From an uncultured Candidatus Saccharibacteria bacterium (GTDB taxonomy: Bacteria > Patescibacteriota > Minisyncoccia > 2-02-FULL-40-12 > GWA2-44-9), in NCBI GenBank assembly GCA_964479835.1, contig CAYZRE010000002.1:24987-88986 (forward strand): a stretch of 64,000 nt of DNA, given 5' to 3'. A program made the position numbers and the translations under genes. Under the pieces are notes generated by a model. The model ran no database searches. It saw only the letters and a program-made list of their open reading frames with translations, and had not been told where the DNA came from. This document shows positions 1 to 64,000 of this stretch, piece by piece (positions within the stretch are counted from its first letter, which is position 1; each line of letters begins with the position of its first letter).

Positions 1-86
1 AGCGGTGTCCCTCGCCGCACAGCTCTGCGTGCGCATCTTCCATACCATTCACGCGCGGTAGCCTCATAGGGGCCCTTCGGGGTCCC

Positions 87-1427
87 TTATTTCTTTTTTA
101 GCAATGGCCCGTAGGGTGTGTCGTCGACGGAGTAGCCGAGTTCTGTGATTTGGTCACGAAGAGCGTCTGATGCGGTCCAGTCTTTCCGGTCGCGTGCCTC
201 TGTGCGTTGCGCGACAATATTCTGAACATCGTCGGGAACTGCCTCGGGCTCGTGCGGGATGATGCCGAATGTCTCGGAGATGAACTCAAAGAATGAAGGG
301 GGAGGCACTGCGCCTTTCGCGTTTGCTTCTCGAATGAGATCAAACACGGCCGCGAATGCTTTGGGTGTGTTGAAGTCGTCATCCATCGCATCGGCGACAG
401 TGGAAACAGCCGGCGTTTCATCGATGAGTATATCAGAGCGCTTCAACATCAGCTCGCCGATACGATTCACGGCGGCCTGTGCAGTATCGAGTGCTGTTGG
501 AGAGAAATCCAATGGAGCGCGATAGTGATTCGATAGGAAATAGAACCGAAGCACGGCCGGTTCGTACTGCTGTAGTGCTTCATGCAAGGTTAGAAAGTTG
601 CCCAGCGATTTGGACATCTTTTCGGATTTATTTTCCAAGAAACCCACATGCATCCAGTATTTCACGAACGGAACCTTACCCGAGGCCGCCTCCTGCTGGG
701 CAATCTCCGCTTCGTGGTGTGGGAACTTGAGGTCCGTGCCGCCGCCGTGTAGGTCGTACTGCGGGCCGAAGGTGTGCTCGGTAATCGCGGTGTCTTCGAT
801 ATGCCAGCCAGGGCGTCCGGCGCCTAATTCGGAGTCTTCCCAGATGGGTTCGTTTGGCTTTGACAGCTTCCAGATGCAAAAATCGCCCGTGTTACGCTTT
901 TTCTCGTTGTCATCTATGCGAGACACCGCATCATCAGCCAGTAGGCCTGTCCTGCCGGACAATTTGCCGTAATCGGGAAAGGTTGTCAGATCAAAATACC
1001 AGCCATCGCCTTCGATGAGGTAGGCGTTGCCGTTTTTTATGAGCGTTTTTACTTGGGCGATAACCTGGGGGATATAATCGGACGCGCGAGCGTACTGTGA
1101 GACGGCGTCGTTACCGAGTGCCAACATGTCGGCTCGGAATGCGTCATCAAATTGTCGGGCATATTCAAGTGGATTCTCGCTCCGCTCGTTGGCGCGGGCG
1201 ATAATGCGGTCATCGATATCGGTGATGTTCTGAATATAATTCACTTCCAATCCTCGATAGCGCAGCCATTTGGCGACCACATCGAAAATAGTAAATGTGC
1301 GCGCGTTGCCGATGTGAACGCGGTCGTAGACAGTGGGTCCGCAGACGAACATCTCAATATGGTCCGGCGTGCGCGGCACCAGCTCTTCAACCTTTCGGGT
1401 CAGCGAGTTGTAGAGCCGAATGGTCAT
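87..1427 (-). CDS. cysS: cysteinyl-tRNA synthetase
   Basis: 446-aa translation with class I aaRS motifs (HIGNARTF, KMSKS) and overall CysRS-like architecture. Confidence 0.9.
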   Translation of the reverse strand: MTIRLYNSLTRKVEELVPRTPDHIEMFVCGPTVYDRVHIGNARTFTIFDVVAKWLRYRGLEVNYIQNITDIDDRIIARANERSENPLEYARQFDDAFRADMLALGNDAVSQYARASDYIPQVIAQVKTLIKNGNAYLIEGDGWYFDLTTFPDYGKLSGRTGLLADDAVSRIDDNEKKRNTGDFCIWKLSKPNEPIWEDSELGAGRPGWHIEDTAITEHTFGPQYDLHGGGTDLKFPHHEAEIAQQEAASGKVPFVKYWMHVGFLENKSEKMSKSLGNFLTLHEALQQYEPAVLRFYFLSNHYRAPLDFSPTALDTAQAAVNRIGELMLKRSDILIDETPAVSTVADAMDDDFNTPKAFAAVFDLIREANAKGAVPPPSFFEFISETFGIIPHEPEAVPDDVQNIVAQRTEARDRKDWTASDALRDQITELGYSVDDTPYGPLLKKK

Positions 1428-1430
1428 TGG

Positions 1431-2696
1431 CTACGAAAATAACACAAACAGCGTCCCGGTCAAAAGGAAGAAGAGTGCTCCGATGCCAAGCGTATGCACG
1501 GGCAGCGAGGAGCGGTGCGGTCCGACGATGTCCGGATTCTTCGCCATGTGAACGACCAAACCGATGAGTAGCGGCGAACTGATGCCCATGGCGATGGCTG
1601 ACCAGAACAAAGCCTGCACCGGTGTGATCCCCAGGAAGGGGACAATCATACCGACGACGACCGCGCCCACCATAACCAGATAGAACGGGCGCACACGGTT
1701 GAACGGTTTATCGATGCTGGCCTGCCACCCCATCATTTCAGATAACGCGTATGCGGCTGAACCTGCAAGAACCGGAATAGCAAGGAGCCCCGCGCTGATG
1801 ATACCCAAGGTAAACAGAAGAAAGGCGTACTTACCGGCGAATGGCTCTAGGGCGACTGCGGCATCGCGTAATGAAGCGATCTCGGTTGTGCCTCCGGTAT
1901 TCCAGATAACTGAGGCCATGAGCGAAATAATGAAGAACGATATGAGATTTGACGCAATCATGCCAAATTTAGTGTCCAAACCGATAGCGGCCAGCATGCC
2001 GTGGTGAACCGGCCTGAACTTACAGATGCGGATATGGGGACGGTCGAGTTTAAGCTCTTCGGCTTCTTGGGACGCCTGCCAAAAATAGAGATACGGCGAC
2101 AGTGTGGTGCCCAATACCGCGAATGCTGTCAGAAGGAAATCGCGCGATGGTATGACCGTCGGTACCAGCGTACGCCATGCGATAGTGAACCAGTCGGGCC
2201 GGACCAGCACCAAGGCGATGCCATACACAAACAATGACAGCGCGAACCACTTGAAGAACATTTCTATCTGCCGGTAGCGGAGCACAATAACCATGACCAT
2301 GATTATGACCGACATGGCGATTGCCGCAGCCTCGATCGGCACCGAGGGTAGTAACAGATTCACCGCTCCGGCCATGCCGTACATGTCTGCGCCGATGTTG
2401 AGCGTGTTCGCAATCACAATCGAGCCGACCGCAAGCGCCAGCACCCACCCGGGGTAGTGCTTACGGATGTTGCCCGCGAGTCCGCATCCCGACAACGCGC
2501 CGATGCGCGCACACATATTCTGGATGGCAATCATGAACGGCAAAATCCACAGCAGTAACCAGGACAACGCAAAACCAAACCGCGCGCCTGCAATGGCATA
2601 CGTTGCGATAGCCGACGGGTCGTTGTCAGCCGCGCCCGTGACCAGCCCGGGTCCAAGATTTTTCCAGTACTGCGCCAACTTGTCTCTCAGAGTCAT
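1431..2696 (-). CDS. NRAMP-family divalent metal transporter (MntH-like)
   Basis: polytopic membrane protein with NRAMP signature (GPGLVTGAADNDPSAIATY). The ORF runs to 2759, but that extension is simply the reverse complement of the CIRCE operator, so the ATG at 2696 (MTLRDK) is preferred. Confidence 0.75.
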   Translation of the reverse strand: MTLRDKLAQYWKNLGPGLVTGAADNDPSAIATYAIAGARFGFALSWLLLWILPFMIAIQNMCARIGALSGCGLAGNIRKHYPGWVLALAVGSIVIANTLNIGADMYGMAGAVNLLLPSVPIEAAAIAMSVIIMVMVIVLRYRQIEMFFKWFALSLFVYGIALVLVRPDWFTIAWRTLVPTVIPSRDFLLTAFAVLGTTLSPYLYFWQASQEAEELKLDRPHIRICKFRPVHHGMLAAIGLDTKFGMIASNLISFFIISLMASVIWNTGGTTEIASLRDAAVALEPFAGKYAFLLFTLGIISAGLLAIPVLAGSAAYALSEMMGWQASIDKPFNRVRPFYLVMVGAVVVGMIVPFLGITPVQALFWSAIAMGISSPLLIGLVVHMAKNPDIVGPHRSSLPVHTLGIGALFFLLTGTLFVLFS

Positions 2697-2732
2697 AGTT
2701 GTTTTCAGTATACCATACCCCCGTGTGGATAA

Positions 2733-2759
2733 TTGGCACTCTTGACGCGCGAGTGCCAA
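2733..2759. promoter_or_regulatory. CIRCE-like HrcA operator (TTGGCACTC-N9-GAGTGCCAA)
   Basis: perfect 9-bp inverted repeat with a 9-nt spacer immediately upstream of the hrcA ATG. It resembles the CIRCE consensus TTAGCACTC-N9-GAGTGCTAA, and a candidate promoter TTGACG-N17-TAGACT (about 2742-2770) overlaps it. Confidence 0.75.
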
Positions 2760-2776
2760 TTTTGTAGACTGGCAGA

Positions 2777-3541
2777 ATGGTAGTCAGACTGCTAACCCCG
2801 CGACAGCATCAGCTGCTCTGGCGGGTCATAGACCAGCATATCGAAACGGGCGAACCCGTCTCCAGTAAGGCCATAGAATCCAGCGGCCAGTTTGATGTAC
2901 GCTCGGCAACGATTCGCAACGAGATGTCTGATTTGGAAGACATGGGGTTTCTGGAACAACTGCACACCTCCGGGGGCCGCGTGCCGACCGCCTTGGCATA
3001 CCGGCTCTATGTGAACGATTTAGTAGCCGCCGAGGGAATCACCATTGGGCAGGCTTTACGGCACCGCGTCGATGGAGCGCTCAACGATACGGACATGAGC
3101 GATGCCGAAGCGCTCAATCGCACGCTGGCACGATTGGTGGGCGAGTTGTCCAGCAACCTGGTTATTGCGAACACCTCCGAACGTCAGGACGCCTACAAAT
3201 TCGGTCTTTCGAACCTGATGGCGATTGCGGAATTTCGTGAGATGGACCGCCTTATGGGGCTGACCGATTTTTTTGATCATTTTGAGTCTATGTTCGAGCG
3301 GATGCATCAGCAAATGTGGCGGCAGGAGGAAGGGGATGTAAAAGTAATGATAGGAACCGAGAATCCACTGCGACAGATACAGGATGAAGCGGTCATCGTC
3401 GCACGGTACCGCCTCCCCCGAGGTCACGAGGGAACGCTCACCCTGGTAGGACCGATGCGCATGGATTATCGCAAGAATCTGGGACTGATGACCTACGCAG
3501 CACAGATAGCAAACCGTATTACCGATAGCACCCGAAACTAA
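2777..3541 (+). CDS. hrcA: heat-inducible transcription repressor HrcA
   Basis: N-terminal winged-helix region and HrcA-like length; sits first in an hrcA-grpE-dnaK operon directly downstream of CIRCE. Confidence 0.85.
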   Translation: MVVRLLTPRQHQLLWRVIDQHIETGEPVSSKAIESSGQFDVRSATIRNEMSDLEDMGFLEQLHTSGGRVPTALAYRLYVNDLVAAEGITIGQALRHRVDGALNDTDMSDAEALNRTLARLVGELSSNLVIANTSERQDAYKFGLSNLMAIAEFREMDRLMGLTDFFDHFESMFERMHQQMWRQEEGDVKVMIGTENPLRQIQDEAVIVARYRLPRGHEGTLTLVGPMRMDYRKNLGLMTYAAQIANRITDSTRN

Positions 3542-3542
3542 T

Positions 3543-3992
3543 ATGACACACGCACCAAAAAACCAAGAACCGGAAGTATCGATGATTGAGAAAGAGAAGT
3601 ATCTGCGACTTGCCGCCGATATGGACAATCTCCGAAAGACCCAAGCCCACGCCGCGGCCGAAATGGCAAAGTGGGCGACGCAGGCGGTTGTCACCGATAT
3701 GTTGGAGCTCTCTGATCTCCTGGATACCGCACTGGCACATGCACCGCCGACAGCGACAGACGGTGCCTGGTATGAGGGGTTACGACAGGTGGCGAAGCAG
3801 TTCCTGGAAAAGCTAAAACGATACGGGGTCTCGAGGATTGAGACAACAGGGAGGACATTTGATCCTTCAACGATGGAGGCGGTACAGATGGTGACGGGTG
3901 GTGAGAGTCATCAGGTGAAAGAAGAAGTGCGGGCAGGATATATAATGCACGAGAGAATCATTCGGCCGGCGAGGGTCATTATCTACGAATAA
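3543..3992 (+). CDS. grpE: nucleotide exchange factor GrpE (short form)
   Basis: 149 aa with a GrpE-like C-terminal region; position between hrcA and dnaK. Confidence 0.8.
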   Translation: MTHAPKNQEPEVSMIEKEKYLRLAADMDNLRKTQAHAAAEMAKWATQAVVTDMLELSDLLDTALAHAPPTATDGAWYEGLRQVAKQFLEKLKRYGVSRIETTGRTFDPSTMEAVQMVTGGESHQVKEEVRAGYIMHERIIRPARVIIYE

Positions 3993-4009
3993 TTAACTAA
4001 CAAAATAAC

Positions 4010-5893
4010 ATGACAAAAATACTGGGAATTGATTTGGGAACAACGAACTCGGCAATGGCGATTGTCGAAGATGGTCAGCCGCGTATTTTGGAGAACGCAG
4101 AAGGGGTTCGCACAACGCCGTCGATTGTGGCAGTCGGTAAGAATGGCGAGCGCTACACCGGGGTGACGGCGAAGCGACAGGCGGTCACGAATCCGAAGAA
4201 CACGCTGTATTCTGTGAAACGGCTTATCGGTCGTCGTTGGGGCGACGCTGAAGTACAACGCGATTTGAAACTGTTGCCGTATGAAATCCGCAAAGGTGCG
4301 GGGGACTCGGTAGAGGTGAAGATGGGCGACAAGTGGTACAAACCGGCAGAAATGTCGGCGATGGTGTTGGGCAAACTCAAATCTGATGCCGAAGCAAAGC
4401 TCGGTACGAAAATCACTGAGGCCATCATTACGGTCCCGGCATATTTTGACGACTCACAGCGTCAGGCAACAAAAGACGCCGGCGAAATCGCGGGACTGAC
4501 CGTGAAGCGCGTTATCAACGAGCCGACCGCGGCGGCGTTGGCATACGGTTTCAACAAGAAGAAAGACGAAAAAATTGTGGTGTACGATTTCGGCGGCGGG
4601 ACCTTCGATATTTCGGTATTGGAAGTCAGCGCCGATACCATCGAGGTCAAGGCGACCGGCGGAGACACGCACCTGGGAGGCGACGATATCGACCAGCGCA
4701 TCATCCAACACTTTGTCGAGGAGTTCAAAAAGGACCAGGGTGTTGATGTATCGCATGACCAGCTGGCCCTCCAGCGTCTTAAAGATGCCGCAGAAAAAGC
4801 AAAGCACGAACTGTCCAGTACTGCGCAGACGGAAATCAATATCCCGTTTTTGACCGCAGACGCATCGGGTCCCAAGCATTTCAGTCTCACCCTGACCCGT
4901 TCAAAACTTGAAGCCCTCACCCAGGACCTCATCGACCGTTCAATTGATCTCACGAAGAAGGCCGTTGCCGATGCCGGACTGAAGATGGGCGATATTCACG
5001 AGGTGTTGATGGTCGGCGGTCAGACCCGCATGCCGGCAATCGTGGATGCAGTGAAGACATTGTTCGGCAAAGAGCCGCACCGTGACATCAATCCTGACGA
5101 GGTAGTGGCGCTTGGCGCGGCCATCCAGGGTGCCGTGATGTCCGGTGATGTCCGCGATGTCCTTCTCCTGGATGTAACGCCATTGACCCTTGGCATTGAG
5201 ACACTCGGTAGTGTTATGACGCAGATGATTGAGAAGAACACTACGGTGCCGACCAGCAAGAGCCAGACCTTCAGTACCGCGGCCGACAATCAGCCGTCCG
5301 TGCAGATTCGCGTAGCCCAAGGTGAACGGCCGATGTTCAACGACAATAAGTATCTCGGCGAGTTCAATCTCGACGGTATCCCACCGGCACCGCGCGGCGT
5401 GCCGCAAGTTGAAGTAACCTTCGATATCGATGCTAACGGCATCCTCCATGTGAAAGCAAAAGATAAGGGAACCGGTAAAGAGCACTCTATCCGTATCGAG
5501 GGCTCCGGAGGTTTGAGCAAGGAGGAGAAGGAACGCATGGTCAAAGATGCTCAGGAACACTCCGCAGAGGACGCTACAAAAAAAGAAGAGGTGGACGCTA
5601 AGAACGCGGCCGAGACGCTCATGTGGACAACCGAGAAGATGTTGCATGACAACAAGGACAAGATTAAAGAGGAAGATAAAAAGGATATAGAGGGAAAAAT
5701 CATGGAGTTAAAGAACGCACTCAAAGACGGAGAGATGGAAAAAATCCGCACAACAGGGGATGCGCTGGGGGAGGCGGCACAGAAGGTCGGCGCCGCGATG
5801 TACGCGCAGGAAGAAAAGAAAACCGGCGAACCCGAGACTCAAACTGCCCAAGAAGCAAAGCCGGAGGAAAAAGCAGAGGAAAAGAAGGAATAA
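4010..5893 (+). CDS. dnaK: chaperone DnaK (Hsp70)
   Basis: Hsp70 signatures [31 protein letters not shown]; 627 aa. Confidence 0.95.
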
Positions 5894-5908
5894 TGATACA
5901 ATAAACAG

Positions 5909-6709
5909 ATGGGGTCGGCATCGTACAAGCGTATCGTACTCATTGTCGCTATTGTGATTTGCGCTGCGCTGACATGGGCAACCGCAAAGCCATGGCTAGA
6001 AAGTCCGCTACGGTTCTCCGGCTGGCTACGGCCGTTCTGGCCGGCCCTCTCGGTCACGGTGCTTGCCGCAGTAGCAGGAGTGTCATTCTGTCTGCTTCAG
6101 AGTAGATGGGACCGTCTGGCGGCTATTTTAGCCTCTTGGGCAGCATTTATCGTATTTTGGCAACCTGATATTTGGTATCTATCAGCATTACCGCTGTTCG
6201 TGCTGTTGTGGTATGAATCGTCACGACGGATACAGGACGACATGCACGACCGACGTACCGTACGCATTAATGCAGCGCTGGGTCGTGGGGTGAAACTCAT
6301 CCTCCTGGGAGCATTTCTGATGGTATCGGTTGGGTTCTATCTCCTGCCGGAAAATCGTTCGGCCGACATCAGCACGCTGAGCCGCGGTGTTCAGGGGAGT
6401 CTCGACGACGCCTATGACAGCAAACTGGTGCGTGGCCAGCTCGATGAGCTACCGGTATCTCTGCAGGCCCAGTTCAGGAATGACATCGCGCAGTCTGTGG
6501 ACGAGTTCTTCCATAACAATCTCGGGCGCTGGAGCGGGTATGTGCCGCCTTTTTTGGCATTCGCGCTCTTCCTGGTGCTATGGTCGGTGTCCTTTATCCT
6601 TCGGGAGGTTGCTATCTGGCTCGGCGTCCTGTTGTTCAAGTTCTTGCGAGTGGTGAAGTTTATCAGAATCGAGGAAAAAGAAGTGAAGGCGGAAGTAATA
6701 ACGCTCTAG
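5909..6709 (+). CDS. hypothetical polytopic membrane protein inserted between dnaK and dnaJ
   Basis: 266-aa ORF with multiple hydrophobic helices and no recognisable family; co-directional with and tightly spaced within the chaperone operon. Confidence 0.5.
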
Positions 6710-6722
6710 AAGAGTACTCGTA

Positions 6723-7493
6723 ATGCCCGCAGACCCCTATACAACCCTTGGAGTAAGCAAAAGCGCCTCGCACGACGAGATAAAGAAGGCGTACCGCAAG
6801 CTCGCGCACCAACACCACCCCGATAAAAAGGGTGGCGATGAGGCACGGTTCAAGGATGTGAACGAGGCGTATCAAATTCTGGGCGATACAGAAAAAAAGG
6901 CGCGGTATGACCAGTTCGGACATGCCGGCTCGCAAGGTGGATTTGGCGGTGCACAGGGCGGGTATCAGGATTTTAATTTTGATTTCGGCGGGCAGGGCGG
7001 GGGATTCGAAAATATTTTTGATATGTTTACGGGGGGCGGATTCGGTGCGGCTCGTCAAAGGCCCGAAAAAGGTGAGGATTTGCATTTGAGTATTCAGGTC
7101 AGCGCAAAAGACTTAGGGAAACAGAAGGTGTACGAATTCGAAGCTTTTGTTGCCTGCGATGACTGCTCCGGTACCGGAGCAAAAGATGCTAAGCTTCGGG
7201 TGTGTACGGACTGCAAGGGCCAGGGTCGTGTCCAGCAGGCAGTTCGCACGCCGCTGGGCACATTCGCCCAAGTTGTCGCGTGCCGCACCTGCGGTGGCGA
7301 TGGAGAGGTTGCCGAGCACACCTGCGCGCATTGCCATGGCGTCGGTCGCAATAAGGCAAAGCGAAAACTGGAACTACACATCCCTGCGCACATCAATGAC
7401 CAGTATCTGATTGCATTTCCGATTGCGGGCAATGCCGGCCTCGGTGGAGTGCCGGCGGGCGACTTGCTGGTGACTATCCGAGTAGGGAAGTAG
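6723..7493 (+). CDS. dnaJ: co-chaperone DnaJ, truncated form
   Basis: J domain with HPD, a Gly/Phe-rich linker, four CxxCxG zinc-finger repeats and CTD I. The protein ends after CTD I at 256 aa, lacking CTD II and the dimerisation region. Confidence 0.8.
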
Positions 7494-7518
7494 TCCGTTG
7501 ACATCGTAAGGAGGAGCC

Positions 7519-8199
7519 ATGACAGTAATGGTGTCGTACCAAGAATGGACGACGCGATACATGGATGAACTGCACCAAGCAGGTGCGACGAGAGAAGATG
7601 CAGCGGTCGCCGTGTTGCTCGGGTGGGACATCCTGCGGACACATCAGGCGTGCTACGGTGTCGAGAGTACGACGCCGGTGCATTTCTCAGCTATCCCCTC
7701 AACCATCACAACAAACCACATTGCACACGTCGCAGCCTGCTGCAGTGGTCCACGGTTCGGCGGCGACGAATTCTATGTCGTGTATGTACCGGGTCAGGCA
7801 AAGTATGTCGCCGATTGGCAGCATTTCACCAGCGGTCGGGTTTCCGCAGGCATATTTTTGGAAGGTATCGCGGTCCACGAAGTCCGCCACCGCGTACAGA
7901 ATCGAGAAACTGCAACACTACGCATGTTCGAGCGTGATAAACTAGCCGGCCAATGGCCCGACGAACACACTGCGGTTGTCGCAATGAACATGCACGAACA
8001 GTTCTTCGAAGATGAGCGACATGACCGGGCCGCCGGGATGTCTCCGGAGGATCTCGCCTGGCTCTACTCGGAGGAAGAATACGACGCAGCTGTTGTGGAG
8101 CGACTGTTCATCCACCGGCACGACACAGTCGTCACTGACGACCAGTTGGCCTCTTTCGTCAGAATGAATTGCCCGCGTATGCCGTCTCGCCGCTCGTAA
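7519..8199 (+). CDS. hypothetical protein with HExxH motif (putative zincin-like metallopeptidase fold)
   Basis: strong RBS AAGGAGGAG 6 nt upstream of the ATG; contains AVHEVRHR (HExxH); no further family assignment possible. Confidence 0.5.
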   Translation: MTVMVSYQEWTTRYMDELHQAGATREDAAVAVLLGWDILRTHQACYGVESTTPVHFSAIPSTITTNHIAHVAACCSGPRFGGDEFYVVYVPGQAKYVADWQHFTSGRVSAGIFLEGIAVHEVRHRVQNRETATLRMFERDKLAGQWPDEHTAVVAMNMHEQFFEDERHDRAAGMSPEDLAWLYSEEEYDAAVVERLFIHRHDTVVTDDQLASFVRMNCPRMPSRRS

Positions 8200-8243
8200 T
8201 CGGGCGGCGTTTTCTTTATGACTCGGTGGCGTATACTAAGGGT

Positions 8244-8786
8244 ATGGATTCGATTCTGGCACGCATACCGTCATGGCCCGGCACGGCAGTCTTGTCCGAG
8301 GCCCTACGGGACCCTAAAGGGCTCTTCGCGATGCTTGCGGTCGTTATGTTGGTGCTGTATGGGTTGTCAGTGGGGCGAACCAGAGCGCTAGTGTCGCTCT
8401 TGAGTATTTATGTCGCGTACATGCTTGCCGTGCTGTTCCCGTATTTGCCCTGGATAGCGGAGAAGCTACCGGAACAGTATCGGTCGCTGGGCGCCGTGGG
8501 ATTGTTTATTGTTTTATACGCCCTCACATTCATTATCCTGTCGCAATCGATGCTCAGAGGTCGCCTGACCCTGGGCGAAATATCGCTCTGGCAAGTTTTA
8601 GTTATTTCGGTTGTGCAAATAGGACTCCTGGCGAGCATATGTCTGTCACTGATTTCCGTGGAGAGAGGCGAGCAGCTTATCGGGCCGATGTACCCTTGGC
8701 TCGGAGGTTCTCGCACGCTATGGGCGTGGGCGGTTGCCTCGCTTCTCATTATGCCGTTTATGCGGTCCCGTAGCCGACGGGACTGA
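8244..8786 (+). CDS. hypothetical membrane protein
   Basis: about five hydrophobic helices. The ORF track starts at 8169, overlapping the upstream gene; the ATG at 8244 (MDSIL) with an AAGGGT RBS is preferred. Confidence 0.4.
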   Translation: MDSILARIPSWPGTAVLSEALRDPKGLFAMLAVVMLVLYGLSVGRTRALVSLLSIYVAYMLAVLFPYLPWIAEKLPEQYRSLGAVGLFIVLYALTFIILSQSMLRGRLTLGEISLWQVLVISVVQIGLLASICLSLISVERGEQLIGPMYPWLGGSRTLWAWAVASLLIMPFMRSRSRRD

Positions 8787-8929
8787 GCTCCGTTCCCTAC
8801 CGCCCCGATATCCCGACTCGGTATCGCTGTCTCCGTCTTCTGACGGAGCATCTCGTTCTCGCGCCGTCGCGCTCCGAAGCCCCTCGCTGGAATACCGGGG
8901 CGGTCTGTCGCTTGCAAGCAAGATTAATT

Positions 8930-8954
8930 AAACGGCTCATCAAATGAGCCGTTT
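8930..8954. repeat. REP-like palindrome copy 1 (AAACGGCTCA-tcaaa-TGAGCCGTTT)
   Basis: perfect 10-bp inverted repeat; one of at least six copies of the same palindrome in the window. Confidence 0.6.
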
Positions 8955-9130
8955 ATCCCGTCTGCGCGAACGCCTGCGCTTGACCGAGTTCAAGGCGCAA
9001 GCGAGGACCGAACCGAGCCGTACTTATGATACGGCGAGGGAGGACCACAGTGAGCAACGAAGAAATCGGGTAAGCCCGCAGGGTGGGAACGCCACTCATT
9101 CCATGGTGGCGCCCACGCAGGCGTTCGCTG

Positions 9131-9697
9131 CTATTTCGCGCGCTCTACATACTGACCGGTCTCAGTATTCACGACAATGCTATCGCCTTCGTTGACGAAC
9201 AGCGGGACATTAATGGATGCGCCGCAATCAAGTTTCACCTGCTTACTGCCGCCGGTCGCGGTGTCACCGCGGATGCCGGGGGGAGCTTCGACGACTTCGT
9301 AGGTCATTTTGATGGGCAGAGTGATGGTGATGACCTTGTCGTTCCATGACAGTGCCTCGAGCACGGTGTTGGGTTTGAGAAACTTAGCCTGGTCCCCGAT
9401 GAGTTCTTCGGTGAGGAGAAATCGTTTCGAGGGGTCTTTCGGGTCGGCGAACCAGAACTCATCGCGATGGTTGTAGAGAAATTTCACTTCACGGCGGGCA
9501 ACATCCGCTTCTTCGAACACATCGGACTGTGCGAGATTGCGCTCAAGAACTTTGCCGTTGAGCAGATTGCGCATTCGAGTTTGCACAACCGGGCGCCGTT
9601 GCTGCATTTTCAAATGGTGTGTTTCCAAGACCATGAACGGCTGGTCTTCGTAGATGAAATAGGTTTTCGGGTGTAAATCGTTGACTCCGAGAGACAT
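9131..9697 (-). CDS. efp: elongation factor P
   Basis: 188 aa, EF-P three-domain pattern (KMQQRRPVVQTRMRNL, C-terminal OB folds). Confidence 0.9.
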   Translation of the reverse strand: MSLGVNDLHPKTYFIYEDQPFMVLETHHLKMQQRRPVVQTRMRNLLNGKVLERNLAQSDVFEEADVARREVKFLYNHRDEFWFADPKDPSKRFLLTEELIGDQAKFLKPNTVLEALSWNDKVITITLPIKMTYEVVEAPPGIRGDTATGGSKQVKLDCGASINVPLFVNEGDSIVVNTETGQYVERAK

Positions 9698-9723
9698 ATA
9701 AGAGCGGTTAAAATTGCCGATGT

Positions 9724-9751
9724 ATTGTAGCAGAATATGGGGATATGTAAA
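9724..9751 (-). promoter_or_regulatory. putative sigma70-type promoter of efp (TTTACA-N16-TACAAT)
   Basis: read on the minus strand, with the -10 about 27 nt upstream of the efp ATG. Confidence 0.45.
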
Positions 9752-9788
9752 GAAAAAAAGAAAACCGCCCGGCTAGAGGCGGGGCGGT
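9752..9788 (-). terminator. putative intrinsic terminator
   Basis: stem ACCGCCC/GGGCGGT followed by a T-rich tract on the minus strand, downstream of the 9773-10261 gene. Confidence 0.45.
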
Positions 9789-10261
9789 GTGGCAGGGGCA
9801 TGTCTGCCGATGAATGCGGGTCTGTAGATGAGAACTTTGATGCCCAGTATGTCGGCGTGCCTCTGAATCGCCGCGTGGCGTTTGCAGTTCTCACCATCGT
9901 CAGGGATATATACCTGATCAATGAAATTGCAAGACGCGAGCGTTTGCCAGAGCGCATCCGAGCTATCAGTGAGAGGCTCCAAAAACGGCGAGAACAGTGC
10001 GATGTCGCGAATGGTTTCGGGTTCGATGACGCTGACGCCCTCAACAGCGAGAACTGCAGTAAGCATGTCATACGCGACTTCCCAGACGAGACTTCGTTGC
10101 GCTTCGGGCATATGGGCCGGTTCCGAAATATATGCCCGTGGCCGCGGCAGGCGCGCGATGATCTCCATCAATACCTTTGACGCACGCTGCCTCGGTCGAG
10201 GCCCGTCGTCGGATATCACTCCCAGGCGGGTGAGGTCGGCCAGCTCGACCGCTTCAATCAT
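9773..10261 (-). CDS. hypothetical acidic protein
   Basis: RBS AGAGGTG 7 nt upstream of the ATG; lies between fmt and efp on the same strand; no family recognised. Confidence 0.4.
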   Translation of the reverse strand: MIEAVELADLTRLGVISDDGPRPRQRASKVLMEIIARLPRPRAYISEPAHMPEAQRSLVWEVAYDMLTAVLAVEGVSVIEPETIRDIALFSPFLEPLTDSSDALWQTLASCNFIDQVYIPDDGENCKRHAAIQRHADILGIKVLIYRPAFIGRHAPATPPRL

Positions 10262-10313
10262 AACTGCACCTCTATGAAGTACTGGCGGTAGTATGCGTCA
10301 CAGTCGCGATTAG

Positions 10314-11267
10314 TCAAACGAGAACGGAGTTGATGAGTTGCGGGTGTCCGTTGATGAAATCCCGGGCGCTTTGACGAGTTGAGCCTTCGAGTTGGATTGA
10401 TTCTAAGGTTAGAGCACCGAGGCCGCAGACAACGACGACCTGCGAGAATTGCAGGACAACGGTACCCGCGGGAGCCGAGGGTACCGGACCATCGAATGGC
10501 TGTGCGTGCAGGATATTAAGCGTTTTATCGTTCAATGTTGTCCAGGTACCGGGGTTTGCCGAAAGCGCACGGACGCGGTTGTTTATTTCCGATGCGGACT
10601 TCGTCCAATCAATTCGACCATCGGAACGCTCGAATTTATGCGTTGTTGTGGCAAGGTTATGATTCTGTTGCAGGGGTATGACCGCATCCTTCGTATACTC
10701 CTCCAGGGTGCGTGCCAAAAGGTCTGCACCCAACCGCGCCAGCTCATCTTCACACAGTAAGGCATCAAATCCCGCGGGAATCGCCCAGCTTTCCTGTGCC
10801 AACACCGGCCCGTGGTCCATGGTATCGTCCAGCAACATGATACTAACGCCGGTAGATGCACAGCCGTCGAGGATTGCTGTTTGAATAGGCGACGGTCCTC
10901 GATATGCGGGCAACAACGACGGATGAACATTTAAGAAGCCGAGACGAGGAACTTCAAGATACCGCTTCGGGATAAGTTTTCCGTAGGCAACCACGATGCA
11001 CAGGTCAGGTTTTAGATTCTCAAATAATGTCCAAAAGGCATCATCTTTCAGTGACGGGGGCGTGTGGATTGGCAGGCCGAGGTCAGAGGCGGCCGTTCGG
11101 ACAGGGCTTGGTGTCACGAGCATGCGCCGGCCGACAGGTTTGTCAGGAGCTGTGACAACGGCCTCGATGGGCCACCCGTCAGTCAGAAGGCGTCGGAGCG
11201 TCGGAACTGCGAATAACGGCGTGCCAAAAAACACGATGCGTAGTCGCCGCTCGATAGCGGCTGTCAT
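10314..11267 (-). CDS. fmt: methionyl-tRNA formyltransferase
   Basis: formyltransferase N-terminal domain (IVFFGTP..., HPSLLPAYRGPSPIQ) plus C-terminal domain. The ORF track extends to 11474, but the conserved N-terminus starts at the ATG at 11267. Confidence 0.85.
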   Translation of the reverse strand: MTAAIERRLRIVFFGTPLFAVPTLRRLLTDGWPIEAVVTAPDKPVGRRMLVTPSPVRTAASDLGLPIHTPPSLKDDAFWTLFENLKPDLCIVVAYGKLIPKRYLEVPRLGFLNVHPSLLPAYRGPSPIQTAILDGCASTGVSIMLLDDTMDHGPVLAQESWAIPAGFDALLCEDELARLGADLLARTLEEYTKDAVIPLQQNHNLATTTHKFERSDGRIDWTKSASEINNRVRALSANPGTWTTLNDKTLNILHAQPFDGPVPSAPAGTVVLQFSQVVVVCGLGALTLESIQLEGSTRQSARDFINGHPQLINSVLV

Positions 11268-11395
11268 CCGAACAATCGGTTTTGGTGCTTCTACGAAAAT
11301 CGCCATGCACGAAGTATACGCCGGCATGCAGGAACGAGACAATTGACAGATATGGAACGATATTGTACTATGACGCCAGTTCTGAGAGGAGAAAT

Positions 11396-11644
11396 ATGAG
11401 CGACCCGAGTATCGTGCCGTGGAGTCTTGTCTGGTGCGGTCTGATACTGGCCATCTGCGGTTTGGCTCTCGCACTGCACACCATCGACCATCCCAAGCAG
11501 AGCCCTCTCGCCTCTGTTGGCGCCGTGGGCGTGGTGTTGGGTATCGTCCTCATGGTCGTGCCACTACTGGTGAACGGTACCGTCATGCTCGAGAGAGCCC
11601 TTTGTGCAGCAGCGCAGAAGGCTTTCGCTCCTGCACGACCCTGA
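11396..11644 (+). CDS. small two-TM membrane protein
   Basis: 82 aa, RBS GAGGAG before the ATG, two hydrophobic helices, followed by a terminator. Confidence 0.45.
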   Translation: MSDPSIVPWSLVWCGLILAICGLALALHTIDHPKQSPLASVGAVGVVLGIVLMVVPLLVNGTVMLERALCAAAQKAFAPARP

Positions 11645-11653
11645 GACACCGAA

Positions 11654-11691
11654 AGCGCCTTCCTATCGGAGGGCGCTATTTTTAATTATTT
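11654..11691. terminator. bidirectional intrinsic terminator
   Basis: stem AGCGCC/GGCGCT with a 12-nt loop and flanking T/A tracts, between a plus-strand small gene and minus-strand def. Confidence 0.5.
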
Positions 11692-12150
11692 CTGCTTTCC
11701 GACGCGGTCTTTGATGGTCGTGCCGTTGAGGTGGTCGGTCTCGTGTTGGAGAACACGGGCGAGCATGCCGCGAGCGCGGAATTTTACGCGTACTCCGTGT
11801 TCGTCGAGCGCTTTGAACATAATTTTCTTGGCGCGGCGTACCGGTGCCCACATACCGGGTATCGACAGGCACCCTTCCTCGACATCATCAGTCTCTTTGC
11901 CGTATTCGGTAATGACGGGATTTGCGTAGGCCGACGGCACTTTATGTTCTGCCGCAAGCCGTTCGTCGATAACAAACAATGCCAAATCTTTACCCACCTG
12001 ATTTGCGGCAAGCCCGATGCCAATATAAGTTATCATATCTTTCTTCATCTCGACGATGAGCTCCGTATACACCCCCGCCTTCAACTGCGCCGCTTTCAAC
12101 GGTGTGCAGGTTTGCTTTAGTGAGGGGTGGGGGATGAGGGTGAGTTCCAT
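11686..12150 (-). CDS. def: peptide deformylase
   Basis: motifs GIGLAANQVG, EGCLSIPG, HETDHLNG. Confidence 0.9.
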   Translation of the reverse strand: MELTLIPHPSLKQTCTPLKAAQLKAGVYTELIVEMKKDMITYIGIGLAANQVGKDLALFVIDERLAAEHKVPSAYANPVITEYGKETDDVEEGCLSIPGMWAPVRRAKKIMFKALDEHGVRVKFRARGMLARVLQHETDHLNGTTIKDRVGKQK

Positions 12151-12181
12151 GAGCTATGGCGATACACGCCTACAGATTATC

Positions 12182-14083
12182 TCATGTAATAGAACGAGGG
12201 TCAACATCTATCGTCCAACGGTCGGGAACATATGAGAGAAGTTCAGAAAGCTTGGAACCTGAAAGGGTACTTTTGATGATGATATGCTGTGTCCATTGCC
12301 CTCCTCCGCGCTCGACCAGTGCCGGACCGGGTCCCAGCAGCCGTGTACCGCGCGCCCCCAGATGCTCAACAGCACGGCGCATACGATCCGCGGCGACGGC
12401 TGCCTGGCGTGATGCAGTTGCCCGGTCACGATGACGAAAACTTAATTTTACAATGCGCGCAAACGGCGGCCACACGAGCGCTTTTCGTTGTGTCAGCTCC
12501 GAGCGGTAATAGGTATCCCACTGCCGCGACGGAACATCGCCAAGAGCATCGGCGTCCTGCCAGCTTTGTACGACCACATGGCGCGGATGTAGGTCAGCGA
12601 TTTTCTCTAGTTGCACGATGAGCCGTTCCTGCGTGCGGTAATCGGGATTGTACGCAAGCGCATCAAGCTGCGGCACGATGACCGTATCGAATGTGCGGCT
12701 GTAGCGATGGCTGAAGATCATCTGGGAGGCGATCAGAATGGGATGTTCCATATCGTCTAATGTTGCCAGTATCGCATGTTCATCGGCCGCGGTGCGTATC
12801 AAGTCGGAATCTAAAATCGGAATTTTCAATTTGCGGTGGCCGTACCGGTCTAATATCGTGTTGACTGCCTCGGCAAGTTTTTGACTACCGGCCAGTCCCC
12901 GGGGACGAAGCGCGCCACCGTGACACGCCGGGCATTGTTTGGGGACTCCTGTAAACGCCCCGCAATGGTAGCAGACGAGCATTTCTTCCGTTGTCCGGTG
13001 CCAGCGCATCGGTACATCACAGGTTGCGCAGGGAAGTGTTTTTTTGCAAAATCCGCATCGCGCAACGGTTGCATATCCGCGACGCGCCGAAAGTATCAGG
13101 AGTGGCTTACCGGACTCATGACAATCCAGTAGCGCATCTGTTGCGTGCCGTGAAAACAAGGAACGGCTGCCATCGAGCTGCTCCTGCTCCATAGAAACCT
13201 GGGTAACGCGGGGCCAATACGGTTTTCTGTCTTCGAGCGTGAGTGTCCCCGTGGAAATCAGATGGTGATGTACCGTACTGATGGCGGGAGTCAGCCAGGT
13301 AAGCGATGCGCCGGTGAGAGCGGCAAGTTGGCGGGCCGCATCCGGTCCGTTATACCGCGGCGTCATATCGCTCTTATACGCTTCGTGGAGGGGATCCTCC
13401 ACCACGATGTGGCGCAGGTCGGACCAGGGTGCAAACAGCGCCAGGCGTGTGCCGATGATGACCCGTGCCGAACCGTCGGCAACTGCACGGTATGCCGCCT
13501 CATATGTGCGAGCCGATACTCCACTGTGTATGACCTGCGGTTTCAACGCGTGCAAAAGGTCACCAAATTCAAGCGCCAGAGAAACTTCAGGAACAAGGAT
13601 GAGCAGCTGCCCGTCCGTTTTCGATGCGATGCGTTTTATTTCGTTGAGAGTTGTATCCGGTTGTGTGAGCACAAGTCGTCCGGCGGGCGGTTCAATTTTT
13701 TTAAGAACATCACCTGACAGAGGAAGTGTAAGTAATTTTCCGCGTTTCCCCAAAAACGGCGGTGCGACGGTTTTCATGCATGTTGCCAGCGATGCTCCGT
13801 AGTGAGCGGCCATCCAACGGGCAAGAGAAAACTGGACACCGCTCATCTGGGGTGACTCGGTAATTACCGAGTCGATTTTCTTGAGGGCGAATGCCGACTT
13901 CTTGAGGGCCAGCTTGGCGGAGCGGACATCAAGGGACTCAACCACTAACGCTAAAACCAGTCGATGACCCATGGTGACCCGCACAAGGCTGCCCTGCGGC
14001 AGGGGAGTCGTCCAAAAGTAATCAAGGACCGCCGGAGCGTTGGCGGGCAAGGTGACCAAAGGGATGACGCGGACGATGTGCAT
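12182..14083 (-). CDS. priA: primosomal protein N' (PriA)-like
   Basis: PriA-like N-terminal 3'-DNA-binding region, helicase-like core and a Cys4 zinc-binding insertion (CGFCKK...CATCD...CYHCG...CPACHG). The Walker motifs look degenerate and the start is ambiguous (14140, 14101 or 14083). Confidence 0.7.
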   Translation of the reverse strand: MHIVRVIPLVTLPANAPAVLDYFWTTPLPQGSLVRVTMGHRLVLALVVESLDVRSAKLALKKSAFALKKIDSVITESPQMSGVQFSLARWMAAHYGASLATCMKTVAPPFLGKRGKLLTLPLSGDVLKKIEPPAGRLVLTQPDTTLNEIKRIASKTDGQLLILVPEVSLALEFGDLLHALKPQVIHSGVSARTYEAAYRAVADGSARVIIGTRLALFAPWSDLRHIVVEDPLHEAYKSDMTPRYNGPDAARQLAALTGASLTWLTPAISTVHHHLISTGTLTLEDRKPYWPRVTQVSMEQEQLDGSRSLFSRHATDALLDCHESGKPLLILSARRGYATVARCGFCKKTLPCATCDVPMRWHRTTEEMLVCYHCGAFTGVPKQCPACHGGALRPRGLAGSQKLAEAVNTILDRYGHRKLKIPILDSDLIRTAADEHAILATLDDMEHPILIASQMIFSHRYSRTFDTVIVPQLDALAYNPDYRTQERLIVQLEKIADLHPRHVVVQSWQDADALGDVPSRQWDTYYRSELTQRKALVWPPFARIVKLSFRHRDRATASRQAAVAADRMRRAVEHLGARGTRLLGPGPALVERGGGQWTQHIIIKSTLSGSKLSELLSYVPDRWTIDVDPRSIT

Positions 14084-14146
14084 GTCTGTATTGAACCACA
14101 TTGGGGATTCGTTGCGAATGACCCGATTTTTGGATACCATAAGACT

Positions 14147-15445
14147 ATGGAGGTCAAAGTACGCATTGCACCATCACCGACAGGCAATCTCCACATCGGG
14201 ACCGCTCGTACGGCCCTGTTTAACTGGCTTTTTGCGCGCCACCACGGGGGTCAATTTATCGTGCGAATTGAGGATACCGACCTCGAACGGTCAAAGAAGG
14301 AGTATGAAACCAATATCGTAGAGGGACTCCGATGGCTTGGACTGGATTGGGATAATGAAAACCTGTACCGCCAGAGCGAACGCCTCGATGTCTATCGCCG
14401 GTATCTCCAACAGCTGCTGGATAACGGTAAAGCATTCTGGCGCGAGTATACCACCGAGGAACAAGATGAGATGAAGCGTGAAGGCAGGCCTGCGCGTGAC
14501 AGGGTCATCGTTCTCAAAGATGAAGGTGATCCCGAGCGAGCGGTAGCGTTTGATGATGTCATTCGCGACACGGTATCGGTGCAGGCAAAACACATCGGAC
14601 AGGTGGTGCTCGCCAAAGATCTGGATACCCCACTCTACAATTTTGCGGTCGTCGTTGACGATTTAGATATGGCTATTACGCACGTGATCCGCGGTGAAGA
14701 CCATATCAGCAATACCGCGAAGCAACTGTTGATCTATGAGGCGCTCAAAGCAACGCCGCCGAAATTTGCGCACTTACCGCTCATTTTGGGCATAGACCGG
14801 AGCAAGATGTCCAAGCGTCACGGCGCCACCAATATCGCCGATTATCAGGTTGACTATCTGCCCGATGCGCTGGTGAACTTCATGGCGCAGATGGGGTATA
14901 CTTATGAGCCGGAGCTGATGGACCGCCAGGAAATGGCGCGACAGTTCGATTTAGCTCGGGTACACAAAAGTGGTGCCGTGTTTGATCAGGCGAAGCTGAA
15001 CTGGATGAACGCGCAATATATAAAACGCATGGAACCCGCAGCATTCAAGACGCTCATCGGGAAGCCCCACCTGCCGGAGGCGGCTGTGCCGTTGATGACC
15101 GAGCGACTTGAGCGATTAGGCGATGTATCGCAATTTGTATATCTGTGGGACGAGCCCGAGTATGAAGCGGAGGTGTTGTTCTGGAAGGACAACGATGTCG
15201 CCACTACGATACGGGCGTTGCGCGCCTGTGCCACATTGGCCGAAGAGGGTAAACTTACAAAAGATGCTCTGGACAGTATCGCGGTAGAGCAGTTCGAAGG
15301 AAAGAAAGGCAGTATCTATTGGCCGCTTCGTGTGGCATTGTCCGGCCTGCGCAACAGTGCCGGACCGTTGGATATCTATGGAGTGATCGGTGCCGGAGAT
15401 GCGACTCGGAGAATCAAAAAAGCCATCAGTAAACTACAACCATGA
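14147..15445 (+). CDS. gltX: glutamyl-tRNA synthetase
   Basis: class I HIGH-type motif (PSPTGNLHIGTART) and KMSKR. The ORF track starts at 13964, but the conserved N-terminus begins at the ATG at 14147. Confidence 0.85.
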   Translation: MEVKVRIAPSPTGNLHIGTARTALFNWLFARHHGGQFIVRIEDTDLERSKKEYETNIVEGLRWLGLDWDNENLYRQSERLDVYRRYLQQLLDNGKAFWREYTTEEQDEMKREGRPARDRVIVLKDEGDPERAVAFDDVIRDTVSVQAKHIGQVVLAKDLDTPLYNFAVVVDDLDMAITHVIRGEDHISNTAKQLLIYEALKATPPKFAHLPLILGIDRSKMSKRHGATNIADYQVDYLPDALVNFMAQMGYTYEPELMDRQEMARQFDLARVHKSGAVFDQAKLNWMNAQYIKRMEPAAFKTLIGKPHLPEAAVPLMTERLERLGDVSQFVYLWDEPEYEAEVLFWKDNDVATTIRALRACATLAEEGKLTKDALDSIAVEQFEGKKGSIYWPLRVALSGLRNSAGPLDIYGVIGAGDATRRIKKAISKLQP

Positions 15446-16686
15446 CCATACACGGAGGGCTCCAACGCGTTATTTTATCGGCGCTCGTAGTGGCGGCATT
15501 GGTGGTGCCCTATTCCGTACGCGCAGAAACAGCTGATGAGGCCCGCATCCGACAGTTGCAGAGTCAGATTGATGCGCTTGAACAGGAGGCGGCCGCAAAG
15601 CGGGCTGTTATCACGACGACACGCGCGCAGGCTGACTCATTAAAAAAAGAGATATCCATTTTACAGAACCAGATTGGAGTCGTACAGGCGCAGATAAACT
15701 CGACCAACACAAAAATAGATCTGACGGTACTGGAGATTGGCGGTGTACAGGACGAAATCGGGCAGAAGCGCGAGGACATAAGTCGCAAACGGGAAACCAT
15801 GGGGCGGTTGGTATTCTTTCTGGACCAGAGAGACCACGAGGATTTGCTCGCCAGCCTGTTCAAATATACGCAATTGTCTGAATTTCTCGCCCAACTGCAC
15901 GATGTGGCGAATGTGCAGAATCGCATCATGGGGATGATTGCGGACATCAAAGGAGTAAAGGCGGCCCTCGAGGAGGACAAAACCGAACTCGAAGGCAAGC
16001 AGGAGGAATTAGAAAGCCTCAATGAACAGGCAGCTCAGCGTCAACAGCAGTTGTCCGGAACAAAAGGAGAGAGAGCTCGGGTGCTGTCTGTCACCAAGGG
16101 TCAAGAGGCGGTGTATCAAAAGCAACTTACGGCGATTGAACAGCAGAAGGCGCAGTTCTTCAAAGAACTACGCGAGTTGGAGCTCAAGGTTGTCTCGGGT
16201 GGGTTTTACATCGTGCATGTGAAGGCCGACTTTGTCCCGTCCTGTGGGACGAAGTTGTTCTCCTGGCCGGAAAGTAACTACTACCTTACCCAGGGCTATG
16301 GCATGACGGCGTACGCAAAACGCGGGGCATATGGCGGGGCACCGCACAACGGCATTGATATCGCCGCCGGTTTCGGTTCACCCATTAAGGCTATCGGCGA
16401 CGGCACGATCGTGGCCAATGGCACGAATTCGGGCTGGGGCAATTGGGTTGCAATTCAACATACAAATAACATGGTTTCAATCTACGGCCACATGAGCTCG
16501 TTTAACCGTTCAGTCGGCGCACAAGTTAGAACGGGAGACATCATCGGGTTCGAGGGTAAAACCGGCAAGGTGACCGGAAGTCATTTGCATCTGTCCCTCT
16601 ATCGGGAGTTCTTCACCTACCTGAAGGGGAGTGAGCTGTACTTCAATTATTTTGACGGCACGGTCAACCCGACCTGCTACCTATAA
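15442..16686 (+). CDS. M23-family peptidase with N-terminal coiled coil (EnvC-like)
   Basis: signal/TM segment, long coiled-coil region, C-terminal M23 motifs (HNGIDIAA..., GKTGKVTGSHLHLSLY). Confidence 0.8.
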   Translation: MTIHGGLQRVILSALVVAALVVPYSVRAETADEARIRQLQSQIDALEQEAAAKRAVITTTRAQADSLKKEISILQNQIGVVQAQINSTNTKIDLTVLEIGGVQDEIGQKREDISRKRETMGRLVFFLDQRDHEDLLASLFKYTQLSEFLAQLHDVANVQNRIMGMIADIKGVKAALEEDKTELEGKQEELESLNEQAAQRQQQLSGTKGERARVLSVTKGQEAVYQKQLTAIEQQKAQFFKELRELELKVVSGGFYIVHVKADFVPSCGTKLFSWPESNYYLTQGYGMTAYAKRGAYGGAPHNGIDIAAGFGSPIKAIGDGTIVANGTNSGWGNWVAIQHTNNMVSIYGHMSSFNRSVGAQVRTGDIIGFEGKTGKVTGSHLHLSLYREFFTYLKGSELYFNYFDGTVNPTCYL

Positions 16687-16716
16687 GAAAAAGAGGGGAG
16701 CTCTAGGGCTCCCCTC
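16683..16716. terminator. hairpin terminator (GAGGGGAGC/GCTCCCCTC)
   Basis: 9-bp GC-rich stem directly after the M23 peptidase stop, with a T-tract on the minus-strand side. Confidence 0.5.
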
Positions 16717-16726
16717 TGCGGTGCGA

Positions 16727-16984
16727 CTACTCGGTGCGATCCCGAGCATCCGGGTTGCGGTCCTCGAAGATCGCATACGGCAACTTGTGCTCGATCAACC
16801 CGATTTCCGTGCCGGTTGCGGGGTCGATGATACGGCCCGTCACGACGAATTCGAATTGCGCGTAGTACGGCTCGCTCGTCAGTTGCTCGACGAGCGCATC
16901 CGCCATCGCCGTTCCCGCCCTCATGAGGTCAGGTCTGGCAGCCTGGACAGCATCGTTGAGCACGATTGTCGGATGGGCAATCAT
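16727..16984 (-). CDS. hypothetical small protein
   Basis: 85 aa; RBS AAGAGGTG before the ATG at 16984; followed by the terminator hairpin. Confidence 0.4.
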   Translation of the reverse strand: MIAHPTIVLNDAVQAARPDLMRAGTAMADALVEQLTSEPYYAQFEFVVTGRIIDPATGTEIGLIEHKLPYAIFEDRNPDARDRTE

Positions 16985-17511
16985 AGGCACCTCTTGATAT
17001 AAGTATAGCATATAGATAGAGACAGGTCAATAATAGGGGAGCGGGGGGCGGTGTGGCACATTACGCCATACGGAAGCAGGCGACAGATGCGGACGGACCG
17101 TGTCGTTCCGCAATGAGTTCCGTCCGACTTACCGATGTTCCGTCCGATATCATCCCGCGCGTAAAACGCGAAGGAACCGTAGCTCTATTTTGACCATCCG
17201 GGGGACTTCTCAAAAATACAATCTGCGTATTCGGATGAAATGTTTACGTGACCGATGGCACGACAGAAAGGGAGGTAGTGGGGGTGTATATAATAGAGAG
17301 AATAATCACATTATTGGCCCCGGGTCTTATAGGCGTTTTTTGGGCATTAACAGGGGAGTCGTGCATGGTATAAGGACGCATAATCTACATTGGGCGACAT
17401 GATATCAAACCGGCCGGGGCACTCCCCTTGGCCGTTTTCATCATGTACGCCCAATGTGGCTATGTTGTGCAACGCGCTGCATCGCACAACATAGCCGAAC
17501 GATGCATCATT

Positions 17512-17542
17512 AAAAAAAGAGCACGCGCCGTGTCGCGTGCTC
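17512..17542 (-). terminator. intrinsic terminator
   Basis: stem GAGCACGCG/CGCGTGCTC followed by T7 on the minus strand, directly downstream of the gene ending at 17549. Confidence 0.55.
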
Positions 17543-17548
17543 TGTACC

Positions 17549-18031
17549 TCACTTCACAAGGACTCTGCACTCTACTCGCGCCATGGTCTTACCTGACTTC
17601 GTCAGCTTGGCGGTAATCACATACTCACCTGGCATGAGCGAGAAGCGTTTGGGAGTGTCTTCAGACCATCGGTCCACCTCCCCTTCTTGTGATGCGAGTA
17701 CGGTCTCGTAGGGAGGGCAATCGCTCTCGTGGCCGCCTTGTAAATCAGAATCGATGTACCACTCAATGCCCGGACACCAGAGATGCTCGCCCGGGTTATC
17801 GACGTAGAGTTTTGCGAGCACCAGTGCGGGACGGAGGCCATAGCTGATTGCAAGACGGGGGCTACACACCAACTTTGCTACCGGTTTCTGCTTCTTCGAC
17901 GGGAATGACGGCCTTGCCGGAATGTTTGCGGTGGGCACAGTGACCTCACCCACAACGACGACCGGCGGGTCCTCCGGGCTCTGTATCTGTATCCGTATCA
18001 GCACCACTACCAGGAACAGTTCTGCCAGCAT
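17549..18031 (-). CDS. hypothetical secreted protein
   Basis: RBS GGAGGAG before the ATG at 18031; N-terminal hydrophobic signal-like segment; Pro-rich linker. Confidence 0.5.
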   Translation of the reverse strand: MLAELFLVVVLIRIQIQSPEDPPVVVVGEVTVPTANIPARPSFPSKKQKPVAKLVCSPRLAISYGLRPALVLAKLYVDNPGEHLWCPGIEWYIDSDLQGGHESDCPPYETVLASQEGEVDRWSEDTPKRFSLMPGEYVITAKLTKSGKTMARVECRVLVK

Positions 18032-18158
18032 ACCGCTCCTCCTTGGAACTACGAAGAAAAGGAAACAGTATGAAATCCCCCGATGCTCGTCAATAATGTA
18101 CAGTGGATATCGGTTTGTGCCTTGCGATAGGCCGTGCACAGGGTACTATGGACTGCAT

Positions 18159-18830
18159 ATGTCACGCATCGTATTCGATATAGAAACCGTCGGCGTTGAC
18201 TTCGCAACGCTCGATGAACAGGCACAAGAGTATCTGCTGAAGTCCGCGCGTACGCCTGAAGAAAAAGAGCTTGTTCCTGAGCGGTTAAGCTTCTCCCCTC
18301 TGACCGGGCAGGTCGTAGCCATTGCAATGCTCAACCCGGAAACGGGCAAAGGAGCGGTGTACTATCAGGCGCCCGGCACAGAGCCCGTTGAGCGCGACGA
18401 AGACGGCATTGTATACGCAACAGGCACCGAGGCCGATATTCTGGAGAAGTTCTGGCGCACCATCGCTTTTTATGAACAATTCGTTACCTTCAATGGTCGC
18501 GCATTCGATTGCCCGTTTCTGATGGTCCGCAGTGCCGTCAATAAGGTAAAGCCGTCCAAGAACCTCGTTCCCTACCGCTACGGGGATGAGCATATCGATT
18601 TATTTGACCGACTGGGATTTTTCGGTGCCGTGCGACACACGATGAGTTTGCATATGTGGTGCCAAGCATTGGGAATTCGTTCAAGTAAAGCAGGCGGCAT
18701 CAACGGCCATGAAGTACCCGTATTTTTCAAGAACGGCCGATACGAGGAAATCGCACGATATTGCTTCGACGATATTCGCGCGACTTCGGAGTTGTTTGAT
18801 TATTGGAATCGGTACATCAATATAAAGTAG
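18159..18830 (+). CDS. DEDDy-type 3'-5' exonuclease (RNase H-like fold, PolB-exonuclease-like)
   Basis: Exo I VFDIET, Exo II FNGRAFDCPF, Exo III YCFDDIRAT; start at the ATG at 18159. Confidence 0.7.
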   Translation: MSRIVFDIETVGVDFATLDEQAQEYLLKSARTPEEKELVPERLSFSPLTGQVVAIAMLNPETGKGAVYYQAPGTEPVERDEDGIVYATGTEADILEKFWRTIAFYEQFVTFNGRAFDCPFLMVRSAVNKVKPSKNLVPYRYGDEHIDLFDRLGFFGAVRHTMSLHMWCQALGIRSSKAGGINGHEVPVFFKNGRYEEIARYCFDDIRATSELFDYWNRYINIK

Positions 18831-18833
18831 AGA

Positions 18834-19574
18834 ATGGAATATGATTCCGTAGAGGAGTTTAAGATGCGCGCAGGATACGATATAGACGGTATCTGGTACC
18901 CGCGCGTTACCTCTATCCTCTCCATCAAAGCGAAGCCTGCTCTGCTTCGTTACTATGGCGGCATGCGGAGCTTCAAGGCGGCTGACGATGTTAAAGAGGC
19001 CAGCGCGCGCGAAGGTACCCTGGTACACGAAGCGGTTGAAGCAATTGCCCGAGGTGAACATCCGGACATTGATCCGAATGCACGGCCATCCGTTGATGCG
19101 TACCTCGAATTTGCGCGCAATAACGACATCGAGCCCCTGCTAGTGGAAGAACGCATCATCAGCCGTCAGCACGGCTATGCCGGAACCATCGATATGCTGG
19201 CGCGGGTCAACGGCGTTGTCGGCGTTCTCGACATTAAGACGAGCAAGCGAATATACCGCGATTACGGTCTCCAGACTGCCGCATATATGCAAGCGCTACG
19301 GGAGAATCCCGATACTCCAACACCGACGACCAGCTGGGTTCTACGATTGGACCAATGCCGTGCATGCGAGCTCTGCGGCGTGTCATTGCGCACAAAAGGA
19401 GGGGCATTCCGTGTCAGTGCCGGCGGTAAAGGATGCACCCATCGGTGGGGTCCCGTGCAGGGACAATTCGAGTTTCAGGAGATGGGAAATACTGAACATA
19501 ATCTGCAGGCATTTCTGGCGTCGAAGTCTCTCTGGGAATGGGAGCACCACGACTACCTGAAACAATTGCGGTAA
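18834..19574 (+). CDS. PD-(D/E)XK nuclease, Cas4/RecB-like, with C-terminal Cys cluster
   Basis: motifs GTIDML, VLDIKTSK, QTAAY and a C-x2-C-x2-C...C cluster; 4 nt downstream of the exonuclease gene. Confidence 0.7.
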   Translation: MEYDSVEEFKMRAGYDIDGIWYPRVTSILSIKAKPALLRYYGGMRSFKAADDVKEASAREGTLVHEAVEAIARGEHPDIDPNARPSVDAYLEFARNNDIEPLLVEERIISRQHGYAGTIDMLARVNGVVGVLDIKTSKRIYRDYGLQTAAYMQALRENPDTPTPTTSWVLRLDQCRACELCGVSLRTKGGAFRVSAGGKGCTHRWGPVQGQFEFQEMGNTEHNLQAFLASKSLWEWEHHDYLKQLR

Positions 19575-19600
19575 AGAAAAACGGCGACCCATGTCGCCGT
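19575..19600 (-). terminator. terminator hairpin (ACGGCGAC-ccat-GTCGCCGT)
   Basis: 8-bp stem with a T-tract on the minus strand, between convergent genes. Confidence 0.5.
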
Positions 19601-20046
19601 CACTTCGGGAGATCGTCTTCGAGGAGGATGTTGCGGTCAAGCTTCCGGCTCTTGATGATGTCCGCAGCCAGGCGTAACGTCATACACTCCGCGACATCGC
19701 CCTCGAGCTCCTCGGCGCGTGCTTCAAGCTCACTGATGACCGTGACCTTTTCCTGCTCGAAGTGATCACGAATCGCCTGCCACTTGAGTTCTGAGGGCAC
19801 CTCTTCGTCCGCGACATGTTCGTGAAATACCTTACAGCCGTCACCCGCACCCCATTCGTTGTGGCAGGACCCCTGTGGCCGAAGGATGTACTGGCCCTCC
19901 GGCTGTCCGTAGGGACAGCGTACGCGTCCATCAACCCAACACGTGTCCGCTTTGATGAGTCTGTTTTCGTCCTCATCAACGACGCGCAGTCCGGCGCGGT
20001 CTGCCAGCATGATGATGCGCTCACGCAATTCCTGTTGATCCATCAC
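19600..20046 (-). CDS. hypothetical Cys-rich protein
   Basis: RBS GGAGGTGAG before the ATG; contains CWVDGRVRCPYGQPEGQYILRPQGSCHNEWGAGDGC. Confidence 0.45.
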   Translation of the reverse strand: MMDQQELRERIIMLADRAGLRVVDEDENRLIKADTCWVDGRVRCPYGQPEGQYILRPQGSCHNEWGAGDGCKVFHEHVADEEVPSELKWQAIRDHFEQEKVTVISELEARAEELEGDVAECMTLRLAADIIKSRKLDRNILLEDDLPK

Positions 20047-20066
20047 TCACCTCCGCAAATACGGTA

Positions 20067-20471
20067 TCACTCAGAGCAGTTGCCCGCAAGCGTGTAGCCG
20101 GCCTGTTGTGCGGCCAGGGCCGTGGGGAACCACAGGCGATTGGCCTCTTTGATTTGCGATGCTCCTGCGCACCAGGGGTGATGATATTTCTTTGTTTTTG
20201 ATGCCTTTGATGCTACCACACGAGGGTCATCGGTGCGGGATGATTTTGGCGGCGCCGTGGTCCCCTGCCCGGAAGGTTTAGGAGTCTGCGAAACAATGGC
20301 TGTGCGTGGCTGAAAAAGCGCTGCATCTTGCGCCGGTCGTGCGCCGTGACGGGCATTTATGATACCCATATTATAGCCGGACCATGCAACAAGGGCGACG
20401 ACAAAACCGCGCCACAGGCGGTCCTGGTGGCGTTTGACGAAAGCGAGTATCTTTGCTATGCTGGATTCCAC
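20067..20471 (-). CDS. hypothetical membrane-anchored protein with C-terminal YHHPWC...AGY...C motif
   Basis: N-terminal TM helix, Pro/Ser/Thr-rich linker and a C-terminal Cys/His motif; apparent GTG start. Confidence 0.45.
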   Translation of the reverse strand: MESSIAKILAFVKRHQDRLWRGFVVALVAWSGYNMGIINARHGARPAQDAALFQPRTAIVSQTPKPSGQGTTAPPKSSRTDDPRVVASKASKTKKYHHPWCAGASQIKEANRLWFPTALAAQQAGYTLAGNCSE

Positions 20472-20531
20472 GTGTGCAGTGCCGACATCCCGGCCTCCAC
20501 GATATAACAGATTCCCCTAACCTAGCCAACC

Positions 20532-20810
20532 ATGGCACATACAAAAGCAATTGGATCTACACAGCTGGGTCGCGACAGTCGCCCCCAGTACCGTGGGCTC
20601 AAACTCCACGACGGACAAATCGCAAAAATCGGTAATATTATCGTCCGCCAGACCGGCAGTACGGTCATTGCCGGTTCGGGCGTCCGTACGGGATCCGACT
20701 ATACGCTCTACGCCGTCAAAGACGGTCTCGTCACCTATACCACTCGCAGAAAGGTCGGTTTTACCGGCGCAGGCCGCACCGTCAAGATCGTTTCTATCGT
20801 CGCGAAGTAA
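20532..20810 (+). CDS. rpmA: 50S ribosomal protein L27
   Basis: MAHTKAIGSTQLGRDS... matches the L27 N-terminus; no rplU upstream. Confidence 0.9.
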   Translation: MAHTKAIGSTQLGRDSRPQYRGLKLHDGQIAKIGNIIVRQTGSTVIAGSGVRTGSDYTLYAVKDGLVTYTTRRKVGFTGAGRTVKIVSIVAK

Positions 20811-20820
20811 CGCAAATCAA

Positions 20821-20850
20821 AAAGCCCCCGTTCGGGGGTTTTCGGTTTTC
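20821..20850. terminator. bidirectional intrinsic terminator
   Basis: CCCCCG-ttc-GGGGG stem with T-tracts on both sides, between rpmA and rplI. Confidence 0.6.
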
Positions 20851-20920
20851 GTTTTGCATAAGACAAAATGAAACTGGGCAGAATCGTAGCGATACTATCG
20901 CGATGACGATTCTGAGTTAC

Positions 20921-21370
20921 TTATACTAATGGATGTACCTCGACCGTGATGTCTGTGGAGACATCGTCAGCGAGTCGGACTTGTGCCGCGTGAGAACCGA
21001 TGCTCTTGATATGACCCTCGATGGCGATTGCGGATGCCGGGATATGCACGCCCGCCTGTTTACTCAACTGTTCGGCAATATCGGCCTCTGAAACACTGGA
21101 GAACAGTGTTCCCTTCTCATTTGCCTTACCTTGGAGTGTGACGGTCGTACCGGCGAGTGTAGCGGCGAGTTCTACCGATTGGGTGTGTGCCAACGCCTGT
21201 AGCTGAAGTTTCTTTATTTTCAGGCCGGCAACTTCTTTAATGACACCGTCCGTGACGCGTTTTCCGAGCCCCCGTGGTAACAAAAAATTGCGTCCGTAGC
21301 CGTCGCTGACCTCCTTGATGTCTCCGACCTGTCCGACGCCTTTAATATTGTCCAGTAATACGACTTTCAT
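20921..21370 (-). CDS. rplI: 50S ribosomal protein L9
   Basis: MKVVLLDNIKGVGQVGDIKEVSDGYGRNFL matches the L9 N-domain. Confidence 0.85.
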   Translation of the reverse strand: MKVVLLDNIKGVGQVGDIKEVSDGYGRNFLLPRGLGKRVTDGVIKEVAGLKIKKLQLQALAHTQSVELAATLAGTTVTLQGKANEKGTLFSSVSEADIAEQLSKQAGVHIPASAIAIEGHIKSIGSHAAQVRLADDVSTDITVEVHPLV

Positions 21371-21384
21371 AGCGGTTCGTTATC

Positions 21385-22623
21385 CTACTGCAGTTTGAGG
21401 ACAACCGCAATGGCCTTGTCCAGTTGTGGGTCTTTGCCCACCGTGCCGATTTCCCAGCCCTTTTCTACGTATTCCTTAGGGTCTATTTTTACCTCGTCGG
21501 TTGGAGTGATGCCAGTCTCGGAGATACTCACACCGTTGGGAGTGAGCCATTTGGCAATCGTGACCTTCAACGAGGCACCGTTGTAGAAACTCTCAAGTTG
21601 TTGAACGGAACCTTTACCGAACGACTGCTCGCCTACAAGCGGAATGTTACGGATATCGTGAAGCGCTCCGGCAAGAATTTCAGACGCCGATGCCGAGCCG
21701 CCGTTGATGAGTACGACCGTGGGTATCCCGGCGAGGCGGGAGTTACCGCTGGAGCGCAACTCATCGACAAGACCATTACTGTAGCGTTCTTGAACCACGA
21801 GACTGTCGGACTTCAGCATCCATCCTGCCAGATTAACCGCCGAATCGAGCAGTCCACCGGGGTTATTGCGCATGTCGATGATAAGCCGTTGCGCGCCTGC
21901 GTCTGTGAGTTCCTTTGCTGCACGCGCGAATTCCTCGTTGAGATTGCCGTTAAATGTATATATCTGAAGATACGCAACTTTGTTATCCAGCATTTTCCAA
22001 TCCACCGCTGGTATTTTGATGGTGTCGCGCACAATTGAAAATTCCATAAGATCGGTTTCTCCTGGGCGCGCCAGGGAGAGCATCACCGTCGTCCCCTTCT
22101 TGCCTCGGATGCGACTAACCGCTTCTTCAACGCTCCAGCCGTCTGATGATGCGCCATCAACCTTCACGACGACATCACCCGCTTTGATGCCGGCGCGCAT
22201 CGCAGGAGAATCTTTAATGGGTGAGATGACGGTGATGACCTCATTGCGCTTACCAATCTCCATGCCCACGCCGGAGAAAGCACCGGATACTTCCTCTTGA
22301 AATTTCTTACTGGTGACCGGTTCGAAGAAAACCGTGTACGGATCTCCGGCTGCCGCTACCATGCCTTCAATAGCGCCGTATACCAGTTTTTGAGTATCCA
22401 GTTTTTCTTTATCAACGAAACGGTCGTTGAGTTTGTCCCAGACCTGCCAGAAAAGACTGAAATCTACCGCATCGGACTTACCTTCGTCTTTGTTGATGAC
22501 CTGCTTGATGATGGTATCAACATTCTGTGCGTTCTGTTGTTTAAAGTAGCTGTATCCCCCGCCAAAACCGGCACCTAGTGCCATGATGACTGCGATGATG
22601 AGGATGAGTCGTTGTCGTTGCAT
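21385..22623 (-). CDS. ctpA: carboxy-terminal processing protease (S41, CtpA-like)
   Basis: signal/TM, PDZ domain, S41 catalytic region (GGSASASEILAGAL...). Confidence 0.85.
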   Translation of the reverse strand: MQRQRLILIIAVIMALGAGFGGGYSYFKQQNAQNVDTIIKQVINKDEGKSDAVDFSLFWQVWDKLNDRFVDKEKLDTQKLVYGAIEGMVAAAGDPYTVFFEPVTSKKFQEEVSGAFSGVGMEIGKRNEVITVISPIKDSPAMRAGIKAGDVVVKVDGASSDGWSVEEAVSRIRGKKGTTVMLSLARPGETDLMEFSIVRDTIKIPAVDWKMLDNKVAYLQIYTFNGNLNEEFARAAKELTDAGAQRLIIDMRNNPGGLLDSAVNLAGWMLKSDSLVVQERYSNGLVDELRSSGNSRLAGIPTVVLINGGSASASEILAGALHDIRNIPLVGEQSFGKGSVQQLESFYNGASLKVTIAKWLTPNGVSISETGITPTDEVKIDPKEYVEKGWEIGTVGKDPQLDKAIAVVLKLQ

Positions 22624-22638
22624 AGAAGGTGAGATTGA

Positions 22639-23484
22639 TTAAGCGTTCAACAGTCGGGGTTGTAGAGGTTGTGGATGTTCAGGCCGGCGACCGCTGACGC
22701 CGTGTTTTCGGAAATAACGAATTGCATCGAAGATATGCCAGCGTGTCTCACGACGCATAAACACGTCCAGTATACCAAAGCGGCCTTTCGATTGCCGCTG
22801 GTGGTAATGATACATCCGAACGGTCGGCATGTACGCTACCGTGTATCCATAATCCCAAAAACGCCATGCCCAGTCAACTTCGCTAAGATACAGAAAAAAT
22901 TGCTCGTCCATAAAACCAACCCGCTCGAGTGCACTCCGAGTCGTCATCAGCGCGGAACCCATCAGCCAATCCGCCGGAGTCGGTTCAGTGAGAGCTTTAT
23001 CGCGCATCAGGAAACGGTCCACAAGACCACGAGTGAACGGAATGGGAATACGGCGGGCCGGTATCATGAGCGGTGTGTAGAAACGAAAACTGGAGTCCTG
23101 TCGTGTGTCATCAAAATTCAACAGTCCGGGTCCCAGAAGACCCACCTGCGGATGGTCCTGCAGGTAGGCCATCATTGCTTCCAGCGTGTCCGGCAGTACC
23201 ACGATGTCGGGGTTCAGAATGAGCAGATAATCCCCCGTCGCGCGACGCAGTCCTTCATTGACGCCCCGGGTGTAGCCGATATTACTGTTGAACGGCACCA
23301 GGACAAGCCGGTCGAAGAGTTCGTCGCAGTCGTGGCGCACGATGTTCTGGGTTTCTATGGTACTCTCTGAATCAACGACGATGACCTCGTATACCATCGT
23401 GCGTCCCAGCGCGCGAGCCAGTGTCGTCAGCGCCAGACGCAGGAGGGGCGGATTCTTGAAATTGACAATAATAACGGAGAGCAT
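22639..23484 (-). CDS. family 2 glycosyltransferase
   Basis: N-terminal GT-A fold (SVIIVNFKN...DSES..., DxD). Confidence 0.75.
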   Translation of the reverse strand: MLSVIIVNFKNPPLLRLALTTLARALGRTMVYEVIVVDSESTIETQNIVRHDCDELFDRLVLVPFNSNIGYTRGVNEGLRRATGDYLLILNPDIVVLPDTLEAMMAYLQDHPQVGLLGPGLLNFDDTRQDSSFRFYTPLMIPARRIPIPFTRGLVDRFLMRDKALTEPTPADWLMGSALMTTRSALERVGFMDEQFFLYLSEVDWAWRFWDYGYTVAYMPTVRMYHYHQRQSKGRFGILDVFMRRETRWHIFDAIRYFRKHGVSGRRPEHPQPLQPRLLNA

Positions 23485-24584
23485 CAGGGTGTTGCGACAG
23501 GAGTTGCACTCAAGGTGGGTACCCGAGGGGATGCGGATGCCGGGTCGGGCGTCGGCAAAACTGGTGAATCAGTGAGCACCGTAGCGAAAAACTTTTTGAT
23601 ATGAACGAGCGAATTATCGCGCGGGAGTAATTCATAGATTCCGTTCACCGTGGCTTCATACAGAATATTCTCCGTGGTGAGATAGTAGCGTTTAATACGA
23701 CCGAGCTTGTCCTGCTGTGCCAATAAATCCTTAACGGTTCCCAAATCGAAAATATTCAGGTCGGTTTCCAAGTGCTTGCGGATTGCCGAAATGACTTCAA
23801 ATGCTTTTAACGGGTCACCGGTGAGATCCAATGCAGCCGCTTTGTCGCGAATAGCCATCATGACCTGCATCTGACGGCGAGAACGGTCAAAATCACTCGT
23901 GCCGTAACGGCTGCGTGCAAAGTACAACGCCTGTTCACCCGTCAGATTGTTTATGCCGGCAGGAAGACTGAATTCGTACCCCCACTGTTGTGTTTCCCGG
24001 AAGGGCTTATCCAGGGTGATTGTGATACCGCCCAGCGTATCAACAACGGTACGAAAGGCCTCAAAATCAACAACCACGATGTTGTCGATACCCACGCCGG
24101 TAATCCTACTGAAGAGCCGTTTGGTACCGCCTAACCCATAGTGCGCATACGCGGCGTTTATCTTTTCCGTCCGTTCGTCCGTAATGCGTACCGTCAAATC
24201 GCGCGGGATTGAGGTGAGTGCGGATACGCCGGTCTTCGTATCCAACGAAAACAAAAGCATTGTATCGGTGAGTAATCCGCCATTGGCAACATCGTTTTTA
24301 CCGCGGATACCCATCACCAGAATATCCAGCCGGTTTGTATCGTTTTCCGGCATTTGATATTCGAGGTCTTTGTCGATGGGAATCATCTTCGAGCCCACAT
24401 CCGCAGTGAGTGAGTTACCGGTGATAAGGTTTACGACCGATATCGTGGCATTGCGAAGCCCGCTGATAGCAAAGATGGCTGTCAGCGCAAGAGCAACTGC
24501 AAGGAAAATAAACAAAGCTCGTCGAAAGTTTTTTCTCCTTTGCCGAGGTGGTTGTGGGATGTCGTAGGGTGTCATGTGAACCAT
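23484..24584 (-). CDS. LytR-CpsA-Psr (LCP) family protein
   Basis: N-terminal TM, LCP core (ILVMGIRGKN..DTMLLFSLD..., IDNIVVVDFEAF). Confidence 0.75.
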   Translation of the reverse strand: MVHMTPYDIPQPPRQRRKNFRRALFIFLAVALALTAIFAISGLRNATISVVNLITGNSLTADVGSKMIPIDKDLEYQMPENDTNRLDILVMGIRGKNDVANGGLLTDTMLLFSLDTKTGVSALTSIPRDLTVRITDERTEKINAAYAHYGLGGTKRLFSRITGVGIDNIVVVDFEAFRTVVDTLGGITITLDKPFRETQQWGYEFSLPAGINNLTGEQALYFARSRYGTSDFDRSRRQMQVMMAIRDKAAALDLTGDPLKAFEVISAIRKHLETDLNIFDLGTVKDLLAQQDKLGRIKRYYLTTENILYEATVNGIYELLPRDNSLVHIKKFFATVLTDSPVLPTPDPASASPRVPTLSATPVATP

Positions 24585-25615
24585 TGATGCATCCTCGCTT
24601 CGGATGTGACTGCCCGATGCATGAGTGCGCTCCGGCGCCTGAACATGCGCGGGAGGAGAGAGAAGAAACGGCCTGCTTCCATCAGTATGCCCGGCTCTAC
24701 GGCAAGCGCGTACAGGAATGTAGCAAATTCACGTGCCAGTATCAGTGGCGCATCCCTCAAAAGGTTAACTATATAGTCATTTTTAATGATTGTAAACCTC
24801 ACATTTGACCAATCCAAACGGCGTTTACGGAGCGGGATTGCACCACGAATTCGCACACGCCTGAAGTGTGCCCCGAGCGAATCGGCGGTCCCCTTGGTCG
24901 TCGCGCGATCGTGCCATGCGACCGCATCGGGAATGAATACCTGTCGGTGGCCCAGGAGCGTCATACGCCACGCGAGGTCAAGGTCATCGCCATACCAAAA
25001 ATAATCAGGATCCCAGATCCAACCGCCCATTCGGCATTCTTCCAGGACCCGCCTACGGAAGAACGGTACAGCACCTTCAACACCAAAGATGTCGTGCACG
25101 GCGGAAAATTTCTGACCATCGGGTTTGCCGTGGCCAATGTTGAGAACTTTCCGGGCGCGCGTCATGCCAAAACCACAGGTATCAATCGTATCGCGATGCA
25201 ATGCGGTGGACGGCTCTCTCTCGAGATGTGCGATGTCGTATTGGTATACCTTCCCCTGCACGGCTGCGATGGTCCCGTCTTGCTGGCATGCCGCCACCGC
25301 GTTCGCTATGAACTGCGGATCGAGCATGACATCAACCGAGAGTGCGAGAACATAGGGGCCGTGGGTGTGCTCCAGCAGCATTTCCTGTCCGGGCCACATA
25401 CCGAGATTGCGGTCACCGCGAATCAGTTGAAATTCGGGGTATGAGGATGTGACGATATCGGCAGTCGTGTCATCGGAAGCATTATCCAGCACCACGACCT
25501 CGATATTCGGGTATGTCTGTGCACGAACCGCATCGAGACAGTGCCGGATGAATCGCCGGCCGTTGTGTACGACAATCTGCACGCTCACCAGCGGTGGTCC
25601 GTCATGCATGGTCAT
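24572..25615 (-). CDS. family 2 glycosyltransferase
   Basis: GT-A N-terminal domain (VSVQIVVHNG...VVVLDNAS). ATG at 25615, overlapping the upstream stop (ATGA). Confidence 0.75.
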   Translation of the reverse strand: MTMHDGPPLVSVQIVVHNGRRFIRHCLDAVRAQTYPNIEVVVLDNASDDTTADIVTSSYPEFQLIRGDRNLGMWPGQEMLLEHTHGPYVLALSVDVMLDPQFIANAVAACQQDGTIAAVQGKVYQYDIAHLEREPSTALHRDTIDTCGFGMTRARKVLNIGHGKPDGQKFSAVHDIFGVEGAVPFFRRRVLEECRMGGWIWDPDYFWYGDDLDLAWRMTLLGHRQVFIPDAVAWHDRATTKGTADSLGAHFRRVRIRGAIPLRKRRLDWSNVRFTIIKNDYIVNLLRDAPLILAREFATFLYALAVEPGILMEAGRFFSLLPRMFRRRSALMHRAVTSEARMHQWFT

Positions 25616-27170
25616 TGGCCCAGACCAGTGCGAGGGTCGTGGCGAACATAAGGTATACCCGCTCGTCGAACACAATCGGATCGGTCAGGACATATGCGTA
25701 GACCCATGGCAGATATAGTAATAACGACGCGGCATACACCAGCGATGGCTCTCGGGCGGATGCAAACCAGCGCCATGCGGCACGCCATACCCCGACGAGC
25801 AACACCAGGGAGACTACGGCGGCAAGGATACCCATTTCGGCGGCAATATGAAGATATAAATTGTGTGCGGTAGAACCGGCGCGCGCAAGCTGAATATCCT
25901 CCTCCAGCACAACCGGGAAATTACCGATGCCAACGCCAAAGAATGGACGGTGTCCGATAGAGTCGATGGACGCGCCCCAAATTTTCAGTCGAATTGCATT
26001 AGACATTTCGCTCAAATCGATTACCGAGCGCAACCGTCTGCCGAACAATCCCCCGTCCAACTTACTCACCAGAAACTGCGGTGACATGAAGATGGGCCAC
26101 GCGAGCGTGAACAATACGAAGAACACAGCCAGGTACGAGGCGCCATACGCAAACATACGCCGTCGAACGGTATCAATGTGCAGGCGGCGCATGGACCACA
26201 GGAGAACGGGAACCAACGCAAGAACTCCAACGGATGCGGCCCAAATACCACGGGTGCCCGATAAGATAGCTCCAAGAAACGCTGCGGGAACCCAGATAAT
26301 CGAAAGTGATGCGTAGGTACGCACCAGCCGTTTCAGAGGCACCGAATCCGCGATGCGCAAGATGGGGCCGGTCGCCATGGCCAAAAGTGCCGGAATACCT
26401 AGAAGAACATAGACCGGGAACGAGTGCGAGTCGGGAAAGAGCGAAAACATTCGCAATGACAACTGTTCGCCGTAGTATGCCAGCCACGTATTACCCAGGT
26501 TAACCGCGATTGAAGACCATTCAGTGCCGAATTGTCTCAATTGAATTCCTCTCCCCCACAGATCGACGAACTGGTAGATGTCCATAAGGTAGACGGATAC
26601 GAGCTGGAGAAAACCCGCGACGACCACGACCATGGTCGGGATAGCGAGATTGCGGATAACCTCTTCCGAAGCGAGCCTCCCCTGACGCAACAGCGCCCAC
26701 ACAAGCGTGGGAACCAACGACAGATTAATGAAATAGATGATGCGCTTGATACCGACGGCCGGATACTGTGCGCCGATGAGCGACAGTCCCGCGAACAACA
26801 CAAGTGCACCTAATTGCCAGGCAACGGGATGAGCCTTGCACCATGCGATGGGGCGGCGTATCCCCTCGCGAACCTCGCGTACGAGCGTTGTGCGCGTTGC
26901 CGGCTCCGCAAGGTAACGCAACATCAACACCAACGAAAGCGGGCGCCACATATTCAGATTATCGTAGGATGCGGTAAGCGGGAGTGCGATGAACAGAGGA
27001 ACCGAACGCACGAAAAAAAGAACGCCGTCATCAAGCGGTTGGCGAAGCATCCAAAGTGCGAGCAGTCCGGTCGCCACCAGCGCACCACCGCGAGGAACGA
27101 TACCTGAGACGACCGCAACGAACACAATCAGATATATCACATACACACGATTGAGCGTCAGGAATTTCAT
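25602..27170 (-). CDS. O-antigen ligase / polysaccharide polymerase-like membrane protein
   Basis: about 12 TM with a Wzy_C/RfaL-like loop (GSTAHNLYLHIAAEMG). Start at MKFLT (27170), overlapping the upstream stop (ATGA). Confidence 0.7.
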   Translation of the reverse strand: MKFLTLNRVYVIYLIVFVAVVSGIVPRGGALVATGLLALWMLRQPLDDGVLFFVRSVPLFIALPLTASYDNLNMWRPLSLVLMLRYLAEPATRTTLVREVREGIRRPIAWCKAHPVAWQLGALVLFAGLSLIGAQYPAVGIKRIIYFINLSLVPTLVWALLRQGRLASEEVIRNLAIPTMVVVVAGFLQLVSVYLMDIYQFVDLWGRGIQLRQFGTEWSSIAVNLGNTWLAYYGEQLSLRMFSLFPDSHSFPVYVLLGIPALLAMATGPILRIADSVPLKRLVRTYASLSIIWVPAAFLGAILSGTRGIWAASVGVLALVPVLLWSMRRLHIDTVRRRMFAYGASYLAVFFVLFTLAWPIFMSPQFLVSKLDGGLFGRRLRSVIDLSEMSNAIRLKIWGASIDSIGHRPFFGVGIGNFPVVLEEDIQLARAGSTAHNLYLHIAAEMGILAAVVSLVLLVGVWRAAWRWFASAREPSLVYAASLLLYLPWVYAYVLTDPIVFDERVYLMFATTLALVWANDHA

Positions 27171-29134
27171 ATGATGTCTTCTATCATACCGAGCATACGG
27201 CGGGCATGCTTCTCCCAAGTATACCTCGATACAATCGATTCCGCCGCATGCTCGATGTCCTGTCGATGCGCTTCATCGGTCAGTCCCCGTTCGATGACCG
27301 CGGCAAGCTCACGCGGTTGGGCGCTGTTCGTGTAGAACGCATGGGAACCTAACAGCTCGCGATGGACAGGGGCGTCCATGACAACAGACGGCACACGATA
27401 AGCCAGTGCCTCAACCGGAGGTAATCCGAATGCTTCCATGTCAGACACATAGACCAGCAGTCGCGCGCCTGCGTATGCAGATGCCAGTTCGTCGTCTGTT
27501 ACACGCTGAGTCCATACGATAGCCGGATGACCCAGTGCTCGATTTGTCGTCTCTACGAGATCTGAAATAACCGGCGGTTGATATTTGTCCGGTCCGATGG
27601 CGTACAGTGTCATCTCGGGATGCTGTGGTGCGATGACCGCAAATGCCAGTATCGTCTCTCGGAGATGTCTGCGCGGCAGACCCTGCGCAACATAGAGCAC
27701 ATAACTACCGGCCCGCGGTACGACCACATGGGCGGGAGTAATAGCAAGTTCGTTGACGGCAATCCGTTCCGGAGAAATGCCGAACAGCTCTGCGACACGC
27801 GTTGCTGATGTATGTGAAATAGCCATGATGCGTGTTGCGCGGCGCGATGCCCATGTTGCAAAGATACGGTAGGCAAGCCGATACTTGAACGGGAGTGCGC
27901 TCCCGCGCATTTCGTACCAAATATCTTCCGTCAGCATCACGATGCTCTTCCCTCGGAAAATGAGCGGGAGCATGAAGTTCGCGATATAGGTGACCGCCGG
28001 GCGGTCAAACCACAGCCGGAGCGGGAAGAACACATAGAAGTAGAGTGAGAAGGAGGCGGGAAGCCATCCGAACGGGCGCACAATGACCGCGCTGACATGT
28101 GTGTGATGCAACCATGGCTCATCCGGAATACGCGATTTGAAGTACGCAACAACCTCGTAGCGTTCGCGCACCTGTGGTAACTCAACAAATGCATTTAGAA
28201 ATCCCCTCACCTGTCGCGCCATACCCCATGAAACATCCTCAAGTGATTCGCACTCGACGGCTATGACGGGCAATGTCGGAATGCGGCCCCAGCGGCCGAA
28301 TATGAAATCAAAAATGCCGGTGAGCGTCGCGCGGCTCTCGGCGGTACGGTGGAGAAACAAGAGCTTTGCCGATTGCAGTGCGATACCGTAGCACACGGCA
28401 AGCGGCACCGCCGCCTTGACCCACCACGGACCGTTACGCCAATTGAACCGGAGCGCGTTGCGCGCATGATAGCGTATAAGTAGAGGGCGGCCGAGCTTTT
28501 TGGTGCTCTCCGATGTGCGGTGCGTAATCACCGGTTCCTCTAGGAATTGAATGGGAATTCCCGCATACCGTGCGCGCAGAGAAAAATCAGCATCTTCGAA
28601 GTACAGAAAGTAATGCTCGTCGAGCAGACCGATGCGCTCAAACACATCACGATGTATGAGTATGCCTGCGCCGATAGCATACGAGCTCTCGGCACCGCCT
28701 ACCCGGTGGTATGCGTGCGGCAGTGTTGGGCGAAGCCATTTTATAATGCCCGCATATGCGGTGCGGTCGCCTTCGTTGAGGGGAAGTCCGACAATGGCCG
28801 GAGTATTCGGTAGCGCAAGTAAGGCGATGAAATCGGGCTGAACAGTGGTGTCGTTGTTGATGAGGAGGAGCCACTCGCTCCCCTGCGCGAGCGCTTTGCG
28901 AATAGCAAGGTTGTTGCCGCCGGAGAATCCCCTGTTACGGTCGCTGTAAATGATATCCAAACGAAGCGGGCTGGACGCGATGTATGAACCCAGTAGCGCA
29001 CGGTCATCCGGGGCGCTGTCGTTATCGACGACAATGACATCGAAATTGCGGGCAGTCTGGCGCTCCAGAGAACGCAGCAAATCCATCGTAGCGCGGGCGT
29101 TGTTGAAATTGACCGTAATGAGCGTGAGGTTCAT
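27167..29134 (-). CDS. bifunctional glycosyltransferase (N-terminal GT2 + C-terminal GT4)
   Basis: N-terminal GT-A (LITVNFNN...VIVVDNDS); the C-terminal half is GT-B/GT4-like. Confidence 0.75.
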   Translation of the reverse strand: MNLTLITVNFNNARATMDLLRSLERQTARNFDVIVVDNDSAPDDRALLGSYIASSPLRLDIIYSDRNRGFSGGNNLAIRKALAQGSEWLLLINNDTTVQPDFIALLALPNTPAIVGLPLNEGDRTAYAGIIKWLRPTLPHAYHRVGGAESSYAIGAGILIHRDVFERIGLLDEHYFLYFEDADFSLRARYAGIPIQFLEEPVITHRTSESTKKLGRPLLIRYHARNALRFNWRNGPWWVKAAVPLAVCYGIALQSAKLLFLHRTAESRATLTGIFDFIFGRWGRIPTLPVIAVECESLEDVSWGMARQVRGFLNAFVELPQVRERYEVVAYFKSRIPDEPWLHHTHVSAVIVRPFGWLPASFSLYFYVFFPLRLWFDRPAVTYIANFMLPLIFRGKSIVMLTEDIWYEMRGSALPFKYRLAYRIFATWASRRATRIMAISHTSATRVAELFGISPERIAVNELAITPAHVVVPRAGSYVLYVAQGLPRRHLRETILAFAVIAPQHPEMTLYAIGPDKYQPPVISDLVETTNRALGHPAIVWTQRVTDDELASAYAGARLLVYVSDMEAFGLPPVEALAYRVPSVVMDAPVHRELLGSHAFYTNSAQPRELAAVIERGLTDEAHRQDIEHAAESIVSRYTWEKHARRMLGMIEDII

Positions 29135-30222
29135 GTCGCGTGTTCTACCAGCATGCGCATGCGTTGCTCAAACTGTTGCGTCCCCCACTGCGCGGCGTGA
29201 GAACGGATTTTCTGGGCGTCGTAGCGGTCCAAATTGGTACGCAATCGTTTGATACCGTCCGCAAGAGCTTCGGGTATCGGGTCATCAAAGAATTCTCCGG
29301 TGACGCCTTCGAGTACCGTCTCGGTTGCGCCCCCGTGACGCAAGGCCAACACGGGCTTGCCGTGTGTCATAGCTTCTATGGCGGTCAGGCCCCAATCTTC
29401 TTCGTTGGGAACAATGACGGCGCGACAATGCTCATAGAGGCCGTCGAGAGCATCATCCGAAACCCATCCCGTGAAGGTAACATTGGTGCCTGCCCGTTGC
29501 TGTAGGCGCTCTTTCAGCGGTCCGTCGCCAACCACTACCAGTCGGTACTGCAGTTTCGCGAATGCATCAATCGCCATGTCGAGAGATTTGTGCGGAACCA
29601 TCCGCGACACAATGAGATAATAATCGTCGATAGATTCACGGGGTGCGACGGACTCGCTGACCGGCCGTGTGGGAGGAGGTACAACGACTGCCGAGCGCCG
29701 GTAATATTTCGCGATGCGCTTTGCAACAGTGTCGGAAATGGCAATCATTTCATCGGGGCGTTGGGCGGCGGCCTGATCCCAAGCGCGCAATGCGTGCCGG
29801 TAGAATCGTGACAGTAAGCCACTGCGCTCATAGGCGCCGTTTCGGTCCCACAGCATGCGCGCCGGGCTGTAGCAGTAACAGATATGGCGTGTACCGGGAC
29901 GAACAACGATGCCCTTAGAGAATACTACAGAGGACGAAATGACGGTGTCGTATCCGGAAAGGTCAAACGATTCGACGGCCGAAGGCATGGCGAGTGCCAG
30001 ATACGGATAGATACGCCACGCAAACGGTACCCGTTGAAGTCCCGATGCAATGACCGTGGCGTTGGGTAGCCACCGGTGCACCGTGGAAGGTTTGTACAGG
30101 AGTGTGTAGATGGGCGCTTGCGGCCACAGGCTATGCAGGGCAATCAGAACGCGTTCAGCGCCACCCACACCGACAATCCAGTCGTGTACGATTGCAATTT
30201 TACCGGCGCTTGGCGATGACAT
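29131..30222 (-). CDS. family 4 (GT-B) glycosyltransferase
   Basis: KIAIVHDWIVGVGGAERV N-terminus and a C-terminal nucleotide-sugar binding region. Confidence 0.75.
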   Translation of the reverse strand: MSSPSAGKIAIVHDWIVGVGGAERVLIALHSLWPQAPIYTLLYKPSTVHRWLPNATVIASGLQRVPFAWRIYPYLALAMPSAVESFDLSGYDTVISSSVVFSKGIVVRPGTRHICYCYSPARMLWDRNGAYERSGLLSRFYRHALRAWDQAAAQRPDEMIAISDTVAKRIAKYYRRSAVVVPPPTRPVSESVAPRESIDDYYLIVSRMVPHKSLDMAIDAFAKLQYRLVVVGDGPLKERLQQRAGTNVTFTGWVSDDALDGLYEHCRAVIVPNEEDWGLTAIEAMTHGKPVLALRHGGATETVLEGVTGEFFDDPIPEALADGIKRLRTNLDRYDAQKIRSHAAQWGTQQFEQRMRMLVEHAT

Positions 30223-31207
30223 TTTTCTTATACGTTTCCAGATTGTCTAATACTTTACCGGTACCACGCGCGACGCAGAACAACGGGTCGTCGGCTACGC
30301 GTGCGGGTACTCCGGTGACTTTGGTGATGAGTTCATCGATGTTGCGGAGAAGCGCTCCGCCTCCGGTAATGATGATGCCGCGGTCCATGATGTCCGAGCA
30401 CAGCTCGGGAGGTGTCAGCTCCAGCACGCCTTTGATAATTTGCAGAATTTCCCGCAAATGTTCGCCCAACGCCTCGGTCACTTCATTGCTCGTAATCTGA
30501 ATGGTTTTGGGAAGGCCGGTTGTCAGGTCGCGCCCTTTAATGTTCAGAGAATCTTCATGCGCGCCGCGGAGCGCACTGCCAATATTGATTTTGATAAGTT
30601 CTGCGGTGCGCTCACCGATGGCGAGCCCGTGTTTCTTTTTGACATATTCAACGATGGCCTGGTCAAATTTGTTGCCGCCGATGCGCACCGATTGCGCCGA
30701 TACGATACCGCCCAGAGAAATCACGGCGAGCTCGGTCGTGCCGCCGCCGATATTGAGTATCATGTTGCCGATGGGGCTGTTGATGGGAATCTGTGCGCCA
30801 ATGGCGGCGAGTACCGGTTCCTTCACAAGATAGACCGCCTTCGCACCGGCGGCCAGTGTGCTCTCGATGACCGCGCGTTTCTCGGCAGAAGTGATACCGG
30901 CAGGTACCGACACGAGCACTTCGGGTTTGATAAAACTGAACACGCCGCCCGCCTTCTTGATGAAGTAGCGCAACATCGCACCCGTTACACGGTAATCCGC
31001 CACTGCTCCGTCAATCAGCGGCCTGACGATGATGATGCTGTCGGGTGTGCGGCCGATCATTTCTTTTGCCGAATTACCGACCGCCAGAATCTTATTGTCG
31101 AGCACCGAAAGGGCAACCACGGACGGTTCGTTGATGACGATTCCCTTCTTGGGCATGAACACCACGGTATTCGTGGTGCCAAGATCGATGCCAATCTTCC
31201 TGGTCAT
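30200..31207 (-). CDS. mreB: rod-shape determining actin homologue MreB
   Basis: [10 protein letters not shown], actin-fold phosphate loops, 335 aa. Confidence 0.9.
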   Translation of the reverse strand: MTRKIGIDLGTTNTVVFMPKKGIVINEPSVVALSVLDNKILAVGNSAKEMIGRTPDSIIIVRPLIDGAVADYRVTGAMLRYFIKKAGGVFSFIKPEVLVSVPAGITSAEKRAVIESTLAAGAKAVYLVKEPVLAAIGAQIPINSPIGNMILNIGGGTTELAVISLGGIVSAQSVRIGGNKFDQAIVEYVKKKHGLAIGERTAELIKINIGSALRGAHEDSLNIKGRDLTTGLPKTIQITSNEVTEALGEHLREILQIIKGVLELTPPELCSDIMDRGIIITGGGALLRNIDELITKVTGVPARVADDPLFCVARGTGKVLDNLETYKKNVIAKRR

Positions 31208-31269
31208 AGCGACTGAATATAGCGTAAATGCCCCTTTTTATCAACAAATAACCGGAGTATACTGATGGC

Positions 31270-32064
31270 ATGAAAAAACGGTCTCGCCGCATTCTTTTCT
31301 GGCTCGCAGTGGTGGCATTCGGACTGGCCAGTTGGGTCGTCGTTAAATACGCGCAGGGGTATGTGTTCGACTGGCGTACCAACGCATTTGTCCGCACAGG
31401 TGCCATTGCGGTGAGCGTCAATACGAGCGCATCACTATTTATTGATGACATTAAAACCGGTGACACATCGTTTCTCGGCGACCGCGTAGGCAGTGACCGG
31501 CTTGCTCCCGGCACGTACGAGGTGCGACTGATCCGCGACGGATATTCGGCATGGAGAAAAACAGCAGAGGTGCGCGAAGGTATGCTCACCGATTTTCCGA
31601 CGGTACTGCTGCTGCCGACCGACGAACAGTCTTTGGGCACGCTGAAATCAGAGGCGTCGGTGTCGTTGGCGGAATCCCGGACGCTCAAGAACGCTCCGCC
31701 GAGAATACTGCCTCTCGAGGTGCGTGTTGATGACTTCGTATTGCGCGGTACGCAGTTACTGGATATGCGCACCGCATCGGGGTCGCTCATTGCGGAAAAT
31801 GTGCTGGGCATGACCGTCGCAGAGAACACCAGCCGTATTCTGTGGTGGACACACAACGAACTGTGGGTGTTGTGGTTGCGCAACACCGATTATCAGCCGT
31901 TTCGTGCCGAGGGAGAGCGGCAGGCCATCACTCGTTTCTCGGTGCCCATCCTTCGTGCCGCATGGTTCAGAGATGACGACCATATCATCGTTGATCTGGG
32001 AAATTCCGGCTATCGTGTTATTGAAACGGATGCCCGTGGTGGTGCGAATATCATCAAACTTTGA
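31270..32064 (+). CDS. hypothetical membrane-anchored protein (PEGA-like beta domain)
   Basis: N-terminal TM; a segment LAPGTYEVRLIRDGYSAWRKTAEV resembles the PEGA motif. Confidence 0.45.
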   Translation: MKKRSRRILFWLAVVAFGLASWVVVKYAQGYVFDWRTNAFVRTGAIAVSVNTSASLFIDDIKTGDTSFLGDRVGSDRLAPGTYEVRLIRDGYSAWRKTAEVREGMLTDFPTVLLLPTDEQSLGTLKSEASVSLAESRTLKNAPPRILPLEVRVDDFVLRGTQLLDMRTASGSLIAENVLGMTVAENTSRILWWTHNELWVLWLRNTDYQPFRAEGERQAITRFSVPILRAAWFRDDDHIIVDLGNSGYRVIETDARGGANIIKL

Positions 32065-32113
32065 CAATACAGTCTGATTACGGTAAACTATTCGCAAGGT
32101 TTAAGGAGGCGCC

Positions 32114-32308
32114 ATGTCAGACCGATTCACGAAAAACCTGACTTTCACAGTTCTCGGTGCGGCTTACATCCTGGGAGGCGTCACTGTCACGCATGTCAGC
32201 CCATACATCGCGGGCGCACTCATCGTCATCGGCATCTATCTCGTCGTAAGGGTTGTCAGGGACCTGGTCACACCGCCGAATGCGGCAGACCTTCACTTCA
32301 AGCCGTAG
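32114..32308 (+). CDS. small two-TM membrane protein
   Basis: 64 aa, very good RBS TAAGGAGG before the ATG, own terminator downstream. Confidence 0.5.
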   Translation: MSDRFTKNLTFTVLGAAYILGGVTVTHVSPYIAGALIVIGIYLVVRVVRDLVTPPNAADLHFKP

Positions 32309-32329
32309 GGGGTCAACAACTGCCCACAC

Positions 32330-32356
32330 CGCCGCCATCCCTCTGGCGGCGTTTTA
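32330..32356 (+). terminator. intrinsic terminator (CGCCGCC/GGCGGCG + TTTTATT)
   Basis: 7-bp GC stem followed by a T-tract after the small gene. Confidence 0.5.
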
Positions 32357-32539
32357 TTCATTCGGGTATACTAAAGACCTACTGCCCAATAACCTTTCTA
32401 CTGCAATCTTCATCTCTTGGCTATGGCTTCGTAATAATTCTTCAACATATCCACCGATATGTTTCAGAATTCTTCCCTCGCCTCGCTCAATAGCTAAAGA
32501 TTTCGTAACGAAAATTATTGAGTAGTAGGTCTTTTGACT

Positions 32540-33601
32540 ATGAACTACGGGGATAAACTACAAAAACTATTAGAGGAGGCAGTGAAACAAGATGCCTCGG
32601 ATTTGCACATTGCCGCCGGCCGTCACCCGACGCTCCGGGTATATGGCGCTCTGGTCGCTCTGGAGAAAGAGGAAATCCTTACGCCCGAATCGGCCGAAGG
32701 GTTAATTTCCGAGCTGTTGCCGCCGGCAATGAAGGAGCGCTTCTTGCGTGAGCGGCAATTGGATTTCGCATATTCGATGAAAGGTGACGGACGCTTTCGC
32801 GTCAACGCCTATTTCCAACAGGGCACCTGGTCCGCCGCGCTTCGGTTAGTGCCTGCCAAAATCCGTACCATCGAAGAGCTGGGATTGCCGGAAGTGTTGC
32901 ATGACTTCGCAAAATTGACACAGGGTTTTATCCTGATGGTCGGACCGGCCGGACATGGCAAATCAACAACCACTGCCGCGATTCTGGATGAAATCAGCCG
33001 TACACGGACTTCCCATATTATCACCATTGAAGACCCTATCGAGTATCTGTTTTCTCAAAATCTCGGCATTGTATCCCAGCGTGAAGTCGGGGGCGATACG
33101 CTGTCATTCGCAGATGGCCTCAAAACGGTATTGCGACAGGATCCCGATGTCATCATGGTCGGTGAGATGCGCGACGCAGATTCCATTTCTGCCGCAATGA
33201 CGGCGGCAGAAACAGGTCACCTTGTGTTCTCCACCCTGCACACCAACTCAGCGGCCCAGACCGTTGACCGCATCATCGACTCATTCCCGCCTGCACAGCA
33301 ACAGCAAATCATCTCCCAGGTCGCCACCACGCTCGTAGCGATTGTGTCTGAGCGCCTCATCCCCCGCATCGGCGGCGGACGCGTACCTGCGCTGGAAGTT
33401 ATGATGATGAACCCTGCCATTCGCAACCTCATTCGCGAGCACAAAATATTCTCAATTGATTCTGTCATACAGACGGGCATTAAAGAAGGCATGATGACGC
33501 TCGACTATTCACTGGCGGCACTGGTCAAAGCAAAGCAAATCACTCCCGAGAACGCCGAACTCTACGCCTCCAATCCGGCGGAGCTCCAGAAGCACCGATA
33601 A
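32540..33601 (+). CDS. pilT: type IV pilus retraction ATPase PilT
   Basis: Walker A GPAGHGKST, Asp box, His box, PilT-like C-terminus. The ORF track starts at TTG 32534; the ATG at 32540 is preferred. Confidence 0.85.
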   Translation: MNYGDKLQKLLEEAVKQDASDLHIAAGRHPTLRVYGALVALEKEEILTPESAEGLISELLPPAMKERFLRERQLDFAYSMKGDGRFRVNAYFQQGTWSAALRLVPAKIRTIEELGLPEVLHDFAKLTQGFILMVGPAGHGKSTTTAAILDEISRTRTSHIITIEDPIEYLFSQNLGIVSQREVGGDTLSFADGLKTVLRQDPDVIMVGEMRDADSISAAMTAAETGHLVFSTLHTNSAAQTVDRIIDSFPPAQQQQIISQVATTLVAIVSERLIPRIGGGRVPALEVMMMNPAIRNLIREHKIFSIDSVIQTGIKEGMMTLDYSLAALVKAKQITPENAELYASNPAELQKHR

Positions 33602-33630
33602 TTGACTTTTCGGTAAGTTCGTCATATAAT
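33602..33630 (+). promoter_or_regulatory. sigma70-type promoter TTGACT-N17-TATAAT
   Basis: perfect -35 and -10 hexamers right after the pilT stop, followed by RBS AAAGGAGAG and the ATG at 33678. Confidence 0.5.
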
Positions 33631-33677
33631 ACTCTTCGATGTGAGAGAGTAGGACTTTAACTTACAAAGGAGAGCTC

Positions 33678-35093
33678 ATGAAGCTCAAAGCAGTGATGGT
33701 CCTTGCTGTGCTGATGGTTGTCGGGACGGCGTACGGCACGGGATACCCCAAACCAAAACCCCTCCCCAACCGTTTCGTTCAAGACTTCGCGCACATCATC
33801 CCCGACCAGGAGGAGGCCCGGCTCGAACAGCGCCTGGAGGCCTACGAGATGGCTACCTCCATCGAGATTGCGGTGGTGACCGTGACATCCCTGGAGGGTG
33901 AAACCATCGAGATGTACACGGTGGATTTAGCCGAATCCTGGGGCGTCGGCAAGAAGAACAAGGACAACGGCATCGTGTTCCTCACCGCTCCCAATGAGCG
34001 GGCCACGAGAATCGAGGTTGGATATGGCCTCGAACCCGATCTGACCGACCTGCGCTCGCACCGCATCATCGAGGAGCAAATCATCCCCCACTTCAAGGAG
34101 GGAAAGTTTCCCGAAGGAATCTCTGCCGGTGTCGAGGGCATTCTTGCTGCCTTGGGAGAAGCACCGTATGCCACTCGGCTCGCCGAGCGCGAGGTCCAGA
34201 GACAGGCGAACATCACGGCAAGGACGGAGGCCGGCAAGCTCTTTGGAATCATCGTCTTGAGCTTCTGCGGGATTGTTTTCGTAGTCGGCCTCTTTGTCCG
34301 CAGAAGTGCCCGCAAAGACCAGCAGAAGAAAAACAAAGAAAAGCTAGCCCGTGTCATCGGTATGATGGGCCGCGTGAGGTCGCAGGGGTATGTGCCGATT
34401 GCCGCAAACCTCGGCCGGTTGCAGGAAAAAAGCCCGAAGAGCGTTTGGCAGGAGTTCGCCGAAACTCTCATGGCCTACCCCGGCAAACTCGACAAGCTCA
34501 ACGAAGAAATCAAACGCCTGTCGAGAAAGAACAGCGTAATGAAGGACCTCGACAATGTCGCCGACGAGCTCGTACGCATCGAGGAATCGCTCACACTGCT
34601 CCTGCTGTTTCCCAAGCGCCTCCAAGAGAAGAACGAAGCTGTGCTCAAGGCCCGGGAAGAAGCAAAGGTGGTCGCCGCCCGGCTCCCTGAACACCTTACC
34701 CGTGTCAGAGAGAAGGTCAGTCAGCCCGCCTACACCAGTAAGGCGCTCGAGCAAGTGGACGCGGCCCAGAGGACTTTCGAAAAGGCCCGGGCATTCCTCT
34801 CTGCCAGGCTGGTGGATTGGATCGCACTCCTGGCAACCCTCAAAGTAATCGAGGCGTCATTGCACCAAGCCACCGAGATGACCAAGGAGAACGAGATACT
34901 GAAAGCGAGCAAGGAAGCCGCGGAGCGCGCGGTCGCCAAGCGACACAGAGAGGAAGAAGAGGATCGTCGCTGGCGGCAATCACAGTCGGATTCCTCATCG
35001 CCTACCTCCTACGGTAGCAGTGGTTCATCTTCCGGCTCCGGTGGATTCGGTGGAGGCAGCTTCGGCGGAGGCGGTTCGTCAGGCAAGTGGTAA
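33678..35093 (+). CDS. TPM-domain (YgcG-like) membrane protein with long coiled-coil region and Gly/Ser-rich tail
   Basis: signal peptide, TPM phosphatase-like domain, TM segment, C-terminal SGSSSGSGGFGGGSFGGGGSSG. Confidence 0.75.
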   Translation: MKLKAVMVLAVLMVVGTAYGTGYPKPKPLPNRFVQDFAHIIPDQEEARLEQRLEAYEMATSIEIAVVTVTSLEGETIEMYTVDLAESWGVGKKNKDNGIVFLTAPNERATRIEVGYGLEPDLTDLRSHRIIEEQIIPHFKEGKFPEGISAGVEGILAALGEAPYATRLAEREVQRQANITARTEAGKLFGIIVLSFCGIVFVVGLFVRRSARKDQQKKNKEKLARVIGMMGRVRSQGYVPIAANLGRLQEKSPKSVWQEFAETLMAYPGKLDKLNEEIKRLSRKNSVMKDLDNVADELVRIEESLTLLLLFPKRLQEKNEAVLKAREEAKVVAARLPEHLTRVREKVSQPAYTSKALEQVDAAQRTFEKARAFLSARLVDWIALLATLKVIEASLHQATEMTKENEILKASKEAAERAVAKRHREEEEDRRWRQSQSDSSSPTSYGSSGSSSGSGGFGGGSFGGGGSSGKW

Positions 35094-35100
35094 CGCACGC

Positions 35101-35137
35101 GGCGCGGGAGGCCTCCAAGACCCCGCGCCGTTTTTTA
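35101..35137. terminator. bidirectional terminator (GGCGCGGG/CCCGCGCC + T6)
   Basis: 8-bp GC stem with T6 on the plus side; overlaps the stop codon of the convergent L,D-transpeptidase gene. Confidence 0.55.
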
Positions 35138-35815
35138 TTGAATCATCCCGCCGATGGGCATAGACGCGAGTTCAGCGGGGGGTACGACAGCAACATCCTT
35201 CCACTGATAACCACGAGAAAGAAACGCTCGCTCCGTGGAAATGGGCTGGCGGTATCCGTCTTCGGTGAGAAGATAAACAGTCGGCGAGTCATCGGCCCGT
35301 GCCAGACGGGCGCTGTAGATTTCTACATACGCTCCGATGTTCGTCCATGCGAACATCTCTATGGCTAATGCAGTCGGCAGACGGATACATCCGGCTGAAT
35401 ATCTGGTAGTGATGACCTCGCCGGATGGGTACAACGGGATATCGTGAAAATAGTAGCCCCCAAAGAACCGCATGCTAAATGGCATAATGGCACCCGATAA
35501 GCCCGAGATATGCCGCCGCTCTTTGGAGAGGATGCGGAACTTCCCGATCGGCGTCGCGGTGCTGTTGTTCGGATTACCGGTACCCGCTATTCGGGTAAAC
35601 TTGTACAGATTACCGTTTTCGTACAGGGCTATAGAGTGATTATAGAGGTTGACCCGGATGAGCTGATTTTGTTCCCCTCCGTAGAAATTCAGCATGAGGC
35701 CCGACAGATAGCCGGAGAACGAGGTATCCTGGGACCGCAGATGCGTTGAAAGAACACCGTATCCGGACAGTGACACGATTGCTACGACCACAGGGAGCAT
35801 CAGCCCTTTACGCAT
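35135..35815 (-). CDS. L,D-transpeptidase (YkuD-like)
   Basis: catalytic motif HDIPLYPSGEVITTRYSAGCIRLP (His/Cys of YkuD domain). Confidence 0.8.
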   Translation of the reverse strand: MRKGLMLPVVVAIVSLSGYGVLSTHLRSQDTSFSGYLSGLMLNFYGGEQNQLIRVNLYNHSIALYENGNLYKFTRIAGTGNPNNSTATPIGKFRILSKERRHISGLSGAIMPFSMRFFGGYYFHDIPLYPSGEVITTRYSAGCIRLPTALAIEMFAWTNIGAYVEIYSARLARADDSPTVYLLTEDGYRQPISTERAFLSRGYQWKDVAVVPPAELASMPIGGMIQ

Positions 35816-35931
35816 ATGTTGACGAAGCTATTTCTTTTTCGGTTGCTTGGGCTTTTTGGTTTCTTTTCTCTGGGAATCGTTTCCTTTTGCCATAGTCGTT
35901 TATGAGTTGCTACCGAATATAGTATATCATC

Positions 35932-36546
35932 TTACTTCTTCCGGCGCGAGACATATAAATACACTAAGATGCTTGCGACGGCGGCAAAAAAGCACCAGAC
36001 GGAAGGAAATGATGGCCGTGACAACCAGGCAACTACGATGGCCGAGGTAAGGGCGATGATGCCTGCCCTGAAAAATCCGGGTATACGCGATACGAGAAGA
36101 GCACCAGAGACAGCAATAATATAGAGTATCGCCGTCTCGGTGCCCAAGAATATGCCCAGATTATAAACGATGTGTCCGCCTGCCGTGTAGATGTACAGGG
36201 TACCCGTGAGCATTTGCCACATGTTCCAGAGAGCCGCCGCTATTCCAAGACCCAAAAACCAGCGAGTGAAATGGCGACTTGCACGGTCCAGTATATACAC
36301 CGCGAACGGCACATAGACCGGCCAAAGAACATAGGCAATCGTCAGGAAGCCGTAGCCCGCAGCAGGGCAGGTGGTGCCATTACCGAGGTAAAGCCACTGT
36401 ACGCCCTCCATGGCCTGTTGGGCGGCAAATACTAGTGGGATAACTGCGACGATTCGCTGCTTCGGCGTGGCAGCGCGCAACGAGGCAACACCAACAACAG
36501 CTAATCCTCCACTGGCAATAAAACTTGCGGTGGCGGAAAAACACAT
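35932..36546 (-). CDS. hypothetical polytopic membrane protein
   Basis: 204 aa, about six hydrophobic helices, no family recognised. Confidence 0.5.
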   Translation of the reverse strand: MCFSATASFIASGGLAVVGVASLRAATPKQRIVAVIPLVFAAQQAMEGVQWLYLGNGTTCPAAGYGFLTIAYVLWPVYVPFAVYILDRASRHFTRWFLGLGIAAALWNMWQMLTGTLYIYTAGGHIVYNLGIFLGTETAILYIIAVSGALLVSRIPGFFRAGIIALTSAIVVAWLSRPSFPSVWCFFAAVASILVYLYVSRRKK

Positions 36547-36549
36547 AAG

Positions 36550-36909
36550 CTATCCCAGAAGAACCATCAAAGCGCCGGCGAGGATGAGCAAGTCAAATTC
36601 CCAACCCGTACCGGTATGTGACCAGAACGGTGTCTTCCACTTGAAGAGATGCTGGTACAGCGCGCCCAGCATGACGAGCACGATGAATGCCGCGCCGTAT
36701 AGCTGTCCGACATTCAGGGCAACAGCTAATCCGGCCGCTATCTCACCAGCTCCGTGCAGAAACGAAACTTTCCTTGAGCCCCACCAAAACGGCGCCATCA
36801 TGTCCGGGTTTTTTGCCTTGGCATACCCATGCACAAGAAAAATGACGCCTAGTACCGTGGTCAGCGCATACCATCCCCAACCGTAGAACTGAAATAAGAA
36901 GTCTGTCAT
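36550..36909 (-). CDS. DoxX-family membrane protein
   Basis: 119 aa, four TM, DoxX-like pattern. Confidence 0.65.
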   Translation of the reverse strand: MTDFLFQFYGWGWYALTTVLGVIFLVHGYAKAKNPDMMAPFWWGSRKVSFLHGAGEIAAGLAVALNVGQLYGAAFIVLVMLGALYQHLFKWKTPFWSHTGTGWEFDLLILAGALMVLLG

Positions 36910-36926
36910 GCCTACAGTATATCACA

Positions 36927-37274
36927 CTAGTTCTCGAGCGCGTCGATTTTCGCGGCGAGAATAAAATCGTTTTTACTCAAGCCGTTGATTGCGTGAGTCG
37001 TAAGCGTCACCTCTAAAAATCCCCAGCCGAAGCGGATATCGGGGTGGTGACCTTCAGCCTCGGCTAGCGCGCCGATGGCATTGACCCGCTTGAGAGCTTC
37101 TGCAAAATTCTTGAATTTCCACTTCTTGAAGATGTGGTCTCCGTCGACAACCTTCCAGCCGGAAATCTCCTTCAAGTATTCAGTAATCTCATCAGGCGTA
37201 GCCTTCGGCGTCTGGCCGTTGCACGCCTCACATGTGTTCTTCGCGAGTTCACTCATTAATTTGAATTGTATCAC
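36927..37274 (-). CDS. pterin-4a-carbinolamine dehydratase (PCD/DCoH)
   Basis: EGHHPDI motif and PCD-like length; apparent GTG start. Confidence 0.8.
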   Translation of the reverse strand: MIQFKLMSELAKNTCEACNGQTPKATPDEITEYLKEISGWKVVDGDHIFKKWKFKNFAEALKRVNAIGALAEAEGHHPDIRFGWGFLEVTLTTHAINGLSKNDFILAAKIDALEN

Positions 37275-37305
37275 AAACTCCGGCTTCGACCCCGACGAGG
37301 TCCGA

Positions 37306-37423
37306 GCGCGTAGCGGCCATACCGTTCAGCAGACGGCTTCGGAGGCCGACGGGCCGAGAACGCAGAAGCCCCGCCAGCAAGGCGGGGACTTCGTGTCTGT
37401 CGAATGGTATGGCCGCTACGCGC
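37306..37423. repeat. structured ~120-nt intergenic element, copy A (candidate ncRNA or regulatory RNA)
   Basis: 18-bp terminal helix GCGCGTAGCGGCCATACC/GGTATGGCCGCTACGCGC, inner 5-bp CAGAC/GTCTG, 11-bp hairpin GAAGCCCCGCC-agcaa-GGCGGGG(a)CTTC, cUUCGg-containing arm; a near-identical copy lies at 40308-40428. Confidence 0.5.
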
Positions 37424-37434
37424 GACCCCCATGA

Positions 37435-37692
37435 CTAGGAGAGGTGCTTCGAGACGAGCTTGGTCATCTCAAACATATTGACGACCGCTTTGCCACCAAA
37501 GACGGCCTTCAAGTTGGCGTCCGCATTGATGTTGCGCTTGTTCGCCGGGTCCTGAAGATTGTTCTTCTTGATGTAGACCCACAGTTTCTTGACGACCTCC
37601 GAGCGGGGCATAGGACCCGCACCAACTACTTCAGCTAACTCCGGGCTGACCTGCATCGGCTTCATAAACGCTGAATTGGCTTGTTGTGCCAT
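37435..37692 (-). CDS. SWIB/MDM2-domain protein
   Basis: 85 aa; pattern ...LKAVFGG...VNMFEMTKLVSKHL typical of SWIB domains. Confidence 0.7.
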   Translation of the reverse strand: MAQQANSAFMKPMQVSPELAEVVGAGPMPRSEVVKKLWVYIKKNNLQDPANKRNINADANLKAVFGGKAVVNMFEMTKLVSKHLS

Positions 37693-37768
37693 GGTTGTTT
37701 ATTAGTTGTTACCGTTCCTTACAAGTATACCCTGAAATTCACACAAAGCGCAAATAGAGAGAAAGGTC

Positions 37769-38029
37769 CTATTTCTTCTTATAGATGACGCCACGGCCCG
37801 CAGAGCCAACCTGAACAATCTTGCCCTCCTTCTCCAGCTCGTCCAGATACCGCGTAGCGGTGGCATCGGATACCCCCAACGCCGTCTGCACCTGGTCGTT
37901 GAACACCTCAGTTCTGCCGTCAAACAGCGCCATCACCCGCTTGCGCGGTGGGACGCTCCCCGCCCCCGCACGCATGCCCGCCCAATACCCCGCCCCGAAA
38001 CCGACGAGTAAAAATATGAACCATGTCAT
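37769..38029 (-). CDS. small membrane-anchored protein with C-terminal winged-helix-like segment
   Basis: N-terminal TM helix; C-terminal ATRYLDELEKEGKIVQVGSAGRGVIY resembles a wHTH; preceded by GGAGGGGAGAGTAG. Confidence 0.45.
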   Translation of the reverse strand: MTWFIFLLVGFGAGYWAGMRAGAGSVPPRKRVMALFDGRTEVFNDQVQTALGVSDATATRYLDELEKEGKIVQVGSAGRGVIYKKK

Positions 38030-38058
38030 GCCTCCATGCTACTCTCCCCTCCTTAAAA

Positions 38059-38089
38059 CACAAACGGCTCATTTAATGAGCCGTTTGTG
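38059..38089. repeat. REP-like palindrome copy 2 (CACAAACGGCTCA-tttaa-TGAGCCGTTTGTG)
   Basis: 13-bp perfect inverted repeat between convergently terminated minus-strand genes. Confidence 0.6.
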
Positions 38090-38110
38090 CCATATACAAC
38101 TACTTCGTAC

Positions 38111-38806
38111 TTACTGGAGAACGCCGATGTAGAAGGCGTTATTCAGAAGGCTAATCGAGTGGCCACTCTGAGCGTTAAAGGCAGTGGTGCCGTTGACGCC
38201 GCAGAGCAGTGCCAAACCCGCTGTACCTCCCGGGTAATTGACATAGCCCGTCACATTGTAGACATTGCCGCTGATAACGGTCCAGCAATTGCCTAATGTG
38301 TTATGCGTAGCAACAGTTGCCATCGTATAACCGACCGGCGTGGCTGTCGGAGTCGGCGTAGGGGTTACCGCAGCAAGTTGGTTTGTCTTACATCTGGTAA
38401 TCGCGCTGTCGTAGGCGGTTTGAGCCGCATCGGACGCGATACGCTGGATGTTCATGGCGACAGTGATGGCAGTGCGATAATTCGCATTTGCCGTATCAAT
38501 CTGCGCCAAGTTACCGTTAGCGGCAGTGATGGCATTCTTCCGAACCTGCTTGGCGTTCTTCTTTGCAGTGTTAAGGACATCCTTAGACGCTTTCTCTGCG
38601 GTGTTGAGCGCCGTCTGGGCATCTTTCCGGCAAGCCCTGTACACGCTACTTGCGTTTATGGACTTTCCGTTGTTTTCCTTCTGCTCTGACTTCTGCTCAT
38701 CGTTTTTACCCTTGTTATCTTTGCCGTTATCGGCCAATGCCGTTGCGGCAAGTGATACTGCTACGAGACCCACGAGTCCTCCCAACGCGTACTTTTTTAT
38801 GTTCAT
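38111..38806 (-). CDS. secreted protein with C-terminal cytochrome b5-like domain (heme-ligand His replaced)
   Basis: signal peptide (MNIKKYALGGLVGLVAVSLAATALA), Lys/Asn-rich helical region, C-terminal HNTLGNCWTVISGNVYNVTGYVNYPGG...GHS pattern of the cyt-b5 fold with Y in place of H in the HPGG motif. The ORF track extends to 39013; the ATG at 38806 is preferred. Confidence 0.55.
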   Translation of the reverse strand: MNIKKYALGGLVGLVAVSLAATALADNGKDNKGKNDEQKSEQKENNGKSINASSVYRACRKDAQTALNTAEKASKDVLNTAKKNAKQVRKNAITAANGNLAQIDTANANYRTAITVAMNIQRIASDAAQTAYDSAITRCKTNQLAAVTPTPTPTATPVGYTMATVATHNTLGNCWTVISGNVYNVTGYVNYPGGTAGLALLCGVNGTTAFNAQSGHSISLLNNAFYIGVLQ

Positions 38807-38906
38807 ACGGATATAGTTAGAGTTATGGTTACATGAGGTAAGACGGGGCCCAAAGCAAACTCTTACAGCACAAAAACAGCCGGTCCTTAGGGGAACGGCT
38901 GGGGGG

Positions 38907-39530
38907 TCAGGCGCGTGGTATCGGGTTGTTGGGCGCTGCGAAGAAGAGCTCGCGGTGCTCGGTGAGGCGCTTGAGCGCCCGCTCAAACTGGGGGTGAAGC
39001 TCTGCGTACTCATCGGGGGTCACGAAGACCATGTAGCCCGCCTGAAGCGCTCCGTGCATCTTAACGAATACGCTACCGTGCACCGCAACTTGTTGTCCTT
39101 GGCGGCGAGCAGCCTGCAATTCTTGCCGCGAATGCGCCCACTCCTCGCGTATGGCCTCCAATCCGGCGCCCACATCGATGTCCCGGTTGAGAACACTGGG
39201 AATCGGCCACGAGGCGTGCGCCGCTATCGTGAGCCCTAACGCGTTGTCACAGATAAGCAAGTTCTCAATGAGCTCGTGATAGCTCTCATCGACGAAGACA
39301 AACTTGACCTCCTTGGTAGTGCACAGGTACAGCAGCTTGGTTTCTGCCGCCGCGACAGCCTCGATGGCCCTGCGGGCCGCAGGAGCGTTCCATGTGGCGC
39401 ACAACCTGCTCATCAGAACGGTCTTGATGCGCGTACGCGCAACCGGGCCATACCACTTGCGGGTGCCTTCCGCGCGCATGACTTCTTCCGCGATGATGCG
39501 ATCTACCTCCGCTTCAGGATATTCCCGCAT
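38907..39530 (-). CDS. hypothetical protein
   Basis: 207 aa; RBS GGAGGAGGTGAGAG before the ATG; own terminator downstream; no family recognised. Confidence 0.45.
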   Translation of the reverse strand: MREYPEAEVDRIIAEEVMRAEGTRKWYGPVARTRIKTVLMSRLCATWNAPAARRAIEAVAAAETKLLYLCTTKEVKFVFVDESYHELIENLLICDNALGLTIAAHASWPIPSVLNRDIDVGAGLEAIREEWAHSRQELQAARRQGQQVAVHGSVFVKMHGALQAGYMVFVTPDEYAELHPQFERALKRLTEHRELFFAAPNNPIPRA

Positions 39531-39579
39531 CTCTCACCTCCTCCGTTGGTATAGCAAGTAAACGCGAGCGTCGCAAACG

Positions 39580-39610
39580 AAAAAAAGACCGAGGGGTGGG
39601 TTCCTCGGTC
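39580..39610 (-). terminator. intrinsic terminator (GACCGAGG/CCTCGGTC + T7)
   Basis: 8-bp stem followed by T7 on the minus strand, downstream of the gene ending at 39624. Confidence 0.55.
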
Positions 39611-39623
39611 GAGGTCGATACGG

Positions 39624-40220
39624 TTACTGCAGGGGTGCGGCCGCCAAATCATGCATGAGGCGGAGCTCGCTCATCTGAATGTCGTACTCGGTGGTAAACC
39701 GCTCCATCAGACGGTCGCCCAGTATGACCCTCAGGAGTTGCTTGAGATGCCAGCACAACCCATCGAATAGCCACCGTTGAGCCTCGAAAATTCCGATAGC
39801 GGACAGGCGCTCAATTTCATCGGACTTCTCTTCGCAGAAGGCGCGCAAGGCGCAGACGATTGCCTCATCGCGCTCGCGGTTATGTGCCTCATGCGGCAAG
39901 ATGGTCCGGAAGATGTTCACCACGCGAGCGATAGTGGCGGTGTCTTCAAAGAGCGCACGAACCTTGGAAGCTTCTTCCGGCATCACGATATGCGGCAGTT
40001 CGGTCGGTCCCAGCGTGTAGGGAATCACCCTGCCCCAGAGCCGAATCACATCCAAGAGCAACCTCCCCTGGTATGGGTCCAGCTCCGGCATCAGTTTTGT
40101 GAACACATTCAGATTGCCAACGAGCCAGCCTGCTAGGCACGCCCGCTTCCCGGGAGCACCGCCGTCCTGACTTGTCATCAGTACCTGAAAGAATTCGAGC
40201 TGCCTTAATCCTCCGCCCAT
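39624..40220 (-). CDS. hypothetical protein
   Basis: 198 aa, helical, no family recognised. Confidence 0.45.
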   Translation of the reverse strand: MGGGLRQLEFFQVLMTSQDGGAPGKRACLAGWLVGNLNVFTKLMPELDPYQGRLLLDVIRLWGRVIPYTLGPTELPHIVMPEEASKVRALFEDTATIARVVNIFRTILPHEAHNRERDEAIVCALRAFCEEKSDEIERLSAIGIFEAQRWLFDGLCWHLKQLLRVILGDRLMERFTTEYDIQMSELRLMHDLAAAPLQ

Positions 40221-40275
40221 AGCGCCTCCTCATGTAACGACACCCCCAACTCTACTCTCCCGCATCTCTCTCCGC

Positions 40276-40299
40276 AAACGGCTCATTATGTGAGCCGTT
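40276..40299. repeat. REP-like palindrome copy 3 (AAACGGCTCA-ttatg-TGAGCCGTT)
   Basis: same palindrome family, followed by CTTTTG. Confidence 0.55.
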
Positions 40300-40307
40300 C
40301 TTTTGAG

Positions 40308-40428
40308 GAGCGGCGCGGCCATGCCATTCAGCAGACCGCTTCGGAGGACGACTGGCCCGAGAACGCAGAAGCCCCGCCAGCAAGGCGGGGCTTCGTGTCT
40401 GTCCAGTGGTATGGCCGCGGAGCTCGAC
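40308..40428. repeat. structured ~120-nt intergenic element, copy B
   Basis: about 85 percent identical to copy A, with the terminal helix preserved through a wobble and a compensatory pair (CGCGGCCATGCC/GGTATGGCCGCG) and the identical inner 11-bp hairpin GAAGCCCCGCC-agcaa-GGCGGGGCTTC. Confidence 0.5.
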
Positions 40429-40436
40429 ACGAACAG

Positions 40437-40604
40437 CTAGCCGAGAAAGGCGAATAACTTATAGATTAGGAATGCCGGCCACACGAGAGCCTTGAGGAAA
40501 CCCACAGCGACCGACTCAAACCCAATCGATTGCTGGTAGAAATACACCGCTGCCCCGATAAATCCGAGAAAGTACACGCCCCCTCCGGTAGCTTCATTTC
40601 TCAT
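40437..40604 (-). CDS. tiny two-TM membrane protein
   Basis: 55 aa from the ATG at 40604 (MRNEATGGGVYFLGF...). The ORF track's longer version overlaps the upstream gene. Confidence 0.3.
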   Translation of the reverse strand: MRNEATGGGVYFLGFIGAAVYFYQQSIGFESVAVGFLKALVWPAFLIYKLFAFLG

Positions 40605-40614
40605 GTTCGTATGA

Positions 40615-40824
40615 TTAATTAATAAACCAGAATGGGTTGCCGAATCGGAGCTTGTTGAGCAAATCAAATGTCGGCGACTGGTCGGTGGCCGCTGACGGGT
40701 CACCATTGCCCCACGCAACGAGAATGTTTGCCTCCCCTTTTTCGTAGTACCCCATCACCGCCGATACATACGCGGCGCCCAACAGTACCAGTAGCCATTT
40801 CAACTTCCTTGATTTGCGCCTCAT
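40615..40824 (-). CDS. small single-TM membrane protein
   Basis: 69 aa, preceded by GCGGGGGAGTAGA about 12 nt upstream of the ATG. Confidence 0.35.
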   Translation of the reverse strand: MRRKSRKLKWLLVLLGAAYVSAVMGYYEKGEANILVAWGNGDPSAATDQSPTFDLLNKLRFGNPFWFIN

Positions 40825-40857
40825 GTCCCCATTCTACTCCCCCGCCTCCCTCCCCGC

Positions 40858-40881
40858 AAACGGCTCACCGATGAGCCGTTT
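40858..40881. repeat. REP-like palindrome copy 4 (AAACGGCTCA-ccga-TGAGCCGTTT) plus adjacent half-copy at 40889-40900
   Basis: 10-bp perfect inverted repeat, with an extra ATGAGCCGTTTA half immediately after. Confidence 0.6.
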
Positions 40882-40897
40882 AATTTCTATGAGCCGT

Positions 40898-41293
40898 TTA
40901 GTTCGTAAATGAAATCGTCAGCTGCAGCGCAGTGGCAAAGAGTCCCCAGAATAAGTACGGCAGAAGAAGCCAGAAGGTTGGACGCAGTACTCGCCATGCT
41001 CGCCATTGAATATACGATAGCGATACGAGCACGAGCAGAATATCCAAAGATGCCGGCCACAGCGGTGTCAGACCTAATTGAATAGGCGTAAACAAAAGAT
41101 TGGCAATCCAATTAATGCCAAACGCCCAGAGGAATCCGCGAGGTGCGCGCCCCTTCCATACCGCATACGCGGTGTACACGGTTGCTATGATGAAAAGAGG
41201 ATAGATGATGCCCCAAGCAACGCCGAACAGCCATGCGGGCGGGGCCCATGGAGGAAGCAGGATGCTCTGATAGAACTCCGCGTAGCTCAACAT
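40898..41293 (-). CDS. tspO: TspO/MBR-family tryptophan-rich membrane protein (short)
   Basis: Trp-rich 131 aa with LPPWAPPAWLFGVAWGIIYPLF matching the TspO N-terminal motif. Confidence 0.6.
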   Translation of the reverse strand: MLSYAEFYQSILLPPWAPPAWLFGVAWGIIYPLFIIATVYTAYAVWKGRAPRGFLWAFGINWIANLLFTPIQLGLTPLWPASLDILLVLVSLSYIQWRAWRVLRPTFWLLLPYLFWGLFATALQLTISFTN

Positions 41294-41330
41294 AACTGAA
41301 GCTCATTATACACCCAACCCCTCTTGAGAT

Positions 41331-41364
41331 AAACAAAAAGAGCCCGCCACAGTGGGGCGGGCTC
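41331..41364 (-). terminator. intrinsic terminator (GAGCCCGCC/GGCGGGCTC + T-tract)
   Basis: 9-bp stem with a T-rich tract on the minus strand, after the gene ending at 41371. Confidence 0.55.
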
Positions 41365-41370
41365 GGACGG

Positions 41371-41910
41371 TCAGGGCTGGAATAATTCTTCGGGCATCAG
41401 ACGCACCTCACGCACCCCCGAAAATTGCTTCGCCGTGTTTTCGATCTGCGCCCGTAAGATGCTCACAAAACATGAACCGCCACCCGTGCGATTGTCGGGG
41501 TCATTGAATGTCAGCGTCAGAACACCGCCAGTCAGCGATGCCGCAGTAAGGGTGACGCGCTTAAGTGGAAGTTCGGAGACCATGCCCTGGGCGCTTTCGG
41601 CTGATGTGGGTTTGGTTATCAGGAGAAGCCGAATCGTGTCCTGGATAGGGGTATTCGTGAACGGAATTTCACGGGTAGCGGGCATCGAACCGCCGGTACT
41701 GCACATGATATTTCCGGACGCATCCTTATCGAGCTCGGGATTGTAGAAGAAAAGCTTCACGCTCCGCATCGCAACCGGAGATGACGACGGTACCACACTC
41801 GGAATCAGTGCACTCGGAAGCCCGCTATAATATCCCAAAGCGATTGCGACGGCAATCGCAATCACAACAAGTACTCCCGCCATCTTTATTTGCTTTGAGA
41901 TTCGCTTCAT
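41371..41910 (-). CDS. GerMN-domain lipoprotein-like protein
   Basis: N-terminal TM/signal, LFFYNPEL...LTLTFNDP pattern typical of GerMN domains. Confidence 0.55.
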   Translation of the reverse strand: MKRISKQIKMAGVLVVIAIAVAIALGYYSGLPSALIPSVVPSSSPVAMRSVKLFFYNPELDKDASGNIMCSTGGSMPATREIPFTNTPIQDTIRLLLITKPTSAESAQGMVSELPLKRVTLTAASLTGGVLTLTFNDPDNRTGGGSCFVSILRAQIENTAKQFSGVREVRLMPEELFQP

Positions 41911-42008
41911 ACCCCAATGTTACTCTCCCACCTTCCTCCCCGCAAACGGCTTCCGCAAAAGAAAAACCGGCAGGCGGAGGCGCCTGCCGGTCCAAACGTT
42001 GCGAAATT

Positions 42009-42326
42009 CTACTTCTGCTTGTCGATGGTCCAGATGTAGCCGGCGGATGTCAGGTCGATGACCTTCCGGGCGCGCGACCGACCGTCGTCGTACTCGGCGA
42101 AGAGCGAGTGCTCTCCCACCTCGTATCTGACGTTGCACTCGCGTTGCGGGGTGGCACGGCAGGTCTCCTCGTCGCCGTCCACCGAGAACACGAGCGGGTC
42201 GGCCGTGTTGTTGATGAACCTGATCAGCCCCGTGCTCTGGGCCTGCACCGGCGGCGGCTGTACCGCGAACCCCGCCATCAGCGCCAGCAGACCAATCGAC
42301 AACACCATCAAGACTGCCTTTCTCAT
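42009..42326 (-). CDS. small secreted hypothetical protein
   Basis: signal peptide MRKAVLMVLSIGLLALMAGFAVQPPPVQA; RBS AAAGGAGG. Confidence 0.5.
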   Translation of the reverse strand: MRKAVLMVLSIGLLALMAGFAVQPPPVQAQSTGLIRFINNTADPLVFSVDGDEETCRATPQRECNVRYEVGEHSLFAEYDDGRSRARKVIDLTSAGYIWTIDKQK

Positions 42327-42409
42327 ACGACCTCCTTTGTTACTGCGAGTTCACACTATAACACACTAATTCCCTCCCCGCAAACCGACCATTTTCCAAA
42401 AAGCAGCGG

Positions 42410-42961
42410 CTATTTCTGATTGATAGCTAGAATTTCGTTAACGCGCTTGAGAACTAGATCGCCATCTAACATCTCGCGTCCTTTAATGCGAAGTAATGGA
42501 AGGTTAGCCGACTCAAGAATACGCTGAACCTCAATATCGCGTTGGATTCTATCTGGCCGCTCATGTGAAGGGTCATCTAGCTCAATCGCTAGTACCGTGT
42601 GGAGACTATTTTTCTCACACAATACGTAATCAACTGACTTTTCGTCGATATGCCGAAACGCACCAAACCAGCTCTGGCCCTTAATCTTGTGCTCAACAAT
42701 CGATGGCAAGTGGATTTGCGGGAATACCAAAAAACGGTCGCCGATTATCCGCGTAAGAAGGCGAAAGAACTCCTGCTCTGTATGCGTCATAACAGAAGCT
42801 TTTCTCCCGTAGAGATATTTATACGGCTGTGCCTTTTGTGTCTTTCTACGAAATAGGCCTACCAGCACCACGAGCACGATAAGGCCAAGAATAATCGGCC
42901 AAAACGGCTTCACGAACGTGAAGAACGCATTCACTATTTGCCAAAAATCGAGATTGATCAT
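42410..42961 (-). CDS. DUF2726-like (NERD / PD-(D/E)XK-related) membrane-anchored protein
   Basis: N-terminal TM, then YVLCEKNSLHTVLAIELDDPSH core typical of DUF2726; start overlaps the RM gene stop (ATGA); AT-rich codon usage. Confidence 0.55.
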   Translation of the reverse strand: MINLDFWQIVNAFFTFVKPFWPIILGLIVLVVLVGLFRRKTQKAQPYKYLYGRKASVMTHTEQEFFRLLTRIIGDRFLVFPQIHLPSIVEHKIKGQSWFGAFRHIDEKSVDYVLCEKNSLHTVLAIELDDPSHERPDRIQRDIEVQRILESANLPLLRIKGREMLDGDLVLKRVNEILAINQK

Positions 42962-45900
42962 TTTATTTTGTCGATTTCTTCCATGATACGGTCGGTTTCG
43001 GTGAGCGCAACAATAATTTTTTGATAATGTGAGATATCATCAAATGACAATTTCATACCACGTCGATCTTTCAACCACTTCTGAGCTGGCAAGTAGCTAC
43101 CCATAACATACCCAAACGCTTCTTCGGATATATTTTGAAAACTTTGCGTTTCATTAATAAATACTTCACCCTTCCTGAATATAGGGAACTTCGGACCAAC
43201 GATGTTACTGCCGAGTGCTGGAAACTTGGATGTGTAGTTACCGATCTCGGGATGTTCTAGTAGATGATAGAGGCGCAGGTCTCTGCCTTTTTGGACGAGC
43301 TTCAGAAATGTCTCCTTATTTGACGGGTACGGAATACGCGGGAAGTCCGTCTTCAGGAATTCTTGGTATTTTTTTCGATAATTTAGTGAGTATAGCGTCG
43401 CATAGATGTAGTCAAGGATATCTTCTGACGATATGGCACCGACAACATTTTCTATTTTGCTCACTATTTCTTTCCTTAGATTAGAGGTTCGTGTATTATC
43501 GTCAGAGTAAAGATATAGCGGGAAGACGTAGCCAGCCTCCTTAGTTCGATTCGTTAGGAGGCACATGTCAATTAGACCCCTTCCAATGAAGGCGTGGTTA
43601 AATTCATTGACTGCCAGCTGGCGAGGAACGAGAAGTGCGATGTTGTCTCGTTCGAGAAGATGCTTCATAATCGCATACCGGGGACGAGCAATGAAACCCT
43701 TATTTTCGTGGGTATAGTATATCCATCTAACATCGAATGGACGGTAAGATATTTGCCTCAAATGAGATTCGGAGAAATTTCTTTCTACATCGTTCTTTGC
43801 GTTCGGCAGCTGCCAGCTACTAGTATCTTTCGGAATGCCGTACTTCTGGCGCAATGCGACAACATCCAAACTCTTAAAATCTAGAACACGCTGTTGGAGC
43901 ATTTCTTTTCTTTGATCGATGGCCAACTCATCCCTGAACGTTGCAATTCCAACACTGGACTCTAAGAATAATTCATCGAGACTGAATCCTCGTCTGTATT
44001 CTTCTCTGCCCTCCATGTTCTTATCCACAAAGAAATACATCTGGTCATCGAGTGACACCTCTTGCCAGTTTGGTTTATAAGAATCTAGGGCAGTAAATTT
44101 CGAACGACGAGAGCCGAATAAGTCGTCATGATATACTCTGGCCGGTTGATTGGCCTTCTTGTCTCCTGTTTTCACGGCAATCAAGATTGCTACTCCCTGT
44201 TGAATATCAAAGACGTTTTCATCTTTGTTGCCATCGGGAGAAAGTTCCTCCTTTTTTAGATTGCCATGGAGATCGAGTACATAGATTGAATCGAAAGTTT
44301 TTGTCAGATGCCATCGCATACCACGAAACGTTGGGTTATCAATGTAGCCGTGAGCTGTGATCATGGCTACGATGCCCGTACCAGTTTTCTCAATAAAACT
44401 CTCTGCTAAACGGATAAACTTAACATAATCATCGTTCAGCCATTTTGAATTCCGCTCTTGTAGCTTCATTCTCCCGCCAGGCTCTACTTTATACACATCA
44501 TGCCCCGTATACTGCTTATTTTGAGACTCACCTTTATATGGCGGATTGCCAATAACGACCATAACCGGCAACTCTTCTTTTACTCGTGAAGCACCAATAG
44601 ACTCTTCGGTAAGCGAACGCATCAGTCCGAATTCAAGCTGTGGTTGCACGGCGCCCGCGGGTTCCAAAGAATTTGTAAGATACACACCGATTCTGTCGTT
44701 TGGTTCGGCACCTGTTTCAGTCAGAACCATGGATAACTTGAGGTGTGCGACAATATAACTTGCGACGAGAAGCTCGAATCCGTGCATTCGTGGAAGTAAG
44801 TGTTCATTTACATAACTTGGCCATTGACCTTTTTGACTCTCAAATGACTCGTATATCTTGTGGATAGTCTCATTCAAGAATGTTCCGGTACCAACAGCGG
44901 GGTCCAAAATCTGGACACGGTGAATCTGTTCCTTAACTTTTTTAAACTGGCCTGTTTTATTAGTCTCCTGAATAGAAATCTCATGCTCAACCTTAGAAGT
45001 GTCTGCCAGTCCTTTTGAGAGACCAAAATCGCGACGAAGAATCTCGTCCACCGATCGAACGATGAAACGTACAATAGGCGGGCGAGTATAAAATACGCCA
45101 CGATCTAACTTCTGCCCTTTATCGTATTCTCCCAAAAAGTCTTCATAGAAATGAACAACGGGATCAAGTGCTTCGGGGTCCTTACCCCACAAACCTACTT
45201 GCCTGAAGCGATCCTCCATAATTCCCTTGACATCAGCTGCGGTAAATATTAAAGATAAATCGGAAACGATATAATCAAGTCTTGAGTCAAACTCTGGGCC
45301 AGAAATATGATTAAAGAACTGCCTTAAAAAGGGGTTAGAGCGTGGCACAAGGCCTTGTGCTTCCTGTCTTGAAAAATTCCCTGGCGTTTTATCGTAGAAG
45401 CGAGCTACAAATAGGCCATATACTAATGTTTGGGCATACATATCCGCAAATTGCTCGATCGTTAGGTCGTGTATAAGAAGACGCTTAAAAACGTCGAATT
45501 GTTCAAGAAGCGATCGACTTTTCTCTCCACCTTCTTTGCTATAGATGACAATATTTTCTCGAAGACGACGCCCTCGACCACCCATGATTCGAGACAATTT
45601 TTCTGCAGAGGTTATCGTTTGAGCTCCGAGTTCAAGAAACGCTGAAAGTTCGCGGACTAGTAACTCATATGCCTCCGCGTGAAATACCAATCCCTCTCCA
45701 TGACGAGATGCGATAATGATTTTTTCTCCATAGGGTTCGCCGTCTCGGAAAAATCGAAATTCAATGTAGTTCGTCAATATAAGCTTCGGATATCCTAGAT
45801 ACCTCTCGAGTTGTTCCGATGTCTGGACTTTATCCAAGTTTACAGCGAGGTCCTTCGTTTCAATGTAGGCAAGAGGAACTGCCCCTTTTTTAACAATAAA

Positions 45901-46071
45901 GTCGGGCGCTCCAAACTGAGAACGCTTTGGCTCATTAATTATCTGGCAGTTCTCGCATGTAGTCCCCAGAAACTCTTCAAAGGGTGCGCGATAAGAATGC
46001 TCACCAGCCTCGCCAGTTGCAAACTTGCCGCCGATTTTTCCGAGATACTCCGCGACTTTATGTGCAGTCAC
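42958..46071 (-). CDS. Type IIG restriction-modification enzyme (fused PD-ExK endonuclease, gamma-class N6-adenine MTase and TRD; MmeI-like)
   Basis: 1037 aa; N-terminal PD-(D/E)XK (GAPDFIV...AYIETKDL), MTase motif I ILDPAVGTGTFL and motif IV VIGNPPYKG in gamma order, long C-terminal TRD; apparent GTG start; AT-rich. Confidence 0.75.
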   Translation of the reverse strand: MTAHKVAEYLGKIGGKFATGEAGEHSYRAPFEEFLGTTCENCQIINEPKRSQFGAPDFIVKKGAVPLAYIETKDLAVNLDKVQTSEQLERYLGYPKLILTNYIEFRFFRDGEPYGEKIIIASRHGEGLVFHAEAYELLVRELSAFLELGAQTITSAEKLSRIMGGRGRRLRENIVIYSKEGGEKSRSLLEQFDVFKRLLIHDLTIEQFADMYAQTLVYGLFVARFYDKTPGNFSRQEAQGLVPRSNPFLRQFFNHISGPEFDSRLDYIVSDLSLIFTAADVKGIMEDRFRQVGLWGKDPEALDPVVHFYEDFLGEYDKGQKLDRGVFYTRPPIVRFIVRSVDEILRRDFGLSKGLADTSKVEHEISIQETNKTGQFKKVKEQIHRVQILDPAVGTGTFLNETIHKIYESFESQKGQWPSYVNEHLLPRMHGFELLVASYIVAHLKLSMVLTETGAEPNDRIGVYLTNSLEPAGAVQPQLEFGLMRSLTEESIGASRVKEELPVMVVIGNPPYKGESQNKQYTGHDVYKVEPGGRMKLQERNSKWLNDDYVKFIRLAESFIEKTGTGIVAMITAHGYIDNPTFRGMRWHLTKTFDSIYVLDLHGNLKKEELSPDGNKDENVFDIQQGVAILIAVKTGDKKANQPARVYHDDLFGSRRSKFTALDSYKPNWQEVSLDDQMYFFVDKNMEGREEYRRGFSLDELFLESSVGIATFRDELAIDQRKEMLQQRVLDFKSLDVVALRQKYGIPKDTSSWQLPNAKNDVERNFSESHLRQISYRPFDVRWIYYTHENKGFIARPRYAIMKHLLERDNIALLVPRQLAVNEFNHAFIGRGLIDMCLLTNRTKEAGYVFPLYLYSDDNTRTSNLRKEIVSKIENVVGAISSEDILDYIYATLYSLNYRKKYQEFLKTDFPRIPYPSNKETFLKLVQKGRDLRLYHLLEHPEIGNYTSKFPALGSNIVGPKFPIFRKGEVFINETQSFQNISEEAFGYVMGSYLPAQKWLKDRRGMKLSFDDISHYQKIIVALTETDRIMEEIDKIK

Positions 46072-46076
46072 AATTC

Positions 46077-46110
46077 TTCAAATCTACCAAAAAACCGGCC
46101 TTGTGGCCAG
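46077..46110. repeat. ~34-nt repeated upstream element, copy 1 (minus-strand reading CTGGCCACAAGGCCGGTTTTTTGGTAGATTTGAA)
   Basis: near-identical to copy 2 at 46601-46632; lies immediately 5' of the RM start codon. Confidence 0.5.
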
Positions 46111-46119
46111 TTCTCGGTG

Positions 46120-46143
46120 AACGGCTCACCGAATGAGCCGTTT
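46120..46143. repeat. REP-like palindrome copy 5 (AACGGCTCA-ccgaa-TGAGCCGTT)
   Basis: same family as the other copies, between the RM gene start and the upstream gene's stop. Confidence 0.55.
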
Positions 46144-46156
46144 GATCCCGTGGTAT

Positions 46157-46591
46157 TCAGACGAGTTGCGGAATTTTCAGTAGCTTGCGTATCTCATTGA
46201 GGTCATCATCATTTCTAAGGGCATTATTGCCCGGACCTAGGCCGTTCGAGAGTCTGATGAGCCGCCGCGCAGCGTCCGCAACATTTCTGTCGTCGTTCTT
46301 TGTACGAAAAACCAGTTGTTTTCTCGATGCTTCTAAATCGCATGAATTTCTACGAAGATCGTCCGAGCATTTTTGATAGCGCTCCGGCCAAAAAGAATTT
46401 TCACTAGGCGGAATAGGGTTTGTTATTACATTCGCGTAATATTTCAATTCGTTATCGATTTTCCCAATCACTCCCTTATATTCTTGCAGGGGCACTAGAA
46501 CGAACCTTTGGATTGTTTCGCCTATCAGAAAAATAACCACGCCAGATATGACGGTCTGAAAAACTGTACTTCCGAGAAGGGTCGCGATCAT
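46157..46591 (-). CDS. hypothetical protein with N-terminal TM helix
   Basis: The ORF track starts at TTG 46612 inside the repeated element; the ATG at 46591 (MIATLLGS...) is preferred; no family recognised. Confidence 0.4.
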   Translation of the reverse strand: MIATLLGSTVFQTVISGVVIFLIGETIQRFVLVPLQEYKGVIGKIDNELKYYANVITNPIPPSENSFWPERYQKCSDDLRRNSCDLEASRKQLVFRTKNDDRNVADAARRLIRLSNGLGPGNNALRNDDDLNEIRKLLKIPQLV

Positions 46592-46600
46592 GTCAGGCGA

Positions 46601-46632
46601 CAAATCTAACAAAAAACCGGCCCCGTGGCCAG
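46601..46632. repeat. ~34-nt repeated upstream element, copy 2
   Basis: minus-strand reading CTGGCCACGGGGCCGGTTTTTTGTTAGATTTG, about 5 mismatches to copy 1. Confidence 0.5.
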
Positions 46633-46670
46633 TCGTGGAGTAGGGTCGGTAATGTAGTAGGGCAGCTCGT

Positions 46671-47327
46671 TTAAACTAGCGTTGCCTGGGAACCACCCAA
46701 TAGGACTTGATTAATGAGATCGTGATACAGCCTACTAGCTAGTGTAGTATTGAAGTCGGGATCATTGGAGGCTGTTAGCAATAGCAGTTTTTCTCTATAT
46801 AGGCCCTGTGACTTTAAAAAGGCGATTTCCGCAGAGTCTCCTAAAATCATTGATTCTATAACTTTGAAGGCAGGGTCCAGAAAAAACTCGGCCACTTTAT
46901 CCTCCAGCTGTTCTTGCTTAGTTTGCTTATTGAGATGGACGAATTGAAAATTCTTTTTGTATCCGATAAAACATTTCCCACCAAGATTGATAATTTCGGG
47001 GCCAAGCTTTTCGCCAGCATCACAGGCAAGAGCGTGAACAAATTTCCCCTGCATTATTTTGGCATTTTCTCCAACCCGAATCAGTATTTCTCTGTTATAT
47101 CCACACAGATGATCTGGGCCCCCGTGTCCGTTAAAAAAAACAATCTGGGGATCATTCTCTGATATAGCGGTCTCAATATTTACTCGAGTGACCGAAGGGC
47201 CCGATAATTCTATAACTACTGTCTCGGGCTGTTTTTTAGCCAGCTCAACCACTCGGTCACACCAGGCACCTATATACTCAGTGGGCCGATCGTGAGCCGG
47301 GTTTGTAAAAACCAGTATGCGGCTCAC
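46671..47327 (-). CDS. caspase-like (C14-type His/Cys dyad) fold protein, candidate peptidase
   Basis: 218 aa; hydrophobic first strand RILVFTNP, then FFNGHGG (metacaspase YSGHG-like) and HALACDAGEK (D-x-C-x-x-G-like Cys motif) in the order expected for a caspase/metacaspase dyad; GTG start. Confidence 0.45.
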   Translation of the reverse strand: MSRILVFTNPAHDRPTEYIGAWCDRVVELAKKQPETVVIELSGPSVTRVNIETAISENDPQIVFFNGHGGPDHLCGYNREILIRVGENAKIMQGKFVHALACDAGEKLGPEIINLGGKCFIGYKKNFQFVHLNKQTKQEQLEDKVAEFFLDPAFKVIESMILGDSAEIAFLKSQGLYREKLLLLTASNDPDFNTTLASRLYHDLINQVLLGGSQATLV

Positions 47328-47581
47328 TGGGTGACAAGATTAGGGTTAGCAATCTTAGCAACAATGCCAGTTCTTAGGGCGCGTAGAAATTCCATTTCTG
47401 TCTCGATATAGTCCAAGCCAATAGTAGACTCATTGGTAACATGTTGAATCATCTCATCTCGAGAGATATTGGCCGCCTGGTCTCCGCTGGAAAAGTGAAG
47501 ATTTCGAGACAAAATTTCTAGTCGAGCTAAGATTGTTTCTTTTACTACCGGATCGGCTGATTTTTGCACAACTTTTTTCAT
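47324..47581 (-). CDS. hypothetical small protein
   Basis: 85 aa, start overlaps upstream stop, stop overlaps downstream start (operon coupling). Confidence 0.4.
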   Translation of the reverse strand: MKKVVQKSADPVVKETILARLEILSRNLHFSSGDQAANISRDEMIQHVTNESTIGLDYIETEMEFLRALRTGIVAKIANPNLVTQ

Positions 47582-47584
47582 ATT

Positions 47585-47782
47585 CTAGATTAGCTGTAAG
47601 CGCTCAAGCTCGCTAAGGATTTTTTCAGAAAGTTCTGTTTTTGCCTTCACTTCAATAAATGCAACATCCCAAGTAATGGGTTTTTGTATTCCGTCTAACT
47701 CAATCACCAAAATAATCTCATTTCGGAGACTTAATGGAATGTTGGAGTAAACTCTTAGAAACCGTTCCCTGAGATCATCCAT
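47585..47782 (-). CDS. hypothetical small protein (first gene of island operon)
   Basis: 65 aa; sits 26 nt downstream of a perfect promoter. Confidence 0.4.
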   Translation of the reverse strand: MDDLRERFLRVYSNIPLSLRNEIILVIELDGIQKPITWDVAFIEVKAKTELSEKILSELERLQLI

Positions 47783-47808
47783 AAATAGTACTTTGTAATT
47801 GGGGAAGG

Positions 47809-47837
47809 ATTATACGCTATTTACTAGGGGGAATCAA
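47809..47837 (-). promoter_or_regulatory. sigma70-type promoter TTGATT-N17-TATAAT driving the island operon
   Basis: read on the minus strand; -10 TATAAT about 27 nt upstream of the ATG at 47782. Confidence 0.5.
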
Positions 47838-48068
47838 GATGGGATGAGCCTCTATATACTAAAATTTACCATTTTTGTGCCAGCAGGGACAAGGGGACAA
47901 CTAAGATGCGCGTGGCCATTTGCGAGCGCACCACCCGGGCCCTGGCATGCTCGCTTGCTGTACCAAAGCCGAGCGAACAGCGATGGCGACGTTACGCACC
48001 GGGAGCGGACAGGGCTTGGGTGGTAAGCGAGAACAGAAACCCCGCCGATTGGCGGGGTTTCTTCTGCG

Positions 48069-48611
48069 TTACCGTTTCGCCCATCTTGGACCCTTCCTCG
48101 CTTTTTTGAGACCGGGTTTCTTTCTTTCGACTTTTCTCGGATCGCGGGTGAGGAAACCTGCCTTCTTCAATTTCTTACGGAAATTCGCATCGAACAGCTC
48201 GAGACAGCGCGAGATGCCGTGGCGAACAGCGTCGGCCTGACCCGAGATACCGCCTCCGTTAACATGCGCGGTGACCTTGAAGCGCTGAAGCGATTTCAGG
48301 CGGCGGAGCGGTTGCTCGACGCGCAGAATGAGGTTCTTATCCAAAAAGTATGCGGCATAGTCCTTATCGTTGACGGTCATGAGCGCGGCATCCTCGGTGA
48401 GCTTGTCGCCCGACTTGCGGGTCATCAGGCGCACGCGCGCAACGGCTGTTTTGCGGCGGCCGACCGCTTCGAAATACTTCTCCTTGGCTCCCTCGGGAAG
48501 TTCTTCCAGTGTCATCGGGCCCAGCTCAATGTCATCATCGTCGCGAACAGTGTCCACGAAGGTGGGAGTGGCGGGCTTTACGGTGATTTCTTCGGGTTGG
48601 GTGGTTGCCAT
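48069..48611 (-). CDS. rpsI: 30S ribosomal protein S9 with N-terminal extension
   Basis: C-terminal GLKKARKGPRWAKR and RRKTAVARVRL core; about 45-aa acidic N-terminal extension. Confidence 0.85.
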   Translation of the reverse strand: MATTQPEEITVKPATPTFVDTVRDDDDIELGPMTLEELPEGAKEKYFEAVGRRKTAVARVRLMTRKSGDKLTEDAALMTVNDKDYAAYFLDKNLILRVEQPLRRLKSLQRFKVTAHVNGGGISGQADAVRHGISRCLELFDANFRKKLKKAGFLTRDPRKVERKKPGLKKARKGPRWAKR

Positions 48612-48615
48612 TATT

Positions 48616-48960
48616 TTATTTGACTAGGATGTGACTCAACAGCTTGTCGCGCTGGCGGTTCTCGGGAAGCATACCACGCACGGCCATACGCAGGACTTCT
48701 TTCTTGTCCTTGGCCCACATCTGCTCTAAGGTTGCTTCTTTCATACTGCCCGGGTACAGCGAGTGCTTGTAGTAGATGGTAGAGGTTGCCTTGGTGCCTT
48801 TGAACACAATTTTGTCGAGGTTATGCACGACGACCTGAATGTCGGGGAGGATGTTGGGCGTCCAGCCGGGTGTATCTTTGGCGCGCAACATAATAGCAAT
48901 CTTAGATGCCATTCTGCCTAACGACTGATTGGTTGCGTCGATTTCGATAACTTTGCTCAT
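48616..48960 (-). CDS. rplM: 50S ribosomal protein L13
   Basis: L13-like sequence. The ATG at 48960 (MSKVIEID) is preferred over the track start 48975, which would overlap rplQ. Confidence 0.85.
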   Translation of the reverse strand: MSKVIEIDATNQSLGRMASKIAIMLRAKDTPGWTPNILPDIQVVVHNLDKIVFKGTKATSTIYYKHSLYPGSMKEATLEQMWAKDKKEVLRMAVRGMLPENRQRDKLLSHILVK

Positions 48961-48964
48961 GTGA

Positions 48965-49312
48965 TTAGGAAACAAATTCTACAATCGCTACGGGCGAACC
49001 GTCGGACTGGCGTCGTCCCAGCTTGATGACACGAGTGTAACCCCCGGCGCGGTCGGCAAACTTGGGGGCGACTTCCTTGAACATCTTGGTTGCAGCCTCG
49101 GTGCCGACCTGCCGAAGCAGGAGTCGGCGACCTGCGAGTGTGCCGCGCTTGGCCTGCGTGACCAGCTTGTCGGCGACGGTCTTGAGCGTCTTGGCGCGGG
49201 CGGTGGTGGTGCGGATGCGGCCGTGGGTGATGAGCGCCGTCAACAGCCCCTTGAGAAAGGCTTTGCGTTGCTGCATCTCTCTTCCGAATACTCGCTTGTT
49301 ACCGCGTTTCAT
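48965..49312 (-). CDS. rplQ: 50S ribosomal protein L17
   Basis: MKRGNKRVFGREMQQRKAFLKGLLTALITHGRIRTT matches L17. Confidence 0.85.
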   Translation of the reverse strand: MKRGNKRVFGREMQQRKAFLKGLLTALITHGRIRTTTARAKTLKTVADKLVTQAKRGTLAGRRLLLRQVGTEAATKMFKEVAPKFADRAGGYTRVIKLGRRQSDGSPVAIVEFVS

Positions 49313-49347
49313 TGGGTGTGTATACTATCACGAAATTACGATATTGT

Positions 49348-50091
49348 CTACTCTTTTTTGGCTTTCTTCTCTTTCTTAATTTTCTTTGCCACGCGTGCCT
49401 CCTGCTCGGGGACGGCAATCTTGGCAACAAGCGCAAAGTGATCGGCAAGAATCGTGGCCGCTTCCTTCATCGCCTCTTCGGGCTGGACGGCGCCGTCGGT
49501 TTCGATTTCCATCGTGACCTTGTTGAAGTCGATGCGCTGTCCGACGCGGACATCTTCGATGCTGAAGTTCACCAGACGAACCGGTGAGTAGGCCGCATCA
49601 ATGGCGATAACGCCGATGGGCAGTTTCTCTTTCTGGCGCATCTCCACGGAGACATACCCGCGGCCCTTTTGTACCGTGAGCTCCATGTCCAGCTCGGCTT
49701 TCTTGTCGGTGAGCGTGCAGATGTGCTGGTCGCGGTTGATGAGCTCTACATCAGAGGTGAGTTGGATGTCGTCGGCGGTGACTTTGCTCTCGCCCTTGGC
49801 GATGAGTTTGACGGTGATGGGCTCATTGGAGAAACAGCGGAAGCGGAGCTTCTTGAGGTTGAGGATGATTTCAACGATATCCTCCTGTACCCCCGAGATG
49901 GCACCAAACTCGTGCTCTACGCCCTTAATCTTGATGGAGGTGACCGCAGACCCCTCCAGAGACGACAACAGCACGCGCCGGAGCGGGTTTGCTACGGTGG
50001 CGCCGTATCCGGGCATCAGAGGACCGATTTCGAACACGGCCTTGTTGCCCTCTTTCTTTACTACTTTTACTTCTTCGGGAAGCTGTATCAT
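49348..50091 (-). CDS. rpoA: DNA-directed RNA polymerase alpha subunit (NTD only, no alpha-CTD)
   Basis: alpha NTD dimerisation/assembly region recognisable; the protein ends at 247 aa with a Lys-rich tail, no alpha-CTD. Confidence 0.8.
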   Translation of the reverse strand: MIQLPEEVKVVKKEGNKAVFEIGPLMPGYGATVANPLRRVLLSSLEGSAVTSIKIKGVEHEFGAISGVQEDIVEIILNLKKLRFRCFSNEPITVKLIAKGESKVTADDIQLTSDVELINRDQHICTLTDKKAELDMELTVQKGRGYVSVEMRQKEKLPIGVIAIDAAYSPVRLVNFSIEDVRVGQRIDFNKVTMEIETDGAVQPEEAMKEAATILADHFALVAKIAVPEQEARVAKKIKKEKKAKKE

Positions 50092-50179
50092 TACGGGTGG
50101 TTTGGCACGTTCTCTGACTGTGAGGGGAGGAGGTTACGGGTCGGGATCTCCCAATCAGCGTTCGTGTTGTACCGGTTAT

Positions 50180-50824
50180 TTACCTTGAATAGTATTCGAT
50201 AATCGCCTGCAAGTCCGTCATCTGTACGCCGCTGGATTCCGCGGTAGGCGTGGACTTCATGGTGGCGTTCGGAATCGTCTTGTCGACTGCCAGCCAGTCA
50301 GGCGGGACATGCGTCTCAAACCAACGCGGCATCAGGGTACTGAAATAGGGGGACGCCATGGACTGCGGGCGAATGCCGATGACATCGCCGACACGCACGA
50401 CAATCGAGGAAGTCTTCGCGCGCTTGCCGTTGAGGGTGATGTGACCGTGACCGACGATTTGGTGCGCCTGATCGCGCGACTGGGCGAAGCCCATGCGGAA
50501 GACCACATTGTCCAAGCGCGTCTCCAGTGAGCGGATGACTGCCGTATATGCGGATTCCTTTTTCGTGTTTGCCAGCGCCTTCTTTACATACGCCTTAAAC
50601 GGCTTCTCCATCATGCGGTACATCTGGCGGACTTTTTGTTTACTGCGCAGTTGGGTGCCGTATTCGGACAGCTTGCGCGGGCGGCGTCCCGAGCCGTGCT
50701 GGCCGGGCGGGTACGGACGCTTCACCATCGCCGATTTTGGCGAGTTGGAGCGCTCGCCTTTGAGGCCGAGTCGTTCGCCGAGTCTGCGTTCTATTTTCTC
50801 TCGTGGTCCGGTATAGCGTGCCAT
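50180..50824 (-). CDS. rpsD: 30S ribosomal protein S4
   Basis: MARYTGPREKIERRLG N-terminus and S4 domain. Confidence 0.9.
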   Translation of the reverse strand: MARYTGPREKIERRLGERLGLKGERSNSPKSAMVKRPYPPGQHGSGRRPRKLSEYGTQLRSKQKVRQMYRMMEKPFKAYVKKALANTKKESAYTAVIRSLETRLDNVVFRMGFAQSRDQAHQIVGHGHITLNGKRAKTSSIVVRVGDVIGIRPQSMASPYFSTLMPRWFETHVPPDWLAVDKTIPNATMKSTPTAESSGVQMTDLQAIIEYYSR

Positions 50825-50827
50825 GGT

Positions 50828-51364
50828 TTATATTCTGCGGGGCTTAGAAGATTTCACGCCGTTATGCGGAACAGGGGTGCCGTCCATGATGGAACTAATG
50901 TTCATGCCAGTGCCTGCGACGCCGCGGATTGCGCTCTCACGGGCCGGGCCGACGCCTTTGACCACGATGCGGACATTGAGCAGGCCGAAGCGCTTGGACT
51001 TTTCGATGACATCCTTGGCGACGAGGTTTGCGGCATATGGGGTCGACTTCTTGCTTCCCTTGAAGCCCAACAGTCCCGCGCTGGAGAATGCAATCACATT
51101 GCCGCCCAAATCACTGATGGCAATAAGCGTGTTGTTGTATGAAATATTGATGTGCACGATGCCGTTGAGTACCTGCTTCTTGGCGGGCTTGACCGATTTC
51201 GGTGTGGCGATGGTCGCTTCAGTTGCTTCCGCAACCACAACATCCGCAGTTTTGGGCGATATAATGAAGGGTTCTTTGGCCGCCTTCGGCTCTTTAACCG
51301 CTTTGGGTTCCTTAACCGCCTTCGGCGCTTTGGTTACTTCAGATTTCTTAGGTGTAGTAGGCAT
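50828..51364 (-). CDS. rpsK: 30S ribosomal protein S11 with Lys/Pro/Ala-rich N-terminal extension
   Basis: S11 core (NGIVHINISYNNTLIAISDLGGN...). The N-terminus carries KAVKEPKAVKEPKAAKEP repeats; the ATG at 51364, just after the rpsM stop, is preferred. Confidence 0.85.
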   Translation of the reverse strand: MPTTPKKSEVTKAPKAVKEPKAVKEPKAAKEPFIISPKTADVVVAEATEATIATPKSVKPAKKQVLNGIVHINISYNNTLIAISDLGGNVIAFSSAGLLGFKGSKKSTPYAANLVAKDVIEKSKRFGLLNVRIVVKGVGPARESAIRGVAGTGMNISSIMDGTPVPHNGVKSSKPRRI

Positions 51365-51371
51365 TGGAGTA

Positions 51372-51758
51372 TCAAGTCTTCTCTGAAGCTTTGGAACGCC
51401 CCGAACCCATCGTGTGGCGGACATTGCCACGGGTCGTGCGACTGTTGGTCTTGGTGCGGCCTCTGACCGGGAGGCGTCGTGACAGACGCGAGCCGTGCCA
51501 GGTGCCCGTTTCTTTGTAGTGCTTCTGGTTTTCGCCGACTTCCTTGCGCAAGTCCCCCTCTATCTTATATGCGCGCTCGATAATCTTCTGGATTTTGCCC
51601 AGCTCCTCACCCGAGAGTTCACTGGCCTTTTTGTCGGGGTCAATGCCGGCGCTCTTGAGAATGATGCCCGAAGTCGTAAGCCCGATGCCGTACAAATACG
51701 GAAGCGAGTAGAGGATTTTCTTATTATCGGGAATGGTGACTCCAAAGATGCGAGGCAT
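51372..51758 (-). CDS. rpsM: 30S ribosomal protein S13
   Basis: MPRIFGVTIPDNKKILYSLPYLYGIG matches S13. Confidence 0.9.
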   Translation of the reverse strand: MPRIFGVTIPDNKKILYSLPYLYGIGLTTSGIILKSAGIDPDKKASELSGEELGKIQKIIERAYKIEGDLRKEVGENQKHYKETGTWHGSRLSRRLPVRGRTKTNSRTTRGNVRHTMGSGRSKASEKT

Positions 51759-51788
51759 GGTGGGTGGGTGGGGATAATTAATGGAAAA

Positions 51789-51902
51789 TTAACCTTGTCT
51801 TTGCTTATGCTTGGCAATCTTGCAAATGCAATACAGGCGCTTCTTGCGCCGTACGAGTTTGCAGTTCTTGCACATGGGTTTTACGGATGCTTGGACTTTC
51901 AT
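51789..51902 (-). CDS. rpmJ: 50S ribosomal protein L36
   Basis: 37-aa [40 protein letters not shown], not in the ORF track because it is shorter than 60 aa; C-x2-C...C-x-C zinc ribbon and KHKQRQG tail typical of L36; between infA and rpsM. Confidence 0.8.
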
Positions 51903-51937
51903 GACACAATAAAATCGGCTGTCACACACTTATGCGA

Positions 51938-52165
51938 CTAATTGCGGTATACGATGCGGCCTCGGGCTTTGTCCGGGGAGAGCTCTAGGGTGACCTTGTC
52001 ACCCATCATGACCTTGATATAGCGCAGACGCATACGGCCCGCTAAGTAGGCCAGCACAAGAGTGCCGTCCTCGAGCTGGACGCGAAATGTGGCGTCCGGC
52101 AACGCCTCTATGACGCTGCCGATAACTTTTGGCTTTTTCTGGTCGTTCAAGGATGCGCTCCGCAA
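51938..52165 (-). CDS. infA: translation initiation factor IF-1
   Basis: 75 aa, S1-like OB fold, IF-1 pattern (GRMRLRYIKVMMGDKVTLELSPDKARGRIVYR). Confidence 0.9.
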   Translation of the reverse strand: MRSASLNDQKKPKVIGSVIEALPDATFRVQLEDGTLVLAYLAGRMRLRYIKVMMGDKVTLELSPDKARGRIVYRN

Positions 52166-52207
52166 AGCCCGACTATATTAGCAGACGGACCCCTTACTGT
52201 CAACGGC

Positions 52208-54157
52208 CTATTGGCCGCCCTCGTCGTACACGAGTTCTATCTCGATTTTGGCCGGGTTTGAGGGCACGGAACGGACCCAGAATGGCGACAGGGTGACGGT
52301 GGCCGACCGGATACCCTCTTTATCCTTGAAGTAGCTCTGGATATTTGCGGTATTCTTGCCGCCGATATCCTGCTTGATGGCGTCGGTATCCACCGGCGCA
52401 TACCCCATGCCCTTCACGGTGACGGTAAAGGTCAGGGTTCCCGAGTCAGCCTTGAACGAGATATCCGAGTACGAAAGCTCTAGCTTGTCGGGCATCACCA
52501 TGAGGCGCTCCCGCTTGAGGAAACTCTTTCGGATAAGCTCCCGAAGATCGGTACTTCGGAACGCGACCGTGGCGAGTGTCCCTGTGGCGGTTGCGGTGAC
52601 CGAGTCGGCGGCGTCATCAACCCGGGCCGAGCTTTGCGCATCCTTCATGACGGGCTTGTCGCCATCAAGCACCATGAGTTCGTCGCCCTGTGCCTCGAGC
52701 GCTTGTTTGATTTCTTCTTTGACTGCCGCACTGGCTGCTGCCGTTGCGTTTTCGAGGTCAACCGCCGTGACGACGGATGAAGGTCCGCTGACACCTCCGG
52801 TCATCGGCTGATCGGAGCGACCATAGAATTGCTTTACCTTATCCGTCTCGCCCTTTTCGACAAAGGCCATGATGGTAAAATTTCCGGCGGGTACATTGTA
52901 GGTCGGTCCGGGTTTGTCGGCGATGACATCCACGGTTGTGGTTCCTGCGACGGTCTTACCCGCGTTCACCGTACTGCCCGGCACCGTGACATTCTGCAGA
53001 GTCCGGAAGACTAACCCGTTTGATGATTGAAATCGTGTCGTCACGACCAGCGTCTGGGGCGAGGAAGAATATTCATTGACGACCGTCAGTTTGCCGCGCG
53101 CCTTGGATGCCACCTCGCGGTTGCCGGTTGCGGGGACCGTATTGGATGCGGTCTTGCTGACCTCCAACAGCTGTCCCGGGATTTTATAAAATGCATCGTC
53201 CACACTCGTGAATGCATCGGACGCCTGTACCGTGATTTGAGTATCCAGTGTTTTTCCGGTGGGAGCCAGCGCAACACGCGCCGAACCGGTTGTGGCGTAC
53301 ACGACCGAACCCAGGACGAGAAATGCGGCCAGCAGGATGCCGGCGATAACTTTCTTGGGAACAGATGCATCTCCGGCACTGCGCGCGGTCAGTGAGAATG
53401 AGCCGGCGAGCATATGGAAGAAACGGGTCATCAGTGACGGTCTGCTGGGAGTGACATTGAGTGTCGTTCTCCGGCCGTACCCGACTTTGTCGCGCCAAAC
53501 CGTATCTATGTAGTCCAGCTCCCGTGCGGTTTGCACGGGGATAGGGGCCGCTTTCTCGACACGCGATGACGGAGAGAGTGTTCTCTGCGGTACCCCGCCC
53601 CGTATGCCGTCTACCACAGACGCGAGCATCGCGGTGGATACATCTTCAGCATCAGGCTCATCGGCTTTGCCGTCTTTATTGTCATCAACCGGATTGCCCT
53701 CTTCATCCAGGACATGCATGTTGCGAAGCGGGTCGCCGTCGATTGCGTCGGAATCAATACTGTCGTTGCCCATCGTCGCGTCCGAAGTCATCGGAACTTC
53801 GCTGAATGCATCGTCTTGCTCGTCGCGGATTTCGGGGTCGGCCGGTGGCGGAGAGCTTGCCAGAACAGCGGGCTGACGGGCCGGAGCCACAGAGGCCGGC
53901 CTGTTTGGTTTCTGTGATGCGATAACGGTAAAGCCGAACTTCTTTGCTAAAACAGCTGTATCGGGATTTGGGGTAAGAACGGAGACGGTCTTTTTACCCT
54001 GACTCGCTTCGCTGGCAAATGCGGCGAAATGGTCTTCATGACGGAAGAGTCTGCCGTTGCGTGGCAAGACCAGAAATACTTCTCCCTCAGGCGCCTTTCG
54101 GAACAGCTCCAGAATCTCGTCGAAGGAGTCGTCCTTGAGAACATTGATAATCTTCAC
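52208..54157 (-). CDS. large hypothetical membrane protein (cytoplasmic N-domain, acidic linker, TM, Thr/Val-rich extracytoplasmic domain)
   Basis: The ORF track starts at an in-frame TTG (54241); an in-frame GTG at 54157 (VKIINVL...) is given as a conservative start. A GAGGTG-tccac-ATG just upstream is out of frame. Confidence 0.5.
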   Translation of the reverse strand: MKIINVLKDDSFDEILELFRKAPEGEVFLVLPRNGRLFRHEDHFAAFASEASQGKKTVSVLTPNPDTAVLAKKFGFTVIASQKPNRPASVAPARQPAVLASSPPPADPEIRDEQDDAFSEVPMTSDATMGNDSIDSDAIDGDPLRNMHVLDEEGNPVDDNKDGKADEPDAEDVSTAMLASVVDGIRGGVPQRTLSPSSRVEKAAPIPVQTARELDYIDTVWRDKVGYGRRTTLNVTPSRPSLMTRFFHMLAGSFSLTARSAGDASVPKKVIAGILLAAFLVLGSVVYATTGSARVALAPTGKTLDTQITVQASDAFTSVDDAFYKIPGQLLEVSKTASNTVPATGNREVASKARGKLTVVNEYSSSPQTLVVTTRFQSSNGLVFRTLQNVTVPGSTVNAGKTVAGTTTVDVIADKPGPTYNVPAGNFTIMAFVEKGETDKVKQFYGRSDQPMTGGVSGPSSVVTAVDLENATAAASAAVKEEIKQALEAQGDELMVLDGDKPVMKDAQSSARVDDAADSVTATATGTLATVAFRSTDLRELIRKSFLKRERLMVMPDKLELSYSDISFKADSGTLTFTVTVKGMGYAPVDTDAIKQDIGGKNTANIQSYFKDKEGIRSATVTLSPFWVRSVPSNPAKIEIELVYDEGGQ

Positions 54158-54259
54158 GGGGTAATAAGTATGATAAAGGTTGTAGTTCAGTATACCCTGT
54201 TCTCCTGCGAACTCAAACCCCCTGCCATGTGGACACCTCAAACCCAGCTACACCACATA

Positions 54260-54287
54260 TTGACTTTTCATGTCAATATGCTATAAT
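54260..54287 (+). promoter_or_regulatory. sigma70-type promoter TTGACT-N16-TATAAT
   Basis: consensus hexamers, followed by RBS AAAGGAGAG and an ATG at 54324. Confidence 0.55.
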
Positions 54288-54323
54288 AGAAGGTAGTTAC
54301 GGTTCATTAAAGGAGAGTGTAGC

Positions 54324-54479
54324 ATGCTCAAGAAAGCCGTGGTGTTCGCGGCGACGCACAAGCTGGCGTCGGCGGCATTCATATTGCTGCCGTTCGTCGG
54401 CACGGTCGTGGCAGCGGGTATCCTGGCGTACCAGAACCGACAGCGCGTCACGGCTCTGGGAACCGCGTGGAGGCACTGA
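54324..54479 (+). CDS. tiny membrane protein (51 aa)
   Basis: MLKKAVVFAATHKLASAAFILLPFVGTVVAAGILAYQNRQRVTALGTAWRH; consensus promoter plus strong RBS; missed by the ORF track (under 60 aa). Confidence 0.4.
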   Translation: MLKKAVVFAATHKLASAAFILLPFVGTVVAAGILAYQNRQRVTALGTAWRH

Positions 54480-54628
54480 TGGACGCCGTCATGTTGGGCC
54501 ACATCGTCGTGATCGCCCTCTGGGTGGTCATCCTCGTCCCGACGATTCGTGGCCTCGTGCACTTCTTTCGCACGACCCGTCTCGCCGACCTCGTGCCGCG
54601 CGTCACGCGCGTGCGAGTCGTCCGGTGA
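54479..54628 (+). CDS. tiny membrane protein (49 aa), translationally coupled
   Basis: MDAVMLGHIVVIALWVVILVPTIRGLVHFFRTTRLADLVPRVTRVRVVR; ATG overlaps the upstream stop (TGATG). Confidence 0.35.
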   Translation: MDAVMLGHIVVIALWVVILVPTIRGLVHFFRTTRLADLVPRVTRVRVVR

Positions 54629-54654
54629 CAAGTTAGTTCTCAACGGTCTCGCGC

Positions 54655-56175
54655 CTAGTGCGCGGGACCGTTATTTATTTCCGTTAGACCGTACAGCTTC
54701 CGCCAAATCGCGTACATGGCCTCGGTATCCCGTTCGCAGTATTTTTTCAGGTCGTTGGAAATTGTCGCACTCTCTTTGGCTGATGTCGCCGGAGAAACCA
54801 TCGTCCACCATGCGTCGGAGGCCTGCCCGCCTTCCTTGATACCAAGATCTTCGTAGCTTAACTCCGGCACCAGAGCCGGAAGTACTTTCTTAATCGAGGT
54901 ACTGCCTCTGAACGCCGGGTGAACATACTGTTGGTCTTGAAAAATCTCCCGAAGGTCGTAGAACATCGCGTTAATCCTATCGATGAACTCCCGGTGAGCC
55001 GGGAACCGGACGGCAAGTTCTTTGTTGACCCCGACTTCGAAAGACTTGTTCCAGGCGATGATGGTTCCACTCTGGCCGATGTGTTCTTCCAAGAGTGCCA
55101 GCACCGCCTCTGATGGGTCAGTCCGTTCTGCATTTAAATACTCAACATGCGTCAGTGTGCCGTCCGGATCTTTTAGGATATGCAGAGAGAACTGGAAAGG
55201 AATCCTCTGATACGGGCGGTATCGGTCAAATATCGGAATCGCAGGTGCAAAAGTCTCGTAGTCAAGAAACAACAGCGGGAAGGCCAGTTTCTCCAACTCC
55301 TTTCTGATGGCCTCGCGGTGTATCGTCGGCGTGCCGGACTGGTGTGCTCGGACCTGGTTCCACTGAATATCCGAAAGCGACATATCTTCGGGAATATCGC
55401 TCAAATCATACAACCCCCGCTCAACAAGGGATTCTAATTTCTTTTTACTCAACCCTATACGGGAGATATCGTGGACAGAATATGCCGGAACCTTTGGGTT
55501 CGAATGCCCGAAGGTGGTGCAGTGCCTGCTTCTTCCCTGATATAGGCACTCACATCCGCCTACCGGTTCGGTTTCACCGGTCAGATATTCCTTTGCGCCC
55601 CGCATCTGATCTTCGGTTGTCTGAAGTCGCTCGAGTACTTTTTCTGTCTCGTCATCAAGCACAAAAAGCTCCCGTATATTGAGCTCGCCGTCCCGGGTGT
55701 ATTCCTTATTCAGGTGAACGAGAAAGTATTTTCCGACTTCGATGTGAGAACGCTTCAGAACCGATGCCTGAAACGCGAGGTCATCGATGTGGTCGTGATC
55801 GGGTCCGTTTTCCTTAACCGAGTTAGTTCCCTTCACCTCATAGAGGTCCCATCGGTCATTGTCGGCGTTGTAGACGAGGGCGTCGTTGCGCGCAATAAAA
55901 CCGTCGACGATAAATGTCGCCTGAAAAATCGCCGGAACTTTCGTGGTCATAAAGCGCACCGTTTCCCGGCAGGCCTCCTCCCCCGTTGCCACAACCTCAA
56001 CACCGCCCGGAAACAGGTTGCGGGCATACGACTCAACCTCGTTGCCCTGCTCCATCAAATGCTTCTCAAAATCGGACAGTACAAAGTGTACGAGGAGTTC
56101 GGGTTTGTGAAGCTTCAACCAAACATTCTTCGAGCAGTAGAGATAATCAAGAAAAGTTGTTTTTGAGATCATCAT
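54655..56175 (-). CDS. DUF2779-like fused nuclease (N-terminal Cas4-like PD-(D/E)XK with Cys cluster + C-terminal DEDDy-like exonuclease)
   Basis: YLYC...RWDLYEVKG (PD-ExK) ...GGCECLYQGRSRHC cluster; C-terminal FLDYETF / YCERDTEAMY exonuclease-like motifs. The ATG at 56175 overlaps the dusB stop. Confidence 0.7.
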   Translation of the reverse strand: MMISKTTFLDYLYCSKNVWLKLHKPELLVHFVLSDFEKHLMEQGNEVESYARNLFPGGVEVVATGEEACRETVRFMTTKVPAIFQATFIVDGFIARNDALVYNADNDRWDLYEVKGTNSVKENGPDHDHIDDLAFQASVLKRSHIEVGKYFLVHLNKEYTRDGELNIRELFVLDDETEKVLERLQTTEDQMRGAKEYLTGETEPVGGCECLYQGRSRHCTTFGHSNPKVPAYSVHDISRIGLSKKKLESLVERGLYDLSDIPEDMSLSDIQWNQVRAHQSGTPTIHREAIRKELEKLAFPLLFLDYETFAPAIPIFDRYRPYQRIPFQFSLHILKDPDGTLTHVEYLNAERTDPSEAVLALLEEHIGQSGTIIAWNKSFEVGVNKELAVRFPAHREFIDRINAMFYDLREIFQDQQYVHPAFRGSTSIKKVLPALVPELSYEDLGIKEGGQASDAWWTMVSPATSAKESATISNDLKKYCERDTEAMYAIWRKLYGLTEINNGPAH

Positions 56176-57125
56176 ACCTGGTACCGGGTTACGATGGCGC
56201 GGACCTCCTCCGCGCTTTTTGTTTCCATCAATTGCAGACGCAACGCCGCTGCGCCCGGCCAGCCGGAAACATACACTTTGTAAAACCTTTTCATCAGATC
56301 GAACGATTTCACGCCGCCCCATTGTCGTGTCCACGCATCGGTATGCATCAGAAGAAGTTGTAGCCGTTCCTGCGGAGTGTGTTCGTCGGTGGCATGCTCA
56401 CCGAATAGCCACGGATTCTGAAAAATACCACGGCCGACCATGTAGCCGTCAGCCCCCCATTTCTTGGAAAGTTCGACGCCGTGTGCAACGCTCATGACAT
56501 CGCCGTTGCCGACACACAGCACTCCTGCCTCATGGCACAAAGTAGCGGCACGGCCGATGAGGTCCCAGTGTGCCGGAACTTTGCTGGCTTCTTTCATCGT
56601 CCGTCCGTGCAAAATAAGTACATCCGGCTTGGCCTGCAGAATCTGGGGTATCCAGGTTTCCATTTCATCGGTACGGTACAAACCCAAACGCGTTTTGACC
56701 GCTAACGGCAGACCACCGGAACCATCTCGGAGGGCCGCGATGAGCTCTTGCGCAAGTTCCGGAGTCTTCACCAGCGATACACCGGCGCCCTGCCGCATGA
56801 CTCCCTTGTCGGGACAACCCATATTGATATCGACGCCATCAAAACCCAGTTCTCGCGCGAGCTTCCCCGCCGCGAAAAGATGCTCGGGCTTAGTGCCGAA
56901 AAATTGTGCCACGATGGGGTGGTCGGCGTTCGTGAGCGCCAAATCGAGCATCAGTCGCTCGCGGCCTGCCGACGCTAAGCCGTGTGCAGACACGAATTCA
57001 GTGTAGAGTACATCGGGGCGGCCGCATGCGGCGACAACGGACCGAAAGGCAACATCAGTGACATCGGCCATCGGGGCCAGTACCGAAAACGGTCGTTGGA
57101 GTTGTTCCCAGAATCCGTGGGGCAT
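56172..57125 (-). CDS. dus: tRNA-dihydrouridine synthase
   Basis: TIM-barrel Dus motifs (LAPMADVTD, FMN-binding region, catalytic Cys in INMGCP). Confidence 0.85.
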   Translation of the reverse strand: MPHGFWEQLQRPFSVLAPMADVTDVAFRSVVAACGRPDVLYTEFVSAHGLASAGRERLMLDLALTNADHPIVAQFFGTKPEHLFAAGKLARELGFDGVDINMGCPDKGVMRQGAGVSLVKTPELAQELIAALRDGSGGLPLAVKTRLGLYRTDEMETWIPQILQAKPDVLILHGRTMKEASKVPAHWDLIGRAATLCHEAGVLCVGNGDVMSVAHGVELSKKWGADGYMVGRGIFQNPWLFGEHATDEHTPQERLQLLLMHTDAWTRQWGGVKSFDLMKRFYKVYVSGWPGAAALRLQLMETKSAEEVRAIVTRYQV

Positions 57126-57535
57126 TATGCGATGGCCGTTTTTCGGCCGGAGGACGGAGAAAGCATTGGTTTGACTTCCAGTGTACGGGCACCCAGCGAT
57201 ATGCCGTCCAGCGAGAGCAGGAACGAGTAGGTACCGGGAGCAGAGAACTGCATCTGCTCGAAGTTCGCAATCACCTGCCAGTTGCCTGAATTGGTACTGA
57301 CCGGCAGTTCGGTGTGGGCGATTTGTGTTCCCGTCGGGTCCATCACATCGGTACGCAAGACATGACTGCCTCCGGTATCAATGTCGAAGTTCACCACGAG
57401 CGCAAAGCGCGGGTACATGAACGGAAACTTGTCCGCATTAATCTGGGTGAACACATTGATGAGGTTGAGATTGTTCGTTCCCGCCGATAAAAACGCTTCC
57501 CGGCACATGATAATGAAATGGGGTTGGATATTCAT
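57125..57535 (-). CDS. hypothetical beta-rich protein
   Basis: 136 aa, overlaps alaS stop and dus start (operon), no family recognised. Confidence 0.45.
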   Translation of the reverse strand: MNIQPHFIIMCREAFLSAGTNNLNLINVFTQINADKFPFMYPRFALVVNFDIDTGGSHVLRTDVMDPTGTQIAHTELPVSTNSGNWQVIANFEQMQFSAPGTYSFLLSLDGISLGARTLEVKPMLSPSSGRKTAIA

Positions 57536-59208
57536 GACACGGTTGCGCGGATACGCCGGACGCCGGCGGATACAGCCTCTTCTTTGGTTATCTTAAACTT
57601 CCCTATCACGCCAGTGCGCTCAACATGCGGTCCACCGCAAAATTCTTTGGAAAAATCCCCTACGGAATACACGTCCACCATATCGGGATATTTTATCTTG
57701 AAGAAGTGCAGAGCTCCGGTTTTGTGAGCCTCATCTTTCGGAAGGGTCTTTTTCTCAACCGTTATATCTTTTTGGACAACTTCGTTGACGAGTTTTTCTG
57801 TTTCCTGAACTTCCTCCGGCGTCATCTTGCGGGGAAAGCTGAAATCAAAGCGCAAGCGCTCGGTGGTGATATCAGAACCCGCTTGTGTTACTTCGTCTCC
57901 TAATACTTTGCGCAGAGCTGCCTGCAACAAGTGCGTAGCCGTATGGAGTCGCGTTACTTTCTGAAGCTCCTCCGCATCCGCAGCTTTCAACTCGCCGTTA
58001 TCGAAGAAGAGCCCGTGTCCTCCGAATTTCTTCTCCGACCCAGCGCGCGATTTTGCCTGATGTTCTTTAAACTTCTCGTCGAACGCTTCACGGGTCAGTG
58101 GTGTTGCTTTTTCGCCGGCTAAATCTTTTATGACCTCAAAGGGCAACCCAAAGCTCTCATAGAGCTTGAACGCAGTGTCGGCATCGATGATGGAGAGGCG
58201 ATCTAACTCCCGCTGTCCTTGTGCGAGAGTTTTTTCAAATTTTTCCGCCTCTGCTTTGACCACCGGAAATATCGTATCCCGGGAAAGCTCGGGGTAGATA
58301 TTCTGGTACGCATCAATCACAAGGCCAATCCGAATAAAAACTTCATTACTGAAACTTCGCAGGTGAACGATCATTCTCCGCACTAGCCGTCGGAGGACAT
58401 ATCCCTGGTCTTTATTCGACGGACGGACACCACCGGAAATCATAAAGGCACATGCTCGTGCATGGTCGGCGATAATCCGCTTTGTTGTATCAGCAATAGA
58501 ATCGGGCAGGCCCGCGGTGATAGACCCGAACAAATCGGTCTCAAATATATTTTTCTTCTTCTGCACTACCATCGCGAGGCGCTCCAGTCCCATGCCGGTA
58601 TCGATGCCCGGGATTTTGAGGGGCTCCAGGGATTTATCTTTTTTCTGGAAGTACTGGTTGAACACCACATTCCAGATTTCAAGACCGTCTACATAGATTT
58701 CCGTGGTTGGTCCGCAGGGACCTTCATCTCCTGTCGGCCCCCAGAAATTATCTGCCCGACCGGACTTCTTGATGGTGATATCCGGTGCAACGGTCTTCCA
58801 GATTTCTTCGGACTGGGTATCAGCCGGCACATCGCCATCGCCGCCGAATACAGTCACATAGTCAATCTTCAAGTCCATCTCCTTGGTGATAAAATCGTAT
58901 GCGTATTGGATTGCTTCTTGCTTGAAGTACCCGCCGAAAGAAAAGTTGCCGAGCATCTCAAAGAATGTCAGATGGCTCTCATCCCCCACCTCATCGATAT
59001 CGGATGTGCGAATGCATTTTTGGATGGAAGCGACACTTTGCGCAGGGGCGAGCTTGGGATTTGTGTAGTACGGCTTAAACTGTTGCATACCGGCCGTGGT
59101 GAACAACACCGACGGGTCGTCGGGCAATAACGGTGAGGAGTCCACCCAGAGGTGTTCCTTAGATTCCATGAATTTTCGAAACTTTTCGCGTATCTCCTGA
59201 TGAGTCAT
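57532..59208 (-). CDS. alaS: alanyl-tRNA synthetase, short form (catalytic + tRNA-recognition + editing-like region, no C-Ala domain)
   Basis: class II AlaRS motifs (FTTAGMQQF, MLGNFSFGGYFK), HxxxH (HTATHLL) and CGGPHV editing-site signature; 558 aa. Confidence 0.85.
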   Translation of the reverse strand: MTHQEIREKFRKFMESKEHLWVDSSPLLPDDPSVLFTTAGMQQFKPYYTNPKLAPAQSVASIQKCIRTSDIDEVGDESHLTFFEMLGNFSFGGYFKQEAIQYAYDFITKEMDLKIDYVTVFGGDGDVPADTQSEEIWKTVAPDITIKKSGRADNFWGPTGDEGPCGPTTEIYVDGLEIWNVVFNQYFQKKDKSLEPLKIPGIDTGMGLERLAMVVQKKKNIFETDLFGSITAGLPDSIADTTKRIIADHARACAFMISGGVRPSNKDQGYVLRRLVRRMIVHLRSFSNEVFIRIGLVIDAYQNIYPELSRDTIFPVVKAEAEKFEKTLAQGQRELDRLSIIDADTAFKLYESFGLPFEVIKDLAGEKATPLTREAFDEKFKEHQAKSRAGSEKKFGGHGLFFDNGELKAADAEELQKVTRLHTATHLLQAALRKVLGDEVTQAGSDITTERLRFDFSFPRKMTPEEVQETEKLVNEVVQKDITVEKKTLPKDEAHKTGALHFFKIKYPDMVDVYSVGDFSKEFCGGPHVERTGVIGKFKITKEEAVSAGVRRIRATVS

Positions 59209-59270
59209 TGCGTCTCAAATTAGCATATTAGGGGCAATATTGAAATCCTCGACAGGACGCCGCAACGGCG

Positions 59271-59305
59271 AAAAAAAGACCTTCTGCGGACGAACGCGGA
59301 AGGTC
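59271..59305 (-). terminator. intrinsic terminator (GACCTTC/GAAGGTC + T7)
   Basis: 7-bp stem with a 14-nt loop and T7 on the minus strand, overlapping the stop of the gene ending at 59304. Confidence 0.5.
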
Positions 59306-59798
59306 AGAGCCATGCCACCCAGATTTCTGCCGCGAGCGCCCAGACGCCAATGCACTCCAGTGCGTCGCCGACGCTGACGCACCAGTTACCCTCCGGAATG
59401 ACAGTCGTAGGAAAGATGTCGCACAGCCACCGCAATCTCGTGAACTTGTTGCTGGGCGCGTAGTAGCAGGCATTGGACTCTTCGTCGCCGATATACGGCA
59501 TGCACTGACCGTTGGTCATGACAACTGCCGTGTTGGCAATCATGCCGCCTGCGATGAGGTAGAGGCCGGCATGTCCAAAGACCACGGCCGCTGCGATGCT
59601 CAACATGCACTGCATCATGATAGTGCACCCGAACACATCACGAGCTCCCTGCTCACTGAACTGTATCGGCGCCTTATGCTGAATCCAGAAGTAGATGAGC
59701 ATCACTGCCGCCCAACCCAGGAGGAGCCAGCTTTCGGTAACCGCCATTGCGATGAGAGCCCCGAGAACGCCCAACCGTAAAAGGACTTCAAAGTACAC
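59304..59798 (-). CDS. hypothetical Cys-rich membrane protein
   Basis: 164 aa, about four TM, several Cys in the C-terminal half. Confidence 0.45.
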   Translation of the reverse strand: MYFEVLLRLGVLGALIAMAVTESWLLLGWAAVMLIYFWIQHKAPIQFSEQGARDVFGCTIMMQCMLSIAAAVVFGHAGLYLIAGGMIANTAVVMTNGQCMPYIGDEESNACYYAPSNKFTRLRWLCDIFPTTVIPEGNWCVSVGDALECIGVWALAAEIWVAWL

Positions 59799-59831
59799 GG
59801 TGCACCTCCTCGGCGTGTTGTACCACAGATA

Positions 59832-59948
59832 TTACACGGTCGTCAATCGCGATACCCAACGGATGACGATGACGCAGAGTGCGACGGGCAAACTGAATAC
59901 GAATATCCAGAAGAATACAAACTTTTTTTCATCGCCGGAAAGGGCCAT
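59832..59948 (-). CDS. possible 38-aa single-TM micro-protein
   Basis: ATG 1 nt after the upstream TGA stop (TGAtATG); hydrophobic; speculative. Confidence 0.25.
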   Translation of the reverse strand: MALSGDEKKFVFFWIFVFSLPVALCVIVIRWVSRLTTV

Positions 59949-59949
59949 A

Positions 59950-60414
59950 TCAGCGGATATACCAATCATACGGCGTGATACCGAAGGTTGTCTGTCCGCT
60001 CGTTACGGTCACCGGGATTTTCGTGTGGTCCGTACATTCGATATTCAGTCCGCACATCACATACTGGGTGTAGTATGCGCGGTAATCGCCCATATCACTC
60101 CCCATCTCCGACGGGTCCTTCACACGGGCAGATATATAGTACTTTCCGGCCGGTACTTCGATGCTCCACGAGGGGGACAGCAGTTCGTTGTCACCTGCGG
60201 GAGTTTCTGTGCAGTATTCTGAACCGCCATCGACCGGCTCGGCACAGACGATTTGTACCGGTATGTACTCACTCGGGTAGTTTGTCGTCCCTTCGATACT
60301 GCCCGGCATGGCCGTTGCATCCTTCGGAGGCGCAAGAAAATACCATGCTCCGGCGGCAAGGGCTACAAGCACGAGGACTGCTACGAGCGAATAGGTGAAT
60401 ATGCGTGAGGTCAT
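59950..60414 (-). CDS. hypothetical membrane-anchored/secreted protein
   Basis: N-terminal TM/signal, beta-rich body with several Cys. Confidence 0.5.
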   Translation of the reverse strand: MTSRIFTYSLVAVLVLVALAAGAWYFLAPPKDATAMPGSIEGTTNYPSEYIPVQIVCAEPVDGGSEYCTETPAGDNELLSPSWSIEVPAGKYYISARVKDPSEMGSDMGDYRAYYTQYVMCGLNIECTDHTKIPVTVTSGQTTFGITPYDWYIR

Positions 60415-60466
60415 TGCGGATGTGTCAGAATTCTGTTATAATTTCTCCGTCCTTGCAAGTGGATAT

Positions 60467-60538
60467 GGGACCTATGGTGAAATGGTATCACAACACTCTG
60501 TGGCAGTGTGGTCACGGGTTCGATCCCCGTTAGGTCCC
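60467..60538 (+). tRNA. tRNA-His (anticodon GTG)
   Basis: manual cloverleaf: G-1, acceptor GGACCTA/TAGGTCC, D-arm GTGA-aatggta-TCAC, anticodon arm ACACT-ctGTGgc-AGTGT, T-arm ACGGG-TTCGATC-CCCGT, discriminator C; CCA not encoded; TGTTATAAT extended -10 about 25 nt upstream. Confidence 0.8.
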
Positions 60539-60593
60539 CAAATACTAAAGCACCCCCGCCTGCCGAGGGTGCTTTAGTATCCTGGAGATGCTG

Positions 60594-60608
60594 AACGGGG
60601 ATCGAACC
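60594..60608 (-). repeat. inverted partial copy of tRNA-His T-arm (GGTTCGATCCCCGTT, 15/15)
   Basis: exact 15-nt match to tRNA-His positions 60516-60530 in opposite orientation; flanks do not fold into a complete tRNA. Confidence 0.5.
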
Positions 60609-60711
60609 GCCGGAGTGATGTGCCGACAACAGTCGGCACCACGAGGCGGGGCCCCGAATGCAAAGTCGGTCGACGGACCGACTTTGACATGAGGGCGAGA
60701 CCCGTACATTT

Positions 60712-60736
60712 AAACGGCTCACCGAATGAGCCGTTT
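60712..60736. repeat. REP-like palindrome copy 6 (AAACGGCTCA-ccgaa-TGAGCCGTTT)
   Basis: identical core to copies 4 and 5. Confidence 0.6.
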
Positions 60737-60827
60737 AGTACCCGCCCCCTGCCGCGCCGTGCAACAGGTAGAACCAAATCGCCAGCGCAATGGCGACTCC
60801 AATGAGAATATATACGATTTTCTTCAT
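60735..60827 (-). CDS. possible 30-aa single-TM micro-protein
   Basis: MKKIVYILIGVAIALAIWFYLLHGAAGGGY preceded by terminator hairpin + GCGGGGGAGTA leader; stop overlaps REP copy 6; speculative. Confidence 0.3.
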   Translation of the reverse strand: MKKIVYILIGVAIALAIWFYLLHGAAGGGY

Positions 60828-60856
60828 ATAGATAGCGTACTCCCCCGCTGATGATA

Positions 60857-60883
60857 TGAAAAGACCCCCGCAAAGACGCGGGG
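60857..60883 (-). terminator. intrinsic terminator (CCCCCGC/GCGGGGG + T-tract)
   Basis: 7-bp GC stem with a T-rich tract on the minus strand, after the gene ending at 60894. Confidence 0.5.
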
Positions 60884-60893
60884 GCCGAGGGCA

Positions 60894-61184
60894 TTAGGCA
60901 TACATGCGAGACAGTGCTGCACGGCCCGCATCGGTAATCTCGAAGAAGTCGCCGTAGCCGTCAGATGCTCCGATACGCTGGGCATAACCGGCTGCCAACA
61001 ACAGTATTCCCGCGGCTCGACGCACATACTGTCCGGGGTCAACTCGTACGCGGTTCTGCTTAGCGATAAGTCCCAGCAGGGTCAGCACCTCACTGTTGAA
61101 CTCCCTGACACGCTGGTCACCGATGAGCTTGCCCAGCGTAGGATCAAACACCTCGCCGTAGGTTGTTCTCCCGTTCACCATCAC
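60894..61184 (-). CDS. hypothetical small protein
   Basis: 96 aa, no family recognised. Confidence 0.4.
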   Translation of the reverse strand: MMVNGRTTYGEVFDPTLGKLIGDQRVREFNSEVLTLLGLIAKQNRVRVDPGQYVRRAAGILLLAAGYAQRIGASDGYGDFFEITDAGRAALSRMYA

Positions 61185-61205
61185 ACACCTCCGCTGCGGA
61201 TAGTA

Positions 61206-62051
61206 TCACCTTACCCATCGCGCGAACACACCCGTTGAGAGCTGACGCCCGGAGCGTTGGCGGAGACATAGTTGGCCGGCTTCTAAGGTACCGGCGCGGC
61301 CTTTCATCGCGTCTTCGAGCAGATTGCGGATTGCTAACTCTGAAGTGTTCGTTGCGTACGCGTTGATAAGAAGGAAACGCGCATCGGGCGAAAGCAGTTG
61401 TACGCAATCGTTCAGAAGTTTCGGCATCTGCTCATTGAATTTCCAAATCTTGCCCGTCGGTCCGTGACCGAACGCGGGAGGGTCCATGATGATACCGTCG
61501 TACTGCGCGCCACGTTTTACTTCTTTGTGTACGAAAATCGCAGCGTCTTCGAGCATCCAGCGGATGGAATCGGCTGCGAGACCGTTGATTTCCTGATTCT
61601 CTTTTGCCCACCCGATGGCCGGACGCGAAGCATCAACATGCGTGACAAACGCACCGCGTTTAGTGAGCCATACCGACGAGGCGCCCGTGTACGCAAACAG
61701 GTTGAGCACCTTCGGTTCCTCTGCGCCGGTGAGCTTGTCGCTCATCAGTTCCCAGTTTGCCGCCTGCTCGGGGAAAATACCGGTATGTTTAAAATTCATC
61801 GGACGGGCACGCAACACCATATCATTGAACCGCAAGTCCCAATGTTCGGGGAGCTCTGTGCGCATGCGCCATTTGTCGTCTCGAAATATGGCATCGGCTT
61901 TGTCCCATAGTTCGGCCGGCTCACTGCGTTTCCAAATGACCTGCGGATCGGGACGGGAGAGCACAAAGTCGCCCCAACGCTCAAGACGGTAATCATCACC
62001 CGAATCTATGAGCTCAAAATCCTTGAATTGCTCCGCTCCATTGAGATACAT
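61206..62051 (-). CDS. class I SAM-dependent (RNA) methyltransferase, RlmI-like core
   Basis: Rossmann MTase motifs (NLFAYTGASSVW, HVDASR, DPPAFGHG). The ORF track extends to 62192; the ATG at 62051 (MYLNGAEQF) is preferred. Confidence 0.65.
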   Translation of the reverse strand: MYLNGAEQFKDFELIDSGDDYRLERWGDFVLSRPDPQVIWKRSEPAELWDKADAIFRDDKWRMRTELPEHWDLRFNDMVLRARPMNFKHTGIFPEQAANWELMSDKLTGAEEPKVLNLFAYTGASSVWLTKRGAFVTHVDASRPAIGWAKENQEINGLAADSIRWMLEDAAIFVHKEVKRGAQYDGIIMDPPAFGHGPTGKIWKFNEQMPKLLNDCVQLLSPDARFLLINAYATNTSELAIRNLLEDAMKGRAGTLEAGQLCLRQRSGRQLSTGVFARWVR

Positions 62052-62133
62052 ATTATTATTGTAGCTCAAAATCGCTAAAGCGTCACTGACGCTGCGATAA
62101 GAAAACCCGCCCTTGTACGAGGGCGGGACACGG

Positions 62134-62883
62134 TCAGAGCGATGCGTAGGCCGTCCGGAGATATCGGGCGACTTTGTCGTTATCGAGCACATCGTCGGTT
62201 CGGACGCCGCCTTCAGCGTCGATACCGATTTCGGGTACCTTCAGACGGATGGGCGCGAGCAGGGATTCCAGATTGTCAGCGTCCAGACCACCGGCAACAA
62301 CGAGTGAGAACCCGGCACCGGACCTTAGACGCTCATGGTCCAATGCGACCAGGTATGCTGTCGCTTCGGCCGGATCCAACGGGATGCCTCGGCCTCCGGA
62401 TGCGTCCACGAGGACATAGTCGGCCGTACCGCCGTAATCCTTGCACACGCGCTTAGCAACCTGTTCCGGATTGTTCTCACAGGCCTGCATGGCTCCCCGG
62501 TTGATCTGTATCACGATGTTCGTGTGCTTCGCGCTTCTGCGGAGCCCCCTGACAACCTGCGGGTCAGGCCAGACGATGTTGAGCTGAAGACCGTCACAGC
62601 TTGGTCCGCCCCACTTGAGAGCGCTCCAGAGCTGAGCTGCCAGCTCGGTCTGATCGGACGTGTTGTAGTGAACAAGATTCAACGCGAACAGATTGCTCAC
62701 GAAGATACCCGCGATGTCTTCGCGCTTCGGGTACCGCTTCGGATTACCTGCCGGCAGACCTCGGATGGTCTTGTGGGAAGCCAGTACACCGATCATGCAC
62801 GGGCGGTCCATAAGAGCCGGGGGTATCAAAAGAGCTGTCCGAACCTGGCGCTGGTCGGTGTAACCGGTTACCCCGATATACAT
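62134..62883 (-). CDS. phosphoribosylanthranilate isomerase (TrpF)-like TIM-barrel protein
   Basis: C-terminal half aligns with TrpF signatures (YVLVDASGGRGIPLD vs YVLDNGQGGSGQRFDW; LVVAGGLDADN vs VLLAGGLGADN); N-terminal YIGVTGYT vs VKVCGLT. Confidence 0.55.
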   Translation of the reverse strand: MYIGVTGYTDQRQVRTALLIPPALMDRPCMIGVLASHKTIRGLPAGNPKRYPKREDIAGIFVSNLFALNLVHYNTSDQTELAAQLWSALKWGGPSCDGLQLNIVWPDPQVVRGLRRSAKHTNIVIQINRGAMQACENNPEQVAKRVCKDYGGTADYVLVDASGGRGIPLDPAEATAYLVALDHERLRSGAGFSLVVAGGLDADNLESLLAPIRLKVPEIGIDAEGGVRTDDVLDNDKVARYLRTAYASL

Positions 62884-62912
62884 GACTCACCTCTGTTCTA
62901 ATTGTACCATAC

Positions 62913-64000
62913 TTATGGCTTTGTGTCTATACTGTCGGTGATGTTCAACGCAGTAAGGAATGCGGCATTCGATGGCTCGCGCTGAAGAAATTCTTTTATC
63001 AACTCCATCTCGGGCTTACTCGAGCCCGGTTCCAACACCGCAGTGCGATAGCGTCGTCCGACCGCCCTGTCCAGCGGATGAGGTTTAAACAGTGAGTACA
63101 TATCCAATGCGTACACCTTGCTCCACAAATAGCTGTAGTACCCCGCGTCGTAATCGCTCATGTGCGACCAGCCGGCGGCCATGATTGCGTCGTCGGGCAA
63201 GTCGATGGCCTCGTACTGTAGTTTCATATCGCGGTACATCTGTGCTAGATGGGCGGGCAGGACTGCCGTGTCCGACGGTAGCGTGTGCATACGCACATCA
63301 TAGAGCGCACGAACTGCCTGCTGGAGATGATAGTTTGCATCCATGTGATGTCGCGCGGCCAGGAGCTTCGTTATCAGCTCGTCAGGCAACTGCTTGCCGG
63401 TGCGGTAGTGCTTGCTGATGCGTTTGAGCACCACCGTTTCCCACGCCCATTCTTCAAACAACTGACTTGGCATCTCGACAAAATCCAGCGGCACGCCAAA
63501 CCCATTCTGCCGTTGCCATCGGCCGCCCGACAACAGCGCATGACAGACATGACCGAACTCGTGAAACAGCGTCTCTACTTCGTCATGTGCCAACAATGAT
63601 GGGTCAACGGGCGTCGGTTTTGGAAAGTTGCACACCAGAGCGGTCAATCCGGTTGTGGTCGAGCCATCTTCTTCCTGTCGTCCCAATACCAGAGGGTGTG
63701 TCGCGGCGTGTCCGTATTTCCCCTTTCGTGGATGCAGGTCTAATGCAAAATGTCCGATAACACGAGTGCCGTCTTTTACTTCATAGAGCTGTGCATCTTC
63801 ATGCCACAACGGGGCATGAGGTACCGGAAAAAATTGTACTCCGAGCACTTCCTGATAGACATCGAGCATCCCCTGCATCACAACCGCCAGCGGGAAATAT
63901 TCTTTGACCTGCTCGCTGTCGATATCGTGGCGCTCCTTGAGAAGTCGATATCCCCAATAGGTCATCTCGTAAAAATGGATAGGCGCGCGCTTCTCCAACC
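62913..64000 (-). CDS. M3-family oligoendopeptidase (thimet/oligopeptidase A-like), C-terminal part
   Basis: HEFGH zinc motif and M3-like C-terminal helical domain; the N-terminus lies beyond the window end. Confidence 0.8.
   Translation of the reverse strand, partial: LEKRAPIHFYEMTYWGYRLLKERHDIDSEQVKEYFPLAVVMQGMLDVYQEVLGVQFFPVPHAPLWHEDAQLYEVKDGTRVIGHFALDLHPRKGKYGHAATHPLVLGRQEEDGSTTTGLTALVCNFPKPTPVDPSLLAHDEVETLFHEFGHVCHALLSGGRWQRQNGFGVPLDFVEMPSQLFEEWAWETVVLKRISKHYRTGKQLPDELITKLLAARHHMDANYHLQQAVRALYDVRMHTLPSDTAVLPAHLAQMYRDMKLQYEAIDLPDDAIMAAGWSHMSDYDAGYYSYLWSKVYALDMYSLFKPHPLDRAVGRRYRTAVLEPGSSKPEMELIKEFLQREPSNAAFLTALNITDSIDTKP

Follow-up and report, generated by a model that had tools for sequence, protein, structure and literature searches.

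The window, the entire 64-kb stretch of DNA analyzed here, comes from an ultra-small, Paceibacteria/Yanofskybacteria-like member of the Patescibacteria (CPR) and carries a family of palindromes with the consensus (A/G)AACGGCTCA-N4-5-TGAGCCGTT(T/C). On balance, the family probably constitutes a dispersed, sequence-conserved, bidirectional terminator or 3'-end hairpin that occupies the terminator position directly past stop codons. There are six complete copies, one extra half copy, and two remnants. The hairpin spans ~25 bases and is near-identical among copies, and the whole element is a perfect palindrome of 23–31 bp. The position, structure, repetition, and promoter overlap of the family are established, as is a core common to Patescibacteria. 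The features are as follows.

8929–8955, no strand assigned: copy 1, TAAACGGCTCA-TCAAA-TGAGCCGTTTA
38059–38089, minus strand: copy 2, CACAAACGGCTCA-TTTAA-TGAGCCGTTTGTG, with a 13–14-bp stem
40276–40300, minus strand: copy 3, GAACGGCTCA-CATAA-TGAGCCGTTT (minus-strand reading)
40809–40865, minus strand: reference copy of the 57-nt repeat D2 (hairpin arm, -35, G-rich spacer, -10, start codon)
40858–40881, minus strand: copy 4, AAACGGCTCA-CCGA-TGAGCCGTTT
40890–40899, minus strand: additional right-arm half copy (minus-strand reading AAACGGCTCA), separated from copy 4 by 8 nt on its upstream side
41935–41956, minus strand: remnant GCGGAAGCCGTTTGCGGGGAGG, with 9 nt from the end of one arm joined to the promoter block common to these sites
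42373–42392, minus strand: remnant GGTCGGTTTGCGGGGAGG, a degenerate arm end plus the same promoter block
46119–46143, minus strand: copy 5, AAACGGCTCA-TTCGG-TGAGCCGTTC (minus-strand reading)
60711–60737, no strand assigned: copy 6, TAAACGGCTCA-CCGAA-TGAGCCGTTTA

A pattern search of the window located the exact pattern AAACGGCTCA-N3-7-TGAGCCGTTT at 8930–8954, 38062–38086, 40858–40881, and 60712–60736, and 100 shuffles of the window sequence gave 0 matches. Two further copies are one outermost base off, at 40276–40300 (right arm ...GTTC) and 46119–46143 (left arm GAACGG...). The palindrome 10-mer with at most one mismatch occurs 19 times in the window versus 4.9 expected. Perfect stems are 9–14 bp long (11–12 bp at 8929–8955, 13–14 bp at 38059–38089, and 11 bp at 60711–60737), and the family supplies 6 of the ~14 distinct perfect hairpins in the window with a stem of 9 bp or more. 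The two arms mirror each other perfectly, and the flanks read T(A/C)AACGG...CCGTT(T/G)A. These data confirm the claim of the initial annotation that near-identical inverted repeats are dispersed here in at least six copies. The loops of copies 1–6 are, in order, TCAAA, TTTAA, TTATG, CCGA, CCGAA, and CCGAA, so the loop ccga(a) is common to copies 4–6 as it had stated.

The window ORF map places all copies between genes, and every copy lies 0–140 nt 3' of a stop codon, with the TAA stop overlapped in two cases. The location at gene 3' ends that was first proposed is therefore upheld. Copy 1 lies between the convergent genes for a 205-aa ORF (plus strand, end 8786) and efp (minus strand, end 9131). 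Copy 6 is also in a convergent setting, between tRNA-His (60468–60539, plus strand) and a 30-aa membrane-like ORF (60735–60827, minus strand) whose TAA stop forms part of the hairpin. A second, unrelated hairpin is found at 60661–60686, between tRNA-His and copy 6. Copy 2 begins 25 nt past the stop (38111) of a cytochrome-b5-domain gene, and copy 3 comes after a small membrane ORF and a ~140-nt repeated structured element. Copy 4 starts 17 nt past the stop of the TspO gene, the TAA of which (40898–40900) overlaps the half copy at 40890–40899. A 151-aa ORF stops at 46157, 14 nt ahead of copy 5, and a Type ISP restriction-modification gene begins 48 nt downstream of the copy, at 46071. Copy 5 is followed by a small U-tract hairpin and a -10 TAGATT. 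Other genes of the same minus-strand array end in canonical U-tract terminators (41993–41964, 41364–41340, 39610–39587, and 46634–46615), and each gene of the array ends in one or the other, palindrome or U-tract terminator. These data assign the terminator position to the family. Among 72 copies in Patescibacteria loci, an ORF stop is no more than 30 nt away for 33 and directly adjoining for 7; the gene contexts are tandem in 35, convergent in 12–13, and truly divergent in ~2, all by crude longest-ORF calls. The copies between divergent gene starts (L015 clear, L070 probable) count against the terminator reading.

RNA folding predicts stable hairpins. For segments of 54–70 nt that contain one, the folding energy is about -18 to -25 kcal/mol, and the z-scores relative to shuffles range from -2.3 to -6.0. 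The 56-nt segment of copy 1 has a dG of -22.1 (plus strand) and -20.5 (minus strand) kcal/mol, with z-scores of -5.6 and -3.8, respectively. The outer stem pairs show covariation. At position -1/+1, 76% of copies form a pair, with all four Watson-Crick types represented, and the excess of pairing over the control extends to ~6 bp.

Copies 2, 3, and 4 are each fused to the -35 of the promoter that follows on the minus strand, which is of the leaderless type. The shared promoter is sigma-70-like, with a -35 TTTGCG, a 17–18-nt spacer, and a -10 TAGAAT/TAGAGT/TAACAT/TAGCAT, and the next minus-strand genes are mostly leaderless. The 3' end of copy 2 overlaps the -35 TTTGTG (38059–38064) in the promoter of an 86-aa wHTH gene (-10 TAGCAT at 38036–38041, ATG at 38029). 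Copy 3 overlaps a -35 TTTGCG (40273–40278) that is followed by a -10 TAGAGT at 40249–40254. Copy 4 overlaps a -35 TTTGCG (40855–40860), and the ATG (40824) of a 69-aa ORF comes 6 nt after the -10 TAGAAT (40831–40836), a leaderless layout. The G-rich segment that the initial annotation described as abutting the palindromes is present, but it lies outside the palindrome and is the spacer of the sigma-70-like promoter for the next minus-strand gene. Further copies of D2 are at 40227–40283 and 41895–41951, and diverged relatives are at 38027–38064 and 42324–42390. D2 is a promoter-coupled terminator module that is itself repeated, as three full copies and two remnants. The partial copies noted earlier at ~41935 and ~42372 are real, but each consists only of the last bases of one arm (AAGCCGTTT and GGTCGGTTT) joined to the promoter-like block GTTTGCGGGGAGG. 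At 41935–41956 the ordinary U-tract terminator (41993–41964) stands in the palindrome's place, and the promoter has a -10 TAACAT (41917–41922) and an ATG at 41910. The promoter at 42373–42392 has a -10 TATAGT (42355–42360), a leader with a Shine-Dalgarno sequence, and an ATG at 42326. In the promoter-coupled terminators of Fletcher et al. (bioRxiv 10.64898/2026.08.19.745784), a stem-loop adjoins the following tandem promoter, either directly upstream of its -35 or overlapping it, and copies 2, 3, and 4 resemble them in the overlap of terminator stem-loop and following -35. The published ones (Acinetobacter, E. coli, and other species) are unique, whereas the coupled 57-nt module of the window recurs.

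The overlap of three copies with a -35 hexamer raises the idea of a palindromic operator: a dimeric regulator would bind the duplex DNA and control the promoters just past it. One candidate regulator would be the 86-aa wHTH protein, whose gene directly follows copy 2. LexA at yobI/ruvA is a reported case of a transcription factor whose site is also a terminator palindrome, and the L015 copy of another genome sits between divergent gene starts. However, copies 1, 5, and 6 are not placed on a promoter, and the downstream genes are unrelated. The half-site spacing is 4–5 bp among window copies and 3–6 bp over all copies, a range that a rigid dimer would not tolerate, and the outer-pair covariation indicates pairing rather than base readout. 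We consider an operator role quite improbable.

The bidirectional terminator module of the initial annotation is the best functional reading of the family, and the hairpins probably have termination or stabilization activity. Transcription of the element from either strand would give a stable 10–14-bp hairpin. This hairpin would end or stall transcription, protect the mRNA 3' end, and insulate the next transcription unit. At copies 2–4 its last bases would double as the start of the -35, giving a promoter-coupled terminator. The proposed setting is a compact Patescibacteria genome with many short, individually promoted, often leaderless genes.

The stable stem-loop close behind a stop codon is that of a classical intrinsic terminator, but the tail is not. 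A canonical U-tract (~7–9 nt directly 3' of the stem) is absent from the family copies, which have a UUU tail and then mixed sequence, and a terminator consensus scan of the window copies flags only copy 4, on the non-coding strand. There is no directional T bias in 37 tandem contexts (downstream T 2.8/8, 35%, versus upstream A 3.0/8; p = 0.48), and no G-U excess at non-Watson-Crick outer positions on the sense strand (11 GU versus 18 AC). The latter two results reveal nothing specific to direction-specific selection at the RNA level, and a DNA-level palindrome fits the symmetry equally well. Rfam at gathering thresholds returned tRNA-His as the sole match in the whole window, and permissive E-value scans over copies 1–5 gave nothing credible.

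Canonical bidirectional intrinsic terminators share with the family a location between genes in convergent or tandem arrangement. In 5426 of 5426 E. coli genomes and in other enterics, the identical stem, with TTTATTTTTT behind it, is found between rpsQ and rplN at the S10 operon end, and ordinary bacteria therefore use this stem at a terminator-like site. The enterobacterial hairpin has the same 10-bp stem and shares with the family a stable GC-containing stem with A's before and U's after. In enterics it occupies one orthologous site and carries a long T-tract, whereas in Patescibacteria the copies are multiple, their contexts are unrelated, and each has only 2–3 U's. The sharing of the core with the enterobacterial S10-operon terminator stem is a coincidence.

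By description, the closest functional analogue of the family is the mycobacterial TRIT motif (Tuberculosis Rho-independent terminator), an abundant hairpin of Mycobacterium that is conserved in both sequence and structure (Gardner et al. 2011, PMC3152330). TRIT is palindromic and therefore mostly bidirectional, clusters tightly at gene termini, frequently overlaps stop codons, and has no classical U-tract; its authors inferred an unknown factor that reads the sequence (PMC3152330). The family likewise appears as a sequence-conserved palindromic hairpin at or overlapping stop codons, without a classical U-tract. TRIT is confined to Mycobacterium (PMC3152330), whereas the family core is common to several Patescibacteria classes of very different GC, which sets the two apart by description.

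The initial annotation also likened the palindromes to REP/BIME elements. REPs stabilize mRNA, enhance termination, and differ between relatives through presence/absence turnover. Like the REP/BIME elements of Enterobacteriaceae and Pseudomonas, the family consists of short repeated extragenic palindromes, mostly past gene 3' ends and without a U-tract, with six copies and a half copy in 64 kb and more in other genomes. Membership in this class is not supported. REPs are imperfect and oriented with a GTAG/CTAC head, whereas the family is perfectly symmetric, lacks this end motif, and has a core conserved far beyond the species. BIME clusters of alternating orientation are absent; the copies are solitary, with only an occasional extra half copy or tandem 8-mer. 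The broader idea is that the palindrome is REP-type mobile DNA, a single-stranded hairpin cut and pasted by a Y1 enzyme (RAYT or IS200-IS605-like) or another hairpin-specific enzyme whose gene would lie elsewhere in the genome, with terminator activity as a side effect. The common loop CCGA(A) of three copies suggests recent copying, and the strand symmetry without a U-tract or G-U bias is in keeping with a DNA element. Extra half copies and tandem units adjoin copies in several genomes, and some copies extend into long perfect palindromes whose arms reach 35 bp. Close relatives have the hairpin at non-orthologous sites or lack it (none in 16.8 kb of L118, none in L128 and L129, and one copy after dnaJ in L127). 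However, a Pfam comparison of ~50 window ORFs found no Y1 transposase (RAYT, PF01797), the gene of which usually has REPs on its flanks, and no other recombinase. The 347 ORFs lying no more than 2.5 kb from copies at 65 loci contain no recurrent protein family. Clean insertion boundaries or target duplications are not definable in the relatives compared, and REPs are usually confined to one species, in contrast to this core, which does not vary from class to class. On the window and loci covered, a mobile element is unlikely.

The window also invites comparison with gene cassettes. Four copies and two remnants punctuate a same-strand array of small, mostly uncharacterized genes at 37.4–46.6 kb, and the hairpin could be an integron attC-like recombination site next to which small accessory genes with their own promoters are inserted. 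In L127 the copy occurs together with an additional 81-aa ORF that sits as an insertion between dnaJ and the DUF481 gene, and Type ISP restriction-modification genes are flanked by copies in two unrelated genomes. However, the inserted L127 segment bears a copy at one end only, copies 1 and 6 lie among housekeeping genes, and no integrase or recombinase, tyrosine recombinases included, was found in the window. An attC is a 55–140-bp imperfect palindrome with R''/L''/L'/R' boxes and extrahelical bases beside an IntI integrase, whereas the element here is perfect and 23–31 bp. A cassette site is very doubtful.

CPR bacteria possess genes for competence and type IV pili and rely on nucleotides taken up from outside. 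This background would suit inverted pairs of DNA uptake sequences that favor the uptake of kin DNA by competent CPR cells. Single DUS/USS copies are highly over-represented, inside genes too. A fixed 9–10-mer in terminator stems is the classical DUS/USS signature, as in Neisseria and Haemophilus terminators (Kingsford et al. 2007, as cited in PMC3152330), and in both systems and the family each arm of a terminator-like hairpin is a fixed oligomer. In contrast to the strong excess of single DUS/USS copies, single 8-mers outside the hairpins are near chance, with 2 observed and ~2 expected in the window and 29 observed versus 16 expected in 539 kb; several of the 29 adjoin copies as half copies or belong to longer hairpins as arms. 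The density is low (~1 per 10 kb in the window and at least 3 loci of the GTDB-wide scan in a complete 721-kb genome), and no intragenic copies were found except coding coincidences. An uptake signal is highly improbable. The symmetry and the lack of a U-tract, GTAG, nearby RAYT, and half-site excess make the family REP-like only descriptively and not DUS-like.

The terminator reading leaves one property to explain. Plain terminators need no fixed sequence, so the invariant core is unexplained by a terminator role alone. The 9-bp core dominates a GTDB-wide scan, with ~64 of 117 loci in Patescibacteria among the matches listed. These loci represent at least 3 classes with a GC of 30–64%, several genomes are multi-copy (again among the matches listed), and the genes flanking the copies are unrelated between loci. 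The likeliest explanation for the constancy of AACGGCTCA would be recognition by a conserved protein or copy-and-paste spread; we know of no description of either for this motif. The presence of the core in many distantly related CPR genomes suggests that something in the cells reads its sequence. We tentatively raise the possibility that the AACGGCTC(A) palindrome serves throughout Patescibacteria as a sequence-specific punctuation mark read by a putative conserved trans-acting factor. If so, the reader would be a hairpin-specific termination or RNA 3'-end factor, or a single-stranded DNA hairpin enzyme that spreads the palindrome, and the palindrome would have been kept or exchanged across Saccharimonadia, Paceibacteria, and Dojkabacteria/WS2 despite their range in GC.

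A search of the window with AAACGGCTCA-N3-7-TGAGCCGTTT identified exact matches at 8930, 38062, 40858, and 60712. None of 100 dinucleotide-preserving shuffles of the window contained a match, which rules out a chance origin of these copies. Allowing one mismatch added the hairpins at 40276–40300 and 46119–46143, each off in the outermost pair only, and a solitary extra arm (the half copy) at 40890–40899. The stems are perfect and 9–14 bp long, and family members account for 6 of the ~14 distinct perfect hairpins with a stem of ≥9 bp in the window. The loops of copies 1 to 6 are TCAAA, TTTAA, TTATG, CCGA, CCGAA, and CCGAA. These pattern searches bear out the initial annotation in its coordinates, the half copy, the shared loops, and two partial copies. 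The RNA folds stably on both strands (−18 to −25 kcal/mol for 54–70-nt segments; z-scores −2.3 to −6.0), and the family hairpins match no known RNA family in Rfam.

Family hairpins in the window, numbered along it.
Copy 1, 8929–8955: between convergent genes, a plus-strand ORF of unknown function and the minus-strand efp
Copy 2: starts 25 nt 3' of the stop of a cytochrome-b5-domain gene
Copy 3: 3' of a small membrane ORF and of a ~140-nt repeated structured element
Copy 4: 17 nt 3' of the TspO gene, whose TAA stop falls within the extra half copy
Copy 5: 14 nt 3' of a 151-aa ORF and directly 5' of a Type ISP restriction-modification gene
Copy 6: flanked by tRNA-His and a membrane-like ORF of 30 aa; the hairpin includes the TAA stop of this ORF

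The other genes of the minus-strand array that holds copies 2 to 5 end in ordinary hairpin-plus-U-tract terminators, at 41993–41964, 41364–41340, 39610–39587, and 46634–46615. Thus, every gene is followed either by a canonical terminator or by a family hairpin, and at 41935 the former replaces the palindrome ahead of the same promoter block. These data show that the family takes the terminator position in the array. On the minus strand, copies 2–4 run straight into a promoter, and the end of the hairpin arm supplies the TTT of its −35 element. This promoter consists of a −35 (TTTGCG/TTTGTG), a 17–18-nt G-rich spacer, a −10 (TAGCAT/TAGAGT/TAGAAT), ~6 nt, and the ATG. The G-rich segment that the palindromes had been described as abutting is present at copies 2–4 and is the spacer of the next promoter. 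The two partial copies, at ~41935 and ~42372, are the same promoter block keeping just the end of the hairpin arm. Within the window, the resulting 57-nt module (arm end, −35, spacer, −10, start codon) is confined to 38–42.4 kb. Its layout is that of promoter-coupled terminators, in which a stem-loop lies directly 5' of, or overlaps, the next −35 (bioRxiv 10.64898/2026.08.19.745784).

A second terminator-promoter module, unrelated to the family, is a 33-nt repeat at 46079–46111 and 46601–46633 (91% identical). A small hairpin plus T-tract precedes a TAGATT −10 in this repeat, which flanks the 151-aa ORF on both sides and sits in a low-GC (44–47%) restriction-modification island at 42–48 kb. 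Another repeat of ~110–140 nt occurs as two copies 3 kb apart, at 37300–37443 and 40300–40445, with 78% identity overall and a 37-nt core that is 97% identical (37351–37387 versus 40354–40390). It contains an 11-bp GC hairpin, GAAGCCCCGCC-AGCAA-GGCGGGGCTTC, inside a long outer stem, GCGGCCATACC...GGTATGGCCGC. Both copies are 3' of minus-strand genes (SWIB and the small membrane ORF), and the second adjoins family hairpin 3. Rfam gave no credible match to this repeat (best rnk_pseudo, E = 0.025), which may be an ncRNA, a 3'-UTR element, or a MITE.

The nearest named relatives of the window DnaK (4010–5893) are Candidatus Yanofskybacteria and Paceibacterota at 74–84% identity, and synteny with relatives extends over cysS, Nramp, hrcA-grpE-dnaK-dnaJ, efp, fmt, def, priA, and gltX. 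This places the window in a Patescibacterium (CPR). The window has a GC content of 54%, with a low-GC stretch at 42–48 kb. At many window genes a TANNNT −10-like hexamer ends 6–7 nt 5' of the start codon, without a Shine-Dalgarno sequence (for example at 2777, 15442, 30200–31207, 36909, 38029, 40824, 41910, and 60827). Leaderless-type promoters therefore look common, which suggests that leaderless mRNAs are frequent in this Patescibacterium. A CIRCE-type operator variant, TTGGCACTC-N9-GAGTGCCAA, lies at 2733–2759, immediately 5' of hrcA-grpE-dnaK, and is an ordinary HrcA heat-shock operator; the locus L127 from a relative carries the classical CIRCE TTAGCACTC...GAGTGCTAA at 6159–6185. The alanyl-tRNA synthetase (57532–59208) is just 558 aa long and has the catalytic core and the second additional domain without the usual long C-terminal region, a truncation typical of reduced genomes.

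The distribution of the hairpin was determined with the pattern AACGGCTCA-N3-6-TGAGCCGTT in GTDB, using one genome per species (596 Gb), and at least 117 loci matched. By record title, from which the taxonomy was taken, Patescibacteria contribute ~64 of the 117 listed loci (~55%). They include Saccharibacteria, Paceibacterota, Yanofsky-, Zambryski-, Jorgensen-, Wolfe-, and Jacksonbacteria, WS2, and unclassified "Patescibacteria group" MAGs, and their GC contents range from 30 to 64%. Several genomes have multiple loci among the matches listed, with at least nine in DASPGX01. The Enterobacteriaceae account for ~22 of the listed loci, all at one orthologous site, rpsQ-rplN at the end of the S10 operon, where a long T-tract comes after the hairpin; 5426/5426 complete E. 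coli genomes have this hairpin. Comamonadaceae-like genomes form another set among the listed loci, and these betaproteobacterial matches are single copies, one per genome, with a CAATG-type loop in common. The idea of a universal element, raised by the enterobacterial and betaproteobacterial matches, was rejected on the basis of this single orthologous enteric site and the single betaproteobacterial copies. The rest of the listed loci are singletons, scattered and flanked by A/T-tracts. By chance, 596 Gb should yield about 35 matches, a number that rises once ordinary terminator stems are counted. Random matches and ordinary terminators explain the scattered singletons outside the CPR; they leave the CPR share and the multi-copy genomes unaccounted for. 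In a metagenome scan, the matches listed fell into the same three classes. Matches inside ORFs in L037 and L088 are a coding coincidence (N-G-S-P-Y-E-P-L in paralogous ~570-aa genes) and were left out.

The invariance of the 9-bp core is built into the search pattern, and near-variants are rare: among the 64 loci there are ~4 more hairpins with 1–2 changes, one of which carries a compensatory change from G-C to C-G. Of 71 copies, 76% are paired at position −1/+1, with all four Watson-Crick pair types represented, and 70% at position −2/+2. Outer-stem pairing exceeds the shifted control out to ~6 bp. By crude ORF calls, the copies lie mostly in tandem (35) or convergent (12–13) contexts, with ~2 truly divergent cases upon manual inspection; by the same crude calls, 33 of 72 are ≤30 nt from an ORF stop and seven abut it. 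The flanking genes differ between loci and are unrelated.

In 37 tandem contexts oriented by transcription, the T content 3' of the hairpin (2.8/8) matched the A content 5' of it (3.0/8; p = 0.48), and neither a canonical nor a directional U-tract was detected. There was also no G-U excess on the sense strand at non-paired outer positions (11 versus 18). The lack of T-tract asymmetry and of G-U bias means that the element is symmetric, and RNA-level selection in one direction is not singled out. Single half-sites are near chance (29 observed versus 16 expected), and several of the 29 are adjacent half copies or arms of longer hairpins. This lack of single-site enrichment counts against a DNA uptake sequence, which was rejected. 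Half-sites are 3 to 6 bp apart, depending on the copy, and this variation speaks against a rigid dimeric operator.

A resemblance to REP/BIME elements had been noted at the outset, and REP elements are the next-closest analogue of the family after TRIT, a terminator motif of Mycobacterium; two REP-defining features that were tested are lacking. The GTAG motif is absent from the family copies, the scanned window ORFs include no Y1 transposase (RAYT), integrase, or recombinase, and no recurrent protein family neighbors the copies in 65 loci. Within the window and locus flanks scanned, these results argue against a classical REP-RAYT system.

A link to restriction sites was also considered. The arm sequence TGAGCC fits TnAGCC, which the Type ISP enzyme LlaBIII recognizes, and in two genomes Type ISP genes are next to family copies. 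The Type ISP/MmeI-like gene of the window (42958–46071) starts 48 nt 3' of copy 5, and in L047, a Saccharibacteria locus, a fragment with the Type ISP C-terminal domain only (2893–4005; 42% identical) begins 83 nt away from a family hairpin. The link was set aside because a 5-base match is weak and restriction-modification specificity is not expected to persist phylum-wide. The match to LlaBIII may well be a coincidence.

The position of the element differs among relatives at 91–93% DnaK identity. L118, from a relative with 93% DnaK identity, has 0 copies in 16.8 kb and an empty efp site; in L127, a single copy coincides exactly with the dnaJ stop, adjoining an extra 81-aa ORF; and more distant relatives have 0 copies in ~21 kb. 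Orthologous conservation among relatives was thus not seen. The differing sites, together with the shared CCGA(A) loops, indicate a family shaped by turnover or copying and not by inheritance of orthologous terminators.

Two noncoding segments of the window have counterparts in other genomes. The block at 8975–9090, between copy 1 and the efp stop, starts TTGACCGAGT and is conserved in L118 (10700–10815), where the surrounding sequence is not; it has no Rfam match at E ≤ 1 and may be a small RNA or regulatory region. The plus-strand segment 47900–48065 ends in a canonical bidirectional terminator (48035–48062) shared with rpsI. Its positions 47955–47999 are 95% identical to L128 2621–2665, whose setting, between rplU and recR, is different, and 47922–48004 is 83% identical to L218. 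It has no significant Rfam family match and is a candidate conserved small RNA.

In other Patescibacteria, long perfect palindromes surround the family core, with arms of 21–35 bp, loops of 3–4 nt, and locus-specific outer arms.

Long perfect palindromes around the family core.
L095, 625–697
L107, ~6594–6663
L008, ~5942–5996
L071, 7079–7124

The locus-specific outer arms suggest templated copying of the flank as the way in which these palindromes lengthen. Extra half copies or tandem units lie beside the hairpin in the window, L018, L036/L039, L047, L057, and L148. Direct tandem repeats of the 8-nt unit AACGGCTC feed into the hairpin, with three in L036 (3060–3103), of which L039 41–90 is the reverse-complement equivalent. 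L047 4693–4727 has 1.5 units per arm (AACGGCTCAACGGC...GCCGTTGAGCCGTT), and the arms ending ...CTCAAC in many Saccharibacteria copies look like 1.4 units. The perfect symmetry could also be kept up by template-switch "correction" of quasi-palindromes.

The evidence best supports a family of dispersed hairpins, conserved in sequence, that would serve as bidirectional terminators or 3'-end structures. This retains the bidirectional terminator module of the initial annotation, with termination activity itself inferred from position and structure. Such a hairpin would insulate tightly packed transcription units; one local sub-family has it fused to the following promoter. The closest analogue is TRIT, with 147 palindromic, sequence-conserved copies close to stop codons, for which its authors also proposed a sequence-reading factor (PMC3152330). 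A conserved hairpin-binding factor or horizontal spread of a trans-mobilized element may explain why the core is constant from class to class. Literature searches returned no description of the motif or of CPR-specific terminator or REP families, and we file the family with the TRIT/REP-like extragenic palindromes. Its conservation across classes is what could make it more than another of these.

The CPR/Patescibacteria are a large part of bacterial diversity, with ~1-Mb genomes, and are mostly uncultivated. To our knowledge, almost nothing is known about how they delimit transcripts. A fixed-sequence hairpin that lies on stop codons, is fused to promoters in three copies, and recurs across distant CPR lineages would be a simple, searchable marker for transcription-unit ends in these genomes, and would also point to a lineage-specific sequence-reading factor. 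Should the hairpin instead prove mobile, it would represent a rare repeat family amid otherwise streamlined genomes and mark recent gene-cassette turnover.

Follow-up and report, generated by a model that had tools for sequence, protein, structure and literature searches.

Two copies of a non-coding palindrome lie 3 kb apart, with five genes between them, in the 64,000-nt stretch of DNA analysed here (the window). Copy A spans 37306-37423 and copy B 40308-40425, 118 nt each, and both are read on the plus strand, the better-folding strand, which we term element-sense. Copy A stands beside the stop codon (TAG, 37435-37437, minus strand) of a SWIB-domain gene (37435-37692), and copy B beside that (TAG, 40437-40439, minus strand) of a small membrane-protein ORF (40437-40718). 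On its other side copy A is followed by the promoter (TGATACAAT, 8 nt ahead of the ATG) of a pterin dehydratase gene; this promoter is conserved in the relative L056. Copy B has a palindromic terminator-like hairpin (AAACGGCTCA...TGAGCCGTT, 40274-40301) 6 nt away on the side opposite the stop codon; we call this hairpin family D1.

The window is part of a Patescibacteria chromosome encoding DnaK, PriA, a short AlaRS, CysRS, EF-P, ribosomal proteins and RpoA. A phage origin was rejected: blastn against phages was empty, and the DnaK, PriA, aminoacyl-tRNA synthetase and ribosomal protein genes mark the window as chromosomal. Homologues of the SWIB and DnaK proteins are likewise from Patescibacteria, and the nearest DnaK proteins (91-93% identical) come from groundwater metagenomes, followed at ~84% by proteins labelled Candidatus Yanofskybacteria. 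Cumulative GC skew (1-64000) climbs to about 30-32 kb and then drops. The turn coincides with a shift from mixed and plus-strand genes to mostly minus-strand ones, and could mark a replication terminus or origin region or reflect gene orientation alone. Separately, an island of low GC at about 42000-48000 (0.44-0.47 versus about 0.55) carries a 1037-aa type IIG-like restriction-modification ORF (42958-46071) and a DUF2726 protein (42410-42961), and looks horizontally acquired. A 33-nt repeat occurs at 46079-46111 and 46601-46633.

Fold and stability of copies A and B

Both copies are present where the initial annotation had put them, save that it carried copy B on to 40428; the helix of copy B ends at 40425. 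Their identity, put there at about 85 percent, is 87% with flanks and 92% over the element. RNA folding recovered one and the same three-way junction in each, as had been claimed. In copy A, on the plus strand, P1 is a terminal helix of 22 bp (37306-37327 with 37402-37423), followed by a conserved unpaired A (37328) opposite C 37401 and by P1b (37329-37334 with 37395-37400). P2 (37336-37340 with 37358-37363) bears a sub-hairpin (37344-37347 and 37352-37355, loop GACG), and P3 pairs 37365-37375 with 37381-37392 across the loop AGCAA, with a bulged A at 37388. Copy B shares this architecture.

The helices first described are recovered: the terminal helix, the CAGAC/GUCUG helix, the CUUCGG-containing arm and the GC hairpin. 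The CUUCGG itself is predicted not to be a tetraloop because its UUC pairs with GAA. A perfect 11-bp hairpin, ascribed to both copies, is found in B only, P3 of copy A being interrupted by the bulged A (GGCGGGGACUUC). The P2 internal loop, GGA/GA, could accommodate a G bulge and tandem G.A pairs. In the terminal helix, A and B differ by one double change, C-G to A-U, by three one-sided A/G changes that toggle A-U and G.U pairs, and by two or three positions that are unpaired in B. P1 of copy B has G.U at alignment columns 10/98 and U.G at 14/94.

These structures are exceptionally stable. Copy A has a minimum free energy (MFE) of -90.4 kcal/mol as RNA (z -9.4) and copy B one of -76.4 kcal/mol (z -6.5), and for each copy none of 200 shuffles folds as well. 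No inverted repeat in the window is longer than those of A and B, whose arms measure 29 nt and are separated by 60 nt. When the window was scanned in 120-nt sliding segments (mean MFE -32.6, sd 8), A (-79) and B (-67) fell within the four strongest of the 11 minima listed. The second strongest 120-nt segment in the window (-75.7 kcal/mol) belongs to a separate locus at 17380-17510 (minus strand), a terminator (GAGCACGCG...CGCGTGCTC T7) followed by two long hairpins, for which we found no Rfam match and no convincing ORF.

The initial annotation could not assign the element to a known RNA family, and neither could we. At gathering scores, the only Rfam match in the whole window is tRNA. At E<=10, region 37200-40600 gave nothing relevant: the best matches below threshold, rnk_pseudo (32 bits, gathering score 55) and precursors of plant microRNAs, were due to chance. 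Rfam searches of the relatives' elements and loci returned zero matches. A likeness to 5S rRNA (GCGGCCAUACC) was judged a coincidence, having no model match, and Y RNA, SRP RNA, 6S RNA and ribozymes had no matches either. We also discarded a type I toxin-antitoxin system, as a small hydrophobic peptide occurs only at the ORF upstream of B. The ORFs that run across the element are spurious and have no homologues; element translations, searched against 1.84 billion proteins for spurious ORFs over related repeats, gave 0 matches. Elsewhere in the window, tRNA-His (60468-60539) is followed by a 17-bp hairpin (60542-60580) and then by a perfect 15-nt inverted copy of its T-arm region (60594-60608), around which the minus strand resembles the 3' half of a tRNA; this may be an integration-site remnant or a decayed tRNA.

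A diverged third copy and the conservation of the fold

Lenient blastn first revealed a partial minus-strand match near 8.8 kb. A covariance model built from A and B only (R1) matched the same place (8792-8910, E=4.7e-8), and sequence search, folding and covariance models together define copy C as a diverged element of 106 nt at 8799-8904 on the minus strand. A second model built from all three copies (R2) gave copy C 92.5 bits and matched only A, B and C in the window. The initial annotation had called for further homologous copies and a conserved structure; copy C is such a copy, and it carries compensatory changes.

P1 of copy C is a 16-bp helix of wholly different sequence (ACCGCCCCGGUAUUCC / GGGAUAUCGGGGCGGU) in which pairing is kept. 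The P1 arms, 16 nt long in C as against 22 nt in A and B, form terminal inverted repeats around a short non-coding core. In copy C that core follows A and B: GCUUCGGAG, a 4-bp hairpin with loop GACG, and CGAGAACG. Across the three loci 27 nt are held in common, differing only in the stem of the sub-hairpin, which covaries from GGCC/GGCC in A and B to GCGC/GCGC in C, and in a loop 1 nt longer in B. P3 of copy C reads CUCCGUC-AGAA-GACGGAG, with three pairs of the GC hairpin changed on both sides relative to A and B. Stems vary while loops and junctions are conserved, including an A/C mismatch beside a G.T at the joint of P1 and P1b.

In a registered three-way alignment (MAFFT kept the register once two unpaired junction bases had been taken out of C), 96% of pair cells are paired and 16 of the 42 pairs are changed on both sides. 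Sliding the partner by 1-3 columns left 0-3 such pairs, and none of 500 shuffles reached the observed values. Because these 16 pairs changed on both sides with pairing kept, it is the fold that is conserved and not sequence alone. This comparison shows that selection has kept the shape, on the basis of two independent lineages (A with B, and C) and not of a population statistic.

The three copies constitute a lineage-specific family of 106-118-nt non-coding palindromic repeats on a Patescibacteria chromosome. The P1 arm sequence has no other occurrence in the window, and models R1 and R2 found no further full copies over about 160 kb from relatives. A GTDB scan with the P1 arm pattern gave 20 single matches and a JGI metagenome scan with GAGAACGCAGAAG...GTGTCTG gave 21, all of them chance, and both patterns would miss copy C. 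The core pattern GCTTCGGAGNNNGACN{5,6}GAGAACG had 0 matches on viral contigs, and a plasmid search yielded no match to the element. Our literature search found no description of such repeats in candidate-phyla-radiation genomes.

Position past stop codons and relation to the rpsI terminator

P1 begins 11, 11 and 12 nt past a stop codon in copies A, B and C, a fixed spacing in this sample of three. The placement directly 3' of a minus-strand stop had been noted from the start for A and B, and the stops at 37435-37437 and 40437-40439 each lie 11 nt from the helix. Copy C follows the TGA (8784-8786, plus strand) of a conserved gene for a membrane protein of ~181 aa (ORF 8169-8786) and sits between convergent genes. 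Copy C is separated from EF-P (9131-9697, minus strand) by a second D1 hairpin (8928-8955), which stands 23 nt from the copy. The C-terminus of the 181-aa protein is identical in three relatives, and the SWIB stop and the next 11 nt are common to the window and relative L057, so the stop codons adjoining copies C and A are ancestral. At 11-12 nt past a stop codon, each copy should therefore be transcribed into the 3' end of that gene's mRNA. Since a conserved promoter follows copy A and a D1 hairpin follows B and C, we assign the element to the upstream gene's 3' untranslated region, outside the 5' leader of the next gene.

The element is absent from orthologous sites in relatives even where neighbouring proteins are 91-96% identical. 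At site A, L056 (SWIB 96% identical) has an unrelated 76-nt spacer followed by the same promoter, and L057 shares TAG and TCATG(A/G)GGTC and then carries a simple hairpin 11 nt past the same stop codon. At site C, the convergent genes of L054 and L055 abut with zero intergenic bases. L052 has at this EF-P locus a different, larger element 10 nt from the same stop, a 214-nt nested hairpin (L052 10472-10685) of -130 versus -109 kcal/mol by strand. The relatives of site B are too diverged to align (neighbouring protein 59% identical). A Logan contig, an independent assembly of the same organism, breaks off inside copy B, as happens at repeats.

Relatives carry other long-hairpin elements at gene 3' ends, patchily distributed between genomes. 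One of ~150 nt lies downstream of cysS in L055 (77-226) and L052 (about 230-390) and is absent from the window and L054; another, of 103 nt, lies between murB and aroA in L055 (12295-12397). A segment of ~110 nt downstream of EF-P is shared by the window (about 8960-9075) and L052 (10696-10804), at 73% over 111 nt, and is absent from L054 and L055.

Part of the element is homologous to the region downstream of rpsI (S9). In the window, this partial homologue (48013-48068, plus strand) reads GGCTTGGGTGG...CGAGAAC and then a hairpin, AGAAACCCCGCC-GATT-GGCGGGGTTTCT (48035-48062), 6 nt from the rpsI stop (48069-48071, minus strand); it is without the 3' arms of P1 or P1b. In gene direction the order is stop, 6 nt, hairpin and GUUCUCGCUU, and we take hairpin plus GUUCUCGCUU to be the rpsI terminator. 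The distant relative L059 (6418-6500) has the same arrangement downstream of rpsI. Its spacer aligns to copy A with a local score of 25 (shuffles 8.8 +/- 1.3, z 12.7), in one orientation only, across the P1 5' arm, P2 and P3; it has neither the sub-hairpin nor the 3' arms. The rpsI spacer of the window itself matches copy A more weakly (z about 5). Because the core aligns with the rpsI spacers of both the window and L059, the family is related to an old, conserved terminator region.

Apart from A and B, the rpsI terminator is the one place in the window with a CCCCGCC...GGCGGGG hairpin. P3 and the CGAGAAC tract (GUUCUCG in gene direction) are homologous to the rpsI intrinsic terminator and look like a copy of it, the full copies being this module with its ends joined in a long palindrome. 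In A, B and C, P3 is followed by a weak, eroded U tract (UGCGUUCUCG), and a consensus terminator scan made no call. The initial annotation had considered the element too elaborate for a simple terminator; that is a fair description, yet its GC hairpin and flank would themselves derive from one. Directly beyond the rpsI terminator stands another hairpin of about 105 nt (47917-48030, arms CACCACCCGGGCCCTG / CAGGGCTTGGGTGG), with MFE -59 on the plus and -50 on the minus strand.

Besides its hairpins beside C (8931-8953) and B (40277-40299), the D1 family has further sites in the window (38063-38085, 40859-40880, 46120-46142 and 60713-60735), in L054 (11223-11245) and in L057 (524-546). Its hairpins have a common stem (AACGGCTCA/TGAGCCGTT) and a 4-5-nt loop, and are usually flanked by A/T like a bidirectional terminator; the D1 9-mer occurs 14 times versus 0.57 expected. 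Such a common stem is reminiscent of REP elements, or of paired uptake sequences located in terminators. Upstream of three minus-strand genes lies a direct repeat of 57 nt (40227-40283, 40809-40865 and 41895-41951; 65-79% identity). On the minus strand it consists of the end of a D1-type hairpin, a G-rich stretch and TAGAAT/TAGAGT, with a start codon a few bases on, and it looks like a shared module of promoter and short leader.

Comparison with known repeats and competing explanations

We consider it close to an even call that the element is a non-autonomous, terminator-carrying repeat like SPRITE, ERIC or MITEs, transcribed into the 3' end of the upstream mRNA. A mobile structured repeat was one of the options offered initially, and it fits best, with a third copy and absence at relatives' sites. 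The nearest precedent is the pneumococcal SPRITE, a dispersed non-coding repeat of about 105 nt with a Rho-independent-terminator-like motif in its predicted fold and a bias to gene 3' ends, convergent pairs included (PMC3184786). Our elements are alike in length (106-118 nt), in their hairpin homologous to the rpsI terminator, in their place 11-12 nt past stops and in the position of copy C between convergent genes. They differ in having no sequence relation to SPRITE, in phylum (Patescibacteria against Firmicutes), in an outer helix of 16-22 bp that encloses the terminator hairpin and makes it an arm of a three-way junction, and in folding better on the strand antisense to the adjacent gene. 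The three copies known here are too few for a comparison of copy number.

Imperfect palindromes are also found among the ERIC/IRU and Correia (NEMIS) elements, which measure 100-170 nt and occupy intergenic regions that are transcribed; they have long terminal inverted repeats and very stable RNA stem-loops, and are non-coding and patchy in distribution. Our family shares with these and with MITEs the long terminal inverted repeats, a stable stem-loop, a lack of coding content and patchiness between related genomes; it differs in its interior, which consists of two local covarying hairpins and is not simply a palindrome continued. RNA of MITEs folds into long, stable stem-loops (PMC3184786). 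By definition, however, MITEs have target-site duplications, and their terminal repeats match those of an IS; neither was found here. The flanks are TC/TC (A), TC/CT (B) and CT/CT (C); no target-site duplication is consistent, and two-base matches in two of three copies are within chance. No transposase, recombinase, integrase or Y1 transposase was found among the roughly 39 window ORFs scanned. Because target-site duplication and parent transposase were not found, we do not file the element as a strict MITE. REP/BIME elements are GC-rich extragenic palindromes in 3' untranslated regions that can stabilize the upstream mRNA (PMC3184786), and in composition and location ours are alike. REP sequences differ in being about 35 nt long, clustered and served by RAYT transposases, whereas the element here is three times longer, branched and solitary; the D1 hairpins of the window are nearer to REP in size.

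The anatomy that we propose for this repeat is a P1 of 16-22 bp, a P1b of 6 bp, a purine-rich P2 with a possible G bulge, tandem G.A and 4-bp hairpin, and a GC-rich P3. Its copies occupy the slot that relatives either leave empty or fill with a plain terminator hairpin. In that position the unit most likely has two effects: it halts or insulates transcription at P3 and its tail, with the neighbouring D1 hairpin as a putative backup in B and C, and its very stable structure caps the mRNA 3' end. Its spread would have been that of a non-autonomous repeat, as with ERIC, MITEs or the SPRITE of pneumococci. Movement, past or present, and its mode are what we infer here, together with the role in termination or 3'-end protection. 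Against the repeat reading count the three full copies known, the failure to find a consistent target-site duplication, a transposase among the scanned ORFs or further members in the searches above, and the weak U tract after P3.

The strand asymmetry is an observation that a terminator-carrying repeat does not explain. In every copy the favoured strand (plus for A and B, minus for C) is antisense to the gene whose stop adjoins: -90.4 versus -80.9 kcal/mol for A, -76.4 versus -69.0 for B and -62.5 versus -50.4 for C by RNA folding. Helices on the favoured strand contain 8 G.U pairs versus 1 A.C (an A.C being a G.U on the opposite strand). B and C have G.U and U.G at the same two P1 positions among different neighbouring pairs, and tandem (sheared) G.A pairs in the invariant P2 loop are possible on this strand only. 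With DNA energy parameters the bias is kept at smaller size (-50.5 versus -46.1, -38.9 versus -37.4 and -30.3 versus -25.4 kcal/mol). Three other hairpin families of relatives likewise fold better antisense to the adjacent gene, by 3 to 21 kcal/mol. A purely mRNA-level role does not predict a better fold on the antisense strand, and the asymmetry keeps alive the rival readings of a small RNA and a single-stranded DNA site. The 8 G.U versus 1 A.C, the B and C wobbles, the purine-rich internal loop and the 8-12 kcal/mol in three of three copies would point to an element that acts on the strand antisense to the adjoining gene, either as a new class of structured RNA (convergent cis-antisense, or protein-binding with a conserved G-bulge/tandem-G.A arm) or as an attC-like single-stranded DNA site for a novel recombinase; we rate this improbable overall.

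Small structured RNAs of about 105-120 nt, transcribed on the element-sense strand convergently with the upstream gene, ending beside it and acting as cis antisense or by protein binding in trans, are an unlikely account. The 8-12 kcal/mol preference in all three copies, the excess of G.U over A.C, the P1 wobbles common to B and C and the invariant P2 loop with its strand-restricted sheared G.A pairs all speak for an RNA read from this strand, as do purine-rich unpaired positions and the pattern of variable stems with conserved loops and junctions. But sigma-70-like promoters are absent before A, B and C on the favoured strand, no U tract follows P1, and a terminator-like hairpin with a T tract lies only 6 nt upstream of copy B. 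Nor is the element conserved at orthologous sites beside proteins 91-96% identical, and it has no Rfam match. The upstream genes, for SWIB, the small membrane protein and the 181-aa membrane protein, share nothing obvious. The free-standing small non-coding RNA first suggested is therefore improbable, no promoter-like site having been found ahead of any copy on that strand.

Alternatively, nothing moved: ordinary terminator regions lengthened in place to form long palindromes, perhaps through template switching, and A and B arose through one duplication or gene conversion. We regard this as rather improbable. It would accord with a core homologous to the rpsI terminator region, where two distant lineages have 5' arm-like sequence without the 3' arm, with the failure to find a target-site duplication or transposase, and with the EF-P locus of L052, where a nested hairpin of another, larger kind stands 10 nt from the same stop. 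It sits poorly with three loci that share a near-identical 27-nt core and one architecture. The flanks of A and B, moreover, are unrelated right to the P1 edge, which therefore points to copying of a discrete unit.

Still less probable, and in our judgement a long shot, is a folded single-stranded DNA site like attC or the ends of IS200/IS605, its shape read by a recombinase encoded elsewhere. Sites of the attC type measure 57-141 nt (for example the ~120-nt Vibrio cholerae repeats), lie just after ORF stops, conserve structure over sequence and take their functional fold on the bottom strand. The elements here are alike in each respect: their length is within the attC range, structure is conserved while stem sequence is free, and directly past the stop of the upstream ORF it is that ORF's bottom strand that folds better. 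The strand preference persists with DNA energy parameters, and the conserved A/C mismatch next to a G.T marks the joint of P1 and P1b. They differ in that RYYYAAC/GTTRRRY core sites are absent at the helix bases, which read GCGCG...CGCGC, GAGC...GCTC and ACCGCC...GGCGGT; on this ground we rejected an integron attC. With DNA parameters the two strands differ little, the scanned ORFs yielded neither an integrase nor a Y1 transposase, and A and B, five genes and 3 kb apart, do not form an array of one ORF per site.

A riboswitch or 5' leader for the downstream minus-strand gene, as the initial annotation had also offered, would suit the three-way-junction shape and the position of A and B upstream of minus-strand genes, but it is barely credible given that promoter TGATACAAT (8 nt from the ATG and conserved in L056) comes after the element and so leaves it outside the 5' untranslated region, that a D1 terminator-like hairpin separates B from the next gene, that copy C faces a convergent gene, that a closing helix of 16-22 bp is too stable to switch, that no Rfam riboswitch matches and that the fold is better on the opposite strand.

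Almost nothing has been described of the non-coding content of candidate-phyla-radiation genomes, which are small and streamlined. If the reading as a terminator-carrying repeat is true, a palindrome family that copies a terminator and settles at a fixed 11-12 nt after the stop would illustrate the way in which these organisms acquire and replace 3'-end signals. In practical terms, the element disrupts short-read assemblies and generates spurious ORFs. Should the strand asymmetry instead reflect a function on the antisense strand, the family would represent a new structured RNA or a folded DNA site, of much wider interest.

Follow-up and report, generated by a model that had tools for sequence, protein, structure and literature searches.

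A Y-shaped DNA element at gene ends of a Patescibacterial chromosome: a candidate structure-constrained intergenic repeat

ERIC/IRU, Ypal, SMAG, RUP and BOX are structured intergenic repeats; those of the ERIC/IRU type, which belong to enterobacteria, are thought to be co-transcribed and to affect the 3' ends and the stability of mRNAs. MITEs such as the Correia elements can carry terminator or promoter functions and also RNase III sites. A REPIN is composed of two inverted copies of a conserved REP of 20-40 nt, which has a 5' GTAG-type motif, and of a variable loop. The genomes of Patescibacteria (the candidate phyla radiation) are very small and dense, and most of these bacteria are uncultivated; to our knowledge, almost nothing has been learnt about their non-coding elements, their transcription signals and the dynamics of their repeats.

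We analyzed a stretch of 64 kb, referred to as the window, of a chromosome that is Paceibacteria/Yanofskybacteria-like. The window carries three copies, named A, B and C, of a Y-shaped DNA element of about 105-120 bases, which is probably a new dispersed intergenic repeat, matching no known RNA family or repeat. The interpretation that we favour, with slightly less than even confidence, is that of a lineage-restricted, structure-constrained dispersed repeat located in 3' intergenic gaps, with a weak terminator-like hairpin that is read in the direction of the upstream gene.

Copy B is located on the forward strand at 40308-40428. Its covariance-model core spans 40315-40418 (113.3 bits with model R1) and an outer imperfect pairing extends to 40308/40425, the arms of the inverted repeat being 40308-40336 and 40397-40425. 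Copy A (37306-37423, forward strand, 120.8 bits) is closed by a 29-bp stem and lies exactly 3002 nt upstream of copy B, on the same strand and in direct orientation. A blastn comparison within the window aligns the two over 105 nt with 91% identity (E = 2e-30), and their similarity begins and ends at the base of the stem, excluding the flanking genes. Coding potential was rejected because of two single-base indels between A and B and of the strongly palindromic character of the region. An initial annotation of this DNA had described B as the same element as A and had counted two copies 3 kb apart; the identity, the coordinates and the spacing are correct, and the count has to be extended by copy C, which was found on the reverse strand at 8799-8904 with a covariance model for which A and B were the sole input (E about 4e-9, 54.2 bits). 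Copy C is 59% identical overall to A and B, corresponding to 41% sequence divergence. The copies are thus placed near 8.8, 37.4 and 40.4 kb, and many of the genes between them have none. Since only three copies are available and two of them are closely related, all statistics given here rest on about two independent lineages.

Copies A and B fold as a three-way junction composed of a long closing stem (P1), a hairpin (P2) and a GC-rich hairpin (P3). In copy B, all parts of which are given on the forward strand, the 5' arm of P1 (40315-40337) pairs with its 3' arm (40396-40418) through 15 bp, an A.C mismatch and about 7 further bp. P2 (40338-40366) is composed of a GCUUC / GAA-C-GC helix, a 3x2 internal loop (GGA/GA) and, at the apex, a short hairpin with the loop GAC(U)G, where B has one A.C mismatch and an extra U. 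P3 (40368-40394, GAAGCCCCGCC/GGCGGGGCTTC) is a perfect 11-bp GC-rich hairpin with the loop AGCAA. In copy A the P3 hairpin contains a bulged A, as the initial annotation had recognized in opposing a perfect inner hairpin in B to a one-base bulge in A; the same bulge is present in the diverged copy C, so that it is ancestral and was lost in B. The calculated folding energy is -76.4 kcal/mol for copy B (z = -5.5, 200 dinucleotide shuffles) and -93.9 kcal/mol for copy A (z = -10.3), and no shuffle folded as well as A, B or C on the strand of the element (z = -4.3 to -10.3).

Copy C forms the same three-way junction with a different P1 sequence. It keeps all four helices, with 94% of the cells paired, and 15 of its 42 base pairs are changed on both sides, compared with 5.0 +/- 1.9 after shuffling and 0-3 in slid controls; these changes are distributed over P1, apical P2 and P3. 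The P1 columns are only 39% identical between C and A/B, yet they are still paired, and the ends of the element are its least conserved part. The best-conserved part is P2, which together with the junction forms a core of 34 columns (24-57) in which C has 82% identity to A or B. Moreover, C matches A and B in the lengths of the helices and in the position of the A.C mismatch. A conserved multi-helix architecture is therefore supported, since the four helices are kept despite 59% identity; the concern, expressed in the initial annotation, that the similarity might be confined to simple GC-rich hairpins was pursued and did not prove justified.

The same data bear on whether a family exists at all. 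The copies might simply be terminator hairpins of the usual kind whose flanks are complementary by chance or by local duplication, in which case A and B would stem from a single local duplication and C would be a coincidence. GC-rich hairpins are common, and P3 with its tail is similar to the rpsI terminator of this lineage (described below). A partial match, D, is found just past rpsI in the related sequence L005 (6405-6499; nhmmer E = 2.6e-4) and obtains 11-12 bits with the covariance models, so that we treat it as a terminator-level similarity or as a decayed relative; this low score, too, speaks for the present explanation. It has to account, however, for the recovery of C at 54 bits by a model of A and B alone, for a conserved core accompanied by equal helix lengths, the same mismatch position and the bulged A, for shuffles that never fold as well, and for an A-B similarity that stops at the borders of the element. 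We consider it very improbable and already largely refuted.

The distribution of the element was followed in related genomes, whose loci were reached through the 198-aa protein encoded beside B, EF-P and the SWIB protein. No copy was detected in about 125 kb of related Paceibacteria genomes, including the syntenic sites, with models R1 and R2 and filters off. Copy C is contained in an intergenic block of 344 nt (8787-9130) which also includes a palindrome and another insert, element X, and which is absent from the relatives. Four of them, L050 to L053, are empty at the site of C: in L050 and L051 the stop codon of efp directly abuts the stop of the convergent gene, and in L052 and L053 there is only a spacer of 33-46 nt, filled by a simple hairpin. 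The three copies and this empty site bear out the term "dispersed" used in the initial annotation. The same kind of gaps also holds other repeated or structured inserts, namely the palindrome family, element X and element E, and one relative carries an unrelated Y-shaped inverted-repeat element (L050:5295-5395).

All three copies begin 7-12 nt past the stop codon of an opposite-strand gene. For copy B this is a 55-aa hydrophobic/membrane protein (40437-40607, reverse strand), whose stop at 40437-40439 is 8-11 nt from the base of the element; for copy A it is an 85-aa SWIB-domain protein (37435-37692, reverse strand), with its stop at 37435-37437, 7-11 nt from the base. Copy C is antisense to a forward-strand gene (8169-8786) whose stop codon, 8784-8786, is 12 nt from its base. 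The genes adjoining the copies encode SWIB, pterin dehydratase, small membrane proteins and EF-P. The initial annotation had placed A and B just after the stops of small genes; the proximity is correct (7-11 nt), and the strand has to be amended, since these genes are on the reverse strand and the element, as aligned, is consequently antisense to them. The orientation is the same in all three copies, the P3 hairpin and the U-containing tract that comes after it (CUUCUGCGUUCUCG) being read in the direction of the adjoining gene.

The stop codon is followed by the element and then by the palindrome in both B and C, and in B a promoter-like module of the next gene comes after the palindrome; this is the location expected for a 3'UTR or terminator element. 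Because copy B lies between the reverse-strand stop and the terminator-like palindrome with its promoter-like module (40227-40300), by position it is the 3' region of the upstream gene and not the 5'UTR of the downstream gene, which encodes the 198-aa protein (39624-40220, reverse strand; no Pfam match, orthologues in related Patescibacteria). It follows that the mRNA of the upstream gene would carry the reverse complement of the better-folding strand.

The palindrome beside B, CAAACGGCTCA-N5-TGAGCCGTT(C), occupies 40275-40300 and presents an A-run, a stem and a T-run. The initial annotation had reported a REP-like palindrome following B within 10 nt; the distance is indeed small (7 nt), and on the forward strand the palindrome is upstream of B rather than after it. 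Its counterpart beside C (8930-8957) is 25 nt away and on the same side of the element. This 23-nt palindrome has six near-identical copies in the window (8931, 38063, 40277, 40859, 46120 and 60713) against 0.08 expected by chance, and judging from its sequence it is shaped like a bidirectional terminator. The promoter-like module of the 198-aa gene (40227-40274, reverse strand) is composed of TTTGCGG, N15-17 and GAGTAGAGT, followed by GAGGAGG and ATG, a composition to which its putative function is ascribed; it is repeated at 40809-40865 and 41895-41951, and a related version is present at about 38030-38062.

P3 of copy B, read on the reverse strand, is followed by UGCGUUCUCGG and is thus terminator-like for the upstream gene. 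On the gene-sense strand this hairpin starts about 30-45 nt past the stop codon, with calculated folding energies of -20 to -24 kcal/mol (A and B) and -12 kcal/mol (C); the tails, UGCGUUCUCGG in A and B and AUCUCGUUCUCG in C, have 4 U in the first 8 nt. P3 and its tail resemble the terminator of rpsI (ribosomal protein S9) of this genome and of L005, GGCGGGG(C/U)UUCUG(CG)UUCUCG. The rpsI terminator of the window (48020-48065, reverse strand, GAAACCCCGCC-AAUC-GGCGGGGUUUC-UGUUCUCGC) closely resembles P3 together with the CGAGAAC junction as read on the gene-sense strand. A terminator consensus scan made no call at the P3 tails of A, B and C, and in our own implementation of the d'Aubenton-Carafa score the three P3 hairpins obtained -6, -23 and -43, compared with about +1 for the rpsI terminator and with +28 for a canonical one at 39587-39610.

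The two strands of the element are not equivalent. The strand antisense to the genes (forward for A and B, reverse for C) has an RNA fold better by 7.4-10.4 kcal/mol in all three copies; with DNA energy parameters the same strand is favoured by 2-5 kcal/mol only. The covariance-model scores are 90-119 bits on the antisense strand and 11-27 bits on the other. The stems read on the antisense strand contain nine G.U cells against one A.C cell, with G.U pairs at columns 17/91 in all three copies and at 9/99 and 13/95 in both B and C, and the differences between A and B, read from the alignment, preserve pairing 4:1 on this strand. This wobble-pair argument amounts to about 5-7 independent events only. 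Mutational strand bias is a doubtful cause of the G.U excess: the sign of the GC skew predicts the opposite direction, favouring wobble pairs on the other strand, so that composition does not seem to explain the asymmetry. The G.U excess and the pairing-preserving differences point away from the mRNA-sense strand.

The main alternative to the repeat is that small structured non-coding RNAs of a new family, about 105-120 nt long, are read from the better-folding strand (forward for A and B, reverse for C), which is antisense to the gene ends. Such RNAs would represent a previously undescribed class of the Paceibacteria-type Patescibacteria, the copies being their genes or processed segments, and would be made from an unrecognized promoter or cut from antisense transcripts. 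A protein or another RNA would bind to the GGA/GA internal loop of P2, which probably forms tandem sheared G.A pairs, and to the junction nucleotides and the GAC(U)G loop, and the closing stem would be just a long helix. The pattern of conservation is in keeping with this, since C and A agree in 82% of the unpaired columns and P1 drifts while remaining paired, as is typical of functional RNAs; so are the 15 base pairs changed on both sides, the shared wobble pairs, the bulged A common to A and C, and the stability and covariance scores of the antisense strand. Transcription signals do not agree with it: a promoter-like sequence common to the regions upstream of A, B and C, including an analogue of the reverse-strand module, was sought and nothing convincing was found, and neither a sigma-70-like promoter nor a terminator for an independent forward-strand transcript was revealed by a scan and by reading the sequence. 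No terminator follows the element on the antisense strand, and in B only 7 nt separate it from the hairpin that, on this strand, precedes UUCUUUU. Furthermore, the loss of the P3 bulge in B, along with the mismatch and the inserted base of its apical P2, would fit a weak constraint; one would expect a functional RNA to be more widespread than the 125 kb of Paceibacteria sequence and the public pattern scans indicate, and the small number of wobble events limits the strand argument. We regard these RNAs as possible, though on the unlikely side; if they exist, they would add a new class of structured RNAs whose conserved core is clearly delimited.

The same strand could instead be recognized as folded single-stranded DNA, the branched hairpin being a site of recombination, transposition or priming. 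The models for such a site are the bottom strands of integron attC sites, the hairpins of IS200/IS605 or REP elements, and single-strand origins, and a mechanism of this kind would explain both the spread of the element and the complementarity of its stem. The geometry is attC-like, with a branched top and a folding strand that is complementary to the coding strand of the preceding gene; copies are present or absent between genomes, the DNA parameters favour the same strand, and the stem remains complementary while its sequence drifts. However, the base of the stem has no AAC...GTT R-boxes, there is no large unpaired central spacer and no cassette array, and no integrase, transposase, Y1_Tnp, RAYT or reverse transcriptase was found among the window ORFs of at least 150 aa. 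The borders of A, B and C show no conserved cleavage motif (GTAG or TTAC) on reading of the sequence and no visible target-site duplication or direct repeat. A and B are not the ends of an inserted island either, because the genes lying between them, those of the 198-aa protein and of SWIB, are resident here in the relatives; the two copies were accordingly rejected as att sites of an island. We consider a single-stranded DNA site improbable.

Searches of known families gave no counterpart. At gathering thresholds, Rfam 15 found only tRNA-His in the whole window and no family for the element. At E <= 10, the region 40200-40500 gave only sub-threshold, terminator-driven matches, the best near B being rnk_pseudo on the reverse strand (32 bits against a gathering score of 55; a terminator-containing leader), and 8700-9200 gave nothing over copy C. 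Comparison by blastn with phage and plasmid collections returned no match to the element. The exact pattern GAGAACGCAGAAGCCCCGCC had two chance matches in genome contigs, judged by direct reading to be in coding DNA; the pattern GCTTCGGAGNNCGACN{4,5}CGAGAAC had 12 in metagenome contigs and GCTTCGGAGN{8,14}CGAGAACG had 26 in viral contigs, chance matches of which none was supported by the covariance model. Literature searches retrieved no description of such an element, nor of ERIC-type repeats in Patescibacteria.

Several specific identities were also rejected. Where a hammerhead ribozyme has an invariant core CUGANGA ... GAAA around its junction, the element reads CUUCGGAG ... CGAGAAC, which falls in the internal loop of P2 and not in the junction, and there is no Rfam match. 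Short likenesses to 5S rRNA (CCGA..AC.CAGAAG and GAUGGUA) are present, but RF00001 is absent even at E <= 10 and the helix lengths differ; the motifs are unsuitable for signal recognition particle RNA and for a kink-turn. A retron msr-msd was discarded for the lack of a reverse-transcriptase domain and for the nature of the neighbours (SWIB, pterin dehydratase, small membrane proteins, EF-P), a type I toxin-antitoxin for the lack of a conserved small hydrophobic ORF on the opposite strand, and a template/variable repeat pair of a diversity-generating retroelement because the A/B differences are not adenine-specific. TIGR arrays are tandem, whereas the element is dispersed.

Returning to the structure-constrained repeat, we propose that the element may be co-transcribed as the tail of the upstream mRNA, where the Y fold would separate closely spaced genes as a weak terminator, an insulator and an obstacle to 3' exonucleases; the adjacent palindromic hairpin might contribute to this in B and C. 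Within the lineage it would have spread by duplication, A and B being recent copies and C an older one. In favour of this interpretation are the discreteness of the copies, the architecture preserved in C, the placement and orientation at gene ends, the likeness to the rpsI terminator together with the sub-threshold Rfam match to a terminator-containing leader, the empty site of C in the relatives, the other inserts in such gaps, and the lack of signals for an independent transcript. The poor U-tract after P3, the better fold of the antisense strand and the absence of mobile-repeat features count against this interpretation, as does the conserved unpaired core, which is unnecessary for a mere 3' hairpin. 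If it is true, the element is useful but ordinary. A structure-constrained repeat gained at gene ends after divergence would indicate that streamlined genomes, too, acquire and keep non-coding structured DNA, and the element, the six-copy palindrome and the promoter-like modules are concrete terminator and insulator candidates in this lineage.

Among the described systems, intrinsic terminators are comparable to P3 itself. The rpsI terminator and P3 share an 11-bp GC-rich hairpin followed by (C/U)UUCUG..UUCUCG, and both are found just past a stop codon and oriented for that gene; P3 differs in being nested in an outer stem of 22-29 bp beside a second conserved hairpin, and in its interrupted U-tract, which scores below rpsI and the canonical terminators. 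Integron attC sites, like the element, come right after a stop codon, have their better-folding strand complementary to the coding strand, and show a long imperfect stem with a branched top whose structure is kept more than its sequence. The interiors of attC sites vary, whereas the internal core sequence of the element is strongly conserved. An attC site was rejected since the stem bases of A, B and C have neither R''/R' boxes (RYYYAAC ... GTTRRRY) nor an AAC/GTT pair, and an attC array since there are three copies, many genes without one, no unpaired central spacer and no integrase in the window.

MITEs such as the Correia elements of Neisseria are also short and non-coding, with inverted-repeat ends, and are inserted beside genes. 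The several dispersed copies and the site of C that is empty in L050-L053 agree with a MITE; the terminal inverted repeats, in contrast, are not conserved (39%, against 82% for the internal core), no target-site duplication is visible, and no cognate transposase is encoded among the window ORFs of at least 150 aa. REP/REPIN-RAYT systems have in common with the element hairpin repeats in 3' intergenic gaps, with a long hairpin of about 100 nt, and a strand-specific recognition of single-stranded DNA is plausible for the element as well. The element differs from a REPIN in its conserved interior and variable arms, with no GTAG common to the arm ends, and no RAYT (Y1_Tnp) match was found among the window ORFs.

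The ERIC/IRU type offers the following likenesses: about 100-130 nt in length, a long imperfect palindrome folding as RNA, dispersal in intergenic regions near gene ends, and a species-restricted occurrence with presence or absence at orthologous sites. It has no sequence similarity to the element, which conserves an internal three-way-junction core while its arms vary, and which has three known copies only, in a reduced Patescibacterial genome. The family may thus be viewed as a Patescibacterial counterpart of the ERIC-, Correia- or REPIN-type elements, one that would be defined by its three-way-junction core and not by its ends.

The structured element at 40308-40428 (+ strand), here copy B of a Y-shaped element, is real: its inverted-repeat arms were found at 40308-40336 and 40397-40425, 60 nt apart, and a near-twin, copy A (37306-37423), lies on the same strand exactly 3002 nt upstream (91% identity over 105 nt, E = 2e-30, blastn within the window). 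Folded as + strand RNA, copy B reaches -76.4 kcal/mol (z = -5.5 against 200 dinucleotide shuffles) and copy A -93.9 kcal/mol (z = -10.3). Both form a three-way junction whose helices are linked by single nucleotides. In copy B coordinates, the closing stem P1 (40315-40337 with 40396-40418) is composed of 15 bp, a conserved A.C mismatch and about 7 further bp, and imperfect pairing extends it out to 40308/40425. The inner hairpin P2 (40338-40366) contains a GCUUC / GAA-C-GC helix, a 3x2 internal loop (5'-GGA/5'-GA) whose geometry would suit tandem sheared G.A pairs, a 4-bp apical helix and the loop GAC(U)G; the other inner hairpin, P3 (40368-40394), is GC-rich and has 11 bp. The initial annotation had described the inner hairpin as perfect in copy B and bulged in copy A, and this detail holds for P3, the bulged base being an A.

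A third copy, C (8799-8904, - strand), was recovered by a profile search and then by a covariance model derived from A and B alone (54.2 bits, E ~4e-9). Overall, C and A share 59% identity, with 82% in the unpaired columns and again in columns 24-57, which comprise P2 and the junction, and only 39% in P1, where pairing is nonetheless kept; the two copies also have in common the position of the A.C mismatch and the bulged A of P3. In the three-sequence alignment, which was fitted to the model and effectively holds two independent lineages (A/B and C), standard pairs occupy 94% of cells and both partners have changed in 15 of 42 pairs (10 in P1, 2 in apical P2, 3 in P3), against 5.0 +/- 1.9 in column shuffles and 0-3 with slid partners. 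The similarity is thus not confined to simple GC hairpins. That the copies are not a family at all is very improbable, this being largely excluded by the match of C to the model, the paired changes on both sides and the 82% conserved core. The copies are a genuine family of elements, uncatalogued until now, that has kept a multi-helix fold. With a second model, made from all three copies, no additional one appeared within the window.

Every gene around A and B is encoded on the - strand. Copy A lies between the stop codon (37435-37437) of an 85-aa SWIB gene and the start of the pterin-4a-carbinolamine dehydratase gene; copy B between the stop codon (40437-40439) of a 55-aa hydrophobic protein gene and a REP-like palindrome with the promoter-like module of a 198-aa gene; and copy C 12 nt beyond the stop codon (8784-8786) of a + strand membrane-protein gene, with the convergent efp on its other side. 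As aligned, each copy is antisense to the gene ending 7-12 nt away. The placement just past a small-gene stop codon, proposed in the initial annotation, is correct for A and B, with the qualification that those genes are on the - strand and the element is antisense to them. A palindrome does adjoin copy B as claimed, 7 nt away (40275-40300), but on the + strand it precedes the element, and it follows only when the - strand is read. B and C show the same order of stop codon, element and palindrome. The probable start of the - strand dehydratase gene (37254-37280) is the ATG at 37256, and an extended -10 sequence, TGATACAAT, only 8 nt upstream suggests that its mRNA may be leaderless.

The palindrome, AACGGCTCA-N4/5-TGAGCCGTT, occurs in six perfect-arm copies in the window (8931-8953, 38063-38085, 40277-40299, 40859-40880, 46120-46142 and 60713-60735), against 0.08 expected by chance, and mostly lies between AAA and TTT in the manner of a bidirectional terminator. 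That six sites have the same terminator-like hairpin suggests either a cassette that spreads or a site of protein binding. On the - strand the palindrome is directly followed by a conserved promoter-like module (40227-40283, 40809-40865, 41895-41951 and ~38030-38062), composed of GAGCCGTTTG(C/T)G, N15 and GAGTAG(A/C)(A/G)T, after which come a ribosome-binding site and ATG. The module precedes four genes, with starts at 40220, 40824, 41910 and 38029; the gene at 38029 encodes an 86-aa helix-turn-helix protein that may be an autoregulator.

The window is a segment of a Patescibacterium chromosome, whose genes include DnaK/DnaJ/HrcA, EF-P, fmt, PriA, aminoacyl-tRNA synthetases, MreB, glycosyltransferases, a ribosomal-protein/RpoA cluster and tRNA-His; source-given names among the homologues listed include Candidatus Yanofskybacteria, Paceibacterota and Patescibacteria group bacterium. 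RpoA (49348-50091, - strand) is just 247 aa long, and its Pfam matches are limited to the N-terminal and insert domains; the same two families are the only ones on record for the 248-aa RpoA of the related locus L005. The alpha C-terminal domain seems to be lacking. A low-GC block at ~42000-48000 (0.44-0.45 versus ~0.54 elsewhere) encodes a DUF2726 protein along with a 1037-aa Type ISP restriction-modification enzyme and was probably acquired horizontally; in relatives the methylase at the corresponding position is a different one. Downstream of tRNA-His (60468-60539, + strand) comes a hairpin, beyond which 60594-60608 repeats, perfectly but in inverted form, 15 nt of the tRNA's T-arm/3' part (region 60468-60608); read on the - strand (...GGCGGTTCGATCCCCGTTCAGCATCTCCA) it resembles the 3' half of a tRNA, with no call there from ARAGORN or Rfam.

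No relative of the Y-shaped element was found in Rfam or in phage and plasmid collections. Pattern scans of one representative genome per species, JGI metagenomes and IMG/VR, which demand an exact match to a 17-20-base pattern that diverged relatives would escape, gave chance matches only, as judged by reading, by folding or by covariance model. About 125 kb of relatives' loci, reached via neighbouring proteins, contain no copy. At the site of C, two relatives (L050 and L051; EF-P 93% and 96% identical to that of the window, DNA ~81-83%) have the efp stop codon directly abutting that of the convergent gene, and two others (L052 and L053) have only a 33-46 nt spacer with a simple hairpin within, where the window has 344 nt (8787-9130) made of an element X, the palindrome and C. 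Gain in the window's lineage would be the simplest history of this site. Relatives have only unrelated simple hairpins upstream of the 198-aa gene, and after SWIB their next gene follows within ~30-180 nt.

Element X (8965-9128), part of that 344-nt block missing from relatives, is a unique 164-nt segment in the window, closed by a perfect 13-bp inverted repeat and branched inside. A 226-aa ORF (7519-8199; region 7439-8230), with no Pfam match, lacks a counterpart in L050, where 54 nt separate DnaJ from the membrane-protein gene, and would be another lineage-specific insertion close to copy C. The murB/murA gap of L050 (5295-5395) holds an unrelated, AT-richer, Y-shaped long inverted repeat of ~100 nt, composed of a 17-bp stem, an internal loop, 6 further bp and two small hairpins, whose 3' arm stops exactly at the murA start codon.

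Judged by its position, the element certainly lies inside the upstream gene's transcription unit or just past it, and P3 with its tail, (C/U)UUCUG(CG)UUCUCG, faces the direction of that gene and is strikingly similar to the orthologous rpsI terminators in this genome and in L005. The U-tract after P3 is weak: in our own implementation of the d'Aubenton-Carafa score the copies reach -6, -23 and -43, against about +1 for the rpsI terminator and +28 for a canonical one. Tentatively, and as something a little short of probable, we put first a lineage-restricted dispersed intergenic repeat under structural constraint, which would sit in 3' gaps, be co-transcribed with the upstream gene and serve in the mRNA tail as a weak terminator, insulator and 3'-end structure. 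In its favour are the position and orientation of the copies, their resemblance to terminators, a gain that relatives do not share, further repeated elements that occupy the same gaps, and the failure to find transcription signals of the element's own. Against it stand the strand asymmetry, the poor U-tract, a core conserved beyond the need of a plain hairpin, and the absence of conserved ends, of target duplications and, among the larger ORFs of the window, of a transposase.

As for this asymmetry, the antisense strand is more stable in all copies: the margins are 7.4, 7.7 and 10.4 kcal/mol when it is folded as RNA and 2-5 kcal/mol under DNA parameters. Its stems hold 9 G.U cells against 1 A.C cell, with G.U positions common to B and C, and A/B substitutions preserve pairing on it 4:1. 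Independent wobble events number ~5-7 for the antisense strand versus 1-2 for the other, which one conserved A.C mismatch favours in addition, a balance that is suggestive, not decisive, for the antisense strand. A new class of structured non-coding RNA made from that strand would best account for the conservation pattern and has a substantial chance of being right, though a smaller one than the repeat; against it, no promoter or terminator for an independent antisense gene was found at the element, and the element is not conserved in the relatives' loci compared. A separate 95-nt long hairpin with a 15-bp outer stem (47930-48024), just beyond the rpsI terminator, is asymmetric in the same way, its + strand (antisense to rpsI) being better by 9 kcal/mol.

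The element is well defined in a phylum that is poorly understood; three copies are known, and the ordinary reading, an intergenic repeat, is the likelier. The family most probably adds a new member to the wide group of structured intergenic repeats. A site working as folded single-stranded DNA is improbable: the geometry is like that of integron attC sites, but R-boxes and array are absent, as is a recombinase among the window's larger ORFs, and attC itself was rejected for want of the first two. Other candidates were rejected as well: a MITE (no conserved terminal repeats or target duplications), a retron (no adjacent reverse transcriptase), and a hammerhead ribozyme or 5S rRNA, for which core motifs and covariance model fail. 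The closest systems in behaviour are ERIC-, Correia- and REPIN-type intergenic repeats and intrinsic terminators; the element belongs to none of these classes, and conserved REP arms, for example, are lacking. Its core is conserved and its arms are free, the reverse of what is seen in transposase-defined repeats.
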